Shown: positions 1 to 64,000 of the stretch, piece by piece
How positions within the stretch are numbered: position 1 is the stretch's first letter
Layout of the letters: each line of letters starts with the position of its first letter
Assembly (NCBI GenBank): GCA_012269595.1
Contig: JAAXJX010000005.1
Span: 143,472-207,471 of the forward strand
Length of the DNA: 64,000 nucleotides
Source: Planctomycetia bacterium
GTDB taxonomy: Bacteria > Planctomycetota > UBA8108 > UBA1146
Direction of reading: 5' to 3'
Translations under genes and position numbers: made by a program
The notes under the pieces: model-generated
Told to the model about the DNA's origin: nothing
Seen by the model: the letters and a program-made list of their open reading frames with translations, nothing else
The model's database searches: none

Positions 1-225
1 GTGGCCGGGGGAGGCTATACCCGGGAAACCGCAAGGGAAGCCCTCGATTCTGGAAAATGCGATGCGGTCATGTTTGGCCGCGATTTCATCTCCAACCCGG
101 ATCTGCGCAGGCGTCTTCGTGAAGACTTGCCATTGACCCCCTGGGATCGAAAGTCGTTTTATCTTGGAGGAGCGGAAGGTCTCACCGACTGGCCTCTTGC
201 GGAAGAGAAGGAAGAGAAGCGTTGA
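1..225 (+). CDS. NADH:flavin oxidoreductase, Old Yellow Enzyme family; C-terminal fragment with the 5' end outside the window
   Basis: Translation ...CDAVMFGRDFISNPDLRRRLREDLPL...FYLGGAEGLTDWP matches the conserved OYE/NemA C-terminus (aDlVafGR-fiaNPDL, GYtDYP). Confidence 0.7.
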   Translation: MAGGGYTRETAREALDSGKCDAVMFGRDFISNPDLRRRLREDLPLTPWDRKSFYLGGAEGLTDWPLAEEKEEKR

Positions 226-1337
226 CCCTCGAATTTTTTGCTTCCGCCAGTAAAAACACGGAGAGCGCACTCTGCGATGAACTGCGGGAGCTGGGCTTCC
301 AAAGTGTTCGTCTCAATCGGGGTGGGATCCCCTTTCGGGGAGACTGGAGTGAGGGTTGGCGTGCCTGCCTCGAAAGCCGGATCGCCCAGAGAATCATGGT
401 GCTGATGGGGCGTGGCAAGGCGACGAATGCAGACGAGTTGTACCGCGAGGTTCAGGCGGTTGACTGGAGTCTGTATTTGAACGCGGAGAAAACCCTGTCC
501 GTCCAATGTGTGACGGTGGGCAGCCAATTGAATCACAGCGGATTTGTGGCACTTCGTGCCAAGGATGCCATCGTCGATCAGATCCGTGAGCGTTGGGGGG
601 ATCGTCCCTCCATCGATCGGGATGATGCCGATGTCCGCGTCTTCGTGTATCTCGCCAATGACAAACTTAAAATTTACCTCGACCTCTCTGGTCAGCCGTT
701 GCATCTGCGCGGCTATCGGGCGGAATCAGGGGAAGCTCCCCTGAGGGAAAACCTCGCGGCCGCCATGTTGCGAATGTCGGGCTGGGATCGCCAGTCGCCC
801 CTGATCGATCCTATGTGTGGCTCCGGAACCATCGCCATCGAAGCGGCACAATGGGCTCAGGGACTGGCCCCCGGCTTGGCCCGCCCCACCTTCGGATTTC
901 AGCGGTGGGCCAGTTTCGATGAGGACTCTGAGAATCAGCTCCGGTTGATGAAGGGCGAACTCAGAGGGGCTGCGAGGGGGCAGAGGCCTTCGGTGATTGC
1001 ACGAGATGTGGACGGAGAGGTGCTCGATATTGCCCGGGGGAATGCCCGCAAGGCCGGGGTTCGGCTCTCATTCAAGGAGCAGTCCGTCTTCGATCTGCAG
1101 GCGGATGGACCGGTGATGACCCTCGTCAGTAATCCACCCTATGGCAAGCGTCTGGCAGCGACCCCTGATTTCCTCGATCGGATGGGATCCGTGTTTCGAA
1201 AACTACACGGTTGGCGAATTGCCCTGCTGGCCGGCAGTCGCGCGATTGAAGAAGCCATGAAGGTGAAGCCGGCGAACAGGATCCCAATCCCCAATGGGGA
1301 TCTTCCGTGCGATCTCCTGATTTACGAAATCGACTGA
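222..1337 (+). CDS. THUMP-domain class I SAM-dependent RNA methyltransferase (RlmL N-half / YpsC-like)
   Basis: 371-aa ORF. N-terminal THUMP-like region, then DPMCGSGTIAIEAA (SAM motif I) and LVSNPPYGKRL (NPPY motif IV). The TTG start overlaps the upstream TGA stop. Confidence 0.75.
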   Translation: MTLEFFASASKNTESALCDELRELGFQSVRLNRGGIPFRGDWSEGWRACLESRIAQRIMVLMGRGKATNADELYREVQAVDWSLYLNAEKTLSVQCVTVGSQLNHSGFVALRAKDAIVDQIRERWGDRPSIDRDDADVRVFVYLANDKLKIYLDLSGQPLHLRGYRAESGEAPLRENLAAAMLRMSGWDRQSPLIDPMCGSGTIAIEAAQWAQGLAPGLARPTFGFQRWASFDEDSENQLRLMKGELRGAARGQRPSVIARDVDGEVLDIARGNARKAGVRLSFKEQSVFDLQADGPVMTLVSNPPYGKRLAATPDFLDRMGSVFRKLHGWRIALLAGSRAIEEAMKVKPANRIPIPNGDLPCDLLIYEID

Positions 1338-1346
1338 CCGGGTTCT

Positions 1347-2132
1347 TCAGTCCTTCTTCTTCCACTCTGCAAGGGCATCCCGCGCCACTTCGCGAAGGAA
1401 GTTTCGGCCCTTTTCATTGAGTTGCTGCAATCCCGGAATCTCCAGTTTTTTGGGAGCACGGGTGAGGGGGTTCTTTCCGGAGATCGTCGATTCAATGACG
1501 AGCAGGGACAGATACATGCCAGCCACACTGGGGTGTTCCGCATCCCGGGTGTAGAGATTCAGTGCAGGCTGCCGCTCCTTGCAGAGGGCCCAGGCAAATC
1601 CGACCGGAGCGACTTCCACCTTCAGGGATTTGCCCATGCGAAAGTGTGCCTCTGCGATTTCCTTCATCGAGATCCAGTTCAATCTCTGGTAATCCCACGC
1701 CATGAAGAGAATGGGACGGGCACCGGATTCCCGGACCAGGTCGACAAACTTCTTTGAGTAGGTCTGAAAAGATTCGACGGTCGTCTCCGGGATGTCTTCC
1801 TGCAAGATGACCACATCGTACTTTCCCTTGCGGATCTCCTCGGCGGCAGAAGTCCGCTTCCACATCACTTCCAGCGATGCTCCACCCCGGGTGATGGCTT
1901 TGGTTTCGTATCCCAGTTCAGGGGACATCGATTGGGAGAGGATTTTCAGATGTTGATCGAGACCTCCACGCCAGAAAGTGAAGCTGTTGCCGATGAAGAG
2001 CACTTTTTGGGTCTGTACCTTTTCCGGGGCGGGAGTCGCCTCTGGTTTTTGGGGTGGATTTTTTTCCACCTGGGCAACAGCAGCGGTGCTTGAGCCGAGG
2101 ATCATCAAAAAGAGAAGGGCTGCGAGCCGCAT
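1347..2132 (-). CDS. Secreted SGNH/GDSL-like hydrolase (GNS variant)
   Basis: The ORF runs to 2375, but the ATG at 2132 gives MRLAALLFLMILGSSTAAVAQ, a good signal peptide. Block I is VLFIGNSFT and block V is DAEHP (DxxH). Confidence 0.6.
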   Translation of the reverse strand: MRLAALLFLMILGSSTAAVAQVEKNPPQKPEATPAPEKVQTQKVLFIGNSFTFWRGGLDQHLKILSQSMSPELGYETKAITRGGASLEVMWKRTSAAEEIRKGKYDVVILQEDIPETTVESFQTYSKKFVDLVRESGARPILFMAWDYQRLNWISMKEIAEAHFRMGKSLKVEVAPVGFAWALCKERQPALNLYTRDAEHPSVAGMYLSLLVIESTISGKNPLTRAPKKLEIPGLQQLNEKGRNFLREVARDALAEWKKKD

Positions 2133-2368
2133 TGGGGTTTCGACAGCCTGATTCTGTGAATGGCAGAAAAATCTCATGAATGGCTCCCTGGTTGTCTTTG
2201 AAGCAGAAAAGTAGACCTGAGGGACGTAATTTAAGGGCGAATTCGCGGATTCACGACCCCGAAGATCAGGCAATTTGTCGACAGCGACAGATAATGGACA
2301 CAGGTATCCTGAAGAAGGCAGCCTGACAGCCTGAAGAACACAGACAGTGCCACATTTCGGAGGACGAC

Positions 2369-2890
2369 ATGCCAAAGATTCATAATCTTGAGAGATCCCT
2401 CACTTTGCCGACTGATCTCGATACAGCCTGGGAGTTCATCAGTACTCCAAGAAACCTCGATGCCATCACACCGGATGACATGTCGTTTTCGATTCTGACC
2501 GATGTCCCGGAGGTGATGTACGACGGTCTTTTAATTGAGTATCGGGTCGGAATTCCACTGATCGGGTCCCAAAGATGGTTGACGGAGATCAAGCACATCA
2601 AGGATCGGCATTCCTTTGTGGACGAGCAGCGGATTGGTCCTTACAGCCTCTGGTATCACTACCATGAAATCAAAGAGGTTGAGGGGGGAGTTCATTTCTT
2701 CGACAGGGTGACCTATACCTTGCCTTTCGGCCCTCTCGGATCGTTGGCCCATGCCGTCTACGTCAAATCAGAGTTGGCTAGGATCTTTGATTACAGGAAA
2801 GAAGCGATGACCAGGATCTTCTCCGGAGATTCGATGAAAAGCGGAGTCTCTGCTGAGGCGGTTCAGGAGTCCGGTTCTTCCGGCTCATGA
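2369..2890 (+). CDS. SRPBCC-superfamily protein (COG4276-like)
   Basis: 173-aa ORF with GGAGGA 5 nt upstream of the ATG. Motifs WLTEIKHI...FVDEQRIGPYSLWYHYHEI resemble the SRPBCC/cyclase-dehydrase family. Confidence 0.55.
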   Translation: MPKIHNLERSLTLPTDLDTAWEFISTPRNLDAITPDDMSFSILTDVPEVMYDGLLIEYRVGIPLIGSQRWLTEIKHIKDRHSFVDEQRIGPYSLWYHYHEIKEVEGGVHFFDRVTYTLPFGPLGSLAHAVYVKSELARIFDYRKEAMTRIFSGDSMKSGVSAEAVQESGSSGS

Positions 2891-2898
2891 TCGCTGTC

Positions 2899-2941
2899 AA
2901 AAAAAAGGCCCCGTCGGTTTTCACCGACGGGGCCTTTTTTT
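2899..2941. terminator. Bidirectional rho-independent terminator
   Basis: A8 - GGCCCCGTCGG - 6-nt loop - CCGACGGGGCC - T7, lying between the convergent stops at 2890 (+) and 2956 (-). Confidence 0.85.
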
Positions 2942-2955
2942 GTGTGGGTTTGCCC

Positions 2956-4779
2956 CTAGATTTCGAGATCAAAGTTCAGGTGGAACCCCGCTTCGTCCAT
3001 GCGGAAGTTCTGGTTGTAGTACTGGAAGAACTCTTCGACGCTGAAGATGTTCGGCTGGTCCTGCTCCGGGTCCGGACCGATTTCGGTGAAGGGGGCTGCC
3101 GGAGCTGCGCCTCCACTGAAGAGGTAACTCAGGGTGTAGATCACGTCTCCAATGTCATGATTGCCGTCTGCGTTGGCGTCCGCAGCATTTGCGGGAACCG
3201 ATTCGGGTCCGCTGCTGAAGAGTTTGGACAGGCTGGCGATGGCGTCAGCGACATTGATCTCCTGATCACGGGTGAAATCACCCCTGCGGAACCAGTCCCA
3301 GGGGAAGGGAACTGGAACGAGCCCGGGACAAATCTGCCTTTTGACCGTATCGGGGGTGACGTCCACGATTTCGTGGGCGTTGACCAGAGTGACATTCACA
3401 CTCTCCCAGTCCGTATCTCTCATCGGATCCTGGGGAGTTGACCGGTCGATGTTCAGTGAAAGAACAGGGCAACCGGGAAGGGTTCCGTCATCTTTGGTTC
3501 TGACCAGATATTCGTCCGCCGGACCCTGGCACCACGTCGTCGTAACTCCGCTGGCGTAAAGGGTACCGTCGTACAACTCGTGAACATCCGTGAGGATCTC
3601 AACGTTGTTCGAACCGTATCCGTAGAAGAAGACAATGTTGCCATTGGGTTCGACACGCAGAACCGCACCATCGCGATCAAAGGCGCCGCGACCGGCAAGA
3701 ATGAACTCGCCATTATTGGTTTCCCGGATATCCCCATGGGAAATGAATCCGTGGTAGCGATCCTGCTGAAGGAGAATCAGTGAAGCGGGAGTCAAAGTGA
3801 AGATCTGCGTTGAGAGCGGGGCACCGGTCGCTTCCTTGACGTGGCTGACCACTTTTACCAGGCCATTTGAGGCCAGCTCGATTCCGCGACCCTTGGAGTC
3901 GGCGAAGGTGGGGCCGTAGATTCCACTTTTGAGGACATTGCCACCGGGGTCTGTGCGCACGACGAGAGTTTCTGCGGAACCGGGGACGCCAACCTGACGG
4001 GTTCCACCTGTGATCAGGTAACCGTCGGGGACAAACTCCCCGGTTTGGGGGTCCTCCATGGCAGGAATGGCAACGATATCGTCAAAGCCGGCCATGGAGC
4101 CGATACCGAAGCCGTTTGTGAGATAACGGAGGTCGTGATAGAGACGCATGTAGTTGAGATTCAGGTTGGGCTGGGTATTCAGGATGAAGGGTACGACTCC
4201 AATGTTTCCAGCAAACCGGAGTGATCCGACGACCACCAGATTCCCCTGGTGGTCCTGAATGATCTTGTTTCCGACTCCGGTAACGGGGGTGAGGTTCGCC
4301 CCTGCTATCGGCAGGTTTCCACCATAGGTTCTGGTTGCGAGAACATGGCCGTTGGTATCGGTGGTGATCACAAAAATGGGATCAGGAGTGGCTGTCTGAA
4401 TGTTGATTCCTGTAATGGCATAGCCGATCGAGCCTCCGGCGTCATCCACGACCTCGGTAACAGAAATCGGAAACTGATTGATGGATGGAAACTGACCGAT
4501 TTTTCGAGACCAGATGACGTTGCTGTCCTCGTCGACTTTGGACAGATAGATTTTGATCCCGAGTCCTGCATTGGTGACGTTGAAGTTCATGATGGGTGAA
4601 ACCGTGACGTAGTTGCCGTCGGTGGTGGGGATCATTTCCATCGACAACTCAAAGTTGTTCGTTCCAAAATTGGCCATATGTTCCTGGGCTGCAACTGGGC
4701 TGAAGGTCAACAGACCCACGAGCATGAGACTGAACAACTGTGCGGCGAGCACTTTGGGTTTGGGAGTGAGGGAGGACAT
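2956..4779 (-). CDS. Secreted repeat (beta-propeller-like) protein with a C-terminal dockerin-like module
   Basis: 607 aa. Signal peptide LFSLMLVGLLTFSPVAAQE. Recurrent blade-like motif (GYAITG...IFVITTDTNGHVLATRTYGG; GYLITGG...LVVRTDPGGNVLKSGIYG; ILAGRG...VLRVEPNGNIVFFYGYG). Dockerin-like module near the C-terminus. Confidence 0.6.
   Translation of the reverse strand: MSSLTPKPKVLAAQLFSLMLVGLLTFSPVAAQEHMANFGTNNFELSMEMIPTTDGNYVTVSPIMNFNVTNAGLGIKIYLSKVDEDSNVIWSRKIGQFPSINQFPISVTEVVDDAGGSIGYAITGINIQTATPDPIFVITTDTNGHVLATRTYGGNLPIAGANLTPVTGVGNKIIQDHQGNLVVVGSLRFAGNIGVVPFILNTQPNLNLNYMRLYHDLRYLTNGFGIGSMAGFDDIVAIPAMEDPQTGEFVPDGYLITGGTRQVGVPGSAETLVVRTDPGGNVLKSGIYGPTFADSKGRGIELASNGLVKVVSHVKEATGAPLSTQIFTLTPASLILLQQDRYHGFISHGDIRETNNGEFILAGRGAFDRDGAVLRVEPNGNIVFFYGYGSNNVEILTDVHELYDGTLYASGVTTTWCQGPADEYLVRTKDDGTLPGCPVLSLNIDRSTPQDPMRDTDWESVNVTLVNAHEIVDVTPDTVKRQICPGLVPVPFPWDWFRRGDFTRDQEINVADAIASLSKLFSSGPESVPANAADANADGNHDIGDVIYTLSYLFSGGAAPAAPFTEIGPDPEQDQPNIFSVEEFFQYYNQNFRMDEAGFHLNFDLEI
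3091..3291 (-). other. Dockerin-like duplicated EF-hand module (first loop degenerate)
   Basis: FRRGDFTRDQEINVADAIASLSKLFSSG...ADANADGNHDIGDVIYTLSYLFSGGAAP. Confidence 0.65.
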
Positions 4780-5013
4780 GGGACCTCTTTCCGAAAATGA
4801 CTTCGGGTAACTCGGCCCGATTACCGCCTGAAGAATCCTCAGGAAGGTTCAATCCGGGGATCAGGTTGGGAAGGACAAAAAATCCTGAACCCCTCTTAAA
4901 TGCGGCTTATTGGCCAATTGACGCTTCCATTTGACAAGAAATTCATGATTTGATTACCGTATGGGCGTTCGGGCACGGTCGCCGCGGTGTCCCGGGCAGG
5001 GATCGAGGGAATC

Positions 5014-5199
5014 ATGGGGAACTGGACGAACTCCGTAATCTGCGGACTCATCGGTGCAGTGGTGGGATGTGTGGCCTACTTCCTGGTCAACAAAGTGGTG
5101 GCAGACATGGATCTGTTCACTGCGGTCGGAATCGCCTCCTTCTTTGGAGCGTTCTTCTCGAACGTCTTCACTGCCAACAAGGAGCAGATTCCCGCCTGA
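5014..5199 (+). CDS. Small two-TM membrane protein
   Basis: GAGGGA precedes the ATG at 5014. MGNWTNSVICGLIGAVVGCVAYFLV...AVGIASFFGAFFSNVF gives two hydrophobic helices. A terminator follows. Confidence 0.45.
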   Translation: MGNWTNSVICGLIGAVVGCVAYFLVNKVVADMDLFTAVGIASFFGAFFSNVFTANKEQIPA

Positions 5200-5223
5200 T
5201 CAGGTTGGATCTGTTGAAGTTGG

Positions 5224-5257
5224 AAGCCCCTCCGGAAATCCGGGGGGGCTTTTTTTG
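5224..5257 (+). terminator. Rho-independent terminator
   Basis: AAGCCCCTCCGG-AAAT-CCGGGGGGGCTT hairpin followed by a T-run. Confidence 0.75.
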
Positions 5258-5378
5258 TTGGCCAGTCAAAGATTTACAGATGAATCAGCCCCGTGAGTGT
5301 CCCTCAATCGGCGCGAGGGATAAACTGCTCCTGAAACAATACGACCTCGGTTAACTGCTTACTCGGGCGGGATGAAAG

Positions 5379-7592
5379 ATGGTCCTGATCATGATGACGA
5401 CACTGTATGCAATGGGACTCGATGGCGAAGCGGGTGGCGATCCCCAAACCGGTGGTTGGAGATTGAGGGACAGTCCGAGTGCCTATTTGAGAGAACATGC
5501 CGAAAATCCGGTGGAGTGGTGGACTTGGGGCGATGAGGCCTTTGAGGCCGCCCGCGATCTCGATCGCCCGGTGTTTTTGTCGATCGGATATTCCAGCTGC
5601 CACTGGTGTCATGTGATGCGCCGGGAGTCTTTTTCCGATCCTGCGATTGCCGCTTTTCTGAATGCACATTTCATTTCCATCAAGGTGGATCGTGAAGATC
5701 AACCCCATGTGGACGAGGTTTACATGGACGCGGTGAGAGCGATGACGGGTGGAGGGGGGTGGCCACTCTCTGCATTCCTGTTGCCGGATGGAAAGCCATT
5801 TTATGGAGGAACCTATTTTCCACCGCGTCAGCGCTTTAATCGGCCGGGTTTCCTGGAGCTGATCTCTTCGATTGAGAAAGCCTGGCGTGAAGACCGCGCC
5901 CGCATGCAGGAGAGTGCAGAGGGACTGATCGAACACCTTGAGGGCCGGGAAAACAGGGTTCATGAAGGTCAGACCCTGGACTTATTCCTCTCAGGAGGGG
6001 TCCAGACCGCCTCAGCTACCTACACCGCCAACCCCGCCGGTTTCGGACAGGCTCCGAGGTTTCCTGCACCGAGATTTCTGGAGTTTCTTGCCGGTGAAGG
6101 TTTGTCCACGCAGGACATACCCACCGTCAATCGCTCTCTGGCAGTGCTTCGGGAAATGGGGCGTGGAGGAATTCTTGACCAGGTAGGTGGCGGATTCCAT
6201 CGATACAGTGTGGATGCTGCATGGCAGGTCCCTCACTTCGAAAAGATGCTCTACAACCAGGGCTCATTGGCAGAAAGTTATCTTGAAGTGGGTCGAATGA
6301 CCGGTGAAAGCGACTTGCTGGAGACTGGAAAAAATGTACTCGATGCAATGTTGAAACAATTCCAACTGGAAGATGGCAGCTTTGCCAGTTCCTGGGATGC
6401 CGACTCCGGTGGGGTGGAAGGATCCTATTACGTCTGGACCCCTGATCAGGTGAATGAGTTGTTACCTGAGGGTGTTGCAAAGAACGTCTGCGAATATCTG
6501 GGGATTTCTGAAGACGGAAATTTTGAAGAACTGGAGGCCAGTGTTCCCAGGCAGGCGGTGACCTATGAAGCCCTCTCACAGTCCTCTGGTTTATCGGTGG
6601 GTGAGTTGCGGAAACAAGTCGAGGATGGAATTGCCCAACTCCTTGAAGCAAGAGAATCACGGGTTGCACCAAAACGGGATGACAAGGTTATTCTTGGCTG
6701 GAATGCGCTTTCGATTTCAGGGCTTGCCCGAGGCGCAGCGATTCTGGGAGAAACCCGGTTTGCGGATGAGGCCAGGAGAGCCCACTCTGCGGTGGCCGCA
6801 GCGATGGTCACAAAAGACGGCTTTCTCCGGCGAGTCGATCACTTTGTCGAATCAGATGGAAGCCACAGCAGAATCGCAGGAAACGCGGCCACCCTTCAGG
6901 ATGCTGCGCTCTGGGTGAAATGCTGCCTTGATTTGTACGAAGCGACCTTCGATTCCCAATTCCTTCAATCAGCAGAGGAGGCGGTGAATCTTGTTCAACA
7001 AGAGTTTGGTCTCCTCGAAGAAGGTCATGGATTCTATGAAGCCCCCAACAGTATCCAACTCGTGGTCGATCGACGTCGTGACTACTTTGATGGGGCATTG
7101 CCCTCCGGGAATGCGACGATGGCGCGCAATCTTTTGCGTATGTATGAACTCACCGGAAATGCGGACCATGAAGAAACGGCCCTCCATTTGGTGACAGCCT
7201 CGTTGGAGCGAGTGGGTCCCTACCCAATGGGTGCGGCAGAGTTGTTGCTGGCCGTTCAATCTGTTTCCAGGGGGACACCGGTGGTGGCTATCGTAGGAGA
7301 TCCCGACTTGGCAGAAACCCGGGAGATGATCCGCGCTGCCCGCAATTGTCGGGTACCCCAAGTGGTGATCGCCTTCCGATCCGACATGAATGGCGATTCG
7401 GATAGCGGAGTCGTTCCGGTGTTGAAGGGGAGAAATTCGAAGGAAGGCAAACCGCTGGCATATTTGTGCATCGATCAGGTCTGCGAAGTTCCTTTTGAAA
7501 ATGTGGGGGAATTGACCCTGCGACTCTCCGAATTGGAAAAACGCTCAGGGTCCCAGTCGGCACAATCCAGCGGGAAAGAGTCTGGCGAATGA
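5379..7592 (+). CDS. Thioredoxin-domain protein, YyaL/DUF255 family (N-acylglucosamine 2-epimerase-like fold)
   Basis: SAYLREHAENPVEWWTWGDEAFEAARDLDRPVFLSIGYSSCHWCHVMRRESF...ISIKVDREDQPHVDEVYM is the family signature with the CxxC. The start could also be one of the ATGs at 5391-5412. Confidence 0.85.
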   Translation: MVLIMMTTLYAMGLDGEAGGDPQTGGWRLRDSPSAYLREHAENPVEWWTWGDEAFEAARDLDRPVFLSIGYSSCHWCHVMRRESFSDPAIAAFLNAHFISIKVDREDQPHVDEVYMDAVRAMTGGGGWPLSAFLLPDGKPFYGGTYFPPRQRFNRPGFLELISSIEKAWREDRARMQESAEGLIEHLEGRENRVHEGQTLDLFLSGGVQTASATYTANPAGFGQAPRFPAPRFLEFLAGEGLSTQDIPTVNRSLAVLREMGRGGILDQVGGGFHRYSVDAAWQVPHFEKMLYNQGSLAESYLEVGRMTGESDLLETGKNVLDAMLKQFQLEDGSFASSWDADSGGVEGSYYVWTPDQVNELLPEGVAKNVCEYLGISEDGNFEELEASVPRQAVTYEALSQSSGLSVGELRKQVEDGIAQLLEARESRVAPKRDDKVILGWNALSISGLARGAAILGETRFADEARRAHSAVAAAMVTKDGFLRRVDHFVESDGSHSRIAGNAATLQDAALWVKCCLDLYEATFDSQFLQSAEEAVNLVQQEFGLLEEGHGFYEAPNSIQLVVDRRRDYFDGALPSGNATMARNLLRMYELTGNADHEETALHLVTASLERVGPYPMGAAELLLAVQSVSRGTPVVAIVGDPDLAETREMIRAARNCRVPQVVIAFRSDMNGDSDSGVVPVLKGRNSKEGKPLAYLCIDQVCEVPFENVGELTLRLSELEKRSGSQSAQSSGKESGE

Positions 7593-8074
7593 GTGAGGCT
7601 CAGGGTCAAGGACGACACAAGGCGAGTGTCCGCATTGTCGTCGATGCGGACGGTTGTCCCGTGAAGGACGAAGTTGCGAAAGTGGCCAAGAGGCTGGATC
7701 TGCCGGTGATTTTTGTTGCCAATCGATCGATGCGCATCCCTCAAGGGAAGGGATTTCGATTGGAAGTGGTTCCTGAGTTGTTTGACGCCGCTGACGACTG
7801 GATCGCTGAAAACTGTGATTCCCGAACAGTGGTTGTTTGCTGTGATATTCCCCTTGCCTCCCGTTGTGTTGCGGCAGGAGCAAACGTCGTTGATCCACGG
7901 GGGCGAATTCTGGATGAGGAATCGGTGGGGGAGGCGTTGGCCCGAAGGGATCTCTCGACCCACCTCCGGGACCTGGGATTACCCACAAAAGGGCCGGCCC
8001 CGTTTACTCCGCGGGATCGTTCCAGTTTTCTGCAGGCGATGGATCGGGTCTTGCAGCCCTTGCTTCGCGATTAG
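7589..8074 (+). CDS. YaiI/YqxD family protein (DUF188, UPF0178)
   Basis: IVVDADGCPVKDEV...VIFVAN...DAADDWIAENCDSRTVVVCCDIPLASRCV. ATGA overlap with the upstream stop. Confidence 0.75.
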   Translation: MSEAQGQGRHKASVRIVVDADGCPVKDEVAKVAKRLDLPVIFVANRSMRIPQGKGFRLEVVPELFDAADDWIAENCDSRTVVVCCDIPLASRCVAAGANVVDPRGRILDEESVGEALARRDLSTHLRDLGLPTKGPAPFTPRDRSSFLQAMDRVLQPLLRD

Positions 8075-9093
8075 CAACCCTGGTGAGGGATCAGGCACTC
8101 CAGTGGGTCCGTGGTGGTGTCTTCTCCACAGGTGCTGTGAGGATCGGCAGGAGGAGCTCCTCCTGTAAACAGATATCCCAGTAACAGAACCGCATCCGCA
8201 ATATCGACCACTCCATTGTCGTCAATATCACTGCTGTCCATACAGCCCGGCTCTGCGCCACCGGTAAAGAGGTATCCCAGCATGTTGATGGAATCGCTGA
8301 GATCGATGGCGCCGTCACCGCCGACGTCTCCGCGTCTGAACGGAGTTCCTGACAGGTCTGGATATACCAGTTCACAGGAAACAAAGGACAGTGAAAACTC
8401 AACACTGAATGCATCGAGAACACCGTCTCCATCGAGATCCGTGTCGACCACGATTCCCACAAACTCGAGTACCTGGGTCATGGTGTCGTAGTTGAAAGGA
8501 AAACCGTCAAAAGGAAATGGGGCGGGGATGGCATCGAACAGTTCTGCGGGAATCGCAGTGGGAATCCCTGGTGTGACCGCCGCAGATCCACCCGGTTCGA
8601 TGGTCAGATCCAGGGTGACTCCCGGAAGGGAGATTCCACCCGGTCCCTGAAGATCTGCAGGGCCTGCGCTCAGTTCTCCACCGACGATGGAGCCAGATTC
8701 AAAGAGGACCAATGGTTGTCCATTGTCATCGACACTTTCGGGAGTGACTTCAAACAGATTGTTGCCACTGAAGTTGTTGGTTTCATCTCCGTCGACGTCC
8801 ACCCCGAGAACGGAGGCCACAGAGATGGCGTCATCGTTCTGCATCTGAGGGTCATCCAGCTCGCGGATCTCAAGGAGATTGAATTGGGGACTGGCCCCAA
8901 TCTGGCTCTGGAGTATGGGGTCAAGAAGTGCGGAGGCGGGCTCCAGTGCTCCCCCTGTGATACTGATTCCCGAGTTCACAAACGCGTCCTCGATCGGCTC
9001 ACCGGAATGAACCACCGGAAAAACACAGAGGAGCAGGAGAAGGCAAGAAAATGCAGAGGGCAGTTTGTTGCGCACGGGGTTTCCAATCTTCAA
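8071..9093 (-). CDS. Secreted protein of unknown function with a C-terminal dockerin-like module and Cys tail
   Basis: The ORF is open to the ATG at 9228. That start puts about 50 non-signal residues before the signal peptide and leaves only 30 bp to the divergent gene. TTG 9093 (MKIGNPVRNKLPSAFSCLLLLLCVFPVVHSG) or GTG 9075 gives a proper signal peptide. Start uncertain. Confidence 0.6.
   Translation of the reverse strand: MKIGNPVRNKLPSAFSCLLLLLCVFPVVHSGEPIEDAFVNSGISITGGALEPASALLDPILQSQIGASPQFNLLEIRELDDPQMQNDDAISVASVLGVDVDGDETNNFSGNNLFEVTPESVDDNGQPLVLFESGSIVGGELSAGPADLQGPGGISLPGVTLDLTIEPGGSAAVTPGIPTAIPAELFDAIPAPFPFDGFPFNYDTMTQVLEFVGIVVDTDLDGDGVLDAFSVEFSLSFVSCELVYPDLSGTPFRRGDVGGDGAIDLSDSINMLGYLFTGGAEPGCMDSSDIDDNGVVDIADAVLLLGYLFTGGAPPADPHSTCGEDTTTDPLECLIPHQGC
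8074..8340 (-). other. Dockerin-like duplicated EF-hand module plus Cys tail
   Basis: FRRGDVGGDGAIDLSDSINMLGYLFTGGAEPGCMDSSDIDDNGVVDIADAVLLLGYLFTGGAPPADPHSTCGEDTTTDPLECLIPHQGC-stop. Confidence 0.75.
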
Positions 9094-9258
9094 TTTCGGA
9101 GATCTGGCAAAGTGCCCAAATGTCGTGAAAGAAGGACTTACAGACCAACTACCAGAATAGCGTTGGGAAGAGGCAGGGGATACCCCCGGGGTCGAGTTGG
9201 CGATATCAGCGGATATGATAGAGAACACAGCGGAAGTTTTTTCCGGGAGGAGAATCCT

Positions 9259-11952
9259 GTGGCAGAACCACGTTCACTTATCCGACTTCTTTTGACTCTG
9301 ATCCTGTTCTCGCTGATCGGACTGAGGGGCCCAGTGGCTCAATCTGCTGATATTCCCTTCGTCAGGGGAGACGCCAACGTCGATGGCTCCGTCAATCTCT
9401 CCGATGGAATCTGGCTCCTTCAGCATCTGTTTCAATCAGGGCCCGGTGGAGACTGCTTTGCAGCAAGAGACTTCAATGCGGACGGCACCGTGGACCTTGC
9501 GGATGCCTTGTCGATTATCCAGTTTCAATTATTGGATGGAGCGGCGCCCAGGCATCCCTATCCCCATTGCGGAGACTCCGCCATCGGAGATTGTCAAAGC
9601 TATCCCGTATGCCCGGAAGTTTCTGACGTAACGGTTAACCGTGACGAATTTGGAGTCTGGCATATCGAGGGTGGAACACTTTTCGAACTGTATGAGGCCT
9701 TTGGTTACGAAGTCGCTGTCGATCGATTGTGGCAGATGGAATATTACCGCCGACTTTGTACAGGAACTCTCTCTGAAATTTATGGGCCAGATCAAATCTC
9801 AACTGACATCAGTATTCGCATCCTGGGTTACTCAGATGAAGAGTACATGGAGGGATATCAGGGAATCTCAGAGAGAGCTCAGGAATTGGTGCAGGGATAT
9901 CTCGCAGGAATCAATCGTCGCATCTCTGAAATCGACCAGGACTCCTCACTCCTTCCCTATGAGTTTGTCGAGTTCGGTTTTTCTCCTGCTCCATGGACCG
10001 TCATTGACATGATGGCACTCCAGGTGACCCTGCTCAGAAATTTCGATTCGGAAGCGCTTTCAACTCACCAACTGAATAACGCAGTACTGTTGGCAGAGCT
10101 TCAGGAAAGTCATCCTGAGGATGGCCTGGCGATGTTCAACGATCTTCGTTGGTTGGATGATCCGGATGCCCCGACGATGATTCCACCTTCTGGTGGAGCC
10201 TCCGGTTTCCTTCCCCAGACAACTTCTCTCCCTGTGCCTCAGGCAGGGCAGTACCAGTTGGACAACCTTCGAGCCTTGCGAGATGGTGTTCACGACATTT
10301 TTGAGGGGACGCGCGAGCGTATCTCGAATATTGGTACACCTCCGAGAATGGGCAGTTACGCATGGGTCGTCAGTGGCGATCTGACCGATACCGGATTGCC
10401 GATGATCTATGCGGGACCACAGATGGGATTCACGGCTCCCGGTCTGGTGATAGAGGGCTCTTTGCGAGGGGCTGGAATCGATGTATCCGGAATGGCTCTG
10501 GCGGGTTTGCCGGGGATCATCATCGGCCGGACCCCCCGTCATGCGTGGTCCGGTCAGGTTGCTCATGCGCATACCGTGGATATCTACCTTGAGGAAGTAG
10601 AGGATATTTTTCTCCATCGCACTGAGATGATTCCTCTGGGGAATGACCAATTTCTGAACTTGCCGATTTACCGCAGTGTCCACGGTCCCATCGTATCGCC
10701 CATCATTCTCAGCACCGAGAACCTTGAGGGGCCGGTGGCAGCCTGGAAGTATTCTCATTGGAAGAAGGAATTGGCGACAGTGGACGTCAACCTCGATTAC
10801 GTCCTTGCCCGCAATATGGATGATTTTGCTGATGCAATGGACCGCTTCTGCGTAAGCCTTCATGTCTGCTATGCCGATCGGCGCGGCAATGTGGGCTACT
10901 GGATGTCCGGTCTGGATCCGGTTCGGACAGAGGGGGCAGATCCACGCCTTCCACAGTTGGGGGATGGCTCGATGGAGTGGACTGACCCTGTGACCTACAA
11001 GGAGCGAATCACGGTCGAAAACCCTGAACGCGGTTGGATCGCTGGTTGGAACAACAAGGCCGCTGAAGGTGAGGCGGGTGGTGCGAGCCCTGGTCACGCA
11101 TATGGTCGATTCCACAGGGCGCATGCGATGCAAGATCGAATGGAAGATGCTGTGGCAAATGGACCCGTCAGCTATGAATTCGTTCGAGATCTCGCACTGG
11201 AAGTCAGTGCCACCGATTGTTGCAATTTGGGGAACAAGGGCGGAAACCGCTGGTTTTTTGTCGATCAATTTTTCACGAGTTCGGTCGAGGCGGATCTCAA
11301 TCCGGATCGATTGGCTGCCCTGGAACTCCTGGAAAGTTGGGACGGCTATTTTGTCGAGGGTGGTCCAGAGGGTTGGATCGAAAATACCGTCAATGCTGAT
11401 GCCTGGGTTCTTCAGGAAAACTGGATCAACAGGATGATCGAACTGGTGTTTGAAGATGAACTCAATACCGAGACCCTCGGTTGGAATAATCAGGACAGAA
11501 ATTTGCTGTTCAATGTTCTGCTGCGAGCCTTGCCGGGAAATCAGCCGCAGTTGGCCAATCAAATTAATTGGTTCGAAGATCGTGGGGCTGGGTTCAAGCC
11601 GACAGATCCTGCTGAGTTGGCAGTTCTCGCTTTGGATCTCACGTTGACAGAGTTGGGACCGAGACCCTGGAATCAACCCCGAGCGACCATCGACTATGTG
11701 GCTGAAAGCAGTCTGGGTTTGGTCTGGAGTGCTCCCTGGCTGAACAGGTCTACCTATGCCCAGGTTGTTGAAATGGGTTCGGAGGGACCGGTGAGAATTG
11801 AATCGATGATTCCACTCGGTCAATCCGGCGATGTTCGCGTTGGACCATCCGGTGAGCCGGTTTTCGATGAGCAATACTTTGGGTTTACCGAAGTTTTTGA
11901 CGGATTCCTTCACCGTCCTTTCCCACTCTTTACCGGTGAAACATCCGATTGA
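9259..11952 (+). CDS. Penicillin/AHL acylase family Ntn hydrolase (peptidase S45) with an N-terminal dockerin-like module
   Basis: The ORF track opens at 8716, but that part is antisense to the previous gene. The GTG at 9259 has GGGAGGAG 7 nt upstream and gives signal peptide LIRLLLTLILFSLIGLRGPVAQSA. Acylase motifs: GVWHIEG...AVDRLWQME (alpha chain) and PRMG-SYAWVVSG (candidate beta-chain N-terminal Ser, codon at 10354). Confidence 0.8.
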   Translation: MAEPRSLIRLLLTLILFSLIGLRGPVAQSADIPFVRGDANVDGSVNLSDGIWLLQHLFQSGPGGDCFAARDFNADGTVDLADALSIIQFQLLDGAAPRHPYPHCGDSAIGDCQSYPVCPEVSDVTVNRDEFGVWHIEGGTLFELYEAFGYEVAVDRLWQMEYYRRLCTGTLSEIYGPDQISTDISIRILGYSDEEYMEGYQGISERAQELVQGYLAGINRRISEIDQDSSLLPYEFVEFGFSPAPWTVIDMMALQVTLLRNFDSEALSTHQLNNAVLLAELQESHPEDGLAMFNDLRWLDDPDAPTMIPPSGGASGFLPQTTSLPVPQAGQYQLDNLRALRDGVHDIFEGTRERISNIGTPPRMGSYAWVVSGDLTDTGLPMIYAGPQMGFTAPGLVIEGSLRGAGIDVSGMALAGLPGIIIGRTPRHAWSGQVAHAHTVDIYLEEVEDIFLHRTEMIPLGNDQFLNLPIYRSVHGPIVSPIILSTENLEGPVAAWKYSHWKKELATVDVNLDYVLARNMDDFADAMDRFCVSLHVCYADRRGNVGYWMSGLDPVRTEGADPRLPQLGDGSMEWTDPVTYKERITVENPERGWIAGWNNKAAEGEAGGASPGHAYGRFHRAHAMQDRMEDAVANGPVSYEFVRDLALEVSATDCCNLGNKGGNRWFFVDQFFTSSVEADLNPDRLAALELLESWDGYFVEGGPEGWIENTVNADAWVLQENWINRMIELVFEDELNTETLGWNNQDRNLLFNVLLRALPGNQPQLANQINWFEDRGAGFKPTDPAELAVLALDLTLTELGPRPWNQPRATIDYVAESSLGLVWSAPWLNRSTYAQVVEMGSEGPVRIESMIPLGQSGDVRVGPSGEPVFDEQYFGFTEVFDGFLHRPFPLFTGETSD
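9358..9615 (+). other. Dockerin-like duplicated EF-hand module plus Cys segment, in N-terminal position
   Basis: FVRGDANVDGSVNLSDGIWLLQHLFQSGPGGDCFAARDFNADGTVDLADALSIIQFQLLDGAAPRHPYPHCGDSAIGDCQSYPVCP. Confidence 0.75.
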
Positions 11953-12902
11953 AGAATTGCCTCGGAGTTCTTCTTCTGCTGGTGATGCTGGGGTGCCAAA
12001 CCTCATGGATCGCTTCCAATGCCAGTGGGGTGGTCTCCCGTATGGCGGGATCCAGAACACCCAACGAGTTGCTATCGGAAGACGAACTTCCCGCCGGATG
12101 GCGTTCTGCATTGGAAGAGTTGCCGCTTCTGCTCAACTTCGCAAAAGAGGCGGGGCTCAATGTTGGGGGCGCCTACCAGAGGATCGATGTCGATCGTGAT
12201 CCGGTCAGTTACATCGTGGTTGCCGCCAATCCCCGGAATCTTGAGCTTCACCATTGGGACTTTCCCGTTGTGGGGATGGCCCCCTACAAGGGGTATCGAT
12301 TTCTGGAGCACGCGGAAGAGGAAAAAAACAGGCTGTTGGCTGAAGATATGATCGCCGAAGTCTATCCAGTTTCAGCATTCAGCAGTCTGGGTTGGTTTCC
12401 GGAGACGTTGCCAGGCGGTGTGCTGTCACTTCCCGCTACCCAGAGAGTTCGACTTATTTTTCATGAGTTGGTGCATCGGACGATCTTTTTCAATGGAAGA
12501 GCAGACCTGAATGAGAGTCTTGCCAATCACTTCGGAAACTTGCTCGCCCGGCGCTGGTTTGAGGAAGCAGAGGGAAAGAACGGAATTCACCTGCTGTTGC
12601 TGGATCGGGAGATTCAGGATGAAGAGACCCTGCGAGAGCACTTGTATCAGCTGCAGAAAAGTTGGAGTCCGCAAACTGTTACAGAAGAGTTGGCAGCACT
12701 CTCCCTCACACTTGAGCAAGAGTCATGGATGTCCCAAATGGGGCAACAAAATTCTGTCCGAAAGTGGACCCTTCCCACGATACTGATGTGGCAGGTCTAC
12801 GATGCGGGGGCATGGCCCTGGCAAGAACTCTGGCAGGAATGCGATCAGGACTTCCAGGTCCTGAAATGGCGGATTCGCCAGGATTTTCCCGGAACCCCCT
12901 GA
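11949..12902 (+). CDS. Predicted zinc aminopeptidase (DUF2265-like), probable lipoprotein
   Basis: The TTG start overlaps the upstream TGA. N-terminus MKNCLGVLLLLVMLGC is lipobox-like. IFHELVHRT is an HExxH motif, followed by NESLANHFG. Confidence 0.65.
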   Translation: MKNCLGVLLLLVMLGCQTSWIASNASGVVSRMAGSRTPNELLSEDELPAGWRSALEELPLLLNFAKEAGLNVGGAYQRIDVDRDPVSYIVVAANPRNLELHHWDFPVVGMAPYKGYRFLEHAEEEKNRLLAEDMIAEVYPVSAFSSLGWFPETLPGGVLSLPATQRVRLIFHELVHRTIFFNGRADLNESLANHFGNLLARRWFEEAEGKNGIHLLLLDREIQDEETLREHLYQLQKSWSPQTVTEELAALSLTLEQESWMSQMGQQNSVRKWTLPTILMWQVYDAGAWPWQELWQECDQDFQVLKWRIRQDFPGTP

Positions 12903-13027
12903 TATCAGGTCTCGTTGCTTGGATGTCGACTCTGGAGAGTTGTTGGGCTCTCTGGGGTGGCTGAAGGGCGAGGAAGGCCCTGTTCCCCGTATCTGGACAG
13001 GCTTCTGACCCGCAGAAAGGGAGATCC

Positions 13028-13600
13028 ATGAACAGGAAAAGCGAAACACTGAGACACTCGTTCGAGGAGGTCTTCATGCCCTATCTCGACGATGTCTTTC
13101 GCTTCTCACTGGGTCTGACACGAAATCGGGCCCAGGCGGAAGATCTGGTCCAGGATACTTACATGAAGGCCTTCAAGGCATTTCCGACCTTCAGGTCCGG
13201 GAGCAATGCCAAATCATGGCTCTTCAGGATTTGTAAAAACCATTTCATTGACCGGTACCGGGTGAAAGCTCGCAGGCCCGTCCATCAATCACTGGCTGCG
13301 GATGTTGCCACTGCGGATGCCCGTCATTCCGTTCAGGTTTTTGAACGGGATGGGATTGAAAATGAAGAGACTTTTTTGGATCTTTTCGGTGACGAAGTAA
13401 ATCGGTTTCTCCGGGAGTTGCCCGAGGATTTCCGAAGGGCTTTGTTGTTGTGTGATCTTGAGGGGTTGCGTTACGACGAAATCGCAGAGGTTCTCGACAT
13501 TCCAGTGGGAACGGTGCGATCACGGATTTCCAGGGCTCGCGCATTCTTGCGAGAGCGTTTGGAGAGTTACGCGACAGAACTGGGATACGGCAAGGGATAA
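13028..13600 (+). CDS. ECF (group IV) sigma-70 family RNA polymerase sigma factor
   Basis: AGGGAG SD. Region 2: AEDLVQDTYMKAFKAF...WLFRICKNHFIDRYR. Region 4: LPEDFRRALLLCDLEGLRYDEIAEVLDIPVGTVRSRISRAR. Confidence 0.9.
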   Translation: MNRKSETLRHSFEEVFMPYLDDVFRFSLGLTRNRAQAEDLVQDTYMKAFKAFPTFRSGSNAKSWLFRICKNHFIDRYRVKARRPVHQSLAADVATADARHSVQVFERDGIENEETFLDLFGDEVNRFLRELPEDFRRALLLCDLEGLRYDEIAEVLDIPVGTVRSRISRARAFLRERLESYATELGYGKG

Positions 13601-13619
13601 CGGACAGGAATCTGGGCTC

Positions 13620-14423
13620 ATGAACGATTGTATCCGCTATCAGGAGAAGCTTCACGATTGGGTGGATCAGGAACTCGATCTGCCGACCAGTGAAGAAATT
13701 CAGCTTCATTTGTCCCAGTGTCCTCAATGCGCTGATGCCGCCAAGGGCATCCAGCACATGAAAGAACTGGTTCGCAGTAAAGCCTGGAAACCGGATGCAC
13801 CCGTAAGCTTGCAGCAGGGAGTAAAAGAGATGCTGGCCGTGGAATCCGCACGTCAGCCTCAATACCGTTGGTCCGGAAGAACCATTTTGCCTCTTGCGGC
13901 AACAGCAGCCTTGATTCTTGTCCTTTTGACCCCTGGGTTCTTTGATCCAGGGGTTTCGAATTCCCAGTTGGATGCAAAAGTGATCAGCGAACCGGTGTTT
14001 AATTCCCACCTTCAATCGATGAGTGGGGATGACAAGCCGGAGTCCCTTTTCAGATCTTCAACGGAGGCATCCCGTTATGTATCCAAGCTCCTGAACTGTG
14101 CAGTGCTGGTTCCCGAGTTTGAAAATTTCAATCTTTGGGGCGTTTCGGTTCTGGAGGTTGGAAAACATGAGATTCCAAAGGTGTTTTACAAAGGGGCAGA
14201 TTCCCATCTGTCCCTTTTTCTTGTGGGTTTGAAGTATGAGAGTTTCTCAGGAATCCACACTCTTCGGGATGGCGTCAAGTTTGCCGTTTATTGCTATCCG
14301 GGTACCAACTATTGCTGTGTTCTTGCCACCTCTGATCACCCCAGTCAGCATTTGCCAGTGATTGGTCACTGCCATTGTCAGGTGAAGAATTGTTTCGCTG
14401 ATTGTGACTGTCACGAAGATTGA
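13620..14423 (+). CDS. Anti-sigma factor (zf-HC2 type), single-pass, with a Cys/His-rich C-terminal tail
   Basis: ATG at 13620, which is in-frame codon 57 of the 13452 ORF. HLSQCPQCADAAKGIQH is the zf-HC2 motif. TM segment ILPLAATAALILVLLTPGFF. Tail HLPVIGHCHCQVKNCFADCDCHED. Confidence 0.8.
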   Translation: MNDCIRYQEKLHDWVDQELDLPTSEEIQLHLSQCPQCADAAKGIQHMKELVRSKAWKPDAPVSLQQGVKEMLAVESARQPQYRWSGRTILPLAATAALILVLLTPGFFDPGVSNSQLDAKVISEPVFNSHLQSMSGDDKPESLFRSSTEASRYVSKLLNCAVLVPEFENFNLWGVSVLEVGKHEIPKVFYKGADSHLSLFLVGLKYESFSGIHTLRDGVKFAVYCYPGTNYCCVLATSDHPSQHLPVIGHCHCQVKNCFADCDCHED

Positions 14424-14591
14424 TCCCCGCTGTTTCAAAATGGGTCGGAAATTTCCGGTACTTGTTTTTGGTCCCCAAATGGGGTGAACTCGCCTTTTTT
14501 CGTACTTCCGGGATCTGATTCTGGTCCCTGATTCGTTTCCATTGCCAAGAAGGCTTGCGACTTTCCCCTTTGAGGATCATTCTCCTTGAGA

Positions 14592-14675
14592 GGGCGAGTG
14601 GCGGAACTGGCAGACGCGGGGGACTTAAAATCCCCTCCCCGTTTGGGGGTCCGGGTTCGATTCCCGGCTCGCCCA
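14592..14675 (+). tRNA. tRNA-Leu (anticodon UAA), CCA not encoded
   Basis: Acceptor GGGCGAG/CTCGCCC. Anticodon arm GGGGA-CTTAAAA-TCCCC. Long variable arm TCCCCGTTTGGGGGT. T-arm CCGGG-TTCGATT-CCCGG. Confidence 0.93.
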
Positions 14676-14702
14676 CACTTTTCCTGGAAGAAGGGAGACT
14701 TC

Positions 14703-15512
14703 ATGTCCCGATTCGGAAATCTTCGGTCGACGGTGTGCATCGCCGCTGGCCTGCTCATTCTTTTTCTTGCCGGCTGTCAAGCCGGAGGTGCGGGAACCCT
14801 GCGTCTTCGGGGAGAGAACTGGTCTCCCAGTCCCGGTGGCGCCATTCGGGCTTCCGACCTGGGATCTGCAGGTGACCTAATCGATCTCGAGGGAGATCTC
14901 GGATTGGGGGAGGAAGAATCCCTCTGGGTCTATGCAGTGGAGAGTGATTTGGGATTGGGAACTGTTGAGGCGACGAGCATCGACTTCACCAGTTCGGGAA
15001 CCAACCTGCTTGCCGGAACTCTCGACTTCGGTGGAGAAATTTTTGAAGCGGGCAGCATTTCCAGTGACCTCAACCTTGAGTTGACGACCATACGCAACAA
15101 AGGTGCTCTCCTGGGCATGGGACCTGTGGGGTTGAAGTATCTATGGGGTGCTGACCATCTGGTTCTTGACTCCACCATCTCCGGATCGGTGGGAGGAACC
15201 GAGACTTCAGTGACCGAAAGCATCGATGAATGGGTTCCGACGATTGGTCTCGGCGCTTCAGTGGGAATCCCCATTGGAAGTGACTGGGGGCTTGAACTGG
15301 ACGCCGAGGTAGCAGGATTGTGGATCAGTTACGGTGATATCGACGGAACCTATCAGGGAACAACCCTGCGTGCAGGCTTGAGACAGGGATCAGGAATGCT
15401 GATCGGTGTGGGTCACAGGTCTCTGATCATTGATATCGAGGATGATGGTTCAGGAACTTCTGCGGATATTGACCTCGGTGGAACCTACCTGTTCCTCGAA
15501 TGGGCCATTTGA
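14703..15512 (+). CDS. Lipoprotein, possibly an outer-membrane beta-barrel type
   Basis: The ATG at 14703 gives MSRFGNLRSTVCIAAGLLILFLAGC (LAGC lipobox). The upstream part of the 14586 ORF reads through the tRNA. Gly/Ser/Thr-rich alternating pattern. Function unknown. Confidence 0.55.
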   Translation: MSRFGNLRSTVCIAAGLLILFLAGCQAGGAGTLRLRGENWSPSPGGAIRASDLGSAGDLIDLEGDLGLGEEESLWVYAVESDLGLGTVEATSIDFTSSGTNLLAGTLDFGGEIFEAGSISSDLNLELTTIRNKGALLGMGPVGLKYLWGADHLVLDSTISGSVGGTETSVTESIDEWVPTIGLGASVGIPIGSDWGLELDAEVAGLWISYGDIDGTYQGTTLRAGLRQGSGMLIGVGHRSLIIDIEDDGSGTSADIDLGGTYLFLEWAI

Positions 15513-15537
15513 ATTTTGAAGTTGTTTTCATAGAAAC

Positions 15538-15577
15538 AAAAAAAGGAGAGTGTCCTGCAGGACACTCTCCTTTTTTT
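15538..15577. terminator. Bidirectional rho-independent terminator
   Basis: A7 - GGAGAGTGTCC-TGCA-GGACACTCTCC - T7, between the convergent stops at 15512 (+) and 15593 (-). Confidence 0.9.
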
Positions 15578-15592
15578 AGATGAATCCCGTCT

Positions 15593-17347
15593 TCAGGGGC
15601 AGCTGACAGCTGCTCCGCAATCAAGACCATCTGCAGTCGGGTCTGGTCCGCATGTCTCAGAGCCGGGCGCGGGCATCGCAGTACCGGAGGAGAAGAGGAA
15701 GGACAGGGTAAAGACCGCGTCTCCAATATCGATGGCGCCATCGTCATTGGAGTCACTGGCATCGAAGCATTCGGGCAATCCGACGCCACCAAAGAGTGCG
15801 GACAGAAGAGAGACCGCATCGCTGATATCGACGGCGCCGTCGAGGTTCCCGTCTCCTCTGCGGAAGAAGGGGTCTTCACAGGCGTCAAGGATTCCATTGC
15901 TGTTGGAATCTCCGTTCTGGGTCAGAATCTGAACCAGATCCCAGGTGCCGTTATTGTCGCAATCTTCCGGAGTCGCCTCATAGACTTGCTCAAGGCCCGA
16001 AAGATCGAATGCATCGACATCCCCATCCTGATCAAGATCGTGCAGTGCACAGGGAGAGTCTGCATTGAAACTGCCCGGTGCATCTCCGGTCCAGCAATCG
16101 ATAAAGCCGGGGAGATCTGCTTCGTTGAGGAAGTTGTTTCCATCCGTGTCGTACTCCCTGCGTCCCAGCGAATCCAGGAATGCGACGACCTTGTCCTGCT
16201 CACTCTTGTCGAGATTGTTCCACGCCTGTTGTGAGGCAAAAGCGTCGCCGTAATGCCAGTTGACGGCATCATTGATTCCCTGATAGGGATCCTGAACGAG
16301 GACACGTCCGTCATGGAGAAGTTGTCCCCGAATTCTGAGACCCCAGAGTGGGGGGGTTTTCATTTCGGTTTCCAGAGCATCTCCCTGGGCAATTCCGTCT
16401 CCCAGTGCGCCCATGTCATGAAGCAGGAAGTCACTGTAGGGACGGAAGGTGACGCCGGACATACCAGCTTCGGGGCTGGTTCCCGTTGTGAACTCAGGGT
16501 GGTGACAGGTCGCACAGCCGATGTCGGTGAAAATCGTTTCACCGGACATGCCACTCCGAGGTGTTTGGGGAGGAGCTGCCAGGAACATCTGGAAGTCCGT
16601 GATCCTTTGCAGGTAGGGGACACCGTTATCCATCGGCTCTTCCGGGTCTGCGACGGAATCGCAGATCGGAAGCAGTGTCGTGTCGCCATTGGGAGCATTC
16701 TCGGCGGCGAGAACACTGTTGGTGATGCCCATTTCCATCAGGGTGGCGTCACCACTGAAGGACATCAGTGTGGCAAGCTGGGATTTCCAACCAAAGCGGC
16801 CGACCGCCAGAGGCGCTGCGGGCGACTCCAGAAGCGGTACCCAGTGAACCATTCCGCCATTGGATTGAAGCGCGACGATATCTGCTCCGTCGACCGCTTC
16901 GATCAAACCCGCTCCGAGGATGGAGGGGGTAATTCGATCCGCGATGATCGTGGCATTGGCGGGAACGATTTCGAGACACTCTGTGGAGATGGCATTGGCC
17001 TGAAGAAGGGATCCACCCTCTGCATCCAGAGGGTCAAAAGGGGCGCCTTTGTCTGCAGCACCAAATCGGGTCACCGTAATGGGACTGGTTCCCCCGATGG
17101 GAAGGGCATGGCATGAGGCACAGGAGTCCTGATTGAATCCAGGGCCGAGGCCCTCTGCTTCACTGAAGGTTCTCAGAAACTGCTCTTTCCCCAGAAAGAA
17201 TCTCTCCAACTGGTCACTGTTCAGAAAGGGGAGAGGATCGCCTGCTTTGGGTTGAGGAGACTGGGCCAAGGCCGAAGTCCCCATCGTCAGGCAACCGAAA
17301 ACCACACAAATGAACAGACCTGCGGTGATATGGATGGATCTCAACAT
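15593..17347 (-). CDS. Di-haem oxidoreductase/peroxidase-like protein (DUF1111 family) fused to EF-hand-like and dockerin-like modules
   Basis: Signal peptide. Two CxxCH motifs (CASCH at aa 76-80, CATCH at aa 278-282). GRFGWKSQ is typical of the DUF1111 family. C-terminal about 185 aa are Asp-rich Ca-loop repeats plus the dockerin module. Confidence 0.8.
   Translation of the reverse strand: MLRSIHITAGLFICVVFGCLTMGTSALAQSPQPKAGDPLPFLNSDQLERFFLGKEQFLRTFSEAEGLGPGFNQDSCASCHALPIGGTSPITVTRFGAADKGAPFDPLDAEGGSLLQANAISTECLEIVPANATIIADRITPSILGAGLIEAVDGADIVALQSNGGMVHWVPLLESPAAPLAVGRFGWKSQLATLMSFSGDATLMEMGITNSVLAAENAPNGDTTLLPICDSVADPEEPMDNGVPYLQRITDFQMFLAAPPQTPRSGMSGETIFTDIGCATCHHPEFTTGTSPEAGMSGVTFRPYSDFLLHDMGALGDGIAQGDALETEMKTPPLWGLRIRGQLLHDGRVLVQDPYQGINDAVNWHYGDAFASQQAWNNLDKSEQDKVVAFLDSLGRREYDTDGNNFLNEADLPGFIDCWTGDAPGSFNADSPCALHDLDQDGDVDAFDLSGLEQVYEATPEDCDNNGTWDLVQILTQNGDSNSNGILDACEDPFFRRGDGNLDGAVDISDAVSLLSALFGGVGLPECFDASDSNDDGAIDIGDAVFTLSFLFSSGTAMPAPGSETCGPDPTADGLDCGAAVSCP
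15596..15865 (-). other. Dockerin-like duplicated EF-hand module plus Cys tail
   Basis: FRRGDGNLDGAVDISDAVSLLSALFGGVGLPECFDASDSNDDGAIDIGDAVFTLSFLFSSGTAMPAPGSETCGPDPTADGLDCGAAVSCP-stop. Confidence 0.8.
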
Positions 17348-17499
17348 GATCTTTCCCTCTATCCCTTGGCCTCAGCGAGGCCGCTCACATAAATGTGCCT
17401 GCAATGCAGGATCACGTAGGTCGCAAGAGAGCCTCGTTTTCCTCCAGGGAAAGCGATTTGCAGATCGGTCAGCACTCCCGCTCTGACCACGTCACCCGC

Positions 17500-17552
17500 A
17501 AAAAAGGGGTACCCCAACTTTCAGAGACATCTCTGAAAGTTGGAAGTACCCC
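17500..17552 (-). terminator. Rho-independent terminator for the FG-GAP gene
   Basis: Minus strand reads GGGGTACTTCCAACTTTCAGAG-ATGT-CTCTGAAAGTTGGGGTACCCC followed by T6. Confidence 0.8.
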
Positions 17553-17643
17553 GGCTCAGGTTTGATCCCGACCCGCAAGCCTGTGGTCAGGCCTGCGGAT
17601 CGGGGGTGTCAAACAGGGTCACCCATGAGGGTGAACCGGGTTG

Positions 17644-20211
17644 TTAAGGACAACCCACGCCACAGTCGAGACTGTCCGCGGTGGGATCCTCACCACAATT
17701 AATCGGCTCGGGAAGCGAGGCTCCGCCGAACAGGAAACTCAGGGCTGCGACGGCGTCGGCAATGTCGATGTTTCCATCGTCATTGGCGTCGGCGGCATCC
17801 TGACAGTTCACTGGTGTCGAGTTGAACAACAGCTGAAGCATGCTGACCGGATCACTGATGTCACGGCTGCCGTCCAGATTGACATCACCCCTTTGGAAGG
17901 TGACGGCTCCGGTTCCGTTGCAACTGGCCTCTTCGATGGTGAAGTCGTCAACTCCAGCCTCGCAGAGGGAGTTGTTCGGTGCATCCGACGCAGTGAATCG
18001 AACCTGAATGTTGGCACTCGGGGTCACGATATCGCTGACCGTGAACTCAAAGCTTTGCCAGGCACTACCGGTACCCAGTGCGCCACCCACTACCAGAGCG
18101 GTGTTCCAGGTTGCCCCACCGTCATTGGAAACGGAGACGACAAAGTCGTCGAGTTGGGACGGATCCGATTCAATGTTGGCGTACCAGAGATTGAAGCGAA
18201 TCGTTGCATCAGTTCCGGCGAGATTCAGGCTCGGACTGATCAGGTGAGCCGGTCCACCGTCGAGGTCCGCACTGCCTGCAGCTCCACCAACAGCACCGTT
18301 ACCAGTGATCCAGCAGAAGTTGCCACTGGCCGGATCTTCGGGCTGGGACTGGATTCCGCCACTGACCGTTCCATTCGGGTTGGCCAGTTCCCATGCACCC
18401 GCGGTCACGGAAGCATCGGTGACGACACTCCAACCACCGACAAGGCCGGTTTCAAAGTCGTCGACAATCTGGCTGAGGCTGTCCGCCACCTGCAAAGTGG
18501 TTGTGGCGGTCGTCTCGGTGACGCCATTGGTCAGCGAAGCACTGACGAACCACGAAATGGTGGAAGTGGCGGTGTTGCCGTCCAGCACACCCTCGTAGTT
18601 GAGTCCTCCGGTTGAGGCCATGGCAGTTTCCACAAAGGCGCCGCCGTCTGCAGAGGTGTGCAATCTGACGGTGGCCTGATCGAGAATTCCTCCACCAAAT
18701 GCTTCAACGCTGACGCTGACCGGAACGGTGTCCGTGCAGGGTACAGAGGTGGGGTTGCTGGGTGAGGCGACGATGTTGAGCCCGATGGGCGCTTCATTCA
18801 TCCACACCTCGGTGCCAGTGCAGGTACCGATGACCATGTCGAGCCAGCCATCACCGTTGATATCGAAGACTGCGACGTCATGGACTCCGTTGGGGCGCCA
18901 GAGAGCACCGTCATTTTCCTGACGGAGGGTCACGTTGGGTGCATCTCCCATGTTGTGGTAGATGTGCATGCGACGGTTACAGCCTGCGATGTCGACGTCA
19001 ACGTCGGTGATGATGACATCGTTCCAGCCGTCATTGTCGAGGTCGGCGATGACCGAGTTGCCGCCAAAGCCATCGTCGCCACCTGCACCGGTACCACCGG
19101 CAAAGTCGTAAAGGAAACGATTGAAGTTGGCGAGTCCGCTGGCGTCATTGCCGTTGTTCAAAAGGTAAGAATCCGCACCGTCGTCGGTGACCACGATGTC
19201 GTTGGCACCGTCATTGTTGAGGTCACCCACCGTGATGTGGTAGGGGGCCATGCTCGGGAAGCTTTCCTTGTGAGCACTGAAGGATCCGATGGCACCATTG
19301 TTGTTGTAAGCCACTCCAACATACTGCGGCGGGTTCAGGGCGGTGTCCTTGATGATGTCCAGGTGGCCATCGCCATTCATGTCGCGGATTGCCGAAGCCA
19401 TTCCAAAGGCAGACTGCTGGAAGGGGAATGGGCTTCCTCCAACGACGATGCTGCCGCTGAAGACCAAAGCCGTTCCGTCGGTAAAGAAACCGTTACCATC
19501 GTTGAGAAGCAGGCGGTCGTTGAAGTCGAGGGTTTGTGCCCCTCCACTGTCGTAGTCACCCATGTACAGATCGAGATCGCCGTCCTCGTCGATGTCACCG
19601 ATGTCCACGGAGCAGAATCGGGGAGCGTGAGGGAAGCCGTTGGCGGCATTGCCCTCGAACTGTTCCATTCTTGCATCCTCGTGGCGGAATCCACCCCATG
19701 TGCCTCCAACGAGGCCAAGGTTCATGTAGATTCGGGGGTAGGAAATGTGCTTGGGCTGGCCATCTGCAAGGGTGATCACGGTCACCATATCGAGCCAACC
19801 GTCATTGTTGAAATCACCCAGCATGACATCACGGTCATTGGTGGGGGTCAGGAAGCCATTGTCTCCCGGGACGTCGGAAGCACTGGCATAAAGACTGGTT
19901 CTGTCGACAAGAACACCGTTCTCATTCATGAAAAGAACGTTGGTCTTGAAGGCACCCACACCACCACTGGTGAAGGGCTGTTTGCGAACGCAGATCAGAT
20001 CGATGTCTCCATCGTTGTCGACGTCACCCCAAATGTAGTCCTTTTCCTCAGGGTCTGAGGTGGAGATCTGGGCATTGGCCGAAATGCGTGTGGCAGTTTC
20101 ATTGGTGAACTGCACCCAGTCCGGCTGGCCGAAGACAGGATTGCTGTTAAAGGCTCCTGGCAACAGCATCAACGCTGCAAACGTAATGGAGAAAAGCGGC
20201 AAAGTGCGCAT
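17644..20211 (-). CDS. Secreted FG-GAP/VCBS-repeat (integrin-alpha-like propeller) protein with a MAM/jelly-roll-like domain and C-terminal dockerin-like module
   Basis: 855 aa with a signal peptide. Seven Ca-loop repeats (DVDNDGDIDL, GDFNNDGWLDM, GDIDEDGDLDL, RDMNGDGHLDI, GDLNNDGANDI, ADLDNDGWNDV, FDINGDGWLDM). DDFETGLVGGWSV...VSVSNDGGATWN...AGVDDFTIEE resembles MAM / choice-of-anchor-J domains. Confidence 0.8.
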   Translation of the reverse strand: MRTLPLFSITFAALMLLPGAFNSNPVFGQPDWVQFTNETATRISANAQISTSDPEEKDYIWGDVDNDGDIDLICVRKQPFTSGGVGAFKTNVLFMNENGVLVDRTSLYASASDVPGDNGFLTPTNDRDVMLGDFNNDGWLDMVTVITLADGQPKHISYPRIYMNLGLVGGTWGGFRHEDARMEQFEGNAANGFPHAPRFCSVDIGDIDEDGDLDLYMGDYDSGGAQTLDFNDRLLLNDGNGFFTDGTALVFSGSIVVGGSPFPFQQSAFGMASAIRDMNGDGHLDIIKDTALNPPQYVGVAYNNNGAIGSFSAHKESFPSMAPYHITVGDLNNDGANDIVVTDDGADSYLLNNGNDASGLANFNRFLYDFAGGTGAGGDDGFGGNSVIADLDNDGWNDVIITDVDVDIAGCNRRMHIYHNMGDAPNVTLRQENDGALWRPNGVHDVAVFDINGDGWLDMVIGTCTGTEVWMNEAPIGLNIVASPSNPTSVPCTDTVPVSVSVEAFGGGILDQATVRLHTSADGGAFVETAMASTGGLNYEGVLDGNTATSTISWFVSASLTNGVTETTATTTLQVADSLSQIVDDFETGLVGGWSVVTDASVTAGAWELANPNGTVSGGIQSQPEDPASGNFCWITGNGAVGGAAGSADLDGGPAHLISPSLNLAGTDATIRFNLWYANIESDPSQLDDFVVSVSNDGGATWNTALVVGGALGTGSAWQSFEFTVSDIVTPSANIQVRFTASDAPNNSLCEAGVDDFTIEEASCNGTGAVTFQRGDVNLDGSRDISDPVSMLQLLFNSTPVNCQDAADANDDGNIDIADAVAALSFLFGGASLPEPINCGEDPTADSLDCGVGCP
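17647..17898 (-). other. Dockerin-like duplicated EF-hand module plus Cys tail
   Basis: FQRGDVNLDGSRDISDPVSMLQLLFNSTPVNCQDAADANDDGNIDIADAVAALSFLFGGASLPEPINCGEDPTADSLDCGVGCP-stop. Confidence 0.8.
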
Positions 20212-20935
20212 GTTGGGGACACTCCCTTCCCAAGGAATAAGCTCGCATTCCCGATCAGCAAAATCGTATCTCCCATTGGGAGAATGCTTTGCAAGTTACC
20301 GGTGCTCCCTGATCGATTCCTCCATGACGGGGGACGAAACAGAAGTCAGGCCGCAATCGGCAATCGGTAATGTGAGCATCGAACTACCCCCCCGGGCAGT
20401 TCTATAAATCGTTGACTCCGAAGGCCCCTCATTCTTGCCCCGGAAGTCAGCCGCTACCGATCTTGACGCAATTCAGCGCTTCCCATGATCGGCAGAGGAC
20501 ACATTTTCACCGAAAGAAAATCCATCGGTTTCCTGATTATAGGGCTCCAGAGGCACTAGGGGGATACATTAGGCATCCAATCACGGCCCTTAAGGCGACC
20601 GGTTTTACAGAGTTCTGAGTCCCAAAGCCCTGATCGCTGAAACATGCTCCCTTTGGGGCAGTTTAGAGCGGTTCAGATTCGGGCAAATTGCCCTGATTTG
20701 AAGGGATTTGAGCCTGTTACTCCCTGCAGAATCTGGCGACCCATTTGGATGAATATCCGTAATCCTGAGGGTTTGAGACCCGAATTCAGGGAAATATTGC
20801 CCGATGATCCCATTGAGGCCCCGGGGATCAAGGTCGCCCACTGAATCAACGAATCGGGTGGTTTGCCGGGTTTTTGGCAGGGGATGTTAATCTTACCTGA
20901 AGGGCCCCGCGTTCCACCCCGGGGAATCACAGGTC

Positions 20936-23530
20936 ATGCCGATGCGCCCATCCCCAAGCACGAATTTTGAAGACTCCACTTCTGTTTACAAGGTGCCGAT
21001 CACCCCACATGAGGGGGATGCTGCGCGGGCACTGATTCGTGCCATCGAGGTTCATGGAGAAGGGGTCTGGTTCCTGCATTCGACCTCCATGGAGAATCCC
21101 GTTCTCAGTATTGAGGTTCGGGACGATCTCCTCGTTGACCTGGAGCGACCCGGCCACAGATCCCTGCTCCACCGGGCATTGCTCAAAGAGACTCTGTTGA
21201 AAAAACGGGATCTGGAGCGACTGGAACAACGGGGCCTGGAAGAGAATCGTTGTCCCGGTGTTCTCTGCCTTGAGGCTGGAATCGTCGATGCGGTGAGAGC
21301 TGCGGAAAGTATTGCAGCAGAAATCTCATCCGACCTGCAGGAAGTCCTCCATTTGAAAGAGGGTTATTGGCAGGGGCCGGTTCTCCAGCCCATCGATTCC
21401 GGAATGCGCGGTCGAGTTGAAGTGGGATTGAGTTGTCAACAGGCACTGTTGCGCAGTGCGAGACAACACGGGAGTTGGAACCTGATCGGGGAACTGCCGC
21501 TTTTGCGTGAAGTCATGGCTGCCGGTCCCTCTGCTTTTGCACTGGTTCAACATGCGGAGACCTCTGCAGAAGTACGATCGCTTCTCGAAGCGGCGGATGG
21601 TCAGAAAGACCTTTTCGAATTGACTCGCCACCGACCTGATCCATGGCGAGCCCTCGATCGAGCTCTCGAACTCATGGAGATGGGACACCTCCAGACCCTC
21701 AGTGCCATCCAGCTGTTTCAGTTGGGAGAGGGGAAATTGGAGGCCGGAAACGCCGAGGAGGCCCTTCGCCATTGGCGGAGAGCGGAAGAAAAAGGTCTCG
21801 ATGATTTCGATCTCTGCGGTCGTATCGGTGAAATTTGCGCACGAAGTGATCGGCGTCAGGAGGCGTTGTTCAGACTGCGTCAGCATGCCCGCAAATCGAC
21901 AGAGCAACTGCGATTTGAAGCTGCTCGTCAGGCGTGGACCGAATTGGTTTGTCTGGATCCAACCGATGATGAAGCCATCGATCGAGCGGTTCAATTCTGG
22001 ATCAAGGAGCCGGGGAAAGACCTTGCGGTATGCCTCAAGTTGGCCTCCTCTCTCAAGGGGAGTGGGCGTTGGGGTGAGATCGCAGAGTTGGTATCCGGAG
22101 TCGGAGTGCGTCAGCCGGATGTCCGGTTACACGAATGGCACGCCGAAGCGGCCAGAGCCCTCGGTGATGAGGAAATGGAACTGAAGGCCATCTGGCGTCA
22201 GGCGGAATGCTTGCGAACCGGTTCCGATCCATTTGCTGCGATTCCCTGCTACAAGGATTTGTTGGGACGTGGCCACGAGGTGGGAAAGGTCTCTCTGAGA
22301 CTGGCAGAAATGCAACTTCAACAGGGAGAGGTCTCAGCGGCTCGCAACACTTTGAAGCCGGTGTTTCAGGGGAAACTCAAGGCCGCTCTTTATGATTGTG
22401 AAGAATCTCTGGCGATCCTTCAGTCCTGCAGTCGTCATGACTCGGTTCCATTCGAGATACTGGACTTCCTTTTCGAGGTGGAAACGGATCGTGGAAATGC
22501 CGAGGCCTCTCGCCGGTACCTGGTTCAAATGCTGGAAAGTGCCAGTGTCGAAAACGATGACCTCCTGGTCAGTTTTCGTGTGAAGAGTTGGTTCACTGAA
22601 AACAAGAGTGACTATTCCCTTCTTGAGCAATGGATCAGCAGGATTGCAGGGAACAGCAGGGACTCAGAAGTCCTGGCTGCCTTTGAATTTGCATTGAGAC
22701 AGCTGGAACTGACCAGCGAGCAGCGTTTGGACATTGCCCGCAAAGGCCTGGATACGGATCCGAGTCATCCTGTATTCCTGAAAACCCTGATTTCGTCAGA
22801 GCACTTCCCAGAGGAAGAGAAAGCGGAATGGTACCGTCGGATCAGCCTGAGGGGAGTCGCAGACGGGGAAATGCTGCCTGTTTCGGGAGTGGAATCGTTC
22901 ACCACGGAATTCGGTTGGCGAAACCCTCTTCTGAATCTGGTTTGCCAGCAAAAGCCCCTGTCCGGGAAGACGCTGAACAGTGTCTCTGAATCGGTTTTGA
23001 CCGATGGAGACTACCTGCGCAAACTTTTGTTGGAGCATGCCGAGATGGACAGCGATCTCAGGCAACAACTTTCCAGTATGAAGCCGGCAGCCGCATCTCC
23101 AGCCCCCTCAACCAGAGCCACTGTGGTCCGCTCCAGTATTGGGGGAATCACAGAAAAACTGAAAAACATCCACGGTGAGCCACAAGTGTCCGGCACTCCC
23201 GCAGTGGAATCGGAGGACTCTTCCTGTGTTGACTCTTCCCGGGAAGAGACGGTCAGTGTTGCTTCCGATCAGGGAGGGGGATCTTCAGGGATCCAATCAG
23301 CCCTCGATCGCCTGAAAGCCATGAGAAATCCTGTTTCCACCAACGGTGGGGCTGGCGAGACTGAAAAATCCGATAAAGATCGGCAAGAAATTCCCACTTC
23401 ACTGGAGGAGCGAAAACCACCGTCGGGTAACGCTCAACCCAAGGTGAATGCTGCCATCGCTCGATTGGGAGCCCTGCGAAATGGGGGGAACTTGGCGACC
23501 GGCGTTGACGAAGAACGCCATGATCCCTAG
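20936..23530 (+). CDS. Large cytoplasmic helical-repeat (TPR-like) protein with a weak DUF4388-like N-terminus and a disordered C-terminus
   Basis: 864-aa ORF. The N-terminus GDAARALIRAIEVHGEGVWFL...VLSIEVRDDLLV resembles the PatA-N/DUF4388 pattern. The middle is alpha-helical repeats. The tail is Ser/Gly/Glu-rich. Confidence 0.4.
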   Translation: MPMRPSPSTNFEDSTSVYKVPITPHEGDAARALIRAIEVHGEGVWFLHSTSMENPVLSIEVRDDLLVDLERPGHRSLLHRALLKETLLKKRDLERLEQRGLEENRCPGVLCLEAGIVDAVRAAESIAAEISSDLQEVLHLKEGYWQGPVLQPIDSGMRGRVEVGLSCQQALLRSARQHGSWNLIGELPLLREVMAAGPSAFALVQHAETSAEVRSLLEAADGQKDLFELTRHRPDPWRALDRALELMEMGHLQTLSAIQLFQLGEGKLEAGNAEEALRHWRRAEEKGLDDFDLCGRIGEICARSDRRQEALFRLRQHARKSTEQLRFEAARQAWTELVCLDPTDDEAIDRAVQFWIKEPGKDLAVCLKLASSLKGSGRWGEIAELVSGVGVRQPDVRLHEWHAEAARALGDEEMELKAIWRQAECLRTGSDPFAAIPCYKDLLGRGHEVGKVSLRLAEMQLQQGEVSAARNTLKPVFQGKLKAALYDCEESLAILQSCSRHDSVPFEILDFLFEVETDRGNAEASRRYLVQMLESASVENDDLLVSFRVKSWFTENKSDYSLLEQWISRIAGNSRDSEVLAAFEFALRQLELTSEQRLDIARKGLDTDPSHPVFLKTLISSEHFPEEEKAEWYRRISLRGVADGEMLPVSGVESFTTEFGWRNPLLNLVCQQKPLSGKTLNSVSESVLTDGDYLRKLLLEHAEMDSDLRQQLSSMKPAAASPAPSTRATVVRSSIGGITEKLKNIHGEPQVSGTPAVESEDSSCVDSSREETVSVASDQGGGSSGIQSALDRLKAMRNPVSTNGGAGETEKSDKDRQEIPTSLEERKPPSGNAQPKVNAAIARLGALRNGGNLATGVDEERHDP

Positions 23531-23553
23531 GATCAGATGAGAGAGTTGACAGG

Positions 23554-23627
23554 GGCGGCATCGCCAAGTGGTAAGGCACGGGTTTGCAAAACCCGCATCC
23601 CCGGTTCGAATCCGGGTGCCGCCTCCA
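23554..23627 (+). tRNA. tRNA-Cys (anticodon GCA), CCA encoded
   Basis: Acceptor GGCGGCA/TGCCGCC. Anticodon arm CGGGT-TTGCAAA-ACCCG. T-arm CCCGG-TTCGAAT-CCGGG. 3' end TCCA. Confidence 0.93.
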
Positions 23628-23691
23628 ACTTTCCTACCTTATTCCTCTTCTGTTGATCCTGTCTTTTAAACCATGCCTTCAGATTTCCGAC

Positions 23692-25173
23692 TCAGGGGAT
23701 CAGATCCCAGAATTCGGGTTGGTCGTGAAGGGATTTGAGGTCCGGGTCCTCGACTGCGTGGGAAAAACGGTCGTAGCCCATGTTGATGGCCTCAGCCAAA
23801 CTGGCGATGGCTTCCTCGGGCATGCCTGACAATGCCAGGGCACAAGCCAAATTGTAGTGTGCCGTTTCCCGCGACGGATCAAGTTCCAGCGACTTGCGGA
23901 ATTGAAGAATGGCTTCCGGTAACTCTCTTTGACGAAGCAGAACCAGTCCGAGAGCATGCCGGGCCGCCGCGTCATGGGGGAGCCGGTCATTGAGATCTTC
24001 GAGAATCAGTCTTGCCCCGGGGAGGTCGCCCGAATCGCGAAGTTGGTAAGCCGCCCTGATCATGGCATCGCGGCTGGCAACCTCCAGGCGATTGGCTCCG
24101 TATCTGCGTTCCAGCAGCAAGATTCTCGCCCCTCTGGAGTCACCCAGGAGAGAGAGCAGTTCGGCACACCGTCTTCGCAAGACAGGATCTGCGTCCTGTG
24201 TGGCGACGTAATGAAGTGTCGGGCGAAGATCCTCGCGCATGACTCCCATCAATCTGGAGAGTCGCTGGAGTTTTTTCTCACCGCTCAGGGTTTTCCAATC
24301 CCCAAGGGTGATGGCGTGATGGCCATCCCACTTCTCTGGAAGTCTGAGGAGGGTTCTTGTCTCCCACTCCCTGATCAGGTCGATGTCCACGGGTAACAGG
24401 GAAGAATCGGATTCCGCAGATTTGAGGCGCAAAAATTCCACAGCCCCTGGACCCATATCGAGAAAGTATCTGCGCCCTCTTTGCTCCAGAATCGGATCGA
24501 AACGCAACAGGTTTGTCCACGCTTGCTGACAGGCTTCTGCTTGCAGACTTACACGGAACGGATCACTGAATGCGGATTGGATCCAATCGGGAAGTGCTGA
24601 AAGCCATCGAAGTTCATGTTCCGCAAGTTCTTTCGTTTCGAACTGCGGGTGATCTGTGAGCCACCTTTGCAGGATTTCGTCAACGATTCTGTCATAGCTC
24701 CTGAGAAGAAGTGGAGATCGAAGGGAATTCCACTCCACATGACGGGCGATACTGGCCGCCAGAAATCCTTTTCCTGAGCGCGCCGTTTCCAGAAGTGCAG
24801 AGAACTTTTTTCGCAGTTCTTTTCTCTCCAGTGCCACTTCAGCATTGGCGGGATCCGCAGCAGATCGGACTCGAAGTTCTTCCATTTCGAGAATCGATTG
24901 ATCCACTTCTTCCAGAATTGAAAGCAGCAGTGAATCGAGTTTGAATTCGAGATAGGCACGGGTTCGGGGGGTAATCGATTGTTCCAGCGATTGGGCCAAA
25001 AGGGGGATGTGGCTGCGGTCAAATTGATCCAGCTGTGACAGGGCTCGGGCCGCCAATAAGGGGTTGTCGGAATCCAGGTGAGAAGGAAGATCGCCCGAGG
25101 TCGATGTGGCGTACCCCGTCATGGTTGTCAGCAAAAGCCAGATCAGCAGGAGTGGGCCCGGCAATCTGCTCAT
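23692..25173 (-). CDS. Secreted protein with C-terminal TPR repeats
   Basis: Signal peptide LLLIWLLLTTMTGYATS. C-terminal TPR units (ARHALGLVLLRQRELPEAILQFRKSLELDPSRETAHYNLACALALSGMPEEAI). The start overlaps the upstream stop by 4 nt. Confidence 0.6.
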   Translation of the reverse strand: MSRLPGPLLLIWLLLTTMTGYATSTSGDLPSHLDSDNPLLAARALSQLDQFDRSHIPLLAQSLEQSITPRTRAYLEFKLDSLLLSILEEVDQSILEMEELRVRSAADPANAEVALERKELRKKFSALLETARSGKGFLAASIARHVEWNSLRSPLLLRSYDRIVDEILQRWLTDHPQFETKELAEHELRWLSALPDWIQSAFSDPFRVSLQAEACQQAWTNLLRFDPILEQRGRRYFLDMGPGAVEFLRLKSAESDSSLLPVDIDLIREWETRTLLRLPEKWDGHHAITLGDWKTLSGEKKLQRLSRLMGVMREDLRPTLHYVATQDADPVLRRRCAELLSLLGDSRGARILLLERRYGANRLEVASRDAMIRAAYQLRDSGDLPGARLILEDLNDRLPHDAAARHALGLVLLRQRELPEAILQFRKSLELDPSRETAHYNLACALALSGMPEEAIASLAEAINMGYDRFSHAVEDPDLKSLHDQPEFWDLIP

Positions 25174-26588
25174 TGGATCAGGATCGGTCCTTCATCGGGG
25201 ATTTCGAGAGAATCGAAGACTGCGATAAATTGATCCTTGTCGACCGCAATCCTGGGAGAGATTTCCAGGGTTCGGGAGGGGGACCCGTCTGCATTTCTCT
25301 CAAGGGGGTAGCCGGCTGATTCGAGCCAATCACCCCAAAGCATTTGAAGCGCATGTCGGGAAGTTTCCGGTGAATCGTTGCCATCACGATTCTTGACCGG
25401 AGCAAATTCCAGATCTCGCGATGCTTCCACAACGATGGCCTGATCAGAGAGTGGAAGGACATCAAAAATGAAAGTTTCAAAGCGCACGGAATTCGGAGTT
25501 TCTGATTCACTCCATTCATGATCGATCCAGTGTTTGACCGATTTTTTCGCCATATGAAAGGGCATTGGCAATGCAGGGGTGTTTCCCGCCTCGTCACCGA
25601 GAACAAAATCCAGATCGATGACGTGCATGGCGACATTGCCGGCGCGGAAGGAGAGTTTTCCATCGTCATCGCGTCGATTTCGTTCTTCGTCACCCAATTC
25701 ACTGTATTCAATGATCCGCAGATGCTCACCGGTTTGGCAGAAGACGCCCACTTTCTCATCGGGATCGGTTTTGGCGACCGCTTTGGAACTGAACTGGGAA
25801 CCGTGGATGCGATGCAGACCCACTAATTCCGGATCGCCGATGGGAGCCAGGGGGTTATCAACCTGATGAGTGTAGACATGTCGGATTCCCCGCTGCCGAA
25901 AGAGGTCGGCATGTCGCTGCATGAGACGAATTGCTCCGCCGTGCCCGTCGGGACTGAAGAGAACCCGGCCGGGACCCTTGCGAAGGATTTTTCCCCTGCG
26001 CGGGTCGATCACCGGTAACTCCTCCTGAGGCAAAATGATGACATCGGAGGAGTTGAGTCCATGGAATTGATGATCACGGAAGTATTGAACGGTTTCTTCA
26101 TGGTTGGAGGGACTGGTCATGATCCACCACGGGATGGCGGTCCCCACCTCTTTCTGCCTCCTCAGAAGTGACTCTGCAAAGAATTGGAAGAGGGTCATCT
26201 GCGTCAATGGCAACAGCGGGTAGCTCCCCTTGGGCCCGGCGTGACCCAATCGGGTACCGACGCCACCAGCGAGCAACATGACGCCGACTTCACCACGGGA
26301 CAGCGCCTCCAGTCCGAGACTTTTGGCTTCTTCGCGACCCGGGTCGCCGAGCGGGATCATGGGTGGGGGTGACGGAGTCGCGACAGGGAGGCTCTCCGGA
26401 TCGGAAGTGAGGTGGTCACTCACCAATTGTTGCAGGAATCCAAGATCGATCCTGGAGAGATCGTCCAGCAGTTTTCTCCTGCCGGTCGAATCGAGGTCCT
26501 CCCAGTCATCGAAGAGGTGTCCCTGGTCCGCCTCAAGAAATTTGGCTACCAGAGTTTGATCTTCGGCTCCCTCAACATGAATGCGCAC
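25170..26588 (-). CDS. UDP-sugar pyrophosphorylase (UDPGP / UAP1-like family)
   Basis: VGVMLLAGGVGTRLGHAGPKGSYPL (nucleotide-binding loop), IPWWIMTSPSNHEETVQYF, SPDGHGG. Confidence 0.8.
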   Translation of the reverse strand: MRIHVEGAEDQTLVAKFLEADQGHLFDDWEDLDSTGRRKLLDDLSRIDLGFLQQLVSDHLTSDPESLPVATPSPPPMIPLGDPGREEAKSLGLEALSRGEVGVMLLAGGVGTRLGHAGPKGSYPLLPLTQMTLFQFFAESLLRRQKEVGTAIPWWIMTSPSNHEETVQYFRDHQFHGLNSSDVIILPQEELPVIDPRRGKILRKGPGRVLFSPDGHGGAIRLMQRHADLFRQRGIRHVYTHQVDNPLAPIGDPELVGLHRIHGSQFSSKAVAKTDPDEKVGVFCQTGEHLRIIEYSELGDEERNRRDDDGKLSFRAGNVAMHVIDLDFVLGDEAGNTPALPMPFHMAKKSVKHWIDHEWSESETPNSVRFETFIFDVLPLSDQAIVVEASRDLEFAPVKNRDGNDSPETSRHALQMLWGDWLESAGYPLERNADGSPSRTLEISPRIAVDKDQFIAVFDSLEIPDEGPILIQ

Positions 26589-26901
26589 GTTTCATTCCTC
26601 CGGAAGACTCTTTGACCACGGCAATCGGGGTGGCCTTGTCGCCGATGGTACGGCAAATGGCGATTCATGCCACCTTATCCAGAGGCGGTTCCCGGACTGG
26701 AAATTCGACCTTCTCCGGTCCATCAGGGGGAACTTCTCTTGTTCCACTTTGCTCTCTCGGTTTCACTGCAGAAACTGAACCCTTCAGTCAGGAGGGCAAG
26801 TTCTGGAAAAGTGATGCGGGTCGAAGGAAACCCCTGCCTGTTGGCCTTCGGGGTAAAGGAGGGGCATTGTCACAAACCCCGTTGGAAAAAACCCGGTCGC
26901 A

Positions 26902-26930
26902 AAAGTCCGAGTGACTAAAGTCCGAGTGAC
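26902..26930. repeat. Exact tandem repeat of AAAGTCCGAGTGAC (15-bp period, 2 copies) in the intergenic region
   Basis: AAAGTCCGAGTGAC-T-AAAGTCCGAGTGAC, about 60 nt upstream of the proposed nadC start. Confidence 0.9.
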
Positions 26931-26991
26931 AAAACCCAGAATCGCATGAATCCTGTTCAGGCAGGATTGCTGATTTGACAGGGAGACCAAA

Positions 26992-28029
26992 CTGAATCAC
27001 GAACCCCACTTCTGGAGTCAGCCGGAGACTCTCAGCGCCCTCGAGGTTTGGATCGAGTCCGCACTGCAGGAAGATGCTGCAGGGGCGGATTTGACGGCCC
27101 CTGTTCTGCGGAATTCAGTCCTTCCTCATTCTGCGGGCGAAGAATCTGCTGCGGGCGAAGAATCTGCTACTGGCGAGAACACTGCAGTCGAGAATTCCGG
27201 GGAAGGGCGAAATCCATTGATCGCCAGGGGAGTGATTACGGCCAAGGCCCATGGGGTGATCTGCGGACTGGAAGCGGTCGAACAGGTACTGAAGCACCTC
27301 GATCCGGAACTTCGAACTGTGGAGACTCGAGCAGATGGATGCGTCGTGAAACCCGGTGAGGAGATCTTCGTCGCTACCGGGTTGGCCACTTCCCTGTTGG
27401 CTGGAGAAAGAACAGCCCTGAACATCTGCAGCCACTTGTCAGGGATTGCCACCGCCACGGCAAATCTGGTGCAGATTGCAGGGGGGGTGAAAATCTATGA
27501 CACCCGCAAGACACTGCCGGGAATTCGCAGATTCCAGAAGTATGCGGTGACGGTGGGTGGGGGCAACAACCATCGACATGACCTCGCAGACTTTCCGATG
27601 TTCAAGGAGAACCACCGGGCGATCCTTCAGAAATCCCGTCCTCAACTGGCAGGAAATCCCCTCGAGGAGATCCGCTGGATCAAGTCTGAACTGGCCCGTG
27701 AAGGATATTCGGGAACCATCAGTATTGAGGTGGAGGATGAAGCCAGCCTCAGAGCTTGTCTGGAAGAGGGAATCGAAGTGATTCTGGTCGACAACATTTC
27801 CCCTTCCACTCTGGCAAAATGGATCGATCGGGCCCGTCTCGATCAGATTCCAGTCGATGGTTCCCATTTGGAGGCGAGTGGAGGCATCGACGGGGATACC
27901 CTTGCGGAACATGCTTCCAGCGGGGTGGGAAGAATTTCCGTGGGAGCGATCACCCACTCCAGTAAAGTTCTCGATCTGAGTATGTCAGTGGAGTTGTTGT
28001 CTGAGGATTCGGGAGCCGGGGATGACTGA
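26992..28029 (+). CDS. nadC: Nicotinate-nucleotide pyrophosphorylase (carboxylating)
   Basis: GERTALNICSHLSGIATAT..., YDTRKTLPGIRRFQKYAVTVGGGNNHR. The conserved N-terminal helix ALQEDAAGADLT lies upstream of the first ATG/GTG/TTG (TTG 27091). The frame is open from 26974, and the CTG at 26992 has GGGAG 6 nt upstream. The exact start is uncertain. Confidence 0.85.
   Translation: MNHEPHFWSQPETLSALEVWIESALQEDAAGADLTAPVLRNSVLPHSAGEESAAGEESATGENTAVENSGEGRNPLIARGVITAKAHGVICGLEAVEQVLKHLDPELRTVETRADGCVVKPGEEIFVATGLATSLLAGERTALNICSHLSGIATATANLVQIAGGVKIYDTRKTLPGIRRFQKYAVTVGGGNNHRHDLADFPMFKENHRAILQKSRPQLAGNPLEEIRWIKSELAREGYSGTISIEVEDEASLRACLEEGIEVILVDNISPSTLAKWIDRARLDQIPVDGSHLEASGGIDGDTLAEHASSGVGRISVGAITHSSKVLDLSMSVELLSEDSGAGDD
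27133..27186 (+). repeat. In-frame 18-bp tandem repeat inside nadC (2 exact copies plus 1 degenerate)
   Basis: GCGGGCGAAGAATCTGCT x2, then ACTGGCGAGAACACTGCA. Encodes AGEESA-AGEESA-TGENTA. Confidence 0.9.
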
Positions 28030-28645
28030 TTCATCAAAAATCGGTGACGGTGCAGATACTTCAGCAGAAGAGATGTCCCATGTGGATTCTGAAGTGAAGA
28101 TCGCCCCGAAGAATACTGCCGGTATCGGTTTCTGGCGCAAGCTGTTGCAGTTGGATGACACTCCGGAATCGATCGCTCTCGGGGCTGCCGTCGGAATGTT
28201 CATCGCATGGACGCCAACAGTGGGAATTCAGATGGTCGTCGTGATCCTGCTGGCTCTGGTGATTCCCATGAATCGCCTGGCTGGATTGATCGTCATTTAT
28301 ATCTCGAACCCGCTGACGATGATCCCCATGTATTACCTGGAGTATCTCCTCGGATTGCAAGTCTTGGGGGATCAGGGAATGAACTACGATGAGTTTCTGG
28401 TGTTCTTCAACGAGATACTGGAAATCGCCAACCGGGAAACTTTCTGGACCGCCACAAAGGTCTTTCTCGAGCAGTTGGGTTATCCGGTGTTGAAAGCCCT
28501 GACTGTGGGTGGGACTCTCCTCGGAATTCTGACCGCAATCCCAACGTACCCCCTGACTTTAAAGTGGGTGAAGGGGTACCGTAATTCCCGCAGCAAAGCG
28601 AAAGCTGCAAACCCCCTCAAAACTGAGGCTGAAGGGAACGAATGA
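28022..28645 (+). CDS. DUF2062-family membrane protein
   Basis: FWRKLLQLDDTPESIALGAAVGMFIAWTPTVGIQMVVVILLALVIPMNRLAGLIVIYISNPLT. Overlaps the nadC stop by 8 nt. Confidence 0.7.
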   Translation: MTDSSKIGDGADTSAEEMSHVDSEVKIAPKNTAGIGFWRKLLQLDDTPESIALGAAVGMFIAWTPTVGIQMVVVILLALVIPMNRLAGLIVIYISNPLTMIPMYYLEYLLGLQVLGDQGMNYDEFLVFFNEILEIANRETFWTATKVFLEQLGYPVLKALTVGGTLLGILTAIPTYPLTLKWVKGYRNSRSKAKAANPLKTEAEGNE

Positions 28646-29154
28646 TGTCCATCAACGGAATGATCGATCTTCGACGGGTATCGATGCTGACCTTGTTTGC
28701 GATCACAATTCTTTGCAGTGGTTGCCAGCAGAAGGGAGCGGTTCCAATTCAGGCCAGGCCCGGAAAGCACCCTGTGGAAATTTCAGGCCACAAGGTTTGG
28801 TGCATGATTGCGGCAGACAATGCATCCCGCCAAAGGGGATTGATGTACCGATCGAGTCTTCCCGATGATGAGGGAATGCTCTTCATCTTTCCACAGGCGT
28901 CCTCCCAGGGCTTCTGGATGAAAAATTGCCTGATGGACATGGACATCGCCTACATCGATGATGCCGGCAAGATCGTCGATATCATCACCATGAAAGCTCC
29001 CAAACCCGGAGACGTCCTGTTTCCGCGATATCGCTCCAGTCAGCCGGTTCGTTACGCTCTCGAAACCAATCCTGGCTGGTTTGCCAAACGCGGTATTGAA
29101 GTCGGGGAAATGGTGCAGGGTTATCGCGGGCCGGGAAATCTGGTTCCGCGCTGA
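28642..29154 (+). CDS. DUF192-family protein, probable lipoprotein
   Basis: LFAITILCSGC lipobox-like. GLMYRSSLPDDEGMLFIF...GFWMKNCLMDMDIAYID...YALETNPGWF. ATGA overlap with the upstream stop. Confidence 0.7.
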   Translation: MMSINGMIDLRRVSMLTLFAITILCSGCQQKGAVPIQARPGKHPVEISGHKVWCMIAADNASRQRGLMYRSSLPDDEGMLFIFPQASSQGFWMKNCLMDMDIAYIDDAGKIVDIITMKAPKPGDVLFPRYRSSQPVRYALETNPGWFAKRGIEVGEMVQGYRGPGNLVPR

Positions 29155-29183
29155 TCGGGGATTCGACCACGAAAGGCGACGAG

Positions 29184-29600
29184 TTGATTCGCAATCCGGA
29201 TCAGACTCGCCAGTGGCAGATCGCTTCGATTCTCTTCTGGTTGATCCTTCTCGGGTTGCATGGACTCGTGATGGGGCCCCTTTGGTCCGACGGCGATCCT
29301 GATCTCAAACTGTTGCACGAGAGCCCGCGTGACCAATCGTGGGTGACGGTGGACTTGAGGACGGATCCGCTGGCTCGCTTGCAGTTGATCTCCGGAATCG
29401 GGCCCGGTTTGGCGGCCAAAATTGTCACCGCCCGGGTGGAAAGAGAGCGAGCGGGGCTTTCTGCCCTTCCCTGTCGTTGTACATTCATGCAGATCCCCGG
29501 GCTTCCTGACAGGGCCCTGATGGATGCCGGGCCGTGGGTCTTGCCCCTGCCCTGTCCCGGCTTTGAATGCCTTCACGACGATCAGGCAGGGGAGAGATAG
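29184..29600 (+). CDS. ComEA-like helix-hairpin-helix DNA-binding protein
   Basis: TM helix, then VDLRTDPLARLQLISGIGPGLAAKIVTARVE...MQIPGLPDRAL (two HhH units). TTG start. Confidence 0.55.
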   Translation: MIRNPDQTRQWQIASILFWLILLGLHGLVMGPLWSDGDPDLKLLHESPRDQSWVTVDLRTDPLARLQLISGIGPGLAAKIVTARVERERAGLSALPCRCTFMQIPGLPDRALMDAGPWVLPLPCPGFECLHDDQAGER

Positions 29601-29631
29601 CAATGAAAGGTGATCTCTTACCGGGTCAGCC

Positions 29632-31674
29632 ATGAAACAGTTTCGATATCCCGGATCACCCTTTGTGGTCCATTCCGAGTTTGAACCCGCCGGGGACCAA
29701 CCACAGGCCATCGATCGCCTTGCGGAGGGCATCGATTCCGGTCGAGAAGGTCAAATTCTTCTCGGTGTGACCGGGTCGGGAAAAACCTACATGATGGCAC
29801 ACCTTATCGCCCGGTCAGGTCGCCCGGCCATCATCATCTCCCATAACAAGACTCTGGCTGCCCAGCTCTACTCGGAGATGAAGCGGTTCCTCCCGGAGAA
29901 TGCGGTCGAGTACTTTGTTTCCTATTACGACTACTACCAACCGGAAGCCTACGTACCGTCGCGGGATATCTACATTGAGAAAGACGCAGCGGTCAACGCG
30001 GATCTGGACCGTTTGAGATTGGCCACCACCGCCAGTCTTCTGACACGGCCTGACGTGGTCATCATCTCTTCTGTCTCCTGCATCTATGGACTGGGATCGC
30101 CGGAAGCATTCAAGGGAAAGATGATTCACCTTGCCGAGGGGCAGGAGCTGGATCGGGAAGAACTGCTGCGCAAGCTCATCGACATTCAATACGAACGCAA
30201 TGATATCGAGCCTGCCAGGGGTACCTTCCGTGCACGTGGTGACATCGTTGAGATTCATGCAGCCAACGAAGAGGTGGCTTATCGTGTCGACCTGTTCGGC
30301 GATACCATCGAAAGAATTGAGGAATTCCATCCGGTCAGTGGGGTGATTCTCGGGCAGTTGGATCAACTGACCATCTTTCCGGCGAAGCATTATGTGATCA
30401 ATGAACGGGATCTGGATCGGGGGGTGGCAGGAATCCAGAAGGAACTCGGTGACAGGCTCAAAGAGTTGCGGGAGAACGGCAAAGATCTGGAAGCGCACCG
30501 TTTACAGTCAAGAACCCGTTACGATATCGAGCTCCTCAATGAGGCCGGATACTGTCCCGGAATCGAGAATTACGCCCGCCACTTCAACGGATTGGCTCCG
30601 GGTGAGCGGCCACCGAATCTGCTCGATTATTTCCCGGAGAACCACCTGACCCTGGTCGATGAATCCCATGTCACCCTTCCGCAGTTGGGCGGGATGCACG
30701 AGGGGGATCGCTCGCGAAAACAGACTCTCGTCGATCATGGATTTCGTCTCCCCAGTGCTCTGGACAACCGTCCGATGCGATTTGACGAATGGCGCAAGGT
30801 GACCGGGCAAACACTGTTTTTGTCTGCTACCCCGGGCCCCATCGAATTGGAAGCAACCCAGGGTGAAGTGGTGGAAGTGATCAACCGCCCGACCGGGCTT
30901 CTGGATCCGGTCGTGGAGGTGAAACCTGCCACAGGTCAGGTACCGGATCTTCTGGAAGAGATACGCGTCACAATTGCCGCGGGATTCCGGGTGTTGGTCA
31001 CAACCCTGACCAAACGAATGTCGGAAGACCTGAGTGACTTTTTTCAGGAAACTGAGATCAAGGCTCGTTACCTGCATTCGGAGATCGACACTCTGGAAAG
31101 GGTGGAGATCCTTCAGGAGTTGAGGAAGGGCGTCTACGATGTCCTTGTGGGAGTCAATCTACTGCGGGAAGGCCTCGACTTGCCTGAAGTGGCACTGGTG
31201 GCCATCATGGATGCAGACAAGGAAGGCTTTCTGCGAAGCGAGACTTCCCTGATCCAGACGATTGGACGTGCTGCCCGAAATGCCGAAGCACGGGTCATCC
31301 TTTATGGCGACGTCGTCACCGGATCGATGGAGCGGGCGATCGCCGAAACCAATCGCCGTCGAGGGATACAACAGGCGTTCAATGAAGAGCATGGAATCAC
31401 CCCGAAGACCGTGATTCGCGATCTGGGAACGACTGTTGAGGAAGAGGTGCGAGAGCGGATCGAGGAGGTTCAGGGGAACGTGGATCACGTTCCTGTCGCA
31501 GAACGGGAGGAGAAGGCCCGGCAACTTGAGAAAGAGATGCTGGAGGCGGCTCAGGCCCTCGATTTTGAAAAGGCGGCTCTCCTTCGTGACCAGGTGCAGC
31601 GATTACGTGGAGAAGAGACCGCACCTGCAACCCCGTCCCCGGCCAAGCGCCGGGGAAAAAGAAAAAGACACTGA
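29632..31674 (+). CDS. uvrB: Excinuclease ABC subunit B
   Basis: FEPAGDQPQAIDRLAEGI...LLGVTGSGKTYMMA (Walker A), YYDYYQPEAY, DESH, and the C-terminal UVR motif ALDFEKAALLRDQV. Confidence 0.97.
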   Translation: MKQFRYPGSPFVVHSEFEPAGDQPQAIDRLAEGIDSGREGQILLGVTGSGKTYMMAHLIARSGRPAIIISHNKTLAAQLYSEMKRFLPENAVEYFVSYYDYYQPEAYVPSRDIYIEKDAAVNADLDRLRLATTASLLTRPDVVIISSVSCIYGLGSPEAFKGKMIHLAEGQELDREELLRKLIDIQYERNDIEPARGTFRARGDIVEIHAANEEVAYRVDLFGDTIERIEEFHPVSGVILGQLDQLTIFPAKHYVINERDLDRGVAGIQKELGDRLKELRENGKDLEAHRLQSRTRYDIELLNEAGYCPGIENYARHFNGLAPGERPPNLLDYFPENHLTLVDESHVTLPQLGGMHEGDRSRKQTLVDHGFRLPSALDNRPMRFDEWRKVTGQTLFLSATPGPIELEATQGEVVEVINRPTGLLDPVVEVKPATGQVPDLLEEIRVTIAAGFRVLVTTLTKRMSEDLSDFFQETEIKARYLHSEIDTLERVEILQELRKGVYDVLVGVNLLREGLDLPEVALVAIMDADKEGFLRSETSLIQTIGRAARNAEARVILYGDVVTGSMERAIAETNRRRGIQQAFNEEHGITPKTVIRDLGTTVEEEVRERIEEVQGNVDHVPVAEREEKARQLEKEMLEAAQALDFEKAALLRDQVQRLRGEETAPATPSPAKRRGKRKRH

Positions 31675-31701
31675 ATACCCGCACCGAAAAGGGCGATTCT
31701 T

Positions 31702-34407
31702 TTGGCGCAAGGCACTCCTGAAATTCCTGGTTTCCAACCTCTTGAGATCCGTGGAGGCGGTGAATTGGGGATCTGGATCGAGGCTCGCCAGGTTCGGTTG
31801 GATCGCAAGGTTCTGCTGAAGGTTCTGCCTGCGGCAGAATCCCACCAGGAAGCCGATTTCCTTCGTGAAGTTCAGGGAATGGTTCAACTGGATGGGCGTG
31901 GTGTACTGAGGGTGATCGAAGAGGGGCAGGTCGGGAAAGCCCGTTTTGTCGCTTTGGATGAAGCAGGAGGCCTTCGCCCCGCTTCCGGAGATCTGGGGGA
32001 AGAAGAAGTTCCCCAACTGGCCAGTATGCTTCTTTCCCTCTACCTCGATGCTCACGAATTGGGTATGCGTCCCGGGAGAATCCCGGTCGAATCCCTGCGT
32101 CAATTACCGGCGGGAGGATTTGTCGTCGGTGAACTGGGCAGAGTGACGGTCATCGACAAGAAAGATGATTTCGAAACTTTACGAGCAGCCGCTTCCGAAA
32201 CCCTGAGGCGCTGGTGTCGATCCCTGGGTCTGGAAGTACAAGTCGAACCCTATCTGGACGACTTGCGGCAAACTGGAATCCCTTTGAGGCAACTGCTGAG
32301 TCAGTGGCAGTTGAAATCTCTGGCAGGGACTGGCACTACCCCCGCAATGGGAACATGGCCCGGGTCCCGAAGGTCTATGGTGTTGGGTCTCCTTTTGTTT
32401 GCAGCGATCCTCCTGATTTGGGTGAACTCTGCAGAAGATCCTGTAGGTGAGAGGGCCCCCTCGTCGATTTCGAATTTGTCGCAGGGAAGTCCGTCAGGGG
32501 GCGAAGCAGAAACCTCTTTGGAAAAAGACACGGCCCCATCGGGCTCTACCGTATCTCTCGAGGAGCGGTCCCGGCCTTCCGGGGAGAAGATGGAGAAGAA
32601 TCCCTCCGGGGAGGAGTCTGCAGAAGAGCAACCCGTGACACCTGTGCAGTGGGATCAGCTCATGCTTGTGGATCAACACCGGCGGGCGTGGGCCCAGTGG
32701 TGTGAGGAAGTTGATCCGGGTTCTCTGCCTGGAAGTGGCGCCCTTCTAACCACGCTTTCTCTTTCCGATTCAGATCGCTCCGCGATTGAGGGCGCACTTT
32801 TGTGGCAGGAATCACTGTTGTTTAAAAGGTCGCTGGTAGAGATGGAAAGGTATGTTTCCCAGTGCGAAGTCGAGCCCGCTGAAGCGCTGATGAATCAAGT
32901 CAGGGATCGACTGCCTGAGAGCCGGTTGTCGAAATTGGAAGACGCCCTGCTGGAGGCAAAACGGAAACTTGCCCTTCAGGAAGAGTTGTGGACCGCCTTG
33001 TTGAAGAGGGCACTGGAATCGATTCTTGAAACAGGGAGTTTTGAAGCGCTCAAGGCTGGAGCGAATCAGGGTTGGTTACCCGGCACCCGATTCGATTCAC
33101 GAAAGTCTGAGTTTATTGAAGAACTTTCAAGGATGGATTCTCTTCAACGAAGTGTGATTCGTTCTTTGCGTCAATCATTGGAGGTGAATGCCACCCTGAC
33201 GATTCCTCTGAAATCGGGCACATCTTTGAAAGCACGATTACTGGAGGTCGAATCAGCAAGACTGGTGGTCAAGCCTGTCGGAAGAAAAGAGCCGGTTGTT
33301 CTTACCTGGTCTGAAATCGACCCTCTGTGGAGTACGGATTGGCTGAAGTCAGCAGAGGGGGGGCCCGCTTCTTCCCCTGATCCGCGATTGATTCTTCTTT
33401 GGGGTGGATTGGAAGGAGTGGAGGCGGGCGAGGGTGTGCCGGGTCTTTCGCCGGTTTTGGAGGAAGCCATCGCCATCACCCGGGAGTGGCGACTGAATCT
33501 GGCATGGCAACAATTGGAAGCCCTTGCCGATTCCGGAGAGGACACCGGGTTGCGAGCGTCGGTGGAGGCACTGATACAGCGCTTTGGCAGAGAGCAGTGG
33601 TCTGATTCCCGGATGCGAACCCTTGAAGAATGGTGGATTTTGCCTCAGGTGGAAATCGGACCCACGGCCATCGGTCTGTATTCCGGTGCCGCGAAGGTGG
33701 AGTGGTCGCGACAGGAAAACCCATCCACATCGACTTCTGGGGAATCTCCCCGTTTTGAATTGGACCTGCTCTGGAATTCATCGGCAGGGATTGCTGCGGA
33801 TTGGACCGGGGGATCCAAGGGGGATTTGAAGGATGCCCGGGGCGGTGGCGTTCTGATTCGCGGTGGGATCAATCTCCAGTCGCGACTTCAATTTGAGGAG
33901 AGGGTTCGCCTGCTGATTGAAGGCGCGATCACGGTCAGGGAAAAGCCGAATCTCAACCTGATTCTCTGGACCGGAAGTGATGCCCCTCTTTGGTTCGGTC
34001 TGGGATTTCGTCCCCCTGAGAGATCTTCCTTTACTTCCGCAGGTGAAACGGTGCTTCTGCCCGCCCACGGGATCATGAAGGTTCCGGACATGAATTTGCC
34101 TGATTCCGATTCCGGAGAGGATCCGCTTCCTTTTCCACTGCCGGTCATGGGGCCTCGTTTGACCCCTGGCCAGTTACTGCAGGTCGAGCTGTTGGATACT
34201 CCGGAGGGATCCGAGATGTCTCTGAATGGTCGCAACATCCTGAGTTTTCCCAGAAATGCAAAGCCGGGAAAGGGGGGAATCGCCTTTCAGACCTTCGACA
34301 GTCCGGTCATGATTCGCGCCATTCGGGTGGAGGGGACCGTGGCCCTGAGCCAGTGGCGAGCCCTGCTATTGGAAAACGCCCAAAAAACCCTCTGGAACCG
34401 CCCTTAA
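31702..34407 (+). CDS. Single-pass membrane protein with an N-terminal degenerate Ser/Thr-kinase-like (pseudokinase) domain and a large extracytoplasmic region
   Basis: Gly-loop-like RGGGELG, VLLKVL (VAIK-like Lys) and FLREVQ (helix-C Glu) are kept. The catalytic-loop position reads AHELGMRPGRIPVESL, with no HRD Asp/Asn. TM segment MVLGLLLFAAILLIWV. The C-terminal GGIAFQTFDSPVMIRAIRVEG resembles ConA-like/DUF1080 ends. TTG start. Confidence 0.5.
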   Translation: MAQGTPEIPGFQPLEIRGGGELGIWIEARQVRLDRKVLLKVLPAAESHQEADFLREVQGMVQLDGRGVLRVIEEGQVGKARFVALDEAGGLRPASGDLGEEEVPQLASMLLSLYLDAHELGMRPGRIPVESLRQLPAGGFVVGELGRVTVIDKKDDFETLRAAASETLRRWCRSLGLEVQVEPYLDDLRQTGIPLRQLLSQWQLKSLAGTGTTPAMGTWPGSRRSMVLGLLLFAAILLIWVNSAEDPVGERAPSSISNLSQGSPSGGEAETSLEKDTAPSGSTVSLEERSRPSGEKMEKNPSGEESAEEQPVTPVQWDQLMLVDQHRRAWAQWCEEVDPGSLPGSGALLTTLSLSDSDRSAIEGALLWQESLLFKRSLVEMERYVSQCEVEPAEALMNQVRDRLPESRLSKLEDALLEAKRKLALQEELWTALLKRALESILETGSFEALKAGANQGWLPGTRFDSRKSEFIEELSRMDSLQRSVIRSLRQSLEVNATLTIPLKSGTSLKARLLEVESARLVVKPVGRKEPVVLTWSEIDPLWSTDWLKSAEGGPASSPDPRLILLWGGLEGVEAGEGVPGLSPVLEEAIAITREWRLNLAWQQLEALADSGEDTGLRASVEALIQRFGREQWSDSRMRTLEEWWILPQVEIGPTAIGLYSGAAKVEWSRQENPSTSTSGESPRFELDLLWNSSAGIAADWTGGSKGDLKDARGGGVLIRGGINLQSRLQFEERVRLLIEGAITVREKPNLNLILWTGSDAPLWFGLGFRPPERSSFTSAGETVLLPAHGIMKVPDMNLPDSDSGEDPLPFPLPVMGPRLTPGQLLQVELLDTPEGSEMSLNGRNILSFPRNAKPGKGGIAFQTFDSPVMIRAIRVEGTVALSQWRALLLENAQKTLWNRP

Positions 34408-34661
34408 ACCCCATTTAAGGCCTTCGCCAGACTTGCCCCGCAACTTCCCCTCATCTAAACTTTGAGGAGTGCTCCACTTGCGGTGAGGGCACCGCCAGAT
34501 CTGCCAATGTTCAGGGATTCTGCACGAGCCCTTCGGGGAAACATGGTGCCGGAACCAGGAACCGGAGATTTGGATTTCAGAGAGTCGATTCGGTGTCGGG
34601 ATGGCATTGGGATCCTCTCTTTCCACTGTGCTGAAAAGTGTTCCGGGTCCGGTGAACAAGC

Positions 34662-34700
34662 CGGATCAACATCAACGGATCAACACCAACGGATCAACAC
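34662..34700 (+). repeat. Three tandem CGGATCAACA units (14-nt period) in the 5' leader, abutting the SD
   Basis: CGGATCAACAT-CAA-CGGATCAACAC-CAA-CGGATCAACAC-C-AAGGAG-N5-ATG (34713). Confidence 0.9.
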
Positions 34701-34712
34701 CAAGGAGTTCTG

Positions 34713-36680
34713 ATGTCACTGTCTCTCCATTCAACCTTCCTCCGCGGTTGTCTTCTGATTTGCCTCTGCTTCCTTTGCTCTGCGGACTTTATGGCAGAAA
34801 CCCATGCGTCCAGTCCTGTCGGTTCTGCGAGCGAGGTCGACGAGTTCTCTGCACTCAAGGTCGGTGACCGGGTCAGAGTGGTTCTTCGCCGGGGTGGAAG
34901 ATATGAAGGAGAGATCGTCGAGAAGAGTGGTGACTCCATCTCGATCAAACACAAGTTTGGTACGGCAAAGGTCTCACGTCAGGATCTCCTCGAATGGGAG
35001 CGATTCAAAACCCTCGCCGAGCAATATGAAGAGCGAGCCGCTGATTGCAAGACCGCCAATGACTGGTGTGATCTGGGCGATTGGGCAGTCGAACAGGGTG
35101 AGATCGAGCTCAGTCGTCAAGCCTTCCGTGAGGCGACCAAACTCCAATCCAACAATGCCCGTGCGCGCAAGGCTTTGGGTGAGGTCGAACACGACGGAAA
35201 GTGGATGCCACTCGAGGAAGCGATGGCGGCCCAGGGTAAACAGCTCTACGGAGGAGAATGGCTGACACCAGACGAGATCGCTGAGCGTGAAGAGGCCGAT
35301 TCTGCTGCACGCAGGGCCGAATCCCTCAAGGGCAGGGATGCCTATGTGGTCGAACTCCGGGGCAGGGCGTGGGCCGAGGTTGAGCCGATTGTGACGACCA
35401 ATTACGTCGTCTATTGCAACTCCACCGAGGAGAACGCCCGCTACTACGCGGATGTGATGGAGGCCCTCTACAAGGCCTACGATAAAGTCTTTATCGAGAA
35501 ATTCTGGCCCCGCAAGTTTCGCAAGAGCCCTCGCAGTGATGTTTACATCCATGCAAACCATCAGCAGTTCATGGACTGGACTGGCAATGGCCCTGGTATC
35601 GGCGGATTTTATAATCTGTTGCGTCAGGACGTGACCGGATACCACGGATCCTTCGGTTCCACCGGCAGTACGGAAGAAGTCCTCGCGCACGAGGGAACCC
35701 ACCAGTTCGAAGGCATGATCTTCAAGGACCTGCGCTTCCTGCCGATCTGGTTTATTGAGGGCCTGGCAGTCTACTTTGGTGATGGTTCGAAGATTGGCCG
35801 CCGCAAAGTGGAGATTAACCAGATTCCCCGTGACAGATTGGTTGGCTTGCAGCAGGCGATCGAGGATGGCTCCTACTGCGATCTTCGCAAGTTGTTGAGA
35901 GTCCCACAGCAGCGGTTCAGTGGATTCTTTTACGGTCATGCCTGGGGAATCCTCTACTGGTGCATCTACGGAAATCAGGCTCCGGTTAAAGCCTGGACCA
36001 CCAAAGAGAATACCGGCGGCAAGGTTCTGGAGGATTGGCTCTACCACGTTCAGGAAATGGACGGGATGTGCAACTATGAAAAAGAGGCACAGTTCTTTGA
36101 GGGCCTGATCACGAAGCACACCGGTCTGTCCATCGATGAGTGGGAAGAGGAATACAAGAACTGGATCCTCAAGTTGCCCGTGGAGGAAATCGGTCGCAAG
36201 CGTGGCCGGGAGTTCTCCAGTGAAGCGATTAAATTGGAGATCACCAAGCCTGCGGGATGGCGCTGGGAAAAATCCGGATCGCTGTACTCGGATGAGGTTG
36301 TCGCTTCTACCAGTACCGGCTCCAAGAAACGCAGGGCCTCCACCTACGCCTGGCCCAATTGGCAGCATGCCGAATTGAGTGAGGATTACGCCCGTTCACT
36401 GGTGGGCAATATCTTCCGCGATGTGAAATATGTTGACGAGCTTCAAGAGCGTCAGATGGGAGGAAATCCCATGATGGTGGCGGTCTTTGATGGCAAGCGT
36501 GTCATAGGCCTCGGTGAAAACAACACTCCCCAGTTGGGCGAAGAGCGTCGCTTTGCGGTCGGCTTCTTTGGCTCTCCTGACAAGATTTACGGAAACGTCT
36601 TGGAGTGTGAGTCCTCTGACTGGGAAAGTGCCGAGAAGTTCTTCGAAGAGTACACTGAAAAATTCAAATACACGGGCTGA
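34713..36680 (+). CDS. DUF1570-family putative zinc metallopeptidase (paralog 1)
   Basis: Signal peptide. The beta-module LKVGDRVRVVLRRGGRYEGEIVEKSGDSISIK. VLAHEGTHQF (HExxH) and WFIEGLAVYFGDGSK. Confidence 0.75.
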   Translation: MSLSLHSTFLRGCLLICLCFLCSADFMAETHASSPVGSASEVDEFSALKVGDRVRVVLRRGGRYEGEIVEKSGDSISIKHKFGTAKVSRQDLLEWERFKTLAEQYEERAADCKTANDWCDLGDWAVEQGEIELSRQAFREATKLQSNNARARKALGEVEHDGKWMPLEEAMAAQGKQLYGGEWLTPDEIAEREEADSAARRAESLKGRDAYVVELRGRAWAEVEPIVTTNYVVYCNSTEENARYYADVMEALYKAYDKVFIEKFWPRKFRKSPRSDVYIHANHQQFMDWTGNGPGIGGFYNLLRQDVTGYHGSFGSTGSTEEVLAHEGTHQFEGMIFKDLRFLPIWFIEGLAVYFGDGSKIGRRKVEINQIPRDRLVGLQQAIEDGSYCDLRKLLRVPQQRFSGFFYGHAWGILYWCIYGNQAPVKAWTTKENTGGKVLEDWLYHVQEMDGMCNYEKEAQFFEGLITKHTGLSIDEWEEEYKNWILKLPVEEIGRKRGREFSSEAIKLEITKPAGWRWEKSGSLYSDEVVASTSTGSKKRRASTYAWPNWQHAELSEDYARSLVGNIFRDVKYVDELQERQMGGNPMMVAVFDGKRVIGLGENNTPQLGEERRFAVGFFGSPDKIYGNVLECESSDWESAEKFFEEYTEKFKYTG

Positions 36681-36696
36681 GTCCCCCTGGGAAACC

Positions 36697-38823
36697 ATGA
36701 TGACCACTTCAAAATATTTTGTCTTTTACACGATCTTGACGACCCTCTTCCTCGGAGGACTGGGTGATCTGTTCGCCGGGAGTTCGACAGAGTCAGAAAA
36801 CTTCCTGACACTGCAACTGGGCGAGCGAGTGATCGTCGTTCTCAAGGATGGCAGTGAAGTGGTCGGAGAACTTGTGGAGGAGACTGAGACGGAGATTTCC
36901 GTCAAAAGTGTCTTTGGTGTAACCACCATCGAAAGTACCCGGATCGAAGAAGTGATCCGTGGTGAAGAAGTGGATCGCCGCGAATTCCGCAAACGGGAAA
37001 AAAGTGCCAATCGTCGTGGGTCTGCCAAGGCTTTTCTCGATCTTGCCCGCTGGGCGGAGCAGAGGGGACTTTCTGCCCAGTCGATGAGCGCTTATCAAAG
37101 GGTCCTTGAACTGGACCCTGAAAATGAGCCCGCAAGAATCGCACTGGGTTGGGGACAAACTTCTGACGGAGTCTGGAAAAAACCTTCAGAGGTGAAGGAG
37201 TTGATCGCCAAAGGCTGGAATCTGTCGGGTGGAAAGTTGTCTGCACCAGGCGGAACGGGAGAATCCACCGGAACTCCCGGAAAACCTCCTGTCCAGAAAC
37301 CCAAACCCAGGATTCCAGAAGCATCTCCCGCACCCGGCAGTACGGCTGAAGCACTCTCTCCTGAGCAGAAGAAGCGCCGAGAGAAAGAGTTGGAAAAACG
37401 CCGAGAGAACCGTGAGAAATTTGAAGAGAAGAAGCGTAAAGAGTACGAAGGTGTACCCTGGCCCAATCGCAGCATCATCAAGTCCAGAAATTGGCAGATT
37501 GAGTGCAACAGCACTCCGGAAGTCTCCCGAACCTATCAATGGATTATGGAAGCGCTCTCTTCAACATTGGGCAAGTTTTTCAAAGCCAAGGATGTCCGTC
37601 GTCAAAAACCGGTGGTCAAGATTTACCGCAATCATGATGAATTCATGCTCAAGACGGGTATGGGACCGGGGGTTGGGGGATTCTATCAACCTTCCAGTCA
37701 AAATGTCGTCGCCTATCACGGGACCTTCGGCCTGACCGGAACTACCTATACTGTTCTGGCCCATGAGGGAACGCATGCATTCCAGGGCAAGAAGATGGCC
37801 AATATGGGGAATTATCCCAACTGGTACATCGAAGGGATGGCCGTTTACTTCGGAGATGGCTCCAAGCTGGATTACAAAAAGAAAAAGATCGTCAGTGGAT
37901 TGATTCCGAGAGATCGTCTCTTCCACATTCAGGACAAGATCCGTGAAAACAAGCACACTCCCCTGTCCAAGTTGGGGGGGCTTGCACGCAACCGTTTCAG
38001 CGGTACCCACTATGCGGATTCGTGGGCAGTTTGGCACTACCTGATCAATGGCCCCGAGAGCAAAAAGGGTCAACGCTTCCTTGCAGAATATTGGATCATG
38101 GGAGAGAAGCGCAGAGTCGCACAACGCCAGTTCAACGAATTGGCTGAAAAATACTTCGGTAGCGTGGCCGAGATGGAAAAGGATTGGCAAGCCTACGTTC
38201 TCTCCCTCAAGCCTGATCCTGCAGGTGAGATCGATGGTGATGTCTTCACGTCCATGGATTTCATGTTCAAAATCACACGACCCAACTCAGAGTGGGATTT
38301 CATTCTGGAAGACATCGAGGATCGCGATCTGGTACTTCTGCGCAAGGGTGACACTCGTAATGAGATCAGGGTGCGTCTGCTCTCAAAATCTGAGGAGACC
38401 CAGACTCCGGAAGATTGGGTTCAGGCAGACCTGTTGCCTGCATTGCGAAAAAAATACGATAACGTGATTCAACTGGAGGGTGAGTTGGGTGGGCTGAAAG
38501 CCTTCGTCTTCGAGTACGAAGATCGAGCTCCGGAGCCACCAAAGAAGGACGAAGAGAAAGATGCGGAGAAGTCGGGGGACACCAAAACCCGGAATCTCGC
38601 TCTACAGGATCCTCCCGACGGCGAGAAATCGGGAGACAAGAAGGAAGAAGTCGCCGAGCGCGAGCCCTTCAAACCTCTCAAGCACCGCTCATACGTCCTT
38701 GTCGGAGTCAGTAACGCTTACGAGTTAAGAGGATCTTTCGAGCTTCCTGAGTTCAACTCACATTTGCCGGATCTCGATTGGGTCTCCTTCTCATTTGAGA
38801 AGATTCTTCAAAACCGTTGGTAG
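36697..38823 (+). CDS. DUF1570-family putative zinc metallopeptidase (paralog 2) with a Lys/Glu-rich insert and acidic C-terminal region
   Basis: The ATG at 36697 (MMTTSKYFVFYTILTTLFLGGL) lies 17 nt after the paralog-1 stop. LQLGERVIVVLKDGSEVVGELVEETETEISVK, VLAHEGTHAF, WYIEGMAVYFGDGSK. Confidence 0.75.
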   Translation: MMTTSKYFVFYTILTTLFLGGLGDLFAGSSTESENFLTLQLGERVIVVLKDGSEVVGELVEETETEISVKSVFGVTTIESTRIEEVIRGEEVDRREFRKREKSANRRGSAKAFLDLARWAEQRGLSAQSMSAYQRVLELDPENEPARIALGWGQTSDGVWKKPSEVKELIAKGWNLSGGKLSAPGGTGESTGTPGKPPVQKPKPRIPEASPAPGSTAEALSPEQKKRREKELEKRRENREKFEEKKRKEYEGVPWPNRSIIKSRNWQIECNSTPEVSRTYQWIMEALSSTLGKFFKAKDVRRQKPVVKIYRNHDEFMLKTGMGPGVGGFYQPSSQNVVAYHGTFGLTGTTYTVLAHEGTHAFQGKKMANMGNYPNWYIEGMAVYFGDGSKLDYKKKKIVSGLIPRDRLFHIQDKIRENKHTPLSKLGGLARNRFSGTHYADSWAVWHYLINGPESKKGQRFLAEYWIMGEKRRVAQRQFNELAEKYFGSVAEMEKDWQAYVLSLKPDPAGEIDGDVFTSMDFMFKITRPNSEWDFILEDIEDRDLVLLRKGDTRNEIRVRLLSKSEETQTPEDWVQADLLPALRKKYDNVIQLEGELGGLKAFVFEYEDRAPEPPKKDEEKDAEKSGDTKTRNLALQDPPDGEKSGDKKEEVAEREPFKPLKHRSYVLVGVSNAYELRGSFELPEFNSHLPDLDWVSFSFEKILQNRW

Positions 38824-38839
38824 TGGATCCGTATCCAAA

Positions 38840-39520
38840 TCATTGACCGGGCGACAATTTGAGCGTCACTCCGCCCGGAGCATGGGTGAGGTCTTTGATC
38901 TCGAGGGGTAAAAATCCCAGGTCGCTGACTTGTTGGAGAATCCTGTCGACGATTTTTTTGGCGGCCTCTTCCTCGATAACTTCGCCAGGTTGCTGCGTGT
39001 AGATGAACCCCCAGCTGTACTCATCCAGACGAACGCTTTCGACAACTTTGTTGAGAATCCGGAATTCTCCGGTCATGGTGAAGTTGAGAAAGCGACCCCG
39101 TTTCAGATAATCCTGATCTTCTGCATCTTCAGGGATACCGAGGCTGACCCTGAGGGAGAGAGATCCATCGGGAGAACTCTGACAATGAAAGCCGCTTCCC
39201 GCAGACAGTTTCCCGGATTCGATTCCTTCTTCGATCCACCGTTGAATCGTCAGATTCCATGAGTCCGAATCAGCAGTGACTTCGAGGTCTCCGAGGTACC
39301 ACTCTTCCGGGATTTGGACAGGCTCAGCCAATGTTTCGATGGGGGGCATCGGCAGTGGTTCGCGAGGGAGTCCCCCTGAAGTCACCATCCACAGGGCAAT
39401 CAGTAAACCCACCGCCAGAGTCAGGATCAGTACAGTGGCACAGCCGATCAACTTGAAGAGCGGGCGCGAGGTTTGTCCCTCAGGTTGAGGTTCGGGTTTG
39501 GGTGTCGATTCGGAGCTCAT
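38840..39520 (-). CDS. Single-pass membrane protein, unknown function
   Basis: The ATG at 39520 is preceded by GGAAGGAAG. MSSESTPKPEPQPEG..., then TM segment LIGCATVLILTLAVGLLIALWMV. The ORF is open to 39598. Confidence 0.45.
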   Translation of the reverse strand: MSSESTPKPEPQPEGQTSRPLFKLIGCATVLILTLAVGLLIALWMVTSGGLPREPLPMPPIETLAEPVQIPEEWYLGDLEVTADSDSWNLTIQRWIEEGIESGKLSAGSGFHCQSSPDGSLSLRVSLGIPEDAEDQDYLKRGRFLNFTMTGEFRILNKVVESVRLDEYSWGFIYTQQPGEVIEEEAAKKIVDRILQQVSDLGFLPLEIKDLTHAPGGVTLKLSPGQ

Positions 39521-39666
39521 CTGGATCTTCTTCCTTCCGAGGTGGATATCATGTCCTGCGGGTTCTTCCAGAGGTGGAAATCTCGGAATATGGGCCATAA
39601 TTATCGGTCAATTCCCTCCCAGAATTAGGCAGAAATCGATATAAGCAGAGGTAAGACCGGTGGGGT

Positions 39667-42600
39667 TTGTCAGATTTCTCCAGGACCGCCGGTTCCTTTC
39701 GTGACCAAAGTTGGATCTCGGGGGACTCGATGCAGAATGGTGACAGCAACAATCGCTTCCAGGGACGCCTTGCGGGGCTTGTCGACCCGGCAGATTCTCA
39801 TGTCGTAGATGACAAGCTTGCCCCCTTGCTCAGAGACTTTCTCGAGCAATACGACGCTGTTCTGGATGAGCTGGATGATGAAAATGTTCTGCGTCGGCTT
39901 GCGGGCGATCTGCTGGCAACTTTCAACCTTTTTCTCGATCGTCAGAAAGACCAGATTCTGGTCAGGATTACTTCCGAGAAAAAAAGCGGCAGGAAGTCAG
40001 CAAGTACCTTCATCGATGTGGTCTGCAAAGACCAACCCTTTGTTGTCGATACGATCCAACTGATTCTGGAAACCCACTCATTGGCTGTGGTCAGTAAGCA
40101 CTCGGCCAGTGCACCTGTCATCAGAAACCAGGACGGGCGAGTTCGGGCCATCGATGGAACCGATTCCGGTGCTGTCGACGAGATTATTTGTCACTTCGAA
40201 GTGGCGCAATCTTCCGACGATGAGCTCTTGGCGACTCTTCAGGCTGAAGTTCAAATGAGGCTTGAGCAGGCTTTTGTCATCGTTCGCGATTACAAACGCA
40301 TGAAAGCGGTCATCCAGGATTCGATTCGCAACATCCGCAAAGTCTCCAGCAAAAAATCCCAGCAGAACCTGGTTGAGACCCGTGAACTTCTGGAGTGGTT
40401 GTTGTTGGACAACTTCGTCTTTTTCGGGGTCGAGAGGTGGGGGGAAAACGCTCATTCAGTGGATTCTCTTCAATTGGGAATCGAATCTGCAGAGTCGAGT
40501 GACAGGGAAATCCTGCAGCAGGGGCAGGCAACGCTCCAATCGGAAGACTGCCCCAAGGGTAGACTGGTTGCTTTCAAGGGCTTTGAGGAATCTCTCGTTC
40601 ACAGAAAGGGAAAGCTGGATCACTTTCTCCTTCTGGAGGAGGGACCGGAGGGAGAATTCCAGTTTGTTCATATCTGGGGTTTATTCACCTTCAAGGCTCT
40701 TCAGGTCCCCGGAGTCCGAATCCCCTTTGTACGTGAAAAGCTGGAAGAGGTGGTCTCGCAGCACCCATTCCCCAAGGGAGGATTGCGGTACAAGTCTTAT
40801 GAAACCGCATTCAACTCAATCCCTGTCGAGTTCCTCTTTGAGGCTGGAAATGGGGAAATCGAGGGTGTGATTCAGGCGATTCACTACGTTGAGAGATCGA
40901 GGGAAATCCACGGTCACATGGTGATGGGGGCTGATCGCCGGCGCGGGTTGTACTTTCTCATCACGCCGCGCGAAGGGTATTCGGAAGAGCAACGATCGGG
41001 AATTGAGAAAATCCTGGTCGAATCAATGGGAGCGAACTATTCCGATTCTAGGTTCCACATCGGAAAACATGGAACGGTGTTGTTGTCGTTTTTCCTGACT
41101 GCGACCGAGGAACTTGCCGATGTAGAGGAAACGGTGATCCAAGAGCAGGTGAAGTTGTTGACCGGAACATGGTCAGAGCGATTTCATCGATATCTGGAAT
41201 CGGTTTCCGAGGAGGACTCTGACGCACTCTTCATGAGATACAGGGATGCGTTTCCTCAGGAGTATCAGGTACTTCACAGTCCTCATGAAGCCTTTGTGGA
41301 CGCAACCTGCCTTGAAAGTGTCCGGTCTGACAGTGGGCCTGAAATGGAGTTCAATCTCTTCAGAACAGAAGACGATGTTGCTAACAACTCCGCAAGAATC
41401 AGGCTTTACCAACGGAAAAATCAACTCCTGTCCACGACGTTGCCGATCCTGGATAATTTTGGGATCAGTATTGTTGATCAAAATGCATACCGAGTTCGCC
41501 CCAGTTCAGGGGATGTCTTCACCATTGATACATTCCAGGTTCATGGAATCTATGACGACCAGCATCCACTGATTCGAAACAAGACGGAGTTCCTCTCCGC
41601 TCTCAGAAGCATCTTTCTGGGGGGCGCTAGCAGCGACGGACTCGACCGCCTGGTGATTGAAACCGGGCTGTGTCATCAGGATGTGGAATTGATCCGCAAT
41701 CAGTTGCATTACATGCATCAGTTGGGATTGTCGACCACGGTTGCGTTTGCTTCCGATACGCTGTGCCAACATCAGGAGATTACCAAAAGCCTCCTTCAGT
41801 ACTATTCATTGAGGTTTAACCCCGCATTGGATCTGGATCTCAAGAGCAGGGAACAGCAAGCGCAGGAAATCTACGAAGATCTGCAGAGAACACTGATCGA
41901 GGTCCGGTCCAGTGCCCAAGACCAGTTCCTCAGAAAGATTATTGAAGTCTTTCGGGCGACTCTCAGAACCACACGGTATCTGGAAACTGATCCTGCACTT
42001 CAAGCCTACAAATACCAATCAGGGGCCCTTCCCCATGGCCCACAGCCCCGACCTTGGCGCGAGATCTATGTCCATCATCCTGAAGTGGAGGGGATCCACT
42101 TGCGGGGAGGGCCTCTCGCACGGGGTGGACTGCGCTGGTCCGATCGGGTGACCGATTTCAGGACTGAGGTCTACGGTCTGCAGCAGACTCAAATGGTCAA
42201 AAACGTGCTGATTGTTCCTGTGGGGGCCAAGGGTGGATTTGTTCTGCGAAAGCCCGCCGGAAATCGTCAGGATCGGCGTGAACAGGCGGACCGGGTCTAC
42301 AGGCTTTTCATCAAGGGACTTCTGAAAATCACCGACAACGTGATCGACGGAAAGGTCGAGCATCCCGAGAACATCATCTGCTGGGACGGCGAAGATCCCT
42401 ATCTCGTGGTTGCAGCAGACAAGGGAACTGCTCACCTCTCTGATACTGCCAACTCCATCTCTGAAGAGCATGGTTTCTGGCTGGATGACGCTTTTGCCTC
42501 CGGAGGCAAGCACGGGTACGACCACAAGGAATTGGCAATTACTGCACGTGGAGCATGGGAAGAAGCGAAGATTCACTTCCGCAGATTGGGAATCCGTGAA

Positions 42601-44511
42601 GAAGTGACGCCCTATTCCGTAGTGGGAATCGGTGACATGAGTGGCGACGTGTTTGGAAATGGAATGATCCTTGCCAAAAAAGGCAAGCTTCTCGCCGCTT
42701 TCAATCATTTGCACATTTTCATCGACCCCGATCCGGATCTTGAAACGTCTTACGCTGAGCGCTGCAGGCTTTTTAACCTTCAGCGATCTAATTGGTCTGA
42801 CTACAACACAGACCTGATCTCTCAGGGAGGCGGAGTCTTTGACAGAACGCTGAAAACCATCGATTTGCCAGAGATCTCACGAGAGTTGTTGGAGCTGCCA
42901 GCGGATGAAACCTTCACACCGGATCAGATCATTCAGGCGATTCTCAAATTGCCTGTGGATATGGTCTTCAATGGTGGAATCGGCACATACATCCGAGCGG
43001 ACGAAGAACGAGACCAGGACGTGGGAGACCCGGCGAACAGCGCCTGCAGGATTCCCGCTTCTGCCGTGAGATGCCGCATGCTTGTCGAAGGGGGTAACCT
43101 TGGAGTCACTCCCAAGGGCCGGATTCAAATCTCCAGTCAAGGCACCATGCTCAATACGGACTTCATTGATAACTCAGGTGGGGTGGATTGCTCAGACCAT
43201 GAGGTCAATCTGAAGACTTTGCTTTCACAGGAGGTCCGTACAGGAAGATTGAATTTCGACGAGCGGAATTCCCTCCTTGAGGAAGTTCAGGACGAGGTAT
43301 GTGAGTTGGTCCTCGAAAATAACCGTGATCAGGGACTCCTGTTGGGGCTCGACGAAATTCGAAGTCATAGCGATCCGTTTTCGTTCGAACGTACCATCTC
43401 CGTTCTGGAAGACCGGGAAATCCTTAACCGATCCGAGCAGTTCTTGCCAACCCCAGAGGAATTAGCCAAGCGTCATGCCGAGGGGCAGTCTCTGACTCGT
43501 CCCGAGCTTGCGGTTATCGCTGCTCACGCAAAGATGGATGTTTACCGCAGATTGCTGAAGCAGCCGGCGGGGAGGATCGATGAAGAGAGACTGCTCTTCG
43601 ATTACTTCCCGGAAGCGGTCAGGGAGAGATTCCCCGAAGCGGTTCGACAGCACCAACTTAAACGGGAAATTGCCATGACAGTGGCAACCAACCGGATCAT
43701 CAACAGGGCCGGCTCCTCTTTCTTCACCGATATGGAGCGTGAAACGGGTCGATCCGTGGGGCATGTGGCTCAGGCTTATCTGGTCGCAGATGACCTTGTG
43801 GGTGCAGAGAAAATGCGCAGGTCGATTTACGCACTGACCGAGATGGATTCGGAAACAGCGGATCAGGCTCTGGTAAGGATTGAGGAATGCCTTCGCCGTG
43901 CTGCGGCATGGTTGCTCAGTACTCATGACGATGATCGACTTCAGCGAATACAGGCTCTGATTCTCGAGGGAGTCAGCCCCTTGGAAGAATACGAGCAGTC
44001 GATCCCATCTTGCCTGGCTCTTCCTGAACTTGAAAGATTCAACGCTTACGTCAACGAGGCCGTACAAGCAGGTTTCCCAGAAGATCTGGCGATCAGGCTT
44101 GCCAAGTTCGAATATCTGACGGCTGGTGTGAGAATCCTGGACGTCAGTAACACCTACAGTTTGAGAGTGGACCATGTTGCCCGCCTTTATTACCTGTTGG
44201 GTAATGAGAGTGGATTGCACCCCCTCGTTCGAAAGTGCGATGAATCGGTCCTTTCCGGTCGCTGGGACTCACTCTCGATGCGAATTCTCCGGAATACGAT
44301 TCTGGATGGATTGTGGGCCTTGGTTGCCAGAATTTGTGAGTCGAACCCCGACTCTCAAACCCCGGGTTGGATCGAAGAAAGCATCCGTGAGTTGCGGGCC
44401 AATCCGAGCTTTGGAGCCCTCGAGTCTGATATCCGGAGAATCGGATCTGACGAGTTGAGTATCGCCTCGGTGCAGGTGTTGAGTGTGAGATTCCGCAGAC
44501 TGGTCGAGTAG
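39667..44511 (+). CDS. gdhB: NAD-specific glutamate dehydrogenase, large (about 180 kDa) class
   Basis: 1614 aa. GGLRWSDRVTDFRTEVYGLQQTQMVKNVLIVPVGAKGGFV and GIGDMSGDVFGNGM are signatures of the Bac_GDH family. Start is TTG 39667 or ATG 39730. Confidence 0.88.
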   Translation: MSDFSRTAGSFRDQSWISGDSMQNGDSNNRFQGRLAGLVDPADSHVVDDKLAPLLRDFLEQYDAVLDELDDENVLRRLAGDLLATFNLFLDRQKDQILVRITSEKKSGRKSASTFIDVVCKDQPFVVDTIQLILETHSLAVVSKHSASAPVIRNQDGRVRAIDGTDSGAVDEIICHFEVAQSSDDELLATLQAEVQMRLEQAFVIVRDYKRMKAVIQDSIRNIRKVSSKKSQQNLVETRELLEWLLLDNFVFFGVERWGENAHSVDSLQLGIESAESSDREILQQGQATLQSEDCPKGRLVAFKGFEESLVHRKGKLDHFLLLEEGPEGEFQFVHIWGLFTFKALQVPGVRIPFVREKLEEVVSQHPFPKGGLRYKSYETAFNSIPVEFLFEAGNGEIEGVIQAIHYVERSREIHGHMVMGADRRRGLYFLITPREGYSEEQRSGIEKILVESMGANYSDSRFHIGKHGTVLLSFFLTATEELADVEETVIQEQVKLLTGTWSERFHRYLESVSEEDSDALFMRYRDAFPQEYQVLHSPHEAFVDATCLESVRSDSGPEMEFNLFRTEDDVANNSARIRLYQRKNQLLSTTLPILDNFGISIVDQNAYRVRPSSGDVFTIDTFQVHGIYDDQHPLIRNKTEFLSALRSIFLGGASSDGLDRLVIETGLCHQDVELIRNQLHYMHQLGLSTTVAFASDTLCQHQEITKSLLQYYSLRFNPALDLDLKSREQQAQEIYEDLQRTLIEVRSSAQDQFLRKIIEVFRATLRTTRYLETDPALQAYKYQSGALPHGPQPRPWREIYVHHPEVEGIHLRGGPLARGGLRWSDRVTDFRTEVYGLQQTQMVKNVLIVPVGAKGGFVLRKPAGNRQDRREQADRVYRLFIKGLLKITDNVIDGKVEHPENIICWDGEDPYLVVAADKGTAHLSDTANSISEEHGFWLDDAFASGGKHGYDHKELAITARGAWEEAKIHFRRLGIREEVTPYSVVGIGDMSGDVFGNGMILAKKGKLLAAFNHLHIFIDPDPDLETSYAERCRLFNLQRSNWSDYNTDLISQGGGVFDRTLKTIDLPEISRELLELPADETFTPDQIIQAILKLPVDMVFNGGIGTYIRADEERDQDVGDPANSACRIPASAVRCRMLVEGGNLGVTPKGRIQISSQGTMLNTDFIDNSGGVDCSDHEVNLKTLLSQEVRTGRLNFDERNSLLEEVQDEVCELVLENNRDQGLLLGLDEIRSHSDPFSFERTISVLEDREILNRSEQFLPTPEELAKRHAEGQSLTRPELAVIAAHAKMDVYRRLLKQPAGRIDEERLLFDYFPEAVRERFPEAVRQHQLKREIAMTVATNRIINRAGSSFFTDMERETGRSVGHVAQAYLVADDLVGAEKMRRSIYALTEMDSETADQALVRIEECLRRAAAWLLSTHDDDRLQRIQALILEGVSPLEEYEQSIPSCLALPELERFNAYVNEAVQAGFPEDLAIRLAKFEYLTAGVRILDVSNTYSLRVDHVARLYYLLGNESGLHPLVRKCDESVLSGRWDSLSMRILRNTILDGLWALVARICESNPDSQTPGWIEESIRELRANPSFGALESDIRRIGSDELSIASVQVLSVRFRRLVE

Positions 44512-44522
44512 GAGGCTCGGTT

Positions 44523-45392
44523 TTGACCCAGCATTCCGGAGCAGTTTCGAGAGTTTTGTGGCTGACACTGGGGGCCAACCTCACCGTCGCAGTTTGCAAG
44601 CTCATCTTCGGATTCATGAGTGGGTTGGCTTCTGTGATCGCAGACGGCTATCACTCGCTTCTGGATGCCTCGAGTAACCTGGTTGGCCTTGTTGGAATCC
44701 GAATCTCAGCCGCTCCTCCTGATGACGATCATCCCTATGGACATCAGAAATTCGAGATCTTCTCCTCGATGGGAATCGCCCTGTTGCTGTTTGTAGCCGC
44801 ATACAACATCGTCGGTGAGGCGATGGAACGCTGGCAATCCCGCGAGGTGCATGAAGCGCTTGCATGGGGATACCCTTTGCTTGGCATGACACTGGTCGTG
44901 ACCTATCTGTTGCAACGGTGGCAGCGAAAGAAGGCCCGTGAGCTTTCAAGCGCTATATTGCATGCCGACAGTGAACACACCCGGTCCGATTTTCTTGCCA
45001 CTTTGGGAGCACTCATGGCAGTCATTGCACTGGATCTGGGCTATCCGGAAGTGGATGCCATCGTGGCACTTTGTATTGGTCTTGCGATAGCCCGTTCCGG
45101 AGTCCTGATCGCCTTGCAATCAGCGGGCATTCTTGCAGACAAGGCCCCTCTGCCAGCCTCCGAGATCATCCGCAGGGCGGAGGGATTCCCGGAGGTTCGC
45201 CTGGTCAGGGATGTTCGGAGTCGGGGATTTGGCAGTGGGATCTTTGTCGACCTGAGCATTCAACTGGATTCGAATCTCAGCCTAGAATCCGCCCATGAGA
45301 TCGCTCACAAGGTCGAGGATCGGTTGAGGGCTGATATCCCCGGGATCCACGATGTCGTGATCCACGTGGAGCCTTATGGCTCAAGTAAATGA
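44523..45392 (+). CDS. Cation diffusion facilitator (CDF) family metal efflux transporter
   Basis: GGAGG 7 nt before TTG 44523. ADGYHSLLDASSNLVGLVGI...DDDHPYGHQKFEIFSS...HADSEHTRSD. Confidence 0.85.
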   Translation: MTQHSGAVSRVLWLTLGANLTVAVCKLIFGFMSGLASVIADGYHSLLDASSNLVGLVGIRISAAPPDDDHPYGHQKFEIFSSMGIALLLFVAAYNIVGEAMERWQSREVHEALAWGYPLLGMTLVVTYLLQRWQRKKARELSSAILHADSEHTRSDFLATLGALMAVIALDLGYPEVDAIVALCIGLAIARSGVLIALQSAGILADKAPLPASEIIRRAEGFPEVRLVRDVRSRGFGSGIFVDLSIQLDSNLSLESAHEIAHKVEDRLRADIPGIHDVVIHVEPYGSSK

Positions 45393-45413
45393 TGACAACG
45401 CCTGCGGCCAGTT

Positions 45414-46373
45414 TCAGATCAGCTGAATCAACCACCAACAGTATGTTCCAAACAACAATACTCCGACGGCTTTAACGGGCAGCCTGCCCTTGATCAGTGT
45501 ACCAAGCAAGATCAGTGATCCTGTCATGGCTGCCATCACGATCAAATCCACTGAGAGAGCACTGATGTTCAGGGGGAGGGGAGCGACAACAGATGCCGCT
45601 CCGATGATGGCAATCGTGTTGAAGATGTTTGAGCCGACTATGTTGCCCAGAGCGATCCCGGTTGATCCTTTTCGGAGAGCCACGATAGAGGCAAAGAGTT
45701 CAGGTGCACCGGTTCCCGCTGCAACGACGGTAAGACCCACGACAGTTTCACTGATACCAATCAATTGAGCGAGATTGCTGGCGCCTGATACAAGAAGGTC
45801 TGCTCCGATCCATAGGCCGAGCATTCCAGAAACAAGTTTCAGATAGGTTTTCAAAGCACTTTCGTCTGAAAGAAGTTCGTCAATATCCGGGCCTGCTCCT
45901 TGCGCCCTTCCGCGCAAAAAGTTCAAGACCAGCAATACGGCGAAGATCAGTAAAAGAAGGCTTCCTTGAGAAACGTCAAGCTTGGCCACTCCGTCGGAGT
46001 CCTGCATACCATAGATCAGTCCAAGAAATCCAAGGGTGAGCAATGTGAGAACCCTGATTTCTGTCTTGCCTCCGACGAGCCCTTTTTGATCCTTCCAGAT
46101 AAAGATCAGGCCCAAAACGACTCCAATATTGAAGATGTTGCTACCGATCACATTTCCCAGAGTCAATCCTGAACTGCCCTCTACCTGGGCGATGACGGCT
46201 ACCACGAGTTCAGGAAGGGAGGTGCCTGCAGCAACGACAGTCGTTCCCATGAAGATGGGGGAGAGATTCCAACGAGTTCCGAGATTGACCGCTGCGCCGA
46301 TCAGCCAGTCTCCAGCGAACATGAGGAGCAGGAGTCCAGCCAGTAACGAGGAAATCGCATAAAACCAGTCCAT
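45414..46373 (-). CDS. Ca2+/Na+ antiporter, CaCA (YrbG-like) family
   Basis: Two alpha-repeats: GTSLPELVVAVIA...GNVIGSNIFNIGVVLG and GTGAPELFASIVA...GNIVGSNIFNTIAIIG. Confidence 0.88.
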   Translation of the reverse strand: MDWFYAISSLLAGLLLLMFAGDWLIGAAVNLGTRWNLSPIFMGTTVVAAGTSLPELVVAVIAQVEGSSGLTLGNVIGSNIFNIGVVLGLIFIWKDQKGLVGGKTEIRVLTLLTLGFLGLIYGMQDSDGVAKLDVSQGSLLLLIFAVLLVLNFLRGRAQGAGPDIDELLSDESALKTYLKLVSGMLGLWIGADLLVSGASNLAQLIGISETVVGLTVVAAGTGAPELFASIVALRKGSTGIALGNIVGSNIFNTIAIIGAASVVAPLPLNISALSVDLIVMAAMTGSLILLGTLIKGRLPVKAVGVLLFGTYCWWLIQLI

Positions 46374-46382
46374 TGAAACCCC

Positions 46383-47525
46383 TTAGAACGGTGCAAAGAG
46401 AATGCTGAAGAAAGCCGTTACAGGTTCCTGTTCTCGAAGGTCTTCCGTGGAATCACGCAAGAGAGTCAGAGTCTCCCTCGCATCATTGAAGAGGCTGGGG
46501 TCCTTGATCAAACTGTGCAAGGTTCCTGGACCATTGTTGATGTCCTGGCTGATTTGCGAAATTGCACCGATTGCTGACGCCACTTCATCACCGAGCTTTT
46601 TGCTGTGTATCAGGCGTGCAAGCATACCGGCACCCTCTGGCCCCAGTTCTTCTGTGACCTTGCTGATTGACCGCATCGATTCTCTCACTGTGGTGACAAA
46701 CTCCTCGTCATGAATGACGGCTCCGAGGAGTCCCCTTGCATTGGCAATGGCATCGAGTGAAACGGTCAAGTCACCAATCGTTTTCTTGAGATTTTCCCGG
46801 GTTTCACGGTCCTTGAGGAGGAGGCCCAGCGTACCCTCGCCTGCTTCGATCGCGCCCATTTCCGAGTCGACCCTGCTCAGGACACGATTGAATTGAACCT
46901 GTTGATCAGATCCCTCCAGAAGCAGAGATCCCACGAGCCCTTCGCCGGCTTTGAGTCGTGCGGTCAGGATCTCCAGATTTTCTACGGAGTTGAGAAACTG
47001 TGTTTTGGCTTTGTCGCTGGTCAACAAGCCACCAAAGATACCTTGGCCGGAATCCAGTTTCTGAAGCAGGCTGGACAGGGATGAAAGCCCGTCTTCGATG
47101 CTGCCTCGGGTGTTGTTAAGAAGGTCTCCCACTTCACCGAGAACGTCTCCTCCAGCCAAACCGCGCAAGTCATCAGTGGCGACCAGGTCTCCCACACCAG
47201 GGGTGTATCGCAGGTAGGTTCCCCCCAAAGCACTCGCAGGAAGGATTTTGAACTCATAACCTTCCCGAGGCTCGAGATTCTGACCGAGTTGAATGGTGGC
47301 TACGGCGAGATCCCGTTGGGGATCGAGAACGATCTTGTCGACGACCCCGGAGCGAAGCCCGCGGATCCTGACCGGATCCCCGGCTTTCATCCCTGACACG
47401 TCTTCGAAGCCGACATTGAGTGTCAGTGCAGATCCTGAAGGGTACTCCTGCAACATGAAGGTCAGTGCACCTACCAGGGTCAGGGCCAGTATGAAAATCC
47501 CACCGACAAGAAAGTCTCTGCTCAT
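46383..47525 (-). CDS. mlaD: MlaD/MCE-family substrate-binding protein with an extended C-terminal repeat region
   Basis: N-terminal TM helix plus the MCE domain (FEDVSGMKAGDPVRIRGLRSGVVDKI). The 380 aa include six G-x-G-h-h-G-x-L-h repeats. Confidence 0.8.
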   Translation of the reverse strand: MSRDFLVGGIFILALTLVGALTFMLQEYPSGSALTLNVGFEDVSGMKAGDPVRIRGLRSGVVDKIVLDPQRDLAVATIQLGQNLEPREGYEFKILPASALGGTYLRYTPGVGDLVATDDLRGLAGGDVLGEVGDLLNNTRGSIEDGLSSLSSLLQKLDSGQGIFGGLLTSDKAKTQFLNSVENLEILTARLKAGEGLVGSLLLEGSDQQVQFNRVLSRVDSEMGAIEAGEGTLGLLLKDRETRENLKKTIGDLTVSLDAIANARGLLGAVIHDEEFVTTVRESMRSISKVTEELGPEGAGMLARLIHSKKLGDEVASAIGAISQISQDINNGPGTLHSLIKDPSLFNDARETLTLLRDSTEDLREQEPVTAFFSILFAPF

Positions 47526-47543
47526 GAGACCTCATTTCTATCT

Positions 47544-48311
47544 TCAATCATTCGAACTCCCGTCGAGGAGTCCTCTGCTGAGAGGCCCGGAGATTTGCCC
47601 CTCCAGAAACTGGCGAACCGCAGGGTCTGCAGAGTCGCGGAAATCATCCACATTTTCGAGGGCATGGATCTGACCTTCATGAAGCAGGGCAATCCTGTCT
47701 GCCACCTCGAAAGCGGAGTTCATATCATGGGTCACCAGCACCTGGGTGATCCCCGTGGTTTTCAATCGATTGACAAGCTTGTTGATGATGCTGGAGGAGA
47801 TGGGGTCGAGTCCGGAGGTGGGCTCATCGTGCAGCACAATCTTGGGATGGCTCACGAGGGCCCTTGCGAGTCCGGCTCTTTTGCGCATGCCTCCCGAGAT
47901 TTCTCCTGGAAGTTTGTCTCCATGTTGGTCAAGTTCCACTTCCCTGAGTGCGTCTTTCACTCGCTGATCAACTTCACTTTTCGCGAGTTTGTGGGTTTCC
48001 AGAAGGGGGAGTGCCACGTTTTCTGCGATGGAGAGCCAATTCAGAAGCGCACCATCCTGAAACAGATAACCGACCTGACTGCGAACTGCCGCCAACTGGT
48101 CCGTCGATGTTTCGGTGAGACTCTTCCCGAGGACTTCTACGCGTCCGCTATCCGGTTGCATCAAGCCAACGATGTGACGCAGGGTAACGCTCTTGCCCGT
48201 TCCTGATCGGCCGAGGAGGACCAGAGTCTCACCTTCTTCAATCGTGACGCTGAGGTTTGAAAGAATCGTTCGCCCGGAGAGGACCTTGGTGACATTTTCA
48301 AGTTGAATCAT
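47544..48311 (-). CDS. mlaF: ABC transporter ATP-binding protein, MlaF type
   Basis: GRSGTGKSV (Walker A), ISGGMRKRAGLARAL (signature), IVLHDEPTSGLD (Walker B). ATG 48311 forms an ATGA overlap with the mlaE stop. An alternative ATG lies at 48326. Confidence 0.88.
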   Translation of the reverse strand: MIQLENVTKVLSGRTILSNLSVTIEEGETLVLLGRSGTGKSVTLRHIVGLMQPDSGRVEVLGKSLTETSTDQLAAVRSQVGYLFQDGALLNWLSIAENVALPLLETHKLAKSEVDQRVKDALREVELDQHGDKLPGEISGGMRKRAGLARALVSHPKIVLHDEPTSGLDPISSSIINKLVNRLKTTGITQVLVTHDMNSAFEVADRIALLHEGQIHALENVDDFRDSADPAVRQFLEGQISGPLSRGLLDGSSND

Positions 48312-49087
48312 GACAGATACCACCATGACAGGTAGTAACCAAGAATGATCACGAGAAGGAAAGTGATGACGACGGCTCTTCGTGCAGCCTCGCCGACTCC
48401 GGTAGCTCCACCCCGTGTCAGCAATCCCTGAGTTGAGCCGACTGTTGCAATGGTGATTCCAAAGACCACAGATTTGATCAACCCAATGTGGACATCCCCC
48501 AATTGAAGGTTCTCAAGGGCATCATTGGAAAAGGCGATCCAGGTCACTCCAAAATTGTTTGCGGCAACGATGCTGGCACCCAGGATTCCGATAAAAGCTG
48601 CAAAGATGGTCATGACCGGTGTCACCAGAGTGAGCGCAATCAAGCGGGGAAGAACCAGAAACTTGACGGGTGAAATGGACATGATCTCCAGGGCATCGAT
48701 CTCCTCGGAGACTTTCATCGTACCGATTTCAGCAGCGATACCACTGCCAAGGCTTGCCGTCAAAATGAGCGCAGTCATGAAAGGGCCCATTTCCCGAATC
48801 ATGGAAATGGCGACGATACGCCCAATGAGATTTTCCTGCCCCAGAGAAGCGAGGGAGTCGCCTCCGTTGAGTGCGAGGATCATTCCAGTGAAGAGTGCGA
48901 CCACCGCGGTCACGGTGAAGGAACCCAGGGTGTAGGTGAAGATGAGATTGAGGCAATCTCTCATGCGCCTGCGGGTGAACAGATGAGGGAGGTTCAGTAT
49001 CGTCCTGCAAAGCAGAACGAGACCGTAACCGGTAGTCTCGGCACTGCGTCCGAGAAAATGCCCAAGGGCTTCAATCCAGCCCGTCAT
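48308..49087 (-). CDS. mlaE: ABC transporter permease, MlaE type
   Basis: 259 aa, multi-TM. IREMGPFMTALILTASLGSGIAAEIGTMKVSEEIDALEIMSISP is the MlaE signature. Confidence 0.88.
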   Translation of the reverse strand: MTGWIEALGHFLGRSAETTGYGLVLLCRTILNLPHLFTRRRMRDCLNLIFTYTLGSFTVTAVVALFTGMILALNGGDSLASLGQENLIGRIVAISMIREMGPFMTALILTASLGSGIAAEIGTMKVSEEIDALEIMSISPVKFLVLPRLIALTLVTPVMTIFAAFIGILGASIVAANNFGVTWIAFSNDALENLQLGDVHIGLIKSVVFGITIATVGSTQGLLTRGGATGVGEAARRAVVITFLLVIILGYYLSWWYLS

Positions 49088-49180
49088 TCTGCTCCATTCC
49101 CCGCGAGCGATCCTTGATTGGGGGGTGCTCCCCTCCGACGAACCGCTTTTGTTCCCCTGACAGGAGTAGAACCCCTGTTT

Positions 49181-50509
49181 TCAGAACTGAATGTACATGA
49201 GACGCCACCGGGTGTCATCTGATCGCGGGTCCCGTTCCTTCGACAGGAGCCCACCCAAGAGCGAGAACTCGATCTGATCCGAGGATTTTCTCGTATTCAG
49301 GAATCCCCACAGGAGCTCAAAATCCCAGCCTTCGCTGGAGGACTTCCAGCGGGCCAGTTGAGTCGAGCGTCCATGGGACCACTCAAAGCCCCGTGGGGCA
49401 TCAAAAGGAAGCAACGCCGGAAAGGAGCCCCGGGTTTCACCACGTTCATCTGTTTTCCAGCGGCCAAGAGGCCATAAGAGCCGGTCAGACCGAGTTCCAT
49501 CGGCTTTGGAGGTGTCGTCAATGGATCGCCAGAAGGGGAAGAGCCTGCGAACCTCACGGGTTTTTTCCCCGGCCGTTTGTGATTCCCACTGCCAGAGGGG
49601 CCACAGGGTAAAGCCGGTGGACAAACCCTCCTGTTTATGAAAACCCCAGAAGGGGTAGAGTTCGATCCGGTTCCACTGACCGTTTCGTGTGCCAATGGTC
49701 CAGGGAAGAAATGTCCAGGAGGAGACCCCTGCTGCCGTATTGTGTTCTTCCCACCAAAACGGAAATGCAATCGATCGGAGTATTCTGTCTCTGCTTTCGA
49801 TTTGTCCAATGAATGGCCAGATCCACCACGAATGAACGGGGTTATCGGTGTCGAGTCGACTGGCCTTTTCGTTCCAGAAGGGCCACATGATAGTGCGTGA
49901 TTGATCCCTGATTTTGCCATCGACGGTGAAGCCCGTTGATTCGCCATAAAATGGAAAGACTCTCCATCCTTTTCTCAGCGGACCATCATCGAGGCCGGCA
50001 ATGGGAAAAAGATAATGCTCGGCGATCTGACTGCGATCCTGGAGTCTTGCCCAGAGTGGGAAGAGGAGGTAATCGATCCTGTCTTTGCCGAGCAATCCGC
50101 GGATAGTTCCGCCAAGAGGGCCCAAAGCAAGGTAGTCACCTTCTTTGGGATCGGTGCCCCAAAGGACGAGGGGAAGAATGAATCCATCGACATCCCAGCG
50201 CCCATCGGCATGCTTGTGAGCCGATCGGTGGTAGATGGGAAGTAACCACGTTTGATTCTCATTCTCTTCAACCCGATTCATGTAGATCGGCCAGAGTACA
50301 CGGGTTTCACTGAGCGACTCACTTTTTGCGGTTGAGAAAAAGGGCCACCAGTGGCGCGATTCGAGGGTTTCACCATTCGAAAGTGTCTCTGTGCGTTCCA
50401 GATAAAATGGAGGAAATCCCCGCTCTGCATCCGCAGTTGTGGTGCACCCACACAAGAAGAGTGTGAGGAGACACGGCAAAGTTAGAATACCCGAGTTGAA
50501 TCGCGTCAA
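49181..50509 (-). CDS. Lipoprotein with about 11 repeated aromatic-Pro motifs (h-W/F/Y/L-P-h-h) and a terminal Phe; unknown family
   Basis: TTG start. LTLFLCGC lipobox. Repeats LWPIY, LLPIY, LFPLW, LFPIA, VFPFY, MWPFW, IWPFI, AFPFW, LYPFW, LWPLW, LFPFW, LWPLG. C-terminus RLMYIQF-stop. Confidence 0.55.
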   Translation of the reverse strand: MTRFNSGILTLPCLLTLFLCGCTTTADAERGFPPFYLERTETLSNGETLESRHWWPFFSTAKSESLSETRVLWPIYMNRVEENENQTWLLPIYHRSAHKHADGRWDVDGFILPLVLWGTDPKEGDYLALGPLGGTIRGLLGKDRIDYLLFPLWARLQDRSQIAEHYLFPIAGLDDGPLRKGWRVFPFYGESTGFTVDGKIRDQSRTIMWPFWNEKASRLDTDNPVHSWWIWPFIGQIESRDRILRSIAFPFWWEEHNTAAGVSSWTFLPWTIGTRNGQWNRIELYPFWGFHKQEGLSTGFTLWPLWQWESQTAGEKTREVRRLFPFWRSIDDTSKADGTRSDRLLWPLGRWKTDERGETRGSFPALLPFDAPRGFEWSHGRSTQLARWKSSSEGWDFELLWGFLNTRKSSDQIEFSLLGGLLSKERDPRSDDTRWRLMYIQF

Positions 50510-50566
50510 AAAATCCCCAGTTCCCCAAATCCCCAGTACACCAATATCAGGATTACCCTGATATCT

Positions 50567-53500
50567 TCAGCGAACCAGCCGAATCGGCAAGAGTAAATCC
50601 GGGCAACAGCCTTCCCAAAGACGGTCCATCACTTTGTGGAGGACCATTCCGGGAGTCAAGCCAAGATACTTTGTCGCTCCACTTCCGGTGTCGTCGTCGG
50701 TAATCGCGACACCCAGACGCATCTTCAGGCCTGGCCAGGGGCTGGAAACCGTTTCTCCCCTTTGAGTGAGGATGGAATCCCACGGAATGGTCATTTCATA
50801 AGTGACACCCATGCGGTCGGCCCTTCTGAGGACGACATGTTCCCCTTCCGGCTCTTCCGCATCGTCCTCATCTTCCGGGAAGGGCATTTCTTCTCCGGAT
50901 TCTCCTTCGGGATTTTCAGGATTCTCGGCTTCGGGATCCTCCTGCTGGCGTGGGGGGACGAAAGCCAATGTCAAAACCTGATCATCGTTGCGTGGAGTCT
51001 GTCCTCCATCACCAAGGGTGTCGAGAATCAACAGAAGGCAATCTCCGGTCCAGGTATGGGAATCACGATCGTGGACGGTGATGTGATCATCCTCGACTTC
51101 AATCGCAATATGCAGACCACTTTCAGTCCAGCCGAGAAACATCTTTGCGGACAGATCCATGTGGTCATTCCAGGGGATCTTGATCTCTCCGATACCCTGC
51201 AAGCTTCGTACAAATCGGGGGGTCTCCATGGACAAGCCCGCTGTCGCTTCCCATGGCTCAGAGAGTGAACCATCAATCACGGGTTGGATGGGCATGTAGG
51301 GGACCCTGATCTCCTCCAGTCCAGACAATGCTCGCAAGCGTTCGAGAGATTCCAGTTCCCAGCTGGCGTCTTTTTTTATCTGCAATGGCTGATTGGTTGT
51401 TTTGATCAGAGATTCCCGGATTTCCACCTGGTGGGCCAGCGTGTCCTTCTGGAGCAAGCCCTGAGTCAGGGTCATTTCGGAGACACCCAGTGAATGGAGG
51501 AGATCGAACCAATCCTCTGTATCTTTTTTCAGCGGTTGTCTCGCATGGAAAGCGGCCGAGCCCCTGGCGCAGACGACAATCAGCTGGTCACCAAGAATCG
51601 TGGCGCCGTGCAGTCTGCCTAGGGGGCGGGTGTAATGGGTGACCACTTCCAGGCCATTTTTCTGGGAGAGAGGAGTCCCGGTATATCGATCAAGAATGGA
51701 GAGGTCTCCCCTCAATCGATCGACCACGAGAAGCCAGGGGCCATGTTCCACCAGTTCAACGGCGTCGTAGGCGGGGACGAGATCCCGAGTCCAGAGAAGT
51801 TCTGCTTCGGGGACGGTTTGAATCGTTGAAGTTTCCGGAGTTTTGAGGCAAAGGAGGCTTCGTTCCGTGAAACCATCGCAGAGGACGAGGAGTTCCTGTC
51901 CCAGTGATTTGACGGCGACGATCCTTCGCAACTCCTGAGGCAGTTTCCTCTGCCAACTTGGATCTCCGGATTCAAAATTGATTCCCATCAGAGTGGGATC
52001 CTGTTCAGTCCAGTACATTCGGGCTATGACCTGTTGTTGGTCCAGCGAGAGGTAGATGTCTGAGACAGGGGAGGGAGTTCTGAACTCCCAAAGAGTGAGA
52101 CCGTCGGCGTCTTTACGGGTGATCAGTCCCCCTTCGGTACCATACAGGCAACCGTCGGCAGCGAAGACAGGAGCGTTGGCCAAACCGGGGACATCTCCCT
52201 TCAGTTTCCAACTGTGAAGGACTGCACCATCCCCAAGATTGCGGATTTCCACTTTGTCGGGAATCGAATATCCCAATAGCACCTGTCCATTTTGAAGGGC
52301 AGGGGTATCGATCAGGATTCCAGAATCGGCGATAGACCACCGAGTTTGACCATCTTCCGGATTGAGATGGTAGAGGCGCCGTGAATCAGAGACAGCAATG
52401 ATCGCCTCATGATTACTGACGCAATGAACCCAGATTTGCTGATCTGCAGTGAAATCCCCTGAATCTGTCGAAGGAAGTGGGGGGACCGATTTTTTCCAAA
52501 CCAGTCGTCCCGAATCGAGATCGATTTTGAAAATGTGGTTTTTGTTCCACAACAAAAGACCTTCAGCATGCAGTCCGAGAAGTTGACATGCTTGACGTTG
52601 GCGATTGAGGAAGATGCCCCCTCGAACCGTGGGAGCAGATTCTTCAAGATCGAACTTCCACAATGATTTTCCCTGACGGCTGTCAATGAGGCGTGCTCCA
52701 TTGGCAGTCAAAATCAGATACCGCAAATCCTCCTCGTAACCCGGAAAAGTATTCAGCGAGTGAAGCGTCGTCGCCCGAAGTTGTTCAAGGTCGAGCCTTC
52801 CGGTCCATGAAATTTCCAGAGGCAAACCGGGGACTTCGGGGATTTTCAGTTCCGGATCTGGAATCTGCTTTTTCAGTTCATCGAGTCTTTGTGACAGGGT
52901 AGAGGTCAGGGTTTCACCATCCAGTGTGCGGGTCAGCAGCCGATTGCCATGATCTCTGCGTAATTCTTCAATAACCGCGAGGGCTTTACGTCGTTGTCCC
53001 TGTTCTCTGAGGACTTCCGCTTTGCGGAGTCGTGCGACCACACTCTCGTCGCTTCGGGATTCTCGTAAAATCAGAAGATCCAGTTGTTGCAAAGATGCTT
53101 CGAGGTCCTTGGCTCTGTAGAAAGCCTCAGCAGCCCTGAGGCGGGCCAGCCTTCCGGTGGGAGTACCGGGATGAGAGGTGGCCAGAGTGCGCAACCTTTC
53201 CGGTGTCTGACTGTCGAGACTGGCCAGGTGATCCCGGGCACGAGCTTCCCGTTTAAGGATTCTCTCCTGATTTCCCGGCTTCATATCCAATTGAAGCAAC
53301 AGTCCGGTGAATGCATTTTCAGCGCTGATCGATGGGCCTGTTTTCAGCGTCACTTGCACTTCACGAAGTCTTTGCACCGGCTCCGTCAGCAACAATTGGC
53401 AGATCTTGTCTGCGGTTTCGATCGCCTCATTTTGAAGAGCATTGACGGCTCTCTCCCAGCCGATACGAATTCGTTGGCGGCTGGTGTTTTCGGCACTGAT

Positions 53501-55477
53501 CAGTGCTATCTCTGATCGGCTAAACAGATCTTCAGGCAATGTTCGTTGGGGCTGATCGAGAATCCAGCGGAGTTGATTCTTGAGTCGACCAAAGACAGGA
53601 TCGGGTCTCCCCAGATCGAACTTTGCAAGAGAACTTTGTAGAAGATCGGTTTCTCCACGAATCAGCGAGGCCAGCAAAGCTTCTCCGTCACCCCGCTCAA
53701 GATCTCTTTGAACACCCTGTGATTGCCACCAATAAAGACCATTGGCCGTGATCGTGCTGAAGCCGGTGCGGGTAAACCGAATCGCCCTGGGTGGAGTCAC
53801 CCAGGCCATATGGGAAATCCAGCCTCCCTTCGAGTCGATGGCACTGAGGACTTTGGATGTGGTCAGGAGAATCTGTTCACCTTCACGAAAATCGATAGAA
53901 AGAGGTTTTCCCGGGGACGGGTTTGGCCACACCGTTTGCCATTCGAGTGAAGCTGACTGGTTTTTCTCTACAGGGATTCGCCACGACTTCACTTTTCCAT
54001 CTGTCGTGATCATCACACACTGATCACCTGATCTGGAAACTTCCCAAAGGGTTCCTTCTGCCACAGGGAGTCCGGTGTGAATGTGACCGGTGGTCGCAGA
54101 AAGTTGTTGGATTCTGGAAGTTCCCGGTACCTGGAGAAACACCCGGTCTTCCCTGACCTGCAGCGCAGGACGATTCAGATCGACAAACTCCAGATGGTCG
54201 CGCAAACCGGCGGGTCCTCGGGGTTGCAGATCTCTCGACCAAAGGATGGCACCGTCCTGTTCACGCAGGGCCAGAACATTTCCTCTTCCACTGTTCCAGA
54301 AGATTCGGCCACGATCGTAGACTGGGGGGGCTGTCCAGCTATGGAGAGCGAGCCACGTTGCCCCCGTGCTTTCTCCCAGTGATCTGACCCATGCCACCTG
54401 ACCATCCCTTGTGATCCTGGCCATGTAGGCTTCGAGCCGGTTGCCGATGTATTGCTGGATGACGATGGCAAAGCCGCCGGGAACAGCGATAGGCTCAGAT
54501 AGTTGGGACCAGGATGATCGTTCATCCTTCCCGAGTAACCGTTCCCTGAAAATGGTCCAAAGTACTTCACCGCTGACGGGGTCCAACCCGTGAATTCCGC
54601 CAGTACTGACCATGGCAATTTGTTGAACTGAATATGAAGGGCGTTGCTGGCGAATCTGGATCCGGGAATCAGGGCCTGGTGACGAAGGGGTTGGAGTTGT
54701 CTTCCAGAGAAGGTCACCATTCCCGGAGTCATACGCCCTGAGATTGTCTGAAGACTGAACCCAGAGAGTCTTCCCCGATTGAAGCATTGCCCTTTGCTTG
54801 CGCGGTTCTTCCCAGGGGGCGGAATCACTGGATTCTTCCAGAGTGAATCTCTGCAAGGACAGGGGTTTGATTTGATCGAGGTTGATTGGTGGCAGACGCA
54901 GGGGACGGGTTGGAAAACTTTCAGGGGTCTCTTCCGCCATGGGAGAGAAGCTTCGCAGTAACTCGTATAGCCCGAAGTCTCCTCTCTCCAATGCTGCATG
55001 GGTCAGTGGCCTGAGCCATTCTTCACCGACGATTTCTGGACTCAGGTCAAGAAGCCGACGACTTCTCTGACGGTCGAGCGAGGCATCAAACCCAACGGGA
55101 GGAGAGTTCTCAAATCGGCTTTGCAGGGCCAGTCGCATTTCTTTCCGGGCGCCTCTGGAAAGTTCCGGTGGCATCGTTTCGAGAATCATTTTCAGGTATG
55201 GGCCGGCACCTACATGAAAGTCTTCACTCAGGGTGAAGGTTCCTCCCGGGTCTCCGTCAAAGATCCGGTCCGCCAGCCTGACCATCGCAGGATTCAACTC
55301 TGAAGGGTCACCCGTGATCAGTGCTTCTTCCACAGATCGGGAGAGGCGATCCAGATCTGCCGAGCGGGGAGGGATCCAAGGTTGGTTTTGGCCGAGACAG
55401 ATACAGGGAAGGCTGATCAGGCACAGGGCCAGCCAGATTGCTCGAGCCAGAAGTTGTTTTGGGCGAGGGGGCAGCAA
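50567..55477 (-). CDS. Giant secreted protein: PQQ-like beta-propeller repeats, TPR-like region, more propeller repeats, and a C-terminal CBM9/DOMON-like domain
   Basis: 1636 aa. TTG start with AGGAGG 4 nt upstream. Signal peptide AIWLALCLISLPCICLGQ. PQQ-like motifs (AYDSGNGDLLWKT, LDPVSGEVLWTI, REQDGAILWSR, DLDSGRLVWKK, NPEDGQTRWSI). The C-terminal PVIDGSLSEPWEA...LHIAIEVEDDHI is CBM9-like. Confidence 0.65.
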   Translation of the reverse strand: MLPPRPKQLLARAIWLALCLISLPCICLGQNQPWIPPRSADLDRLSRSVEEALITGDPSELNPAMVRLADRIFDGDPGGTFTLSEDFHVGAGPYLKMILETMPPELSRGARKEMRLALQSRFENSPPVGFDASLDRQRSRRLLDLSPEIVGEEWLRPLTHAALERGDFGLYELLRSFSPMAEETPESFPTRPLRLPPINLDQIKPLSLQRFTLEESSDSAPWEEPRKQRAMLQSGKTLWVQSSDNLRAYDSGNGDLLWKTTPTPSSPGPDSRIQIRQQRPSYSVQQIAMVSTGGIHGLDPVSGEVLWTIFRERLLGKDERSSWSQLSEPIAVPGGFAIVIQQYIGNRLEAYMARITRDGQVAWVRSLGESTGATWLALHSWTAPPVYDRGRIFWNSGRGNVLALREQDGAILWSRDLQPRGPAGLRDHLEFVDLNRPALQVREDRVFLQVPGTSRIQQLSATTGHIHTGLPVAEGTLWEVSRSGDQCVMITTDGKVKSWRIPVEKNQSASLEWQTVWPNPSPGKPLSIDFREGEQILLTTSKVLSAIDSKGGWISHMAWVTPPRAIRFTRTGFSTITANGLYWWQSQGVQRDLERGDGEALLASLIRGETDLLQSSLAKFDLGRPDPVFGRLKNQLRWILDQPQRTLPEDLFSRSEIALISAENTSRQRIRIGWERAVNALQNEAIETADKICQLLLTEPVQRLREVQVTLKTGPSISAENAFTGLLLQLDMKPGNQERILKREARARDHLASLDSQTPERLRTLATSHPGTPTGRLARLRAAEAFYRAKDLEASLQQLDLLILRESRSDESVVARLRKAEVLREQGQRRKALAVIEELRRDHGNRLLTRTLDGETLTSTLSQRLDELKKQIPDPELKIPEVPGLPLEISWTGRLDLEQLRATTLHSLNTFPGYEEDLRYLILTANGARLIDSRQGKSLWKFDLEESAPTVRGGIFLNRQRQACQLLGLHAEGLLLWNKNHIFKIDLDSGRLVWKKSVPPLPSTDSGDFTADQQIWVHCVSNHEAIIAVSDSRRLYHLNPEDGQTRWSIADSGILIDTPALQNGQVLLGYSIPDKVEIRNLGDGAVLHSWKLKGDVPGLANAPVFAADGCLYGTEGGLITRKDADGLTLWEFRTPSPVSDIYLSLDQQQVIARMYWTEQDPTLMGINFESGDPSWQRKLPQELRRIVAVKSLGQELLVLCDGFTERSLLCLKTPETSTIQTVPEAELLWTRDLVPAYDAVELVEHGPWLLVVDRLRGDLSILDRYTGTPLSQKNGLEVVTHYTRPLGRLHGATILGDQLIVVCARGSAAFHARQPLKKDTEDWFDLLHSLGVSEMTLTQGLLQKDTLAHQVEIRESLIKTTNQPLQIKKDASWELESLERLRALSGLEEIRVPYMPIQPVIDGSLSEPWEATAGLSMETPRFVRSLQGIGEIKIPWNDHMDLSAKMFLGWTESGLHIAIEVEDDHITVHDRDSHTWTGDCLLLILDTLGDGGQTPRNDDQVLTLAFVPPRQQEDPEAENPENPEGESGEEMPFPEDEDDAEEPEGEHVVLRRADRMGVTYEMTIPWDSILTQRGETVSSPWPGLKMRLGVAITDDDTGSGATKYLGLTPGMVLHKVMDRLWEGCCPDLLLPIRLVR

Positions 55478-55532
55478 GAAGCCTCCTGAATGCAGTGGGT
55501 CTCCTTGCTTTTAAGCGATAGGTGCCGGGGGC

Positions 55533-56444
55533 TCAACCGTTGGTTGTGGAGGCGGTTCCTGCCCAGGCACAGATATGTGCTACCGCGATGTCGCCAAACT
55601 CACGAACCTGGGTCTTCCAGGATTCCCTGTGGGGGTCCTCGGGGCGATCGGGGACTGCCAACAGTCCCTCGAGCCTGCCGAACAGGAAGAGGGGGAAGAG
55701 CAGGATTCGGTTTGAATGATCAAAGAGGCCTTCCCGCTCCACTTCCCGGCAGGTTTCACCGGGATCCGTGAATCCCGCGCAAGCAACAGATTCCAGCTCT
55801 GAGTCGATCACGGAATTTCGGGAGTAAGTGGGGTATAGCCTTTGGTCCTTGCGCAGGTAGAGCAGCAACTCTTCACATTGAAGTTCCTCAAACAGGGAAT
55901 TTCTCCAGCGCTGGAGGGGGGTTTTTGCACCGGTTCGAAGCCAGGTTCTGGCTTGCGATTCAGGAGAGCCGGCAGACTTTTTTTTCTTTTCCTCTTCAAG
56001 GAAGTGAAGAGTTCGCTGGAGGTCACCCTGTAGGCGCAGATTGGTACTGCGCAACTGGCGCCGCTCAGCGGCCTGAGTGACGACCAACTTGAGATCCCTG
56101 TCCAGATCGATCACCGGTTTTTCGATGTAGGAGTAGGCTCCCAATCGCATTGCATCGAGGGCACTTTCCAGAGTTGCCGATCCGGAGGCAATGATGACTT
56201 CGACCTCAGGGGCATGCTCCTTGATCGCTCTCAAGAGACCGATTCCATCCATTCGGGGCATGCGGAAATCTGCGATAACCACATCCGGTTCTTTTTCCCG
56301 AACCTTTTGGAGACCTTCCACTCCGTCTCTGGCTGTCGAGACGTGGAATCCCTCCGTTTGCAGGTAGATCTGAAAACTTTCCCTGACAAAAGGATCGTCT
56401 TCTACTACGAGGACCTCGATTTGTGGATACCAACCGGGATTCAC
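55533..56444 (-). CDS. Response regulator: receiver domain plus a GAF-like C-terminal domain, with no HTH
   Basis: VLVVEDDPFVRE...PDVVIADFRMPRMDGIGLL...VIIASGS (phospho-acceptor Asp context). The C-terminal FPLFLFGRLEGLLAVPD is GAF-like. The GTG start overlaps the kinase TGA (GTGA). Confidence 0.8.
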   Translation of the reverse strand: MNPGWYPQIEVLVVEDDPFVRESFQIYLQTEGFHVSTARDGVEGLQKVREKEPDVVIADFRMPRMDGIGLLRAIKEHAPEVEVIIASGSATLESALDAMRLGAYSYIEKPVIDLDRDLKLVVTQAAERRQLRSTNLRLQGDLQRTLHFLEEEKKKKSAGSPESQARTWLRTGAKTPLQRWRNSLFEELQCEELLLYLRKDQRLYPTYSRNSVIDSELESVACAGFTDPGETCREVEREGLFDHSNRILLFPLFLFGRLEGLLAVPDRPEDPHRESWKTQVREFGDIAVAHICAWAGTASTTNG

Positions 56445-58135
56445 TGCAGTTCTCCCTGCCAGTGGTCGGTCACATCCAGAGGATTGATTTCTTCGCTGCC
56501 CAACTGGGCCATGGCATCGGGGAGAACAATTCTGAAGCGTGCGCCTCGTCCTGGCTCCGTTTCAAGATCGATCATTCCACCGGCACCATCGACGATTCGT
56601 TGAACGACATAAAGACCAAGACCGCTGCCTTTATCCGTTTCTTTTGTCGAGTAGAGAGGGTCAAAAGCATGGCGTGCCACTTCGGTCGTCATACCCGGAC
56701 CGTCATCTTCGAAGACCAGTTCGATGCCTCCTTGTGAAAGGTGTTTCCCCGTGACGTGAATGGAGCCGCCATGACCCGCTTCATGCATCGCATCCGCTGC
56801 ATTCAGGGACAAGTTCATGACCACTTGTCGCAAGGCAGTAGAGTCGCCCGTCAGATGAAGGTCCGCGGGGACGTCCAGCGTTGTCGCGATTTCCGCATTG
56901 CGCAGTCGGGCTTCGCAGATGGCCAGCGTTCCCTCGATCACTTCACGCACATTGAAGGCTTTTTCAGATCCAGGTTTGAATGGCCTGGTTCTGGCAAATG
57001 CCAACAGGTTACGACACAGTGCTCGACAGAAGTCTGCGGCTTCCTGTGCCTTGTTGATCAACTTGCGATTTTGTTCAACATTCTGGGGATTTTTTTCAAT
57101 GCTTCGATTCGCCAACTGGAGGAAACCGATCACCGAACCCAGAGGATTGTTCAGGTCATGGGCAAAACCACTGGCGAGTCGCCCGATGGCGACCATTTTC
57201 TCCTGTCGGGTCAGTTGTTCCCGGCTTTCCAGAAGAGCCTCGTGGGCTGCACGGGTTTCACGGAAAAGCCGTGAGTTCTCGAGATTGACCGCCAGGTGCA
57301 CTCCCAGGCTGGCAACCCAGTTCAGTTCCTCTTCAGAGAAGGGGCTGGAGCCGGTTCCCCGCTCCAGATAGAGAACCGACGTTTCCGAATCCTTGCCCAC
57401 GAGAGGCAGAGCGAGAGCGGAAAGGGCCTGTTTTCTGCGAACACATACACTGGCTTCAAACGCATTGCCGACTTCAGATGAGATCAGACCTTCCCGTCTT
57501 CTGCGTGAAGCTTCGACGAGAGTCATGCTGGGATCGAGTCCTTCGAGATCGACAGGTTTGTGATCCCGTTCACCCAAAGCTCTTTTCGTGCCTTCTTCAT
57601 TCCACTGAATCCAACCCCACGATTCAAAGTGGACGCCGGAGCGCATGACCTCGACAACTCCCCGAATCAGATCTTCAGGGGGAGTTGAGGTTTGATTGAG
57701 GAGACCCACTTCGAAGAGGGCTTCCTGAAGGCTTTTGGTGACACCACTGTGTTGGGAATCCTGTTGGAGACGTTTTTGAAGAGAAGCGGGGTCCACCTTG
57801 ATGGAGAATGTACTCATGTGTTCCTGAACGGCATGAACCGTCAACGAACATTCACCGATGGTGATCACATCTCCCGCTTCAAGAACACAGCGGGTCACGA
57901 CTTCTCCGTTGACCAGTGTGCCGTTGCGACTGCCATCGTCTCGAAGCATCCACAGTGAATCATCGGTAGGGCTGATTTCGGCATGTTGCCGGGAGGCACG
58001 AGTGTCATCGATGACCAGATCACAGCCCGGGTCACGTCCGAGACGAACAGTCTCAGATCCCAGTACGAGTCTTTGCCCCCGACCGGGGCCCTCGGTGATG
58101 ATGAGATGCATGGGGCCTCCCGGGACCCGCTTCAT
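56441..58135 (-). CDS. FHA-GAF-HisKA-HATPase sensor histidine kinase, apparently cytoplasmic
   Basis: FHA: VRLGRDPGCDLVIDDTRASRQHAEI...DDGSRNGTLVNG. GAF: ALPLVGKDSETSVLYLER...NSRLF. H-box FAHDLNNPLGSV. G-boxes DDGPGM and GSGLGL. Start is ATG 58135 or 58111. The ATG at 58237 abuts a terminator and is unlikely. Confidence 0.85.
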   Translation of the reverse strand: MKRVPGGPMHLIITEGPGRGQRLVLGSETVRLGRDPGCDLVIDDTRASRQHAEISPTDDSLWMLRDDGSRNGTLVNGEVVTRCVLEAGDVITIGECSLTVHAVQEHMSTFSIKVDPASLQKRLQQDSQHSGVTKSLQEALFEVGLLNQTSTPPEDLIRGVVEVMRSGVHFESWGWIQWNEEGTKRALGERDHKPVDLEGLDPSMTLVEASRRRREGLISSEVGNAFEASVCVRRKQALSALALPLVGKDSETSVLYLERGTGSSPFSEEELNWVASLGVHLAVNLENSRLFRETRAAHEALLESREQLTRQEKMVAIGRLASGFAHDLNNPLGSVIGFLQLANRSIEKNPQNVEQNRKLINKAQEAADFCRALCRNLLAFARTRPFKPGSEKAFNVREVIEGTLAICEARLRNAEIATTLDVPADLHLTGDSTALRQVVMNLSLNAADAMHEAGHGGSIHVTGKHLSQGGIELVFEDDGPGMTTEVARHAFDPLYSTKETDKGSGLGLYVVQRIVDGAGGMIDLETEPGRGARFRIVLPDAMAQLGSEEINPLDVTDHWQGELQ

Positions 58136-58237
58136 GCGGGAATCCCTGCACAGAAGAATACGATGCAGCCCGAATTCCGGCGTTTGGGGGAGTCCTCCCG
58201 GCTGGGAGTCGCTTCGGCAAGATTTTCCGTGGGGCAT

Positions 58238-58279
58238 AAAAAAGCCCCGTAAACCCCGGGAGACGGGGGATACGGGGCT
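58238..58279 (-). terminator. Rho-independent terminator after etfA
   Basis: Minus strand reads GCCCCGTA...TACGGGGC with a nested CCCCG/CGGGG stem, followed by T6. Confidence 0.8.
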
Positions 58280-58303
58280 ATTGGGTCAGTCAGGGTCTGC
58301 TGG

Positions 58304-59263
58304 CTACTGGAGGACCGCTTTCAGGTCCGACTGCAGTTTCGGTACCACTTCAAAGAGATCTCCAACGATGCCGTAAGTGGCAACACCAAAGATGGGGGCT
58401 GCAGCATCCTTGTTGATCGCAACGATGGTTCGCGAAGAAGACATTCCCGCAAGGTGCTGGATTGCTCCCGAGATGCCGACAGCGACGTAGAGTTTGGGGC
58501 TGACCGTTTTTCCTGTTTGACCAACCTGATCAGAGTGGGGGCGCCAGCCAAGATCAACCACGGCACGCGAGGCCCCGACAGCCGCTCCGAGAACTTCCGC
58601 CAGCTCTTCGAGCAACTTGAAGTTTTCAGGTTCCTTGAGGCCGCGTCCTCCGGAGACGATGATCTCGGCTTCGGTGAGTTCGACCTGGCCGGTAGATCCC
58701 TGTTCAAAGGCGGTACGATTCCAGCCTTTCTCGGCGGCGCCGGCCTCTTCCTGGCAGGCTGCAGCATCGACCGTCAGTTTTTCGCCGTAGTTCGGGCGAA
58801 TGGAAAGTGCAACACGATCGGAATGCACTTTCTGTCGCAGGTGTGCCTTGCCTGCATAAATGGGACGCTCAAACTCAACAGTTCCGTCATTGACGCTGAC
58901 GTCAACACAGTCTGCCGCGACGGGAATCCCCATTCCTCCAGCGACCAGTGACAGCACTTCCTTGCCTGCCGAAGTGGCGGCACAGACGACCATTTGTGCA
59001 TTACGACTTTCACAAACGCCCATGATCTCACGGGCGATGGTGTCATTGCCGCAGGTATCCCAGTCGTCACGGGTGCGAGTCACAATGTGATGGGCTCCGG
59101 CGGTCATGATCTGATCAGGAATCGCAGTTCCCGCTCCATCGCAGACGACGCCGGTGACTTCACCAGAGGTGGAGTCTGCCAACTTGCGGGCGACTCCCAA
59201 AGCTTCGATGGCCGGTGATTTGATTTCGCCGGCTTTGGATTCAATCCAGACAACGATATTCAT
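58304..59263 (-). CDS. etfA: Electron transfer flavoprotein subunit alpha
   Basis: [20 protein letters not shown] (FAD-binding signature) and IIVSGGRG. Confidence 0.92.
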
Positions 59264-59283
59264 TTTGATCTTCCGTCCCGTCC

Positions 59284-60033
59284 TTAGATGACCTTGGATT
59301 CCTCGCGAAGCAGGCGAATCAGTTCTTCCACCGCTTCTGGACCCTCACCAACGATGCGCCCCTCCGGTCTTGGAGGAGGGGGAGTGATGGCGGAGGTTTC
59401 AAAAGCCCTCTCACCGGGCTGGGCCTCGACCGTTTCGATCGGTTTCTTTTTGGCCTTCATGATGTCCTTGAGCTTGGGATAACGCGGCTCATTCAGACTC
59501 TTGTCTGCACCGAGCACCACAGGAAGAGATCCTTCCAGTGTTTCGCGGCCTCCGTCCACATCTCTCTCGATGCGGACAGTGGCGCCGTCCACTTCAAGAG
59601 ACGCGATGCTGTTTGCAAAGGGCCGCCCCAGTTGGCTGGCCACGAGTGCTCCCACCTGGGAGCCCTGAGCATCGACGGATTGGCGCCCGAAGAGAATCAG
59701 GTCATCTCCTCTGCTCTCCAAAATCTGCGAGAGACAACGCGCAATCTGGACAGGATCCAGATCATCTTCAGTCTGGATGTGGACGGCATCGTCAGCCCCC
59801 ATTCCCAGTGCCTGACGCAGTTCCTTGGTGGCGGATGCGGGTCCACAGGTGATCACTGTCACGGTGCCCTCACCGGCCTTTTCCTTGAGGCGCAGTCCCT
59901 CTTCGATGGCAAATTCATCGTAGGGGCTGATGATCCACTGGACCTCGCTCTGGTCGATGGAAGTCCCGTCCGCGGCGAAATTCAGCCGGGTCGCGGTATC
60001 CGGTACTCTCTTGATGCAAACGGCGATCTTCAC
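59284..60033 (-). CDS. etfB: Electron transfer flavoprotein subunit beta
   Basis: MKIAVCIKRVPDT...ISPYDEFAIEEGLRLKE...DLILFGRQSVD. Confidence 0.92.
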   Translation of the reverse strand: MKIAVCIKRVPDTATRLNFAADGTSIDQSEVQWIISPYDEFAIEEGLRLKEKAGEGTVTVITCGPASATKELRQALGMGADDAVHIQTEDDLDPVQIARCLSQILESRGDDLILFGRQSVDAQGSQVGALVASQLGRPFANSIASLEVDGATVRIERDVDGGRETLEGSLPVVLGADKSLNEPRYPKLKDIMKAKKKPIETVEAQPGERAFETSAITPPPPRPEGRIVGEGPEAVEELIRLLREESKVI

Positions 60034-60115
60034 CGTGCTCCTCCTTTACCTGGGGTCATGGGAAAGATTCCGGTCGAAACCGATTTTTCCAACCCCTATC
60101 AAGAGGCGTCAGCGA

Positions 60116-61174
60116 TCATTTGGCAAGCGGTTTCGGATCTTCCAGCAGGGGAAATGACTGAAACGGGGGCAGGGAATCGAGATTCAGTGCCTCGATCAGC
60201 TCAGCCATGTCCCCGCCCGGGGGGCAGAGAAGATGGCTGGGAGTTCCCCAGACAGGGTGGGGGAAAACCAGTTGGAAACTGTGGAGTAATGCACGGTCCG
60301 GATGAGGGACTCCCTCCGGGAGTTGACCTCCACAGGCTGCGAGGGACTCAACGGTCTGACCATATCCGACATCACCGAGGATCGGGTGTCCGGCAACCTG
60401 AAGGTGGATTCTGATCTGGTTCTGGCGACCGGTGATGGGGCGGCAGAGAACCAGAGAGACTCCGTTTTTACTGCCCAATGTGGAAAAGAGGGTTCTCGAA
60501 GGCTTTCCGTGTTCTTCATCTGCACGGGCCAATCGATTTCCCTTGGATCTCGACTGATCCAACTGGGCCGAAACCGGAGCGTCGATTTCAAATTCCACTT
60601 CCCGGGGAACTCCTTCGACGATGGCGAGATAACTTTTTTTGACCCGGTCCTTTTCAAATGAGTCCTGCACTCTTCTGCGCGCCTCCACCGATTTGGCAAC
60701 CAGCAAGAGGCCGGAGGTCTCCCGGTCAAGGCGATGACAGAGGCGATGGGTGGCCTGTCTCAGGCATGAATCATTGAGGGGTTGCCAATCGCTGTGGAGG
60801 CCATCGACCACGGTGCCAGAATGGGTTCTTCCCACGGGATGAACGAGGATGCCTGCCGGTTTATTGAGAGCGACCAGCCAGGGATCCTCATGGATGACCG
60901 GCAGTCCACCTGAATTTGCAGGAGAATCGGACTCCGAATCGCCATCGAGAAAGACCTCGACTTCATCACCGGTCGAGACTTTGGTGGAGGCCTTGACGCA
61001 TTGACCGTTGACCTGAACCCGTTCCAGTTGGATTAACTTTTGGATCTTGGTTCTGGATTTCCAACCAAGCCGGTCCTGCAGCCAGATATCCAGACGGATT
61101 CTCACATCCTGGCGCACCCTGAAGAGGGCTGAGCCAGGGGGGCGTGAGAGATCTCGGCCGGAAGGCAAGACCAT
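60116..61174 (-). CDS. rluD: RluA-family 23S rRNA pseudouridine synthase with an S4 domain (RluD type)
   Basis: S4 region RLDIWLQDRL...SRTKIQKLI. Catalytic HRLDRETSGLLLVAKS. Start ATG 61174; the ORF is open to 61243. Confidence 0.75.
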   Translation of the reverse strand: MVLPSGRDLSRPPGSALFRVRQDVRIRLDIWLQDRLGWKSRTKIQKLIQLERVQVNGQCVKASTKVSTGDEVEVFLDGDSESDSPANSGGLPVIHEDPWLVALNKPAGILVHPVGRTHSGTVVDGLHSDWQPLNDSCLRQATHRLCHRLDRETSGLLLVAKSVEARRRVQDSFEKDRVKKSYLAIVEGVPREVEFEIDAPVSAQLDQSRSKGNRLARADEEHGKPSRTLFSTLGSKNGVSLVLCRPITGRQNQIRIHLQVAGHPILGDVGYGQTVESLAACGGQLPEGVPHPDRALLHSFQLVFPHPVWGTPSHLLCPPGGDMAELIEALNLDSLPPFQSFPLLEDPKPLAK

Positions 61175-61490
61175 GGCTGTTTTCCTCTCTCTGTGGATTC
61201 TCAGGCTGATTGAAACGTGGATTCTACCAACAGCCCTGACCACCGGAATGATCCGGAGAGGGCCTGCTCTGAACGAATTCCCATTCTAGTGCCGCCCCTT
61301 CGTTGGGGAGAGCAATTCGGGTCCGAGTCTGTGGGGGAGACTTGACCGCCGAGAATCGTCTCCCTACCATCCCGCAAGAACGTCGCGGACCCGTGATCGG
61401 TCCGACCGGCGTGGCAAGCCATGAAACCGGCTTCTGAACCGCAGTACAGCGGTTCTCGAGCGACTGCCCCGGGGGCGGGATTGGGATAAC

Positions 61491-61946
61491 GTGGACACCC
61501 AGCGACTCAAGGAACTCATCGAGTTGATGGATCGCAACCAGCTGGAAGAGCTGGAGGTGGTCGACGGCGAACAGCGTGTTCGCTTGCGTAAAAAACCTGA
61601 AAAGCCCCGTGAAGTGGTGCAAGTGGCAGCAGGTGTTCCCGCTGTTGCTGCAGCTGCTCCTGCGGCCGCTGCCGATACGGGGGCGACAGCCGAAGCTGCT
61701 CCGGTGGACGCTTCCAATGCTGTTCTCTCTCCGATGGTTGGAACCTTTTATCGGGCCCCGGGACCGGGAGCGGAACCCTTCGTAGAGGTGGGCGACCAGG
61801 TCGAGGAGGGGCAAGTCCTTTGCATCGTTGAAGCGATGAAAGTGATGAACGAGGTCAAGGCGGAACGATCCGGAGTGATCAGTTCTCACCTTGTTGAAGA
61901 CGGAACCCCCGTGGAATTTGGCCAACCCCTCTTCAGCTTTTCCTGA
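61491..61946 (+). CDS. accB: Acetyl-CoA carboxylase biotin carboxyl carrier protein
   Basis: Ala/Pro-rich linker, then SPMVGTFY...[14 protein letters not shown] (biotinyl-Lys motif). GTG start. Confidence 0.9.
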
Positions 61947-61986
61947 AGTGGTGGTCCATATTGAATCGAAATGATCGGGTCAGAGT

Positions 61987-63339
61987 ATGAAGCCGTTTTC
62001 CCGCATACTGGTTGCCAATCGTGGTGAGATTGCCCAACGGGTCATCCGCGCATGCCGCGAACTCGGCATCGAATCCGTGGCGGTCTATTCCGAAGCGGAT
62101 CGCCACGCGAGTTACCTCGACCTTGCCGATCACAAAGTCTGCATAGGCCCTGCGCCGAGCCTCAATTCCTATCTGGACATCTCCAAAATCATCGCAGCGG
62201 CCGAGATTACAGATGTTGAGGCGATTCATCCGGGTTATGGATTCCTCTCCGAAAATCCACAGTTTGCCGAGATCTGTCAGTCATGCCGGATCCAGTTCAT
62301 CGGTCCCACCGTCGATAATATTCGTCAGTTGGGTGACAAGGCGATGGCACGGGAGTTGGCGATGGCCAGTGAGGTTCCCGTCGTTCCCGGTTCACCAGAG
62401 ATCGTCGAAGATGAAGAGGAAGGGCTGCGGATTTCGAGAGAGATCGGCTTCCCGGTCCTGATCAAGGCGGTGGCTGGGGGAGGCGGACGTGGCATGAGGA
62501 TTGCCCGCGAGGAATCAACCTTCGTTGCGGCATATCAGGCGGCAAGGACTGAAGCTGCCAATGCTTTCAAGAACTCGGACGTTTACATTGAAAAACTCAT
62601 CGAGAAACCGCGTCACGTCGAGATCCAGATTCTTGCAGATTCCTATGGAAGCGTGATTCACCTCGGTGAGAGGGACTGTTCCCTCCAGCGCAGACACCAG
62701 AAGTTGGTTGAAGAGAGCCCGTCACCCGCCGTGGATGACGATCTTCGGGCACGCATGGGGGCAAGTGCTGTGAATCTGGCCAAGGCCTCCGGATACCGGG
62801 GGGCAGGAACCGTCGAATTCCTGCTCGATCGGGAGGGCAACTACTACTTCATCGAGATGAACACACGGATTCAGGTCGAGCATCCGGTGACAGAGATGGT
62901 TACAGGAATCGATCTGGTCCAGGAACAGATCCGCATCGCCAGTGGAGTTCCCCTGCGATACCGCCAGGAAGATATCAAAATCAATGGCCATGCCATGGAA
63001 TGCAGGATCAACGCCGAGGACCCCTCGCGTGATTTTGCACCTTCACCGGGAAAAATCGTCGATTTCCGTGCTCCCGGGGGGATGGGAGTGCGTCTCGATT
63101 CGCACGTTTACTCGGGATACACCGTTCCCAGTAACTATGATTCACTTCTCGGCAAGCTGATCGTCCACCGTGACACCCGGGAAGAGGCGATTCTGACGAT
63201 GCGACGTGCGCTCGATGAGTTCACCATCGACGGTGTTCACACCACGATCCCCTTCTACAGCGAAGTGCTCCAGCACTTCCACTTCGTCAAGGGCAATCTC
63301 GACACCGGCTTCATTGAAGAGTATCTGATCGACGCCTGA
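61987..63339 (+). CDS. accC: Acetyl-CoA carboxylase biotin carboxylase subunit
   Basis: [10 protein letters not shown]..., [22 protein letters not shown]. Confidence 0.96.
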
Positions 63340-63595
63340 TCAACTTTTGATCGAGAACCGGGCTTTCATCATAGGGCGGCTTCCCGCGTCTCATACTCGC
63401 TCGGGATTTCTGGAACTCCGGAGTGGATTTTCAGCGTCATTTCAAGCGTATCTGCAGACCTATAAACCACTTTCGGGTCTTGCCTCTCGTCCGTCATCGG
63501 TCACAATGGATCAATCGTCTCCAAGCACTGTTTTTCGTGGTGCAACGGTTCGTCCCAAGACCTGTGGGAGACGCCATTCTCGGAAGGGAAGTGAC

Positions 63596-64000
63596 ATGAC
63601 CAGTTTTTTCCGGACCCGCTCGACGGGCCAAACCCGGACCGCTTCATCCAAAGCGGGTTTCACCCTGATCGAACTGATGATTGTTGTGGCGATCATTGGA
63701 GTTCTCTCCACTCTGGTAACCAAGATGATTCAGATGGCCCAGGCCCGCAGTTTCGAGGCCAATGCCAAGAGTGACATCTCCACCCTTACGAGTGCCCTTG
63801 AGGCCTACGCCCGTGATGAAGGCGTCTATCCCGGATGGGATATGAAGTTGGGCGGAGAAGATCTGGAGACATTCAACTGTTTCCCGATCCTTTTCGAAAA
63901 TCTTCAGGGGGAGCGTCCGCCCGAGGGAAAAGCAGGCAAAAATGCTCCCTACAGCGATATGGCTGCGGATCGGATTGCCATCATCGATGAAGATTTCGAG
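63596..64000 (+). CDS. Prepilin-type N-terminal cleavage/methylation-domain protein (type II secretion / type IV pilin-like); 3' end outside the window
   Basis: Not in the ORF track because no stop falls inside the window. The ATG at 63596 follows GGAAGGGAAG. KAGFTLIELMIVVAIIGVLSTLV is the canonical G/FTLIE pilin N-terminus. The frame stays open for 135 codons to the window end. Confidence 0.8.
   Translation, partial: MTSFFRTRSTGQTRTASSKAGFTLIELMIVVAIIGVLSTLVTKMIQMAQARSFEANAKSDISTLTSALEAYARDEGVYPGWDMKLGGEDLETFNCFPILFENLQGERPPEGKAGKNAPYSDMAADRIAIIDEDFE

What the first reader, a model, noticed from the sequence alone, without database searches (positions are those of the whole stretch)
2956..20211. 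One dockerin-like F-x-RGD duplicated EF-hand module tags five unrelated secreted proteins within 17 kb
Five signal-peptide proteins carry the same roughly 65-aa module. Their catalytic or structural parts are unrelated: a propeller-like repeat protein, a 385-aa unknown, a penicillin/AHL-acylase-family hydrolase, a di-haem DUF1111 oxidoreductase and an FG-GAP/MAM-like protein. Every copy starts with F-x-R-G-D (FRRGD, FRRGD, FVRGD, FRRGD, FQRGD). This is followed by x3-DG-x2-[DN]-[IL]-SD, a helix ending in LF-x-GG, then a second loop such as D-x-NDDG-x-[IV]DI-[AG]D-AV and a helix ending in [FY]LF-[GS]G. The arrangement of two Ca-binding loop-helix segments matches the type I dockerin architecture. 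No cohesin-bearing scaffoldin and no glycoside hydrolase is visible in this window. The binding partner and purpose of the tag are therefore open. It may be a dedicated surface-anchoring or sorting system for an oxidative/hydrolytic secretome. The invariant RGD is part of the first Ca loop, but it is also an adhesion motif.
Basis: partly seen in the sequence, partly recalled or inferred. Interest (0 to 1): 0.75.

Follow-up and report, generated by a model that had tools for sequence, protein, structure and literature searches.

The report
Dockerin tags on secreted planctomycete proteins
Five neighbouring secreted proteins of an uncultured marine planctomycete carry the same calcium-binding dockerin module, a known protein-docking tag whose likely cohesin partner lies in the same species' genome outside this window, so this is a non-cellulose version of a known assembly system.

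Summary
Exactly five F-x-RGD modules occur in the 64-kb window, all within 17 kb, on five signal-peptide proteins with unrelated bodies.

The module is a dockerin:
- Pfam Dockerin_1 is the best family for all five, though only one passes the curated cut-off.
- A profile of the five hits solved dockerins best.
- An AlphaFold model (pLDDT 91.7) superposes on dockerin chains.

It belongs to a very large, mainly Planctomycetota subfamily: 23,790 protein clusters at E<=1e-10. This subfamily adds an F-x-R prefix and a Pro/Cys tail, probably disulfide-clasped.

In this subfamily the module is often fused to divergent cohesin domains. Three MAGs of the window's species each encode a 449-aa signal peptide-cohesin-FN3-FN3-dockerin protein. 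It lies outside the window, apparently on the same 475-kb contig as the cluster.

The most likely function is Ca-dependent docking of exoenzymes onto a cohesin scaffold. Binding itself is untested, and no cell anchor was found. The RGD is R plus the canonical dockerin G-D, not a credible adhesion motif.

Cohesin-dockerin systems outside cellulosomes, including a proposed "planctosome" in Planctomycetes, are already published. This is a new member of a known kind. Interest is moderate.

The parts
2956..4779 (-). p1: 607-aa secreted protein of unknown fold. The dockerin module is near the C-terminus and is followed by a tail of about 29 aa.
   Evidence: ORF and signal peptide. No Pfam or PDB sequence match for the body. 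NCBI MAG copies are annotated 'hypothetical'.
3043..3300 (-). Dockerin module of p1 (FRRGD...). It is the Cys-less variant with a degenerate first Ca loop (T at position 3, Q at position 6).
   Evidence: HMM 127.5 bits. Pfam Dockerin_1 20.3 bits, below the cut-off of 22.9. Alignment.
8071..9075 (-). p2: 334-aa secreted protein of unknown function with a C-terminal dockerin module.
   Evidence: Gene call of 334 aa in public contigs. GTG start and signal peptide VRNKLPSAFSCLLLLLCVFPVVHS. No family match.
8089..8346 (-). Dockerin module of p2 (FRRGD...), with 4 Cys.
   Evidence: HMM 131.8 bits. Dockerin_1 19.0 bits.
9259..11952 (+). p3: 897-aa penicillin/AHL-acylase-family Ntn hydrolase. The dockerin module is N-terminal, directly after the signal peptide.
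   Evidence: PF01804 1.1e-96. Start and signal peptide.
9352..9615 (+). Dockerin module of p3 (FVRGD...), with 4 Cys.
   Evidence: HMM 131 bits. Dockerin_1 34.2 bits when scanned alone, above the cut-off of 22.9, and 22.6 bits in the full protein.
15593..17347 (-). p4: 584-aa di-haem oxidoreductase (DHOR/DUF1111 family) with a C-terminal dockerin module.
   Evidence: PF06537 4e-35. The exact sequence is found in 82 blocks of marine assemblies.
15596..15871 (-). Dockerin module of p4 (FRRGD...), with 4 Cys. This is the copy that was modelled.
   Evidence: HMM 128.4 bits. AlphaFold pLDDT 91.7. The top 32 Foldseek PDB hits are all dockerins, with target-normalised TM 0.53-0.80.
17644..20211 (-). 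p5: 855-aa FG-GAP/VCBS-repeat protein with a C-terminal dockerin module.
   Evidence: PF13517 1.4e-23. NCBI copies are annotated VCBS/FG-GAP repeat protein.
17647..17904 (-). Dockerin module of p5 (FQRGD...), with 4 Cys.
   Evidence: HMM 126.2 bits. Dockerin_1 20.2 bits.

Best explanation
The five modules are dockerin domains of a Planctomycetota-typical subfamily. Each has two Ca-binding loop-helix repeats, preceded by F-x-R and followed by a Pro/Cys-rich tail. The tail is probably clasped back onto the inter-repeat linker by a disulfide.

After Sec export, each module most likely docks its carrier, in a Ca-dependent way, onto a cohesin domain encoded elsewhere in the genome. The five carriers are an acylase, a di-haem oxidoreductase, an FG-GAP protein and two proteins of unknown function.

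The identified candidate partner is a conserved 449-aa protein with the architecture signal peptide-cohesin-FN3-FN3-dockerin. That protein ends in the same kind of dockerin. It could therefore chain with itself, or plug into a further cohesin not yet identified. Either way, exoenzymes would be held together or near the cell rather than lost to sea water.

Shown here: dockerin homology and predicted fold; cohesin homology and predicted fold of the partner; presence of both in the same species. Inferred: actual binding, its specificity, the disulfide pairing, and how the assembly is attached to the cell.
For: 1. **Dockerin identity.** Dockerin_1 is the best Pfam family for all five modules. The A1 profile hits solved dockerins best: 2y3n_B at 8.6e-7, 2mte and 1daq at 4e-5. 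The AlphaFold model has pLDDT 91.7. Its 32 best PDB matches are all dockerin chains, mostly at rmsd about 2-2.8 A. Ca-ligand positions 1, 3, 5, 9 and 12 carry D or N in 8 of 10 loops (sequence).
2. **Placement.** The module sits right after the signal peptide or at the extreme C-terminus. Of 135 strong copies in sampled genomes, 100 end within 15 aa of the C-terminus and 13 more within 16-60 aa. Of the other 22, most lie directly after a visible signal peptide.
3. **Fusion with cohesins.** In carriers from the 1.84-billion-protein library, modules alternate with domains of about 180 aa. Those domains hit Pfam Cohesin (46.2 and 28.3 bits, above the cut-off of 24.1). Their profile hits only cohesins at the top of the PDB list (3ul4_A at 5e-7). 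In 23 of 120 sampled loci, cohesin-like ORFs occur, and 26 of those 29 ORFs also carry an F-x-RGD dockerin, usually C-terminal.
4. **Same species.** The Coh-FN3-FN3-Doc protein cluster contains MBA4684841 (H2076_07620), MFL2858785 (ACJ0DK_10335) and MGB1662372/1771102/1808933 (ACPHP7_02590). These are the MAG accession series and locus-tag prefixes that hold 98.8-99.0%-identical copies of p4, together with copies of p1, p5, UvrB and AccC from their >=90%-identity clusters. The gene lies on the 475,376-bp contig JBJLEH010000007.1. That exact length is also listed as the longest contig carrying the p4 copy.
5. **Cohesin fold of the partner.** AlphaFold gives pLDDT 85.9. The best Foldseek hit is the cohesin-FN3 module 2w1n. 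Single cohesins match at target-normalised TM 0.77-0.84. Orthologues pass the Pfam Cohesin cut-off (30.2 and 26.2 bits).
Against: - No binding was tested or modelled. No multimer prediction was available.
- Only one cohesin domain is known so far, against at least six dockerins in this species.
- The cohesin protein shows no recognisable cell-anchoring domain.
- The window species' own cohesin scores only 18.0 bits on Pfam Cohesin, below the cut-off of 24.1.
- Four of the five modules fall below the Pfam Dockerin_1 cut-off.
- The first loops of p1 and p2 lack the position-3 Asn/Asp.
- Many non-cellulosomal dockerins in other organisms have no demonstrated partner.
- The whole genome could not be scanned.
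Confidence: 0.65

Rival explanations
1. Orphan stabilising module. The domain is a Ca-loaded, disulfide-locked appendage that improves the folding, solubility or protease resistance of exported proteins in sea water. It has no dedicated protein partner.
For: Dockerins far outnumber the cohesins found here, at least 6 to 1 in this species. Even cysteine counts and a conserved tail suggest a self-contained clasp. Proteins made only of tandem modules exist.
Against: It does not explain the repeated fusion of the module with cohesin domains. It does not explain the conserved cohesin-dockerin gene in the same species. A stabiliser would not need to sit at a protein terminus on a linker.
Confidence: 0.14
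2. C-terminal sorting or secretion signal. The module would be recognised by an export or surface-attachment machinery, in the manner of T9SS C-terminal domains or PEP-CTERM tags.
For: In the genome sample, 100 of 135 strong copies end within 15 residues of the C-terminus. Four of the five window copies are C-terminal.
Against: The p3 copy is N-terminal, directly after the signal peptide. Of the 135 sampled copies, 22 are N-terminal or internal, and many proteins carry 2-7 copies. There is no transmembrane segment or cleavage motif. The predicted fold is a dockerin.
Confidence: 0.07
3. The module binds a non-protein ligand of the cell envelope or of marine particles (polysaccharide, peptidoglycan, mineral Ca). 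It would anchor enzymes directly, without a cohesin.
For: No anchoring domain was found on the cohesin protein. The cargo spectrum is broad.
Against: The dockerin fold has no known carbohydrate-binding role (established knowledge of the family). Co-occurrence with cohesins points to protein-protein docking.
Confidence: 0.1
4. RGD-mediated adhesion to eukaryotic integrin-like receptors.
For: R-G-D is nearly invariant in the subfamily: R in 118 of 119, G in 115 of 119, D in 116 of 119.
Against: G-D are the canonical first residues of the dockerin Ca loop, and the D is a Ca ligand. They align with K-G-D and G-D of solved cellulosomal dockerins. The motif lies within the folded domain. The organism is a free-living ocean planctomycete.
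Confidence: 0.02

Closest known systems
Type I dockerin-cohesin pairs of clostridial and ruminococcal cellulosomes (Pfam PF00404 / PF00963; e.g. PDB 1ohz, 2ccl, 2vn5, 4uyp)
   Same: Duplicated 12-residue Ca loop plus helix. The predicted three-helix fold matches, mostly at about 2-2.8 A rmsd. The two repeats are near-symmetric. The module sits at a protein terminus behind a signal peptide. A cohesin of matching predicted fold is present in the genome.
   Different: The five window carriers are not glycoside hydrolases, and none ranks in the top 25 families in the family sample. No multi-cohesin scaffoldin with a CBM was seen. There is an extra F-x-R prefix and a roughly 25-aa Pro/Cys tail. Most copies fall below the Pfam cut-offs: 4 of 5 here, and only 20 of 92 are detected at 1e-4 in the sample. 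The host is an aerobic marine planctomycete.
'Planctosome' proposed for freshwater Planctomycetes (Nemodlikiaceae), Andrei et al. 2019, ISME J (PMC6461901)
   Same: Cohesin and dockerin modules in Planctomycetes with no link to cellulose. Adaptor proteins carry both a dockerin and a cohesin. The cargo is non-CAZyme. LTD-domain carriers also occur in my sample.
   Different: That model is bioinformatic, from a different lineage, with peptidase cargo and an LTD anchor protein. Here the cargo is an acylase, a di-haem oxidoreductase and an FG-GAP protein, and no anchor has been identified. I could not compare the sequences directly.
Non-cellulosomal cohesin-dockerin complexes of Clostridium perfringens GH84 toxins (PDB 2ozn, 2w1n)
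   Same: A cohesin directly followed by an FN3 module. 2w1n is the best structural match of the partner protein. Cohesin-dockerin pairing is used to assemble secreted non-cellulolytic enzymes.
   Different: That system is Gram-positive and pathogen-associated, with glycosidase toxins. The 2ozn dockerin is only a weak structural match to this module (E 6.4).
Intramolecular clasp of the Ruminococcus flavefaciens ScaA dockerin (PMC3821032)
   Same: The idea that terminal extensions of a dockerin fold back to stabilise the module (title and abstract).
   Different: Here the clasp would be covalent, through disulfides, and is inferred only from cysteine co-occurrence.
NCBIfam NF041540 'GC-type dockerin domain-anchored protein'
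   Same: A dockerin-derived terminal domain defined for annotation purposes.
   Different: Only p3 gives a trace hit (11.6 bits against a cut-off of 29; E 0.27). The other four give none. The modules are not members.

Membership tests
Dockerin (Pfam PF00404 Dockerin_1) | Two tandem segments, each a 12-residue Ca-binding loop followed by a helix. | tested here: met
   Alignments of the five copies and of 120 relatives show both loop-helix segments. DSSP of the model gives helices at 19-31, 39-42 and 52-63.
Dockerin (Pfam PF00404 Dockerin_1) | Asp/Asn at loop positions 1, 3, 5, 9 and 12. | tested here: met
   Met in 8 of 10 loops. Loop 1 of p1 has T at position 3, and loop 1 of p2 has G at position 3 (sequences).
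Dockerin (Pfam PF00404 Dockerin_1) | Score at or above the curated Pfam cut-off (22.9 bits). | tested here: inconclusive
   Isolated modules score 34.2 (p3), 20.3, 20.2, 19.0 and 14.6 bits. Dockerin_1 is the top family for four of the five; for p4 EF-hand_7 ranks marginally higher (15.6 vs 14.6 bits, both below cut-off). Only p3 passes. A profile of the five reaches solved dockerins at 8.6e-7.
Dockerin (Pfam PF00404 Dockerin_1) | Dockerin three-dimensional fold. | tested here: met
   Predicted only. pLDDT is 91.7. The top 32 Foldseek PDB hits are all dockerins, with target-normalised TM 0.53-0.80 and rmsd 1.7-3.7 A.
Dockerin (Pfam PF00404 Dockerin_1) | Ca-dependent binding to a cohesin. | not testable with these tools
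   This needs pull-down, ITC or multimer modelling.
Cohesin-dockerin system | A cohesin-bearing protein encoded by the same organism. | tested here: met
   It is absent from the window and its flanks. It is present in three conspecific MAGs: H2076_07620, ACJ0DK_10335 and ACPHP7_02590. Identity to the window's p4 in those MAGs is 98.8-99.0%.
Cohesin (Pfam PF00963), for the candidate partner | Score at or above the curated cut-off (24.1 bits), and the cohesin beta-sandwich fold. | tested here: inconclusive
   The window-species protein P0369 scores 18.0 bits, below the cut-off. Orthologues P0354 and P0361 score 30.2 and 26.2 bits, above it. The predicted fold matches cohesins at target-normalised TM 0.77-0.84. 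My own planctomycete cohesin profile gives 80 bits, and that profile hits PDB cohesins at 5e-7.
Cellulosome | Dockerin-bearing glycoside hydrolases, plus a multi-cohesin scaffoldin with a carbohydrate-binding module. | tested here: not met
   None of the five carriers has a glycoside-hydrolase domain. None ranks among the top 25 families of 92 carriers. The partner has a single cohesin and no CBM.
C-terminal sorting domains (T9SS CTD, PEP-CTERM and similar) | Obligatory position at the extreme C-terminus, and recognition by a dedicated sorting machinery. | tested here: not met
   The p3 copy is N-terminal. Of 135 sampled copies, 22 are N-terminal or internal, and tandem arrays exist. No NCBIfam sorting-domain model hits.
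Canonical EF-hand pair | Helix-loop-helix with an entering helix, scoring on EF-hand models. | tested here: not met
   EF-hand models give only sub-threshold hits: at most 15.6 bits against cut-offs of 25-30. For four of the five modules dockerin ranks above EF-hand; for p4 EF-hand_7 (15.6 bits, E 0.022) edges Dockerin_1 (14.6 bits, E 0.038), both below cut-off. In the PDB profile search dockerins rank highest overall, although one EF-hand protein (SCaMC-1, 4zcu_A, 1.1e-4) sits among the top dockerin hits and most calmodulin-like chains rank lower.
NCBIfam NF041540 GC-type dockerin | Score at or above 29 bits. | tested here: not met
   p3 scores 11.6 bits. There is no hit for the other four.

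The most novel reading that the evidence does not exclude
Marine and other Planctomycetota may run a very large exoenzyme-tethering system that is mostly unannotated. Tens of thousands of secreted proteins would carry a disulfide-clasped F-x-RGD dockerin. The scaffold would be built from proteins that carry both divergent cohesins and the same dockerin (Coh-Doc, Doc-Coh-Coh-Doc, alternating arrays, poly-dockerins). The scaffold would therefore self-assemble into chains or a mesh around the cell, instead of hanging from one anchored scaffoldin. Pfam's models miss most of both partners.
Probability: 0.3. Interest if true: 0.7.

Novelty: new member of a known kind. Interest (0 to 1): 0.42.

Why it matters
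If the docking model is right, an abundant open-ocean planctomycete keeps several exoenzymes physically tethered: an acyl-amide hydrolase, a di-haem oxidoreductase, FG-GAP proteins and others. That bears on how free-living bacteria avoid losing extracellular enzymes to diffusion.

The subfamily is very large. It has 23,790 clusters at E<=1e-10 in a 1.84-billion-protein library. Standard models detect it poorly, so dedicated dockerin and cohesin profiles for Planctomycetota would reannotate many 'hypothetical' secreted proteins.

The short, disulfide-clasped module and its partner could also serve as an orthogonal protein-assembly pair for oxidising, saline conditions.

The concept itself is already in the literature: non-cellulosomal cohesin-dockerin systems, and the proposed 'planctosome'.

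Tried and rejected
- **The search for related loci with the module alignment** failed: no stretch was conserved enough. I replaced it with a degenerate DNA pattern scan of genome contigs.
- **Peer et al. 2009** on non-cellulosomal cohesins and dockerins is not held in the library. It is cited only through Andrei et al.
- **The search for homologous proteins with the cohesin-domain profile** returned just 3 hits, because of the word index. A single-sequence query from a close relative (TMED53, locus L115) worked instead.
- **Cohesin in the window or flanks:** none. No inter.hmm hit at E<=10 in the window or at E<=1 in the flanks, and no coh.hmm hit better than E about 5 in the window or E<=1 in the flanks.
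- **Bodies of p1, p2 and the C-terminal region of p5:** no PDB sequence relatives and no NCBIfam family. The labels 'propeller-like' and 'MAM-like' stay unverified.
- **Apparent absence of the DsbH-like thioredoxin gene** in some public contigs is a 100-N scaffold gap, not a deletion.
- **Pfam scan of ten cohesin-like ORFs from other genomes** gave no Cohesin hit at 1e-3. The cohesin assignment for that wider set therefore rests on my own profile. That profile is linked to Pfam and PDB cohesins through.
- **Direct confirmation of the shared contig:** the p4 copy could not be shown directly on the 475-kb NCBI contig that holds the cohesin gene, because that place was collapsed in the output.
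Full report
**Source organism.** The window is 99.7-99.8% identical to long scaffolds from marine metagenome assemblies. The exact p4 protein occurs in 82 blocks of public assemblies, on contigs up to 359 kb. NCBI MAG copies of its proteins are labelled Planctomycetota. These are the accession series MBA468..., MFL285... and MGB..., with locus-tag prefixes including H2076_, ACPHP7_ and ACJ0DK_. Their p4 copies are 98.8-99.0% identical to the window's. 'bacterium TMED181' and 'Planctomycetia bacterium TMED53' are congeners or close relatives. AccC is about 96% identical to both, and TMED181's p4 is 86% identical.

**Checking the observation.** An HMM built from the five modules scores them at 126-132 bits, and nothing else in the window exceeds about 4 bits. 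The 10-kb flanks on both sides hold no further copy. All five carriers lie within 17.3 kb of an 84-kb stretch. Each begins with a signal-peptide-like sequence. Their bodies are unrelated:
- Penicil_amidase, 1e-96.
- DHOR di-haem oxidoreductase, 4e-35.
- FG-GAP_3, 1e-23.
- Two proteins with no family match.

The copies are 34-58% identical to each other, so they are old, diverged modules.
- The conserved unit is about 85 residues, because a tail belongs to it: P-x-P-x3-C-G-x-D-P-T-x-D-x-L-x-C.
- p1 has a degenerate first loop and no cysteines.
- p2 is 334 aa, not 385.
- The acylase's module is N-terminal.

**What the module is.** Pfam Dockerin_1 is the best-scoring family for four of the five isolated modules (for p4 EF-hand_7 edges it, 15.6 vs 14.6 bits). 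Only p3 passes the curated cut-off of 22.9 bits, at 34.2; the others score 14.6-20.3. A profile of the five finds solved dockerins first: 2y3n_B at 8.6e-7, and the CelS dockerin 2mte/1daq at 4e-5. One EF-hand protein (SCaMC-1, 1.1e-4) sits among the top hits; most calmodulin-like chains rank lower.

An AlphaFold model of the p4 module, built on 125 sequences, has pLDDT 91.7. Its 32 best PDB matches are all dockerin chains, with target-normalised TM 0.53-0.80, mostly at rmsd of about 2-2.8 A. Loop positions 1, 3, 5, 9 and 12 carry Asp or Asn in eight of ten loops.

The G-D of 'RGD' aligns with the K-G-D and G-D that open the first Ca loop in solved dockerins. The RGD is therefore R plus the canonical loop start, not an independent adhesion motif.

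**The family.**
- A search of 1.84 billion representative proteins finds 44,981 clusters at E<=1e-3 and 23,790 at E<=1e-10. Many carry 2-14 matched stretches.
- The named close relatives are mostly marine Planctomycetota MAG proteins, a few already annotated 'dockerin type I repeat-containing'.
Of these, 83 are labelled Planctomycetota, and 77 of those hold a module of at least 50 bits.
- Some MAGs labelled otherwise also hold strong copies. Firmicute dockerins score lower.
- The family consensus is F.RGDaN.DG..DisDai..L.yLF.GG..P.C.dAaDaNDDG..Di.DaiylL.yLF.GG..Pp.Pfp.CG.DPT.D.L.C.
- F and R are nearly invariant but lie outside the Pfam model.
- Cysteine counts per module are mostly even: 2 in 173, 4 in 186, 6 in 47. 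The commonest patterns are C36+C85, or C36+C74+C85 (plus, in the window's four Cys-containing copies, a terminal Cys).
- I infer a C36-C85 disulfide that clasps the tail to the inter-repeat linker, and a second C74-terminal Cys pair. This is inference, because no coordinates were available.
- Of 135 strong copies in the sample, 100 end within 15 residues of the C-terminus. Of the 22 N-terminal or internal ones, most sit directly behind a visible signal peptide.
- The cargo among 92 sampled carriers is a broad exoproteome: FG-GAP repeats, subtilases, di-haem peroxidases, DHOR, DUF1800, LTD, Ig-like domains, a nuclease and a cupredoxin. No glycoside hydrolase ranks in the top 25 families.
- Pfam sees the dockerin in only 20 of the 92 at 1e-4.

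**The partner.** In the top library hits, modules often recur every 265-280 residues or so, separated by domains of about 180 aa. Those domains hit Pfam Cohesin: P0126 at 46.2 bits and P0147 at 28.3, above the cut-off of 24.1, with others just below. A profile of 20 such domains finds only cohesins at the top of the PDB list: 3ul4_A at 5e-7, then 1anu, 1ohz_A and 1aoh.

In the genome sample, 23 of 120 loci contain cohesin-like ORFs. Of those 29 ORFs, 26 also carry an F-x-RGD dockerin, usually C-terminal. The architectures are SP-Coh(1-3)-Doc and Doc-Coh-Coh-Doc. Pfam misses most of these cohesins. That would explain why such proteins are annotated as hypothetical.

One such locus, L115, is from TMED53, a close relative of the window organism. 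Its SP-Coh-x-x-Doc protein has homologues at 52-82% identity. These include CBD41_03120 of TMED181, which carries a precomputed PF00963 hit.

The cluster of P0351 contains H2076_07620, ACJ0DK_10335 and ACPHP7_02590. The same MAG accession series hold the 99%-identical copies of the window's proteins. The gene lies at 55,334-56,683 of the 475,376-bp contig JBJLEH010000007.1. That contig length is also the longest listed for the p4 copy. The MFL accessions of the two proteins differ by 255. From this I infer the same contig, roughly 250-300 kb apart.

The gene sits in conserved housekeeping synteny across the genus: SecDF-YajC-Tgt-SpoIID-RuvB-MFS-LysM-radical SAM-[Coh-Doc]-RibBA.

An AlphaFold model of the 449-aa protein has pLDDT 85.9. 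It shows a cohesin beta-sandwich, two FN3-like domains and the dockerin. The best PDB match is the cohesin-FN3 construct 2w1n. Single cohesins match at target-normalised TM 0.77-0.84. On Pfam Cohesin the window-species copy scores 18.0 bits, below the cut-off. Orthologues score 30.2 and 26.2.

**Mechanism.** The best-supported reading is a non-cellulosomal cohesin-dockerin system. Sec-exported carriers would fold, load Ca2+ and form the tail disulfide(s). Their dockerins would then bind the cohesin of the Coh-FN3-FN3-Doc protein. The two repeats of each module are nearly symmetric, with a hydrophobic residue then a small residue at loop positions 10-11 in both. That is compatible with the dual binding mode known for type I dockerins. 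This last point is inference.

The cohesin protein ends in the same dockerin type, so it may form chains or plug into another cohesin. No anchor was identified. Binding, specificity and attachment are all untested. I give the docking model 0.65.

The rivals are:
- A partner-less stabilising module, 0.14.
- A module that binds a non-protein ligand, 0.10.
- A sorting signal, 0.07. This is contradicted by N-terminal and tandem copies.
- RGD-mediated adhesion, 0.02.

**Comparison with what is known.** Dockerins and cohesins outside cellulosomes are established. For Planctomycetes specifically, Andrei et al. 2019 proposed a 'planctosome' built from cohesin/dockerin proteins with peptidase cargo, and the idea has been cited since. 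The C. perfringens GH84 system is the best-studied non-cellulosomal case, and it shares the cohesin-FN3 arrangement. The window's modules meet the structural and sequence definition of a dockerin, but mostly fall below Pfam's cut-off. They are not cellulosomal and not members of NCBIfam's GC-type dockerin family.

**Verdict.** The system is a new member of a known kind, with some subfamily-specific traits:
- the F-x-R prefix;
- the Cys/Pro clasp;
- scaffold proteins that carry their own dockerin;
- very large numbers in Planctomycetota.

In the library I could search, I found no description of these traits. Interest is moderate.

Noticed in passing
window 13028-13600 (+) and about 13620-14423 (+): An ECF sigma factor (Sigma70_r2/r4_2) and a zf-HC2 anti-sigma factor sit in the middle of the five-gene dockerin cluster, between the acylase/aminopeptidase pair and p4/p5. 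They are a possible local regulator of this secretome island.
   Followed up: no
window 14592-14676 (+) and 23554-23627 (+): tRNA-Leu(TAA) and tRNA-Cys(GCA). The tRNA-Leu overlaps the 5' end of the mechanical ORF 14586-15512, so the real 269-aa gene of unknown function starts later. A 77-base stretch (window 23551-23627) containing the tRNA-Cys gene is 100% identical in a relative (L015) whose p5 orthologue is only 69% identical at the DNA level.
   Followed up: partly
window 11949-12902 (+): A putative lipoprotein aminopeptidase (PF10023 Aminopep; the N-terminus MKNCLGVLLLLVMLGC looks like a lipobox) lies directly downstream of the dockerin-tagged acylase. It is a secreted or anchored hydrolase in the same island but carries no dockerin.
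   Followed up: no
proteins P0121, P0131, P0125, P0153, P0162 (representative library): Some proteins consist almost entirely of tandem F-x-RGD dockerins: 7 copies in 874 aa, and 4 copies in 386 aa. Multivalent dockerin-only proteins would cross-link cohesins. Their role is unexplained.
   Followed up: partly
proteins P0135, P0138-P0140, P0124, P0126, P0127; loci L037, L100, L119, L123: Regular alternating Doc-Coh-Doc-Coh-Doc proteins occur. L119 holds at least three tandem genes each encoding Coh(2-3)-Doc, followed by a further cohesin ORF cut off by the locus end. This suggests self-assembling scaffolds rather than one anchored scaffoldin.
   Followed up: partly
loci L062, L020, L030, L049, L119, L042; 92 carriers: Pfam's Cohesin model misses most planctomycete cohesin-like domains at 1e-3. 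Dockerin_1 detects only 20 of 92 carriers at 1e-4. This is an annotation blind spot for both halves of the system.
   Followed up: yes
window 34713-36680 (+) and about 36700-38823 (+): Two adjacent paralogous secreted proteins. Each has an N-terminal small beta domain, TPR repeats and a DUF1570 domain with an HExxH-like motif ('LAHEGTH'). DUF1570 is a family I recall as Planctomycetes-associated.
   Followed up: no
window 50567-55477 (-): A 1636-aa secreted protein with several PQQ/BamB-like beta-propellers, a TPR region and a weak CBM9-like C-terminal domain (E 2e-3, below the cut-off). It carries no dockerin.
   Followed up: no
L127 21361-21824 (left of the window, beyond the pstSCAB-phoU operon): Another FG-GAP_3 repeat protein begins about 9.6 kb upstream of the window start. 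It is cut off by the end of the locus, so it is unknown whether it also carries the module.
   Followed up: no
loci L011, L025, L031/L043/L045/L070/L081/L114, L102, L071: Strong F-x-RGD modules (73-98 bits) occur in MAGs labelled Parcubacteria, Proteobacteria, 'Bacillota MAG 7', Omnitrophota and Deltaproteobacteria. Either the family reaches beyond Planctomycetota, or these bins are mislabelled or contaminated.
   Followed up: no
L003 and L127 versus window 6932-7274: Public scaffolds carry a 100-N gap here. This makes the 737-aa DsbH-like thioredoxin gene look absent in their gene calls. It is an assembly artefact, not strain variation.
   Followed up: yes

Follow-up and report, generated by a model that had tools for sequence, protein, structure and literature searches.

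A dockerin-tagged relative of penicillin G acylase beside a zincin lipoprotein and an ECF sigma/anti-sigma pair in a marine planctomycete

The DNA analyzed derives from a marine planctomycete (Planctomycetia bacterium, GCA_012269595.1), the window being the whole 64,000-nucleotide stretch JAAXJX010000005.1:143472-207471. Four genes follow each other on the + strand, and encode an acylase (9259-11952), a peptidase (11949-12902), a sigma factor (13028-13600) and an anti-sigma factor (13620-14423). All the features marked in the original prediction were found where it had placed them, and its domain calls proved right in profile searches and upon translation. As predicted, the acylase stop codon (TGA, 11950-11952) overlaps a TTG at 11949, which starts the PF10023 gene, and 125 bp separate the peptidase gene from the sigma ATG at 13028. 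The sigma gene ends with a TAA at 13600, and the anti-sigma ATG lies at 13620. Genes, protein segments and flanking elements are the following:

9183-9219, +, putative housekeeping-type promoter boxes of the acylase gene: a CCGGGGGTCG-like box and a TATGAT/TACGAT -10-like box, not an ECF motif
9259-9345, +, acylase signal peptide: residues 1-29, cleavage motif AQS/A, from translation and the alignment of orthologue N-termini
9355-9612, +, dockerin-like module of the acylase: residues 33-118, two calcium-binding loops and a four-cysteine tail (C66, C104, C112, C118)
9619-10188, +, acylase alpha-chain core: residues ~121-310, alignable to the alpha subunits of penicillin G acylase (E about 1e-30; pLDDT >90)
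10189-10353, +, acylase spacer/linker: residues ~311-365, flanked by the segments that align with the alpha and beta chains of penicillin G acylase
10354-11952, +, acylase beta chain: starts at the nucleophile Ser366 (GSYAW), WNN(K) at 597-600, TGA at 11950-11952
11949-12902, +, PF10023 (DUF2265) zincin lipoprotein: TTG start overlapping the acylase stop, lipobox Cys16, HELVH at 172-176, Glu189
12891-12916, +, ECF-type promoter motif GGAAC-N17-CGTT: 112 nt before the sigma ATG, conserved, promoter use predicted
13028-13600, +, ECF sigma factor: sigma-2 (PF04542) and sigma-4 (PF08281), TIGR02937 at 99.4 bits vs. a cut-off of 42.9
13620-14423, +, ZAS anti-sigma factor: PF13490 at 31.7 bits vs. 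22.2, zinc motif C4...H30-x3-C34-x2-C37
14444-14496, +, two terminator-like hairpins with T-runs, directly after the anti-sigma gene
14592-14676, +, tRNA-Leu(taa), detected by ARAGORN, bounding the gene cluster
14703-15512, +, planctomycete-specific lipoprotein: LAGC lipobox, from translation and synteny

The acylase is a secreted PF01804 protein of 897 aa, in which a signal peptide precedes an N-terminal dockerin. Its gene starts with a GTG at 9259, preceded by the Shine-Dalgarno sequence GGGAGGAG at 9245-9252. The upstream boxes are conserved in an alignment of 13 orthologous upstream regions, and no ECF motif of the GGAAC...CGTT type is found in these aligned regions. A simple sigma-70 scan gave no consensus site upstream of the acylase, and the boxes are therefore only a candidate promoter. 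The PF01804 match (E 1.1e-96, 325.9 bits vs. a cut-off of 21.3) pairs residues 123-858 with profile positions 1-645 of 675. The G365-S366 junction (GSYAW) is invariant in 62 homologues, S366 aligning with Ser-beta1 of penicillin G acylase; Q388 and N598 are likewise invariant across 62 homologues, Q388 corresponding to Gln-beta23, and W597-N598-N599 to the conserved NWNN stretch of that enzyme. The spacer is variable in the homologue alignment and, from what is known of the family, is expected to be excised on maturation. Self-cleavage at Gly365/Ser366, as amidase activity, is a prediction. The AF2 model (pLDDT 84, core >90) has the alpha-beta-beta-alpha heterodimer fold, matching penicillin G acylases and D-succinylase in Foldseek at E 1e-22 to 5e-29.

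The original prediction set the acylase in the context of AHL acylases and PvdQ, a framing that found no support. The protein is penicillin-G-acylase / D-succinylase-like, not PvdQ- or AHL-acylase-like. Its best solved relatives by sequence are penicillin G acylase (E 5.7e-52) and D-succinylase (E 1.9e-34), and no AHL acylase is found among solved relatives at E 1e-3 or better. By structure, the closest match is D-succinylase (Foldseek, 5e-29); the beta chains of penicillin G acylases reach target-normalised TM-scores of about 0.8, while MacQ (0.59) and PvdQ (0.56) rank below all penicillin G acylase chains. The identity with PvdQ was rejected, the equivalog model NF051460 scoring 15.7 bits vs. 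a cut-off of 950. What the acylase has in common with AHL acylases and PvdQ (PDB 3l94, 4m1j; MacQ, 5c9i) is the Ntn-hydrolase superfamily, self-processing and the serine-nucleophile logic. A penicillin G acylase from Kluyvera has been reported to hydrolyse C6-C8 AHLs (PMC5474475), so some AHL activity of the planctomycete enzyme is possible.

With penicillin G acylases (E. coli, Kluyvera, Priestia megaterium; PDB 1pnk, 4pel, 6nvw) and the D-succinylase of Cupriavidus (PDB 7ea4) the acylase shares Pfam family, fold, a single precursor made up by alpha chain, spacer and beta chain, the serine nucleophile as first beta residue, and the conserved Gln-beta23 and Asn (WNN) positions. It is, however, only about 20% identical to them, bears an N-terminal dockerin and, compared with penicillin G acylase, falls in a separate, unstudied branch of Planctomycetota, Acidobacteriota and Desulfobacterales. 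Differences extend to the pocket where, as read from the alignment, Phe-beta24, Phe-beta57 and Ser-beta67 of penicillin G acylase are replaced by Met389, Ile422 and Gly432, and the calcium ligand Asp-beta73 aligns with His438.

The dockerin module features the duplicated calcium-binding loop plus helix of type I dockerins (PF00404). The loops, DANVDGSVNLSD and DFNADGTVDLAD, conform to D-x-N-x-D-G-x-V-x-L-x-D at residues 38-49 and 71-82, and the helices span residues 47-60 and 80-93 in the AF2 model, in a region of low pLDDT (36-66). The PF00404 score is just below the cut-off of 22.9 with the whole acylase (22.6 bits), and above it with residues 1-130 alone (32.2 bits, E 1.3e-7). The same module is found in 119 ORFs of the 2.8-Mb genome (E 1e-13 to 1e-37), at the C-terminus in 110, at the N-terminus in about 7. 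The other four carriers in the window had all been described as C-terminal; this is correct for three of them, but in the fourth (2956-4779) the module occupies residues 497-575 of 607. The front-end position in the acylase, unusual as it is for the tag, fits the habit of the subfamily: among 117 acylase homologues C-terminal extensions are at most 19 residues long (median 0), N-terminal extensions range from 9 to 512 residues, and all add-ons are N-terminal, none C-terminal. The dockerin may sit in front because the branch accommodates extra segments at the N-terminus alone. Since the module precedes the G365/S366 site, cleavage would leave it on the alpha chain, as had been predicted. Planctomycete dockerin-acylases form a single clade in the tree (support 95).

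The tag presumably docks secreted proteins onto cohesin-like partners. Five weak cohesin (PF00963) matches were detected in the genome, the best reaching 25.1 bits with its neighbours, and all of them fall inside dockerin-bearing ORFs. Non-cellulosomal cohesin-dockerin systems of Planctomycetes have been hypothesized under the name of planctosome for a freshwater family, the dockerin-tagged hydrolases being proposed to be peptidases (Andrei et al. 2019, PMC6461901). The resemblance lies in the occurrence of dockerin-tagged hydrolases in a planctomycete along with cohesin-like domains, with no cellulose link; the present genome differs from the model in the number of tagged ORFs, the N-terminal tag of the acylase and the weakness of the cohesin matches.

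The peptidase gene product matches PF10023 with 129.4 bits vs. a cut-off of 25, over profile positions 6-215 of 322 only. H172, E173, H176, N188 and E189 do not vary among 24 sequences; the lipobox Cys16 is invariant too. The AF2 model (pLDDT 93) is closest to gluzincin peptidases at Z 5-8, and these fold matches comprise both carboxy- and aminopeptidases. We know of no characterized PF10023 (DUF2265) member, and peptidase activity is thus a prediction. HExxH with a downstream Glu, the conserved lipoprotein Cys and the gluzincin-like fold are all as in the Pfam family, whose name "putative aminopeptidase" is itself a prediction only (PMC3650047). The protein departs from typical members in the C-terminal third, which has been remodelled in the three genera with the linked acylase: coverage is 2-223 of 322 positions and 129-153 bits in these, vs. 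1-312 and 189-236 bits in genera outside them. At the acylase/peptidase junction, four species of the host genus share the TTGA overlap, which gives way to an ATG overlap of 14 nt in a second genus and to a gap of 70-78 bp in a third. The conservation of stop/start overlaps in two genera makes the translational coupling put forward in the original prediction likely.

The sigma gene product consists of sigma-2 and sigma-4 regions only, and belongs to the ECF superfamily. The anti-sigma factor has one transmembrane helix (~88-108), followed by an outer domain of ~160 residues without Pfam match. The motif GGAAC-N17-CGTT, the only relevant match in the window upon motif scan, overlaps the end of the peptidase gene, the -35 box coinciding with Gly-Thr codons. 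It recurs with the same spacing in 12/12 orthologous loci of three genera having enough upstream sequence and, with N17 or N18, in 9/9 more distant loci of three families, hence in all 21 examined loci with enough sequence upstream of sigma. The sigma/anti-sigma pair thus has its own putative autoregulatory ECF-type promoter. SigR-RsrA is an ECF sigma / zinc-binding (ZAS) anti-sigma pair, RpoE-RseA-DegS a membrane-bound pair released by a site-1 protease. Sigma-2 and sigma-4 regions, the H-x3-C-x2-C motif and GGAAC...CGTT directly upstream of sigma recall both systems, from which the planctomycete pair differs in its membrane-spanning anti-sigma, whose outer domain belongs to no known family, and in having as conserved neighbour a PF10023 zincin lipoprotein; no description of such a protein as an ECF partner was found in the literature searched.

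The peptidase-sigma-anti-sigma order occurs in three families of the order, the flanks being rearranged. The three genes are adjacent in genera g1-g6, g9, g11 and in one of two g7 genomes; in g8 and g10 a two-gene insert splits the trio, and the genes are unlinked in genomes G029 and G013. The acylase lies upstream of the trio in three genera only. It is on another contig in g4, and was not found with the acylase query in genera g2 and g3 or in family f2; the sigma pair accompanies the peptidase without the acylase in at least seven genera. None of 59 acylase loci in other phyla has a PF10023 neighbour, or any conserved neighbour. Similarly, 12 PF10023 loci from other families of planctomycetes all lack an acylase within about 8 kb and an orthologous sigma pair nearby; a single one has a sigma gene 7.6 kb away, which is partial and weakly similar. 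The block from 2956 to 20211, a 17-kb region, is collinear across three genera. Judging from gene order, the stable, ancient module is peptidase-sigma-anti-sigma, in front of which the acylase was placed in the ancestor of three genera.

Sites resembling terminators, as the two hairpins which follow the anti-sigma gene, are no more numerous in the region than in shuffled sequences, and are suggestive by position only. The tRNA-Leu(taa) is inverted in two sister genera, according to the cross-genus alignment. The ORF called at 14586-15512 overlaps this tRNA, its real start being the ATG at 14703. The linkage of the lipoprotein gene with the sigma/anti-sigma pair, seen in three families, is loose. 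The protein has no Pfam family, and in the Atlas matched only planctomycete hypothetical clusters, with a weak lead to outer-membrane beta-barrels.

The explanation we favour, at a probability slightly above even (roughly 0.55), is that two adjoining units of different age meet at this locus, and that acylase and peptidase share a task. Unit A (9259-12902) would be a two-gene transcript, the acylase gene being followed by the translationally coupled gene of the zincin lipoprotein. The secreted acylase would cleave itself, its alpha chain retaining the calcium-dockerin, and the joint task would most likely be to degrade N-acylated amino acids or peptides outside the cytoplasm: once the acylase had taken off the blocking acyl group, the amino end so exposed would be trimmed by the peptidase. 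Unit B (12891-14423) would be an autoregulated sigma/anti-sigma pair, expressed from the motif set in the last peptidase codons. As the scan detected no terminator in the peptidase-sigma gap, transcription of unit A may run on into unit B. The scheme of unblocking and trimming is proposed from the adjacency of the two genes, seen within one family in which the whole 17-kb region is syntenic. Several observations sit less easily with it: acylase and peptidase are unlinked in g4, the pairing is absent from the 59 acylase loci in other phyla and from the 12 PF10023 loci mentioned above, the structural matches of the peptidase are middling, the dockerin part of the acylase model is of low confidence, and the matches to a cohesin partner are weak, about 25 bits at most.

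The peptidase might instead act in the sigma signalling path, either cutting or conditioning the anti-sigma outer domain like a site-1 protease, or making or destroying the peptide signal which the anti-sigma factor senses; the acylase would be a later add-on which feeds or modifies the signal, or a passenger. We regard this as unlikely, in spite of the persistence of the trio in three families despite flank rearrangement. The peptidase gene lies upstream of the autoregulated promoter and lacks an ECF motif of its own (0/6 acylase-less genomes), and should therefore be expressed whether or not sigma is active, as an upstream component would be; lipoprotein and anti-sigma outer domain face the same compartment, and the peptidase was remodelled exactly in the three genera which gained the acylase. 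Yet this remodelling is a single event in one clade, the interaction of peptidase and anti-sigma factor is hypothetical, no site-1 protease of the PF10023 family is on record in the literature searched, and peptidase and sigma pair are together neither at the PF10023 loci examined in other planctomycete families nor in G029 and G013.

That adjacency has no functional meaning, and reflects only gene order inherited in a small, slowly rearranging genome, is decidedly improbable. The collinear block in three genera, and the acylase branch being elsewhere devoid of conserved neighbours, agree with mere inheritance; the overlaps kept at the acylase/peptidase junction, the endurance of the trio among rearranged flanks and the sigma promoter motif embedded in the peptidase gene end do not. 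Highly unlikely, although the four genes are co-directional and closely packed, no terminator precedes sigma and the Kluyvera enzyme acts on AHLs, is the single envelope-signalling module of the original prediction, in which a surface-tethered quorum-quenching or lipopeptide-processing acylase cooperates with the ECF pair: sequence searches miss PvdQ and MacQ, whose folds are remote from that of the acylase, the ECF pair carries a conserved promoter motif of its own, which is absent before the acylase, and its conserved neighbour in three families is the peptidase, whether the acylase is present or not. On the evidence of the sequence, the pair would therefore be an independent unit, the outcome which the same prediction had set against its own proposal.

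The zincin could also be a dedicated partner of the ECF pair, a protease of the outer compartment cutting the anti-sigma factor or processing its peptide cue, and the dockerin-docked acylase could have been recruited in front of it in three genera, turning blocked (N-acylated) peptides or lipopeptides into inputs of the pathway. We consider this a rather distant prospect. If true, ECF signalling would gain an input module of a new kind, and DUF2265 a first function.

The four plus-strand genes of the original prediction, at 9259-14423, are confirmed in coordinates, domain matches, overlap and gap:

9259-11952, plus strand: acylase of 897 aa, GTG start at 9259 behind GGGAGGAG; PF01804, E 1.1e-96
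acylase residues 1-29: signal peptide
acylase residues 33-118: dockerin-like module, two calcium loops and four cysteines
11949-12902, plus strand: PF10023 protein (peptidase), TTG start overlapping the acylase TGA as TTGA
12891-12916: ECF-type motif, the -35 box coinciding with the Gly-Thr codons ending the peptidase gene, the -10 box 11 nt past the stop
13028-13600, plus strand: ECF sigma factor, 125 bp past the peptidase gene
13620-14423, plus strand: anti-sigma factor, H-x3-C-x2-C and one membrane helix

The PF00404 match of the acylase is slightly below the 22.9-bit cut-off when the whole protein is scanned (22.6 bits), and reaches 32.2 bits when residues 1-130 are scanned alone. Lipobox Cys16, the HELVH at 172-176 and Glu189 of the peptidase are invariant across 24 relatives. 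The outer domain of the anti-sigma factor matched no known Pfam family. The reading we favour divides the four genes into two units, an acylase-peptidase transcript and an autoregulated ECF sigma/anti-sigma pair.

A GGAAC-N17-CGT(T/C) motif is sharply conserved in alignments of the DNA upstream of the sigma gene, identically spaced in 12/12 loci with enough sequence. Nine genomes at greater distance also have it, with N17 or N18, 60-90 nt before their sigma orthologue. The copy at 12891-12916 is the sole relevant match across the 64-kb window. By our own estimate the chance of the motif in 200 nt is about 0.007, yet all 21 loci carry it, and it is therefore not a chance occurrence. The pair is thus predicted to have its own ECF-type promoter, and would be autoregulated. 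Genome-wide, the motif has 21 matches vs. 18 in reversed-sequence controls, and alone cannot define a regulon. The boxes conserved before the acylase differ from it: one is CCGGGGGTCG-like, another reads TATGAT/TACGAT, and a strong Shine-Dalgarno is also present. The presence of different boxes before the acylase, and of a conserved, predicted promoter before the sigma gene, argues against the proposal that acylase and ECF pair form one module. The motif is missing upstream of the peptidase gene in acylase-less genomes (0/6), and a simple sigma-70 scan of 8900-14800 found no promoter. As no terminator was found before the sigma gene, read-through from upstream is possible.

Two terminator-like hairpins, followed by a tRNA-Leu gene, lie 3' of the anti-sigma gene; as these intervene, the downstream lipoprotein was dropped as a member of the sigma operon. 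The tRNA-Leu(taa), at 14592-14676 between the anti-sigma and lipoprotein genes, has plus-strand orientation in the genus of the window, and is inverted in two sister genera and a third family, the order of the neighbours being kept. The ORF call at 14586-15512 overlaps this tRNA, the true lipoprotein start being the ATG at 14703. On the other side of the four genes, the divergent dockerin gene called at 8071-9228 has its probable start at a TTG near 9093, directly before the signal peptide, so that the divergent intergenic region would span about 165 bp, not 30 bp. In this stretch (9090-9160 in the window) the minus strand of the orthologues has a conserved GGTAGAATGG box (a TAGAAT -10-like element).

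The distribution of the four genes was monitored by a class-wide search with the anti-sigma factor and PF10023, genera being denoted g1-g11. Acylase, peptidase, sigma and anti-sigma lie together in g1, g5 and g6, where the whole block 2956-20211 is collinear, and adjacency within these three genera is therefore weak evidence alone. Peptidase, sigma and anti-sigma are adjacent, with no neighbouring acylase, in g2, g3 and g4 (same family), g11 (second family) and g9 (third family), where the tRNA-Leu and the downstream lipoprotein also follow in order. In g7 the contig stops inside the sigma gene in one genome, and the genes are unlinked in the other. Two opposite-strand genes separate the peptidase from the sigma pair in g8 and g10; such inserted genes, of about 560-680 aa each, are seen in two genera of a sister family at loci L153 (5885-9608) and L154 (5721-9241). 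With the window acylase as query, no orthologue was found in g2, g3 or the second family, all compared genomes being MAGs, in which absence calls are affected by contig ends and binning errors. In g4 the dockerin-acylase resides on another, short contig, and the 300 bp following it do not encode the peptidase. Since the trio is kept together without the acylase in other genera and families, peptidase-sigma-anti-sigma is the stable association, which the acylase joined in the ancestor of g1, g5 and g6.

The main rival to the two-unit reading assigns the peptidase to the sigma pathway, where it would either cut the anti-sigma factor or process its cue. The conserved position of the peptidase upstream of the autoregulated promoter suits such a role. 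In exactly g1, g5 and g6 the last third of the peptidase (12462-12899 in the window, and orthologous stretches) is off the Pfam profile, PF10023 scores being 129-153 bits with coverage to about position 220, vs. 189-236 bits and full coverage elsewhere. Being a single event, this C-terminal remodelling gives no more than a hint that the role changed.

The two-unit reading draws on the acylase-peptidase junction. The TTGA overlap is retained in four diverged species of the genus of the window, the peptidase ATG overlaps the acylase end by 14 nt in a second genus, and 70-78 bp separate the two genes in a third, the lipobox Cys being present at every junction locus compared. These arrangements support co-transcription of acylase and peptidase, and lend weight to the translational coupling originally suggested, in two genera. 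The pairing is confined to the family: neither a PF10023 gene nor a recurrent neighbour accompanies the acylase at any of 59 loci of its branch from other phyla, only shadow ORFs recurring, and all 12 PF10023 loci examined in other planctomycete families lack the acylase within about 8 kb. One locus, L044 (QNYK01000051.1), titled 'Bacillota bacterium MAG 7', carries the full planctomycete block (thioredoxin-like gene, YaiI, dockerin protein, acylase, peptidase, sigma, anti-sigma). It falls within the planctomycete clade, so that an error of binning or labelling is probable for this contig.

No solved relative of the peptidase was found by sequence, nor by Foldseek at E 1e-3 or better. The predicted structure (pLDDT 93) matched gluzincin peptidases in a full structural scan with VIA-align, the hits being coherent but middling (Z 5-8) and including M32 carboxypeptidases, M1 and M61 aminopeptidases, leukotriene A4 hydrolase and thermolysin, in agreement with an earlier fold-recognition survey (PMC3650047). 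The protein is a zincin with an intact site, the label 'aminopeptidase' being putative.

The acylase was placed by ranking HMMER and Foldseek matches against the PDB. The nearest solved proteins by sequence are penicillin G acylases (PGA; E 5.7e-52) and D-succinylase (1.9e-34), glutaryl/cephalosporin acylases being weak matches. The AlphaFold model, built with 62 homologues, has a pLDDT of 84 (above 90 in the catalytic core, and a poor 36-66 in the dockerin), and the top Foldseek matches are D-succinylase (5e-29) and PGA beta chains, the latter with a target-normalised TM-score of about 0.8. Gly365-Ser366, Gln388 and Trp597-Asn598 are invariant among homologues, their PGA counterparts in the alignment being Ser-beta1, Gln-beta23 and the NWNN stretch; differences from PGA at acyl-pocket positions were likewise read from sequence alignment. 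The conserved catalytic residues and both rankings therefore identify an intact Ntn acylase on the PGA/D-succinylase side of the family. The least supported reading is the quorum-quenching or PvdQ-like acylase first proposed, as the PvdQ equivalog model scores 15.7 bits vs. a cut-off of 950, no AHL acylase or PvdQ reaches E 1e-3 in the sequence search of solved proteins, and TM-scores are lower for MacQ (0.59) and PvdQ (0.56). Only about 20% identical to any studied enzyme, the protein belongs to a large unstudied branch of the penicillin-acylase family, whose members at 41-48% identity come from Acidobacteriota (Thermoanaerobaculia in many cases), Desulfobacterales and a few other groups; planctomycete dockerin-bearing acylases make up one clade inside it (support 95).

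In 117 homologues with a complete core, at most 19 residues (median 0) follow the conserved C-terminal motif, and the N-terminal extension spans 9-512 residues, its lengths clustering near 25, 100-150 and 250-300. Other lineages feature a domain of about 250 residues or Ig-like repeats at the N-terminus. In this branch all add-ons are therefore at the N-terminus, the window dockerin following suit. The former domain is conserved in the Acidobacteriota acylases P0020, P0030 and P0048 (alignment A1, columns 100-500) and has no Pfam annotation; Big_5 (PF13205) repeats occupy the same place in acylase P0112.

Marine Planctomycetota MAGs, among them 'Planctomycetia bacterium TMED53' and 'UBA1146', are the nearest public relatives of the genome of the window (2.8 Mb, 60 contigs, 93% complete). 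A module of about 90 residues, dockerin plus Cys-tail, is found in 119 of its ORFs, in C-terminal (110), N-terminal (about 7, acylase included) or internal (3) position; an N-terminal dockerin is therefore uncommon in this genome, not unique. One ORF, at 32557-33657 of contig C15, has the module at both ends. Five weak cohesin (PF00963) matches, L114-L118, all fall within ORFs also ending in the dockerin module, which makes these ORFs candidate adaptor proteins. Carriers in the window and the cohesin matches are:

2956-4779, 8071-9228, 15593-17347 and 17644-20211: examples of dockerin-module carriers in the window
C25:6024-6389, C4:62923-63096, C1:12676-12834, C50:43129-43269 and C49:27034-27207: weak cohesin matches L114-L118, by contig

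For freshwater Planctomycetes, a published hypothesis (PMC6461901) holds that peptides are degraded by a 'planctosome', a non-cellulosomal cohesin-dockerin system. The window acylase would fit this picture, hypothetical as it is. Acylase and peptidase may be part of a dockerin-tagged degradative secretome, the acylase plausibly stripping acyl caps off amino acids or peptides, and the peptidase trimming them afterwards.

The findings overturn nothing in current understanding. They show that bacteria of the sea and of sediments have a large, unstudied branch of the penicillin-acylase family, which is of industrial importance, and that the dockerin-tagged proteins secreted by Planctomycetota, unusually many here, include an acylase. 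The N-terminus-only rule is of use to enzyme engineers and in the interpretation of domain architectures. PF10023, an uncharacterised zincin family, gains a conserved genomic partner for the first time, in the form of an ECF sigma/anti-sigma pair with predicted autoregulation, and two definite roles that can be tested take the place of 'function unknown'.

Follow-up and report, generated by a model that had tools for sequence, protein, structure and literature searches.

Three consecutive genes in a marine Planctomycetota genome, here called G1, G2 and G3, appear to form a conserved cell-envelope gene set of this phylum, in which a membrane receptor (G1) is followed by one or two secreted peptidases of the DUF1570 family (G2 and G3). 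We put the probability of this reading at roughly 55%, taking it to include that one pathway is served by both the receptor and the G2-type peptidase, as a conserved envelope receptor–zinc endopeptidase set, and that in the marine clade represented here G1, its kinase domain having decayed to a truncated but strongly conserved N-lobe, can have at most a non-catalytic output (scaffolding or the binding of nucleotides). The coordinates in Table 1 refer to the window, that is the whole 64,000-nucleotide stretch of DNA that was analysed. A first-pass annotation of the window had described two tandem HExxH peptidases and an upstream pseudokinase with a small beta-rich module common to all three, and had taken these to suggest a sensor–protease module whose members share a ligand or dock with one another.

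Table 1. Features of the G1–G2–G3 locus, in window coordinates
Feature	Position	Strand	Description or basis
G1	31702..34407	+	ORF; 901-aa single-pass membrane receptor
G1 degenerate Hanks-type kinase domain, residues 1-215	31702..32346	+	alignment with syntenic intact kinases
G1 transmembrane helix, residues about 222-242	32365..32427	+	putative; read from sequence, positive-inside rule
G1 barrel, residues 493-540	33178..33321	+	model pLDDT about 93; hhalign
G1 C-terminal concanavalin-A-like jelly roll, residues about 656-885	33667..34356	+	Foldseek on model
G1–G2 spacer, 305 bp	34408..34712	.	sequence
G2	34713..36680	+	ORF; 655-aa secreted DUF1570 gluzincin (predicted)
G2 barrel, residues 48-98	34854..35006	+	model pLDDT 89-91; Foldseek
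G2 TPR-like helices, residues 101-154	35013..35174	+	profile search, Pfam
G2 peptidase domain, residues 231-487	35403..36173	+	alignment, Foldseek, Pfam
G2 H326-E327-x-x-H330	35688-35702	+	invariant in 24 sequences
G2 E349, putative third zinc ligand	35757-35759	+	invariant in 24 sequences
G2 PsbP/Mog1-like alpha/beta domain, residues 495-650	36195..36662	+	Foldseek, Pfam
G3	36697..38823	+	ORF; 708-aa secreted DUF1570 gluzincin, G3 type (predicted)
G3 barrel, residues 39-88	36811..36960	+	aligned with G2 barrel
G3-type Pro/Gly-rich linker insert, residues about 178-219	37228..37353	+	alignment
G3 HExxH, H356-H360	37762..37776	+	alignment
G3-type acidic loop insert in PsbP-like domain, residues about 608-658	38518..38670	+	alignment

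Two peptidases of the DUF1570 family

BLASTP aligns G2 with G3 at 31% identity (E=2e-65) along 559 residues that take in the barrel module, the TPR segment, the string LAHEGTH and the motif [FY]IEG[LM]AVYFGDGSK. Together with the Pfam matches, this bears out the earlier description of the pair as tandem DUF1570 HExxH paralogues with a common order of elements; the coordinates given for them, and the 16-bp spacer between them, are likewise correct. Against the Pfam DUF1570 model (PF07607, cut-off 22 bits) G2 scores 23.0 bits and G3 21.2 bits, just below the cut-off, so that G2 belongs to the family by score and G3 by homology to G2. All 24 aligned family members match DUF1570 (best E=9e-10) and five of them also match Peptidase_MA_2. 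Judging from their sequences, G2 and G3 are old paralogues: a recent tandem duplication was ruled out by the occurrence of G3-type proteins, with their ...RRW or ...NRW ends, as singletons in distant genomes.

From its N-terminus G2 comprises a signal peptide, the barrel, TPR-like helices, a long helix, the peptidase domain and a PsbP-like domain (pLDDT of the predicted model 86.8). A lipoprotein was ruled out, there being no cysteine in a lipobox context and the cysteine being missing in orthologues. Evidence for the TPR segment, which amounts to about 1.5 repeats, comes from comparison of the family profile with consensus TPR chains in the PDB (per-repeat E of 1e-4 to 1e-5) and from Pfam (TPR_11 in G2 at E=1e-3; TPR matches in nine of the 24 members); the PDB sequence search with this profile returned TPR proteins only, and nothing for the peptidase, the barrel or the C-terminal domain. 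In the peptidase domain the HExxH motif is followed by a glutamate at the distance expected of clan MA gluzincins (about 18–30 residues), which marks both proteins as probable members of that class. Foldseek matches the G2 peptidase domain to those of the M9 collagenases ColT (E=7e-9) and ColH (E=7e-7), a likeness at the level of fold only, Peptidase_M9 being found by sequence in just one of 24 members, at E=0.095. The C-terminal domain matches PsbP (2xb3, E=2e-5) and also Tsi3, DcrB and LpqN, and Pfam finds PsbP_2 in one family member (E=1e-7) and PsbP in three, in keeping with a PsbP/Mog1 fold. We envisage G2 and G3 as Sec-exported zinc endopeptidases that would use HExxH and the downstream glutamate on an M9-collagenase-like catalytic fold, with three non-catalytic domains on either side of the active site (barrel, TPR and PsbP-like) that most likely bring in substrates or partners, or hold them in place, within the periplasm or envelope.

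The first-pass annotation also held that G3 had gained a Lys/Glu-rich insert and an acidic tail, and here it needs correction. The Lys/Glu-rich segment is homologous to the long helix of G2 (residues 186-216), and the true insert is the Pro/Gly-rich linker that precedes it. The supposed tail is a loop inserted within the C-terminal domain; the protein in fact ends in ...NRW, a C-terminus that every G3-type protein conserves. As both linker and acidic loop are common to G3-type orthologues, neither is a recent gain in this genome. As the start of G3 the ATG at 36697 was preferred to an alternative GTG at 36514, in view of the signal peptide and of where orthologues start.

A receptor with a decayed kinase domain

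The full G1 sequence has no match in Pfam or NCBIfam. Its order is a cytoplasmic pseudokinase remnant, a transmembrane helix, an acidic, Ser-rich linker and a periplasmic region, the N-terminus being placed, provisionally, in the cytoplasm because RR precedes the helix and the acidic linker follows it. The periplasmic region is predicted to consist of a helical part, a barrel, a second helical part and a concanavalin-A-like (ConA-like) jelly roll; the ectodomain model, based on 16 sequences, has a pLDDT of 80.9, and a further homologue search, run with nine aligned G1 ectodomains, added nothing to the proteins already known.

The description of G1 as a pseudokinase proved sound. Its N-lobe aligns with those of intact, syntenic kinase orthologues and retains the GxGxxG loop (GGGELG), the beta3 lysine (VLLKV) and the alphaC glutamate (FLRE). 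HRDxKxxN, however, has become PGRIPVES and DFG has become ELG, the activation segment and alphaF–alphaI (most of the C-lobe) are deleted and the protein falls short of the gathering score for Pkinase (PF00069). The remnant is nonetheless the best-conserved part of G1, with 54% mean pairwise identity within the clade as against 16–40% elsewhere in the protein. An intact Pkinase domain (E=1e-44 to 1e-55) is present in the G1-family partner at four distant loci with a complete N-terminus (L006/L053, L042, L043 and L051), the partners at L041 and L060 ending at contig edges, and the partners at L038 and L040 are intermediates in which Pkinase still matches at E of about 1e-7 to 1e-8.

Foldseek places the G1 jelly roll closest to the DUF1080-type 'putative glycosyl hydrolases' 3u1x and 3s5q, with further matches to 8v31 (a 3-keto-2-hydroxy-glucal hydratase) and 1oq1 (galectin-like), all at E of about 1e-4. 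The jelly roll contains a disordered acidic insert. G1 would thus expose its helical region, barrel and lectin-like jelly roll to the periplasm, most likely to sense a glycan or protein of the envelope or the extracellular space. In deep-branching relatives such a receptor would signal through an intact Ser/Thr kinase. G1 would most likely be coupled to the peptidase, whether as a regulator or tether of that enzyme or as a substrate for it.

Gene neighbourhood, transcription and the shared barrel

In the clade of the window the whole DUF192–uvrB–G1–G2–G3–GDH block is collinear and local synteny alone is therefore uninformative; the case rests on about six distant loci. At these (L006/L053, L041, L042, L043, L051 and L060) the G1-family gene still adjoins the peptidase gene, with uvrB, DUF192 and GDH not within 8 kb. 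Intergenic gaps of only 10–60 bp occur at L040, L043 and L051. Of the 37 informative loci, 35 have a G1-family gene immediately before the G2-type peptidase gene. G2-type genes without one occur at L005 and L044, and G3-type singletons and short-type genes are never preceded by one. The trio recurs in loci retrieved with G1 as the starting point. In other lineages peptidase genes adjoin a histidine kinase and a response regulator.

Transcription of the trio appears uneven. Metatranscriptome contigs bridge uvrB–G1 and G2–G3, one of them spanning the G2–G3 junction, but not G1–G2, and contig depth is 0–2 for G1 against 14–20 for G2 and G3, about tenfold, although this is a poor measure and the population sampled is about 95% identical to the window. 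The far higher depth over G2–G3 suggests that the three genes are not evenly co-expressed and, with the 305-bp gap, argues for separate transcription of G1 and the peptidases here. The spacer contains three copies of GGATCAACA at 14-bp spacing (34663-34699) and the ribosome-binding site AAGGAG; a scan of it revealed no consensus promoter and no terminator, and an Rfam scan of 28000-45000 gave no match. The GGATCAACA repeats were discarded as a conserved regulator site since they are not kept even at 98% relatedness.

The module common to the three proteins occurs in G2 and G3 as the first-pass annotation quoted it, and is conserved in 88 distinct DUF1570 sequences. In the predicted models it takes the form anticipated there, an SH3-like small barrel of five antiparallel strands, the last of them preceded by a 3-10 turn. 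The strands of G2 span residues 53-58, 63-72, 75-80, 83-88 and, after a turn at 89-91, 92-97; those of G1 span 498-503, 508-516, 520-525 and 532-535, followed by the 3-10 turn and a short last strand (181-186, 191-199, 203-208, 215-218, turn and 222 in the numbering of the ectodomain model). Compared as secondary-structure strings, the two models thus have the same strand order and the same turn. Foldseek aligns the G2 barrel with Hfq (1kq2_H) over 48 columns with an rmsd of 1.5 Å and TMt of 0.68, again a resemblance of fold only: LSM scores 13.5 bits (E=0.059) against a cut-off of 23.4, and in Pfam PUA_4, LSM, RimP SH3 and ProQ-C match below threshold only.

The relation between the G2 and G3 modules is significant directly by BLASTP, whereas BLASTP of G1 against G2 and G3 gives no signal at the module. 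Evidence for the G1 copy comes from profile–profile comparison, which recovered it at exactly the site claimed. Searched against the full 969-column G1-family profile, the DUF1570-module profile finds one good match, at G1 residues 493-527 (P=5e-4, probability 31%; next match P=0.39), and the G1 module searched against the full DUF1570 profile in turn finds G2 residues 56-82 (P=4.8e-4). Module against module, hhalign gives P=1.1e-6 and a probability of 91%. Four unrelated neighbour families, used as controls, gave P=0.12-0.44 and scores of 10-14, compared with 28-30 for the real match. An HMM of the DUF1570 module run on 2479 locus ORFs returned G1-family proteins, at the same site, as its top five non-self matches, and the top HMM matches are reciprocal. 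The barrel is kept in all full-length G1-family members, those with intact kinases included, other than L038 and L040, in which the region is unaligned.

The probable shared ancestry of the barrel does not make it a token of the pairing. G3-type singletons and short DUF1570 proteins, which lack a G1-family neighbour, carry the same barrel N-terminally, and it is therefore not specific to the pairing of receptor and peptidase. Profile alignment yields 15–17% identity over a core limited to strands 1–3, only Gly and hydrophobic core positions are common to the two groups and the invariant GR..W residues of the G1 barrel are absent from the peptidases. The first-pass suggestion thus divides: sensor–protease pairing is plausible, because the G1-family gene adjoins the G2 type and no other subtype, whilst a common ligand or mutual docking through the barrel is unsupported.

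These same observations give some substance to the possibility, which we think doubtful, that the three proteins function independently, the barrel being a generic spacer or envelope-anchoring unit, G2 and G3 general secreted proteases (taking, for example, marine protein as nutrient) and G1 a stable but unrelated neighbour. A barrel present in every DUF1570 subtype whatever its neighbours, and sharing core residues only with that of G1, would be expected on such grounds, as would a collagenase-like catalytic fold, the collinearity of the whole block within the clade and, for what contig depth is worth, the much stronger transcription of G2 and G3. What it fails to account for is an adjacency that is restricted to the G2 type and that persists, with operon-sized gaps, where every other neighbour has changed; the two-component genes beside peptidase genes elsewhere point once more to signalling.

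Two more specific forms of coupling have been considered. In the first, which is unlikely, the locus would encode a new kind of receptor–protease signalling unit, a transmembrane Ser/Thr kinase, decayed here to an N-lobe-only pseudokinase under strong constraint, and a dedicated periplasmic gluzincin docking via matching Sm/SH3-like barrels, with a ligand of the lectin-like ectodomain controlling proteolysis or proteolysis controlling the receptor, and with G3 as a second, anciently diverged subunit or a back-up peptidase. In the second, less likely again, the G2-type peptidase would cleave the G1 ectodomain in the manner of a site-1 protease, gated by a ligand of the ConA-like domain, so as to release or remodel the (pseudo)kinase, the barrels docking heterotypically. 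Regulated proteolysis of this sort would fit a conserved pair that shares a barrel fold and presumably, since G2 and G3 carry signal peptides and G1 is oriented N-in, a compartment, and the long low-complexity linkers of G1 would be accessible to a protease; yet unpaired peptidases have the barrel too, no conserved cleavage motif was found and G3 is left without a role. Chance or convergence on a common beta-hairpin pattern (L-x-DG-x-x-h-x-G-x-h) is a very improbable source of the barrel likeness, for despite the blank BLASTP, the low identity, the 31% full-length probability and the short aligned core, the unbiased best match falls at one site in both directions, well clear of the controls, with reciprocal HMM matches and a common strand order and turn in both models.

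DUF1570 and other systems compared

DUF1570 is a family of some size, this architecture alone accounting for 354 clusters (50% identity, E<=1e-30); it is characteristic of Planctomycetota and is without an assigned function. It has essentially no literature, receiving only a passing mention in the papers searched, and we found no description of the full barrel–TPR–long helix–peptidase–PsbP-like architecture or of a kinase–DUF1570 pairing. The present analysis offers a concrete and testable description of these proteins as probable secreted four-domain gluzincins with a collagenase-like catalytic core, and the evolutionary persistence of a receptor Ser/Thr kinase as partner hints at where substrate and regulation should be sought. 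Passing from intact kinases by way of intermediate forms to a truncated but highly conserved N-lobe, the G1 family offers a clear example from nature of the origin of a bacterial pseudokinase, and the series could help to show what such remnants still do. Current understanding is not overturned by any of this; the value lies in annotation and in hypotheses.

The Pfam DUF1570 model, placed with Peptidase_MA_2 in the gluzincin (MA) superfamily, has in common with G2 and G3 the HExxH motif and the glutamate within EG[LM]AVYFGDG, but is limited to the vicinity of the active site, about 100 residues of a far longer architecture. Clostridial M9 collagenases (ColT 4ar9, ColH 4ar1), the best structural match to the G2 catalytic domain, are also multidomain secreted gluzincins; sequence identity to them is nevertheless 11%, G2 and G3 have no collagen-binding or PKD domain and the HExxH-to-Glu spacing is 19 residues in the DUF1570 proteins here as against about 28 in M9. 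The module resembles the barrels of Hfq/Sm and SH3-like proteins in being bent and five-stranded, with a length of about 48 residues (rmsd 1.5–2.2 Å to Hfq), but is extracytoplasmic, follows a signal peptide and belongs to no Pfam family at threshold.

The G1 orthologues with intact Pkinase domains are Hanks-type receptor kinases with one transmembrane helix and a large ectodomain. Compared with other bacterial pseudokinases G1 falls short of a full-length pseudokinase fold, what is left being a truncated remnant, and its ectodomain (helical, barrel, helical, ConA-like) is neither PASTA nor any other described sensor. The jelly rolls of DUF1080 and 3-keto-disaccharide hydrolase-like proteins are the best match to the G1 C-terminus, at the level of fold and with no Pfam match. 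In its way of working the closest analogue of G2 and G3 is BepA of E. coli, a periplasmic M48 HExxH protease whose TPR repeats position it on envelope partners. BepA differs from them in family, in having its TPR at the C-terminus and in lacking a barrel, a PsbP-like domain and a kinase partner, but it is, as they are predicted to be, a periplasmic zinc protease fused to TPR.

Two tandem DUF1570 peptidases behind a receptor gene

The secreted peptidase paralogues G2 and G3 are separated by 16 bp, and G2 follows G1, the gene for a predicted single-pass membrane receptor with a decayed kinase domain, after a spacer of 305 bp. All three genes lie on the same strand, and the nearest public relatives are marine Planctomycetota MAGs with up to 99% identity. 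The G2-G3 alignment extends over 559 residues at 31% identity (E=2e-65) and takes in the small N-terminal module, the TPR segment, LAHEGTH and [FY]IEG[LM]AVYFGDGSK, and all 24 aligned homologues match DUF1570 (PF07607), bearing out the first-pass annotation of the pair as tandem HExxH paralogues of this family. G2 passes the Pfam cut-off of 22 bits with a score of 23.0, with G3 slightly below it at 21.2; among the 24 homologues, five also match Peptidase_MA_2 and four PsbP or PsbP_2. H326, E327, H330 and E349 (G2 numbering) are invariant in the homologue alignment and, on sequence, constitute the HExxH+E signature of gluzincins.

Coordinates of features in the window, in the G2 model (residues) and in the loci of relatives
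Feature	Position	Strand	Description
uvrB	29632-31674		flanking gene
G1	31702-34407	+	901 aa
GGATCAACA repeats	34663-34699		three copies
G2	34713-36680	+	655 aa
G3	36697-38823	+	708 aa; start is the ATG preceding the signal peptide
252-aa ORF	38840-39598	-	between G3 and GDH
GDH	39667-44511	+	1614 aa
G2 barrel	residues 53-97		five strands, 3-10 turn before the last; pLDDT about 90
G2 TPR-like helices	residues 101-154		
G2 long helix	residues 186-216		preceded by two hairpins
G2 peptidase domain	residues 231-487		
G2 alpha/beta domain	residues 495-650		C-terminal
L038	4783-7275		intermediate G1-family protein
L040	4208-6505		intermediate G1-family protein
L044	2948-5005 and 7055-10828	-	G2-type gene and adjoining CotH-kinase protein
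L002	12491-16399		histidine kinase and response regulator
L004	12394-16079		histidine kinase and response regulator
L005	10068-12927		histidine kinase and response regulator

The AlphaFold2 structure predicted for G2 from the 24-sequence alignment (mean pLDDT 86.8) begins with a signal peptide, followed by the domains in the order tabulated. In Foldseek searches of the PDB, the catalytic part matched the clostridial collagenases ColT (E=7e-9) and ColH (E=7e-7), and the C-terminal domain matched PsbP, Mog1, Tsi3 and DcrB (from E=2e-5); consensus TPR proteins were matched by the DUF1570 family profile. The module, for which an SH3/Tudor-like fold had been forecast, is indeed modelled as a barrel and matches Hfq over 48 columns (rmsd 1.5 Å, TMt 0.68). 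No Pfam family reaches threshold on it, with scattered weak matches to the small barrels PUA_4, LSM, RimP-SH3 and ProQ-C.

Two features ascribed to G3 did not survive comparison with G2. The supposed Lys/Glu-rich insert aligns with the long helix of G2, the true insertion being a Pro/Gly-rich linker that precedes it, and the supposed acidic tail lies within the PsbP-like domain as an inserted loop. The real C-terminus (...NRW) is kept in all proteins of the G3 subtype, including those encoded without a tandem partner in distant genomes; the two subtypes are therefore old and did not arise by a recent duplication.

Around the peptidase genes, three copies of GGATCAACA with 14-bp spacing lie directly 5' of the G2 RBS and ATG, with one copy in a 98% identical relative (L008) and none in more distant ones. 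The 252-aa ORF has one predicted TM segment and no Pfam match, and is conserved throughout the clade, with phmmer values down to about 1e-6 to 1e-10. Beyond it lies a large NAD-specific glutamate dehydrogenase gene (GDH), with Bac_GDH architecture in orthologous loci, as the conserved border of the block on the right-hand side.

A decayed kinase and a predicted third barrel in G1

G1 matches neither Pfam nor NCBIfam. In L006/L053, L042, L043 and L051 the syntenic gene encodes an intact Pkinase receptor (E=1e-44 to 1e-55) carrying HRDIKPxN, DxG and VAIK. L038 and L040 encode intermediate forms, which match Pkinase at E about 1e-7 to 1e-8 (profile positions 1-200), lack HRD and retain part of the C-lobe. 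Aligned with kinases, G1 still has GGGELG (GxGxxG), together with VLLKV for the beta3 Lys and FLRE for the alphaC Glu; HRDIKPEN is replaced by PGRIPVES and DFG by ELG, and the stretch from the activation segment through alphaI is missing. By its sequence, then, G1 is a pseudokinase, as had been proposed. No other part of the protein is as well conserved as this remnant (mean pairwise identity 54% versus 16-40% elsewhere), which still performs some role. The intact kinases of L042, L043 and L051 share a conserved additional stretch of about 60-100 aa N-terminal to the kinase domain; the pseudokinase clade is without it.

BLASTP detected no similarity between G1 and the peptidases. We built one profile from 88 distinct sequences of the N-terminal DUF1570 module and another from 34 full-length G1-family sequences (969 columns), and compared them with hhalign. 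The sole good match of the DUF1570 module lies at G1 493-527 (P=5e-4; next P=0.39), where the first reading had placed a third copy. The reverse comparison, of the G1 module with the full DUF1570 profile, returns G2 56-82 (P=4.8e-4), and module against module gives P=1.1e-6 (probability 91%); four unrelated neighbour families, used as controls, gave P=0.12-0.44. Across the 2479 ORFs of all loci that were fetched, the DUF1570-module HMM had G1-family proteins, at the module site, as its five best non-self matches; the two best for the G1-module HMM were DUF1570 N-termini. Modelled from 16 sequences (pLDDT 80.9 overall and about 93 over the module), the G1 ectodomain has the strand order of G2 here, with a 3-10 turn separating the first four strands from a short fifth one. 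The silence of BLASTP notwithstanding, chance similarity is very improbable, and the profiles and matching predicted topology argue for a relationship between the barrels. The modelled G1 barrel sits between helical regions, followed by a ConA-like jelly roll resembling DUF1080-type proteins and 3-keto-glucal hydratase (Foldseek E about 1e-4). The barrel region of L038 and L040 does not align with other G1-family proteins.

Pairing in relatives and expression

Throughout the pseudokinase clade the entire block DUF192-uvrB-G1-G2-G3-...-GDH is collinear, and G1-G2 adjacency there says little for that reason. The informative loci are L006/L053, L041, L042, L043, L051 and L060, where none of the other block neighbours occurs within 8 kb and a single G2-type peptidase lies directly downstream of a G1-family gene (10-60 bp apart in L043 and L051). 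Of the 37 G2-type genes whose upstream sequence could be read, 35 directly follow a G1-family gene, as does no G3-type singleton or short-type gene (about 500 aa). The synteny expected in relatives is thus found for G1-family and G2-type genes, including loci with changed neighbours. The two exceptions have a ceramidase (L005) and a TonB-dependent receptor (L044) upstream, the L044 gene also adjoining a 1257-aa CotH-kinase/lamin-tail/PKD protein. In L002, L004 and L005 the next genes after the DUF1570 gene or genes encode a HisKA/HATPase sensor kinase and an OmpR-type response regulator, and L005 is without any G1-family gene; a TPR protein is also present in two of the three.

Contig depth, a crude measure, was 14-20 for G2 and G3, about 5 for uvrB and 0-2 for G1 in marine metatranscriptomes of a population sharing about 95% identity with the window. 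The G2-G3 junction is spanned by a contig of 1976 nt and the uvrB-G1 junction by another (31393-32022); none of the contigs bridges G1 and G2. Crude as the depths are, the contig data indicate that G2 and G3 form one unit expressed well above G1. Since uvrB ends 27 bp before G1 and a contig crosses the junction, G1 may be transcribed by read-through from uvrB and not together with G2 and G3.

A probable coupling of receptor and peptidase

Anatomy and evolutionary pairing support the view that the receptor (pseudo)kinase, facing the periplasm, is functionally linked to a secreted gluzincin dedicated to it, and we put the probability that the two are coupled at roughly 0.55. It is unlikely that they function independently and share a merely generic barrel, given the pairing of G1-family and G2-type genes, even though the barrel is general to this DUF1570 lineage, G1 and the peptidases have only its core positions in common and the invariant GR...W residues of the G1 barrel are absent from the peptidases. 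The same observations give no support to the shared barrel as the linking element. A sharper form of the coupled reading, in which the peptidase cleaves the receptor, takes a little further weight and is itself improbable.

As a Pfam family, DUF1570 is known but uncharacterised; in the library searched, one paper mentions it in passing, and we found no account of its pairing with kinases. Among 1.84 billion representatives, 354 clusters at 50% identity have the architecture at E<=1e-30. Nothing categorically new is involved: the parts belong to known kinds, namely gluzincin peptidases, receptor Ser/Thr kinases and pseudokinases, and SH3-like barrels.
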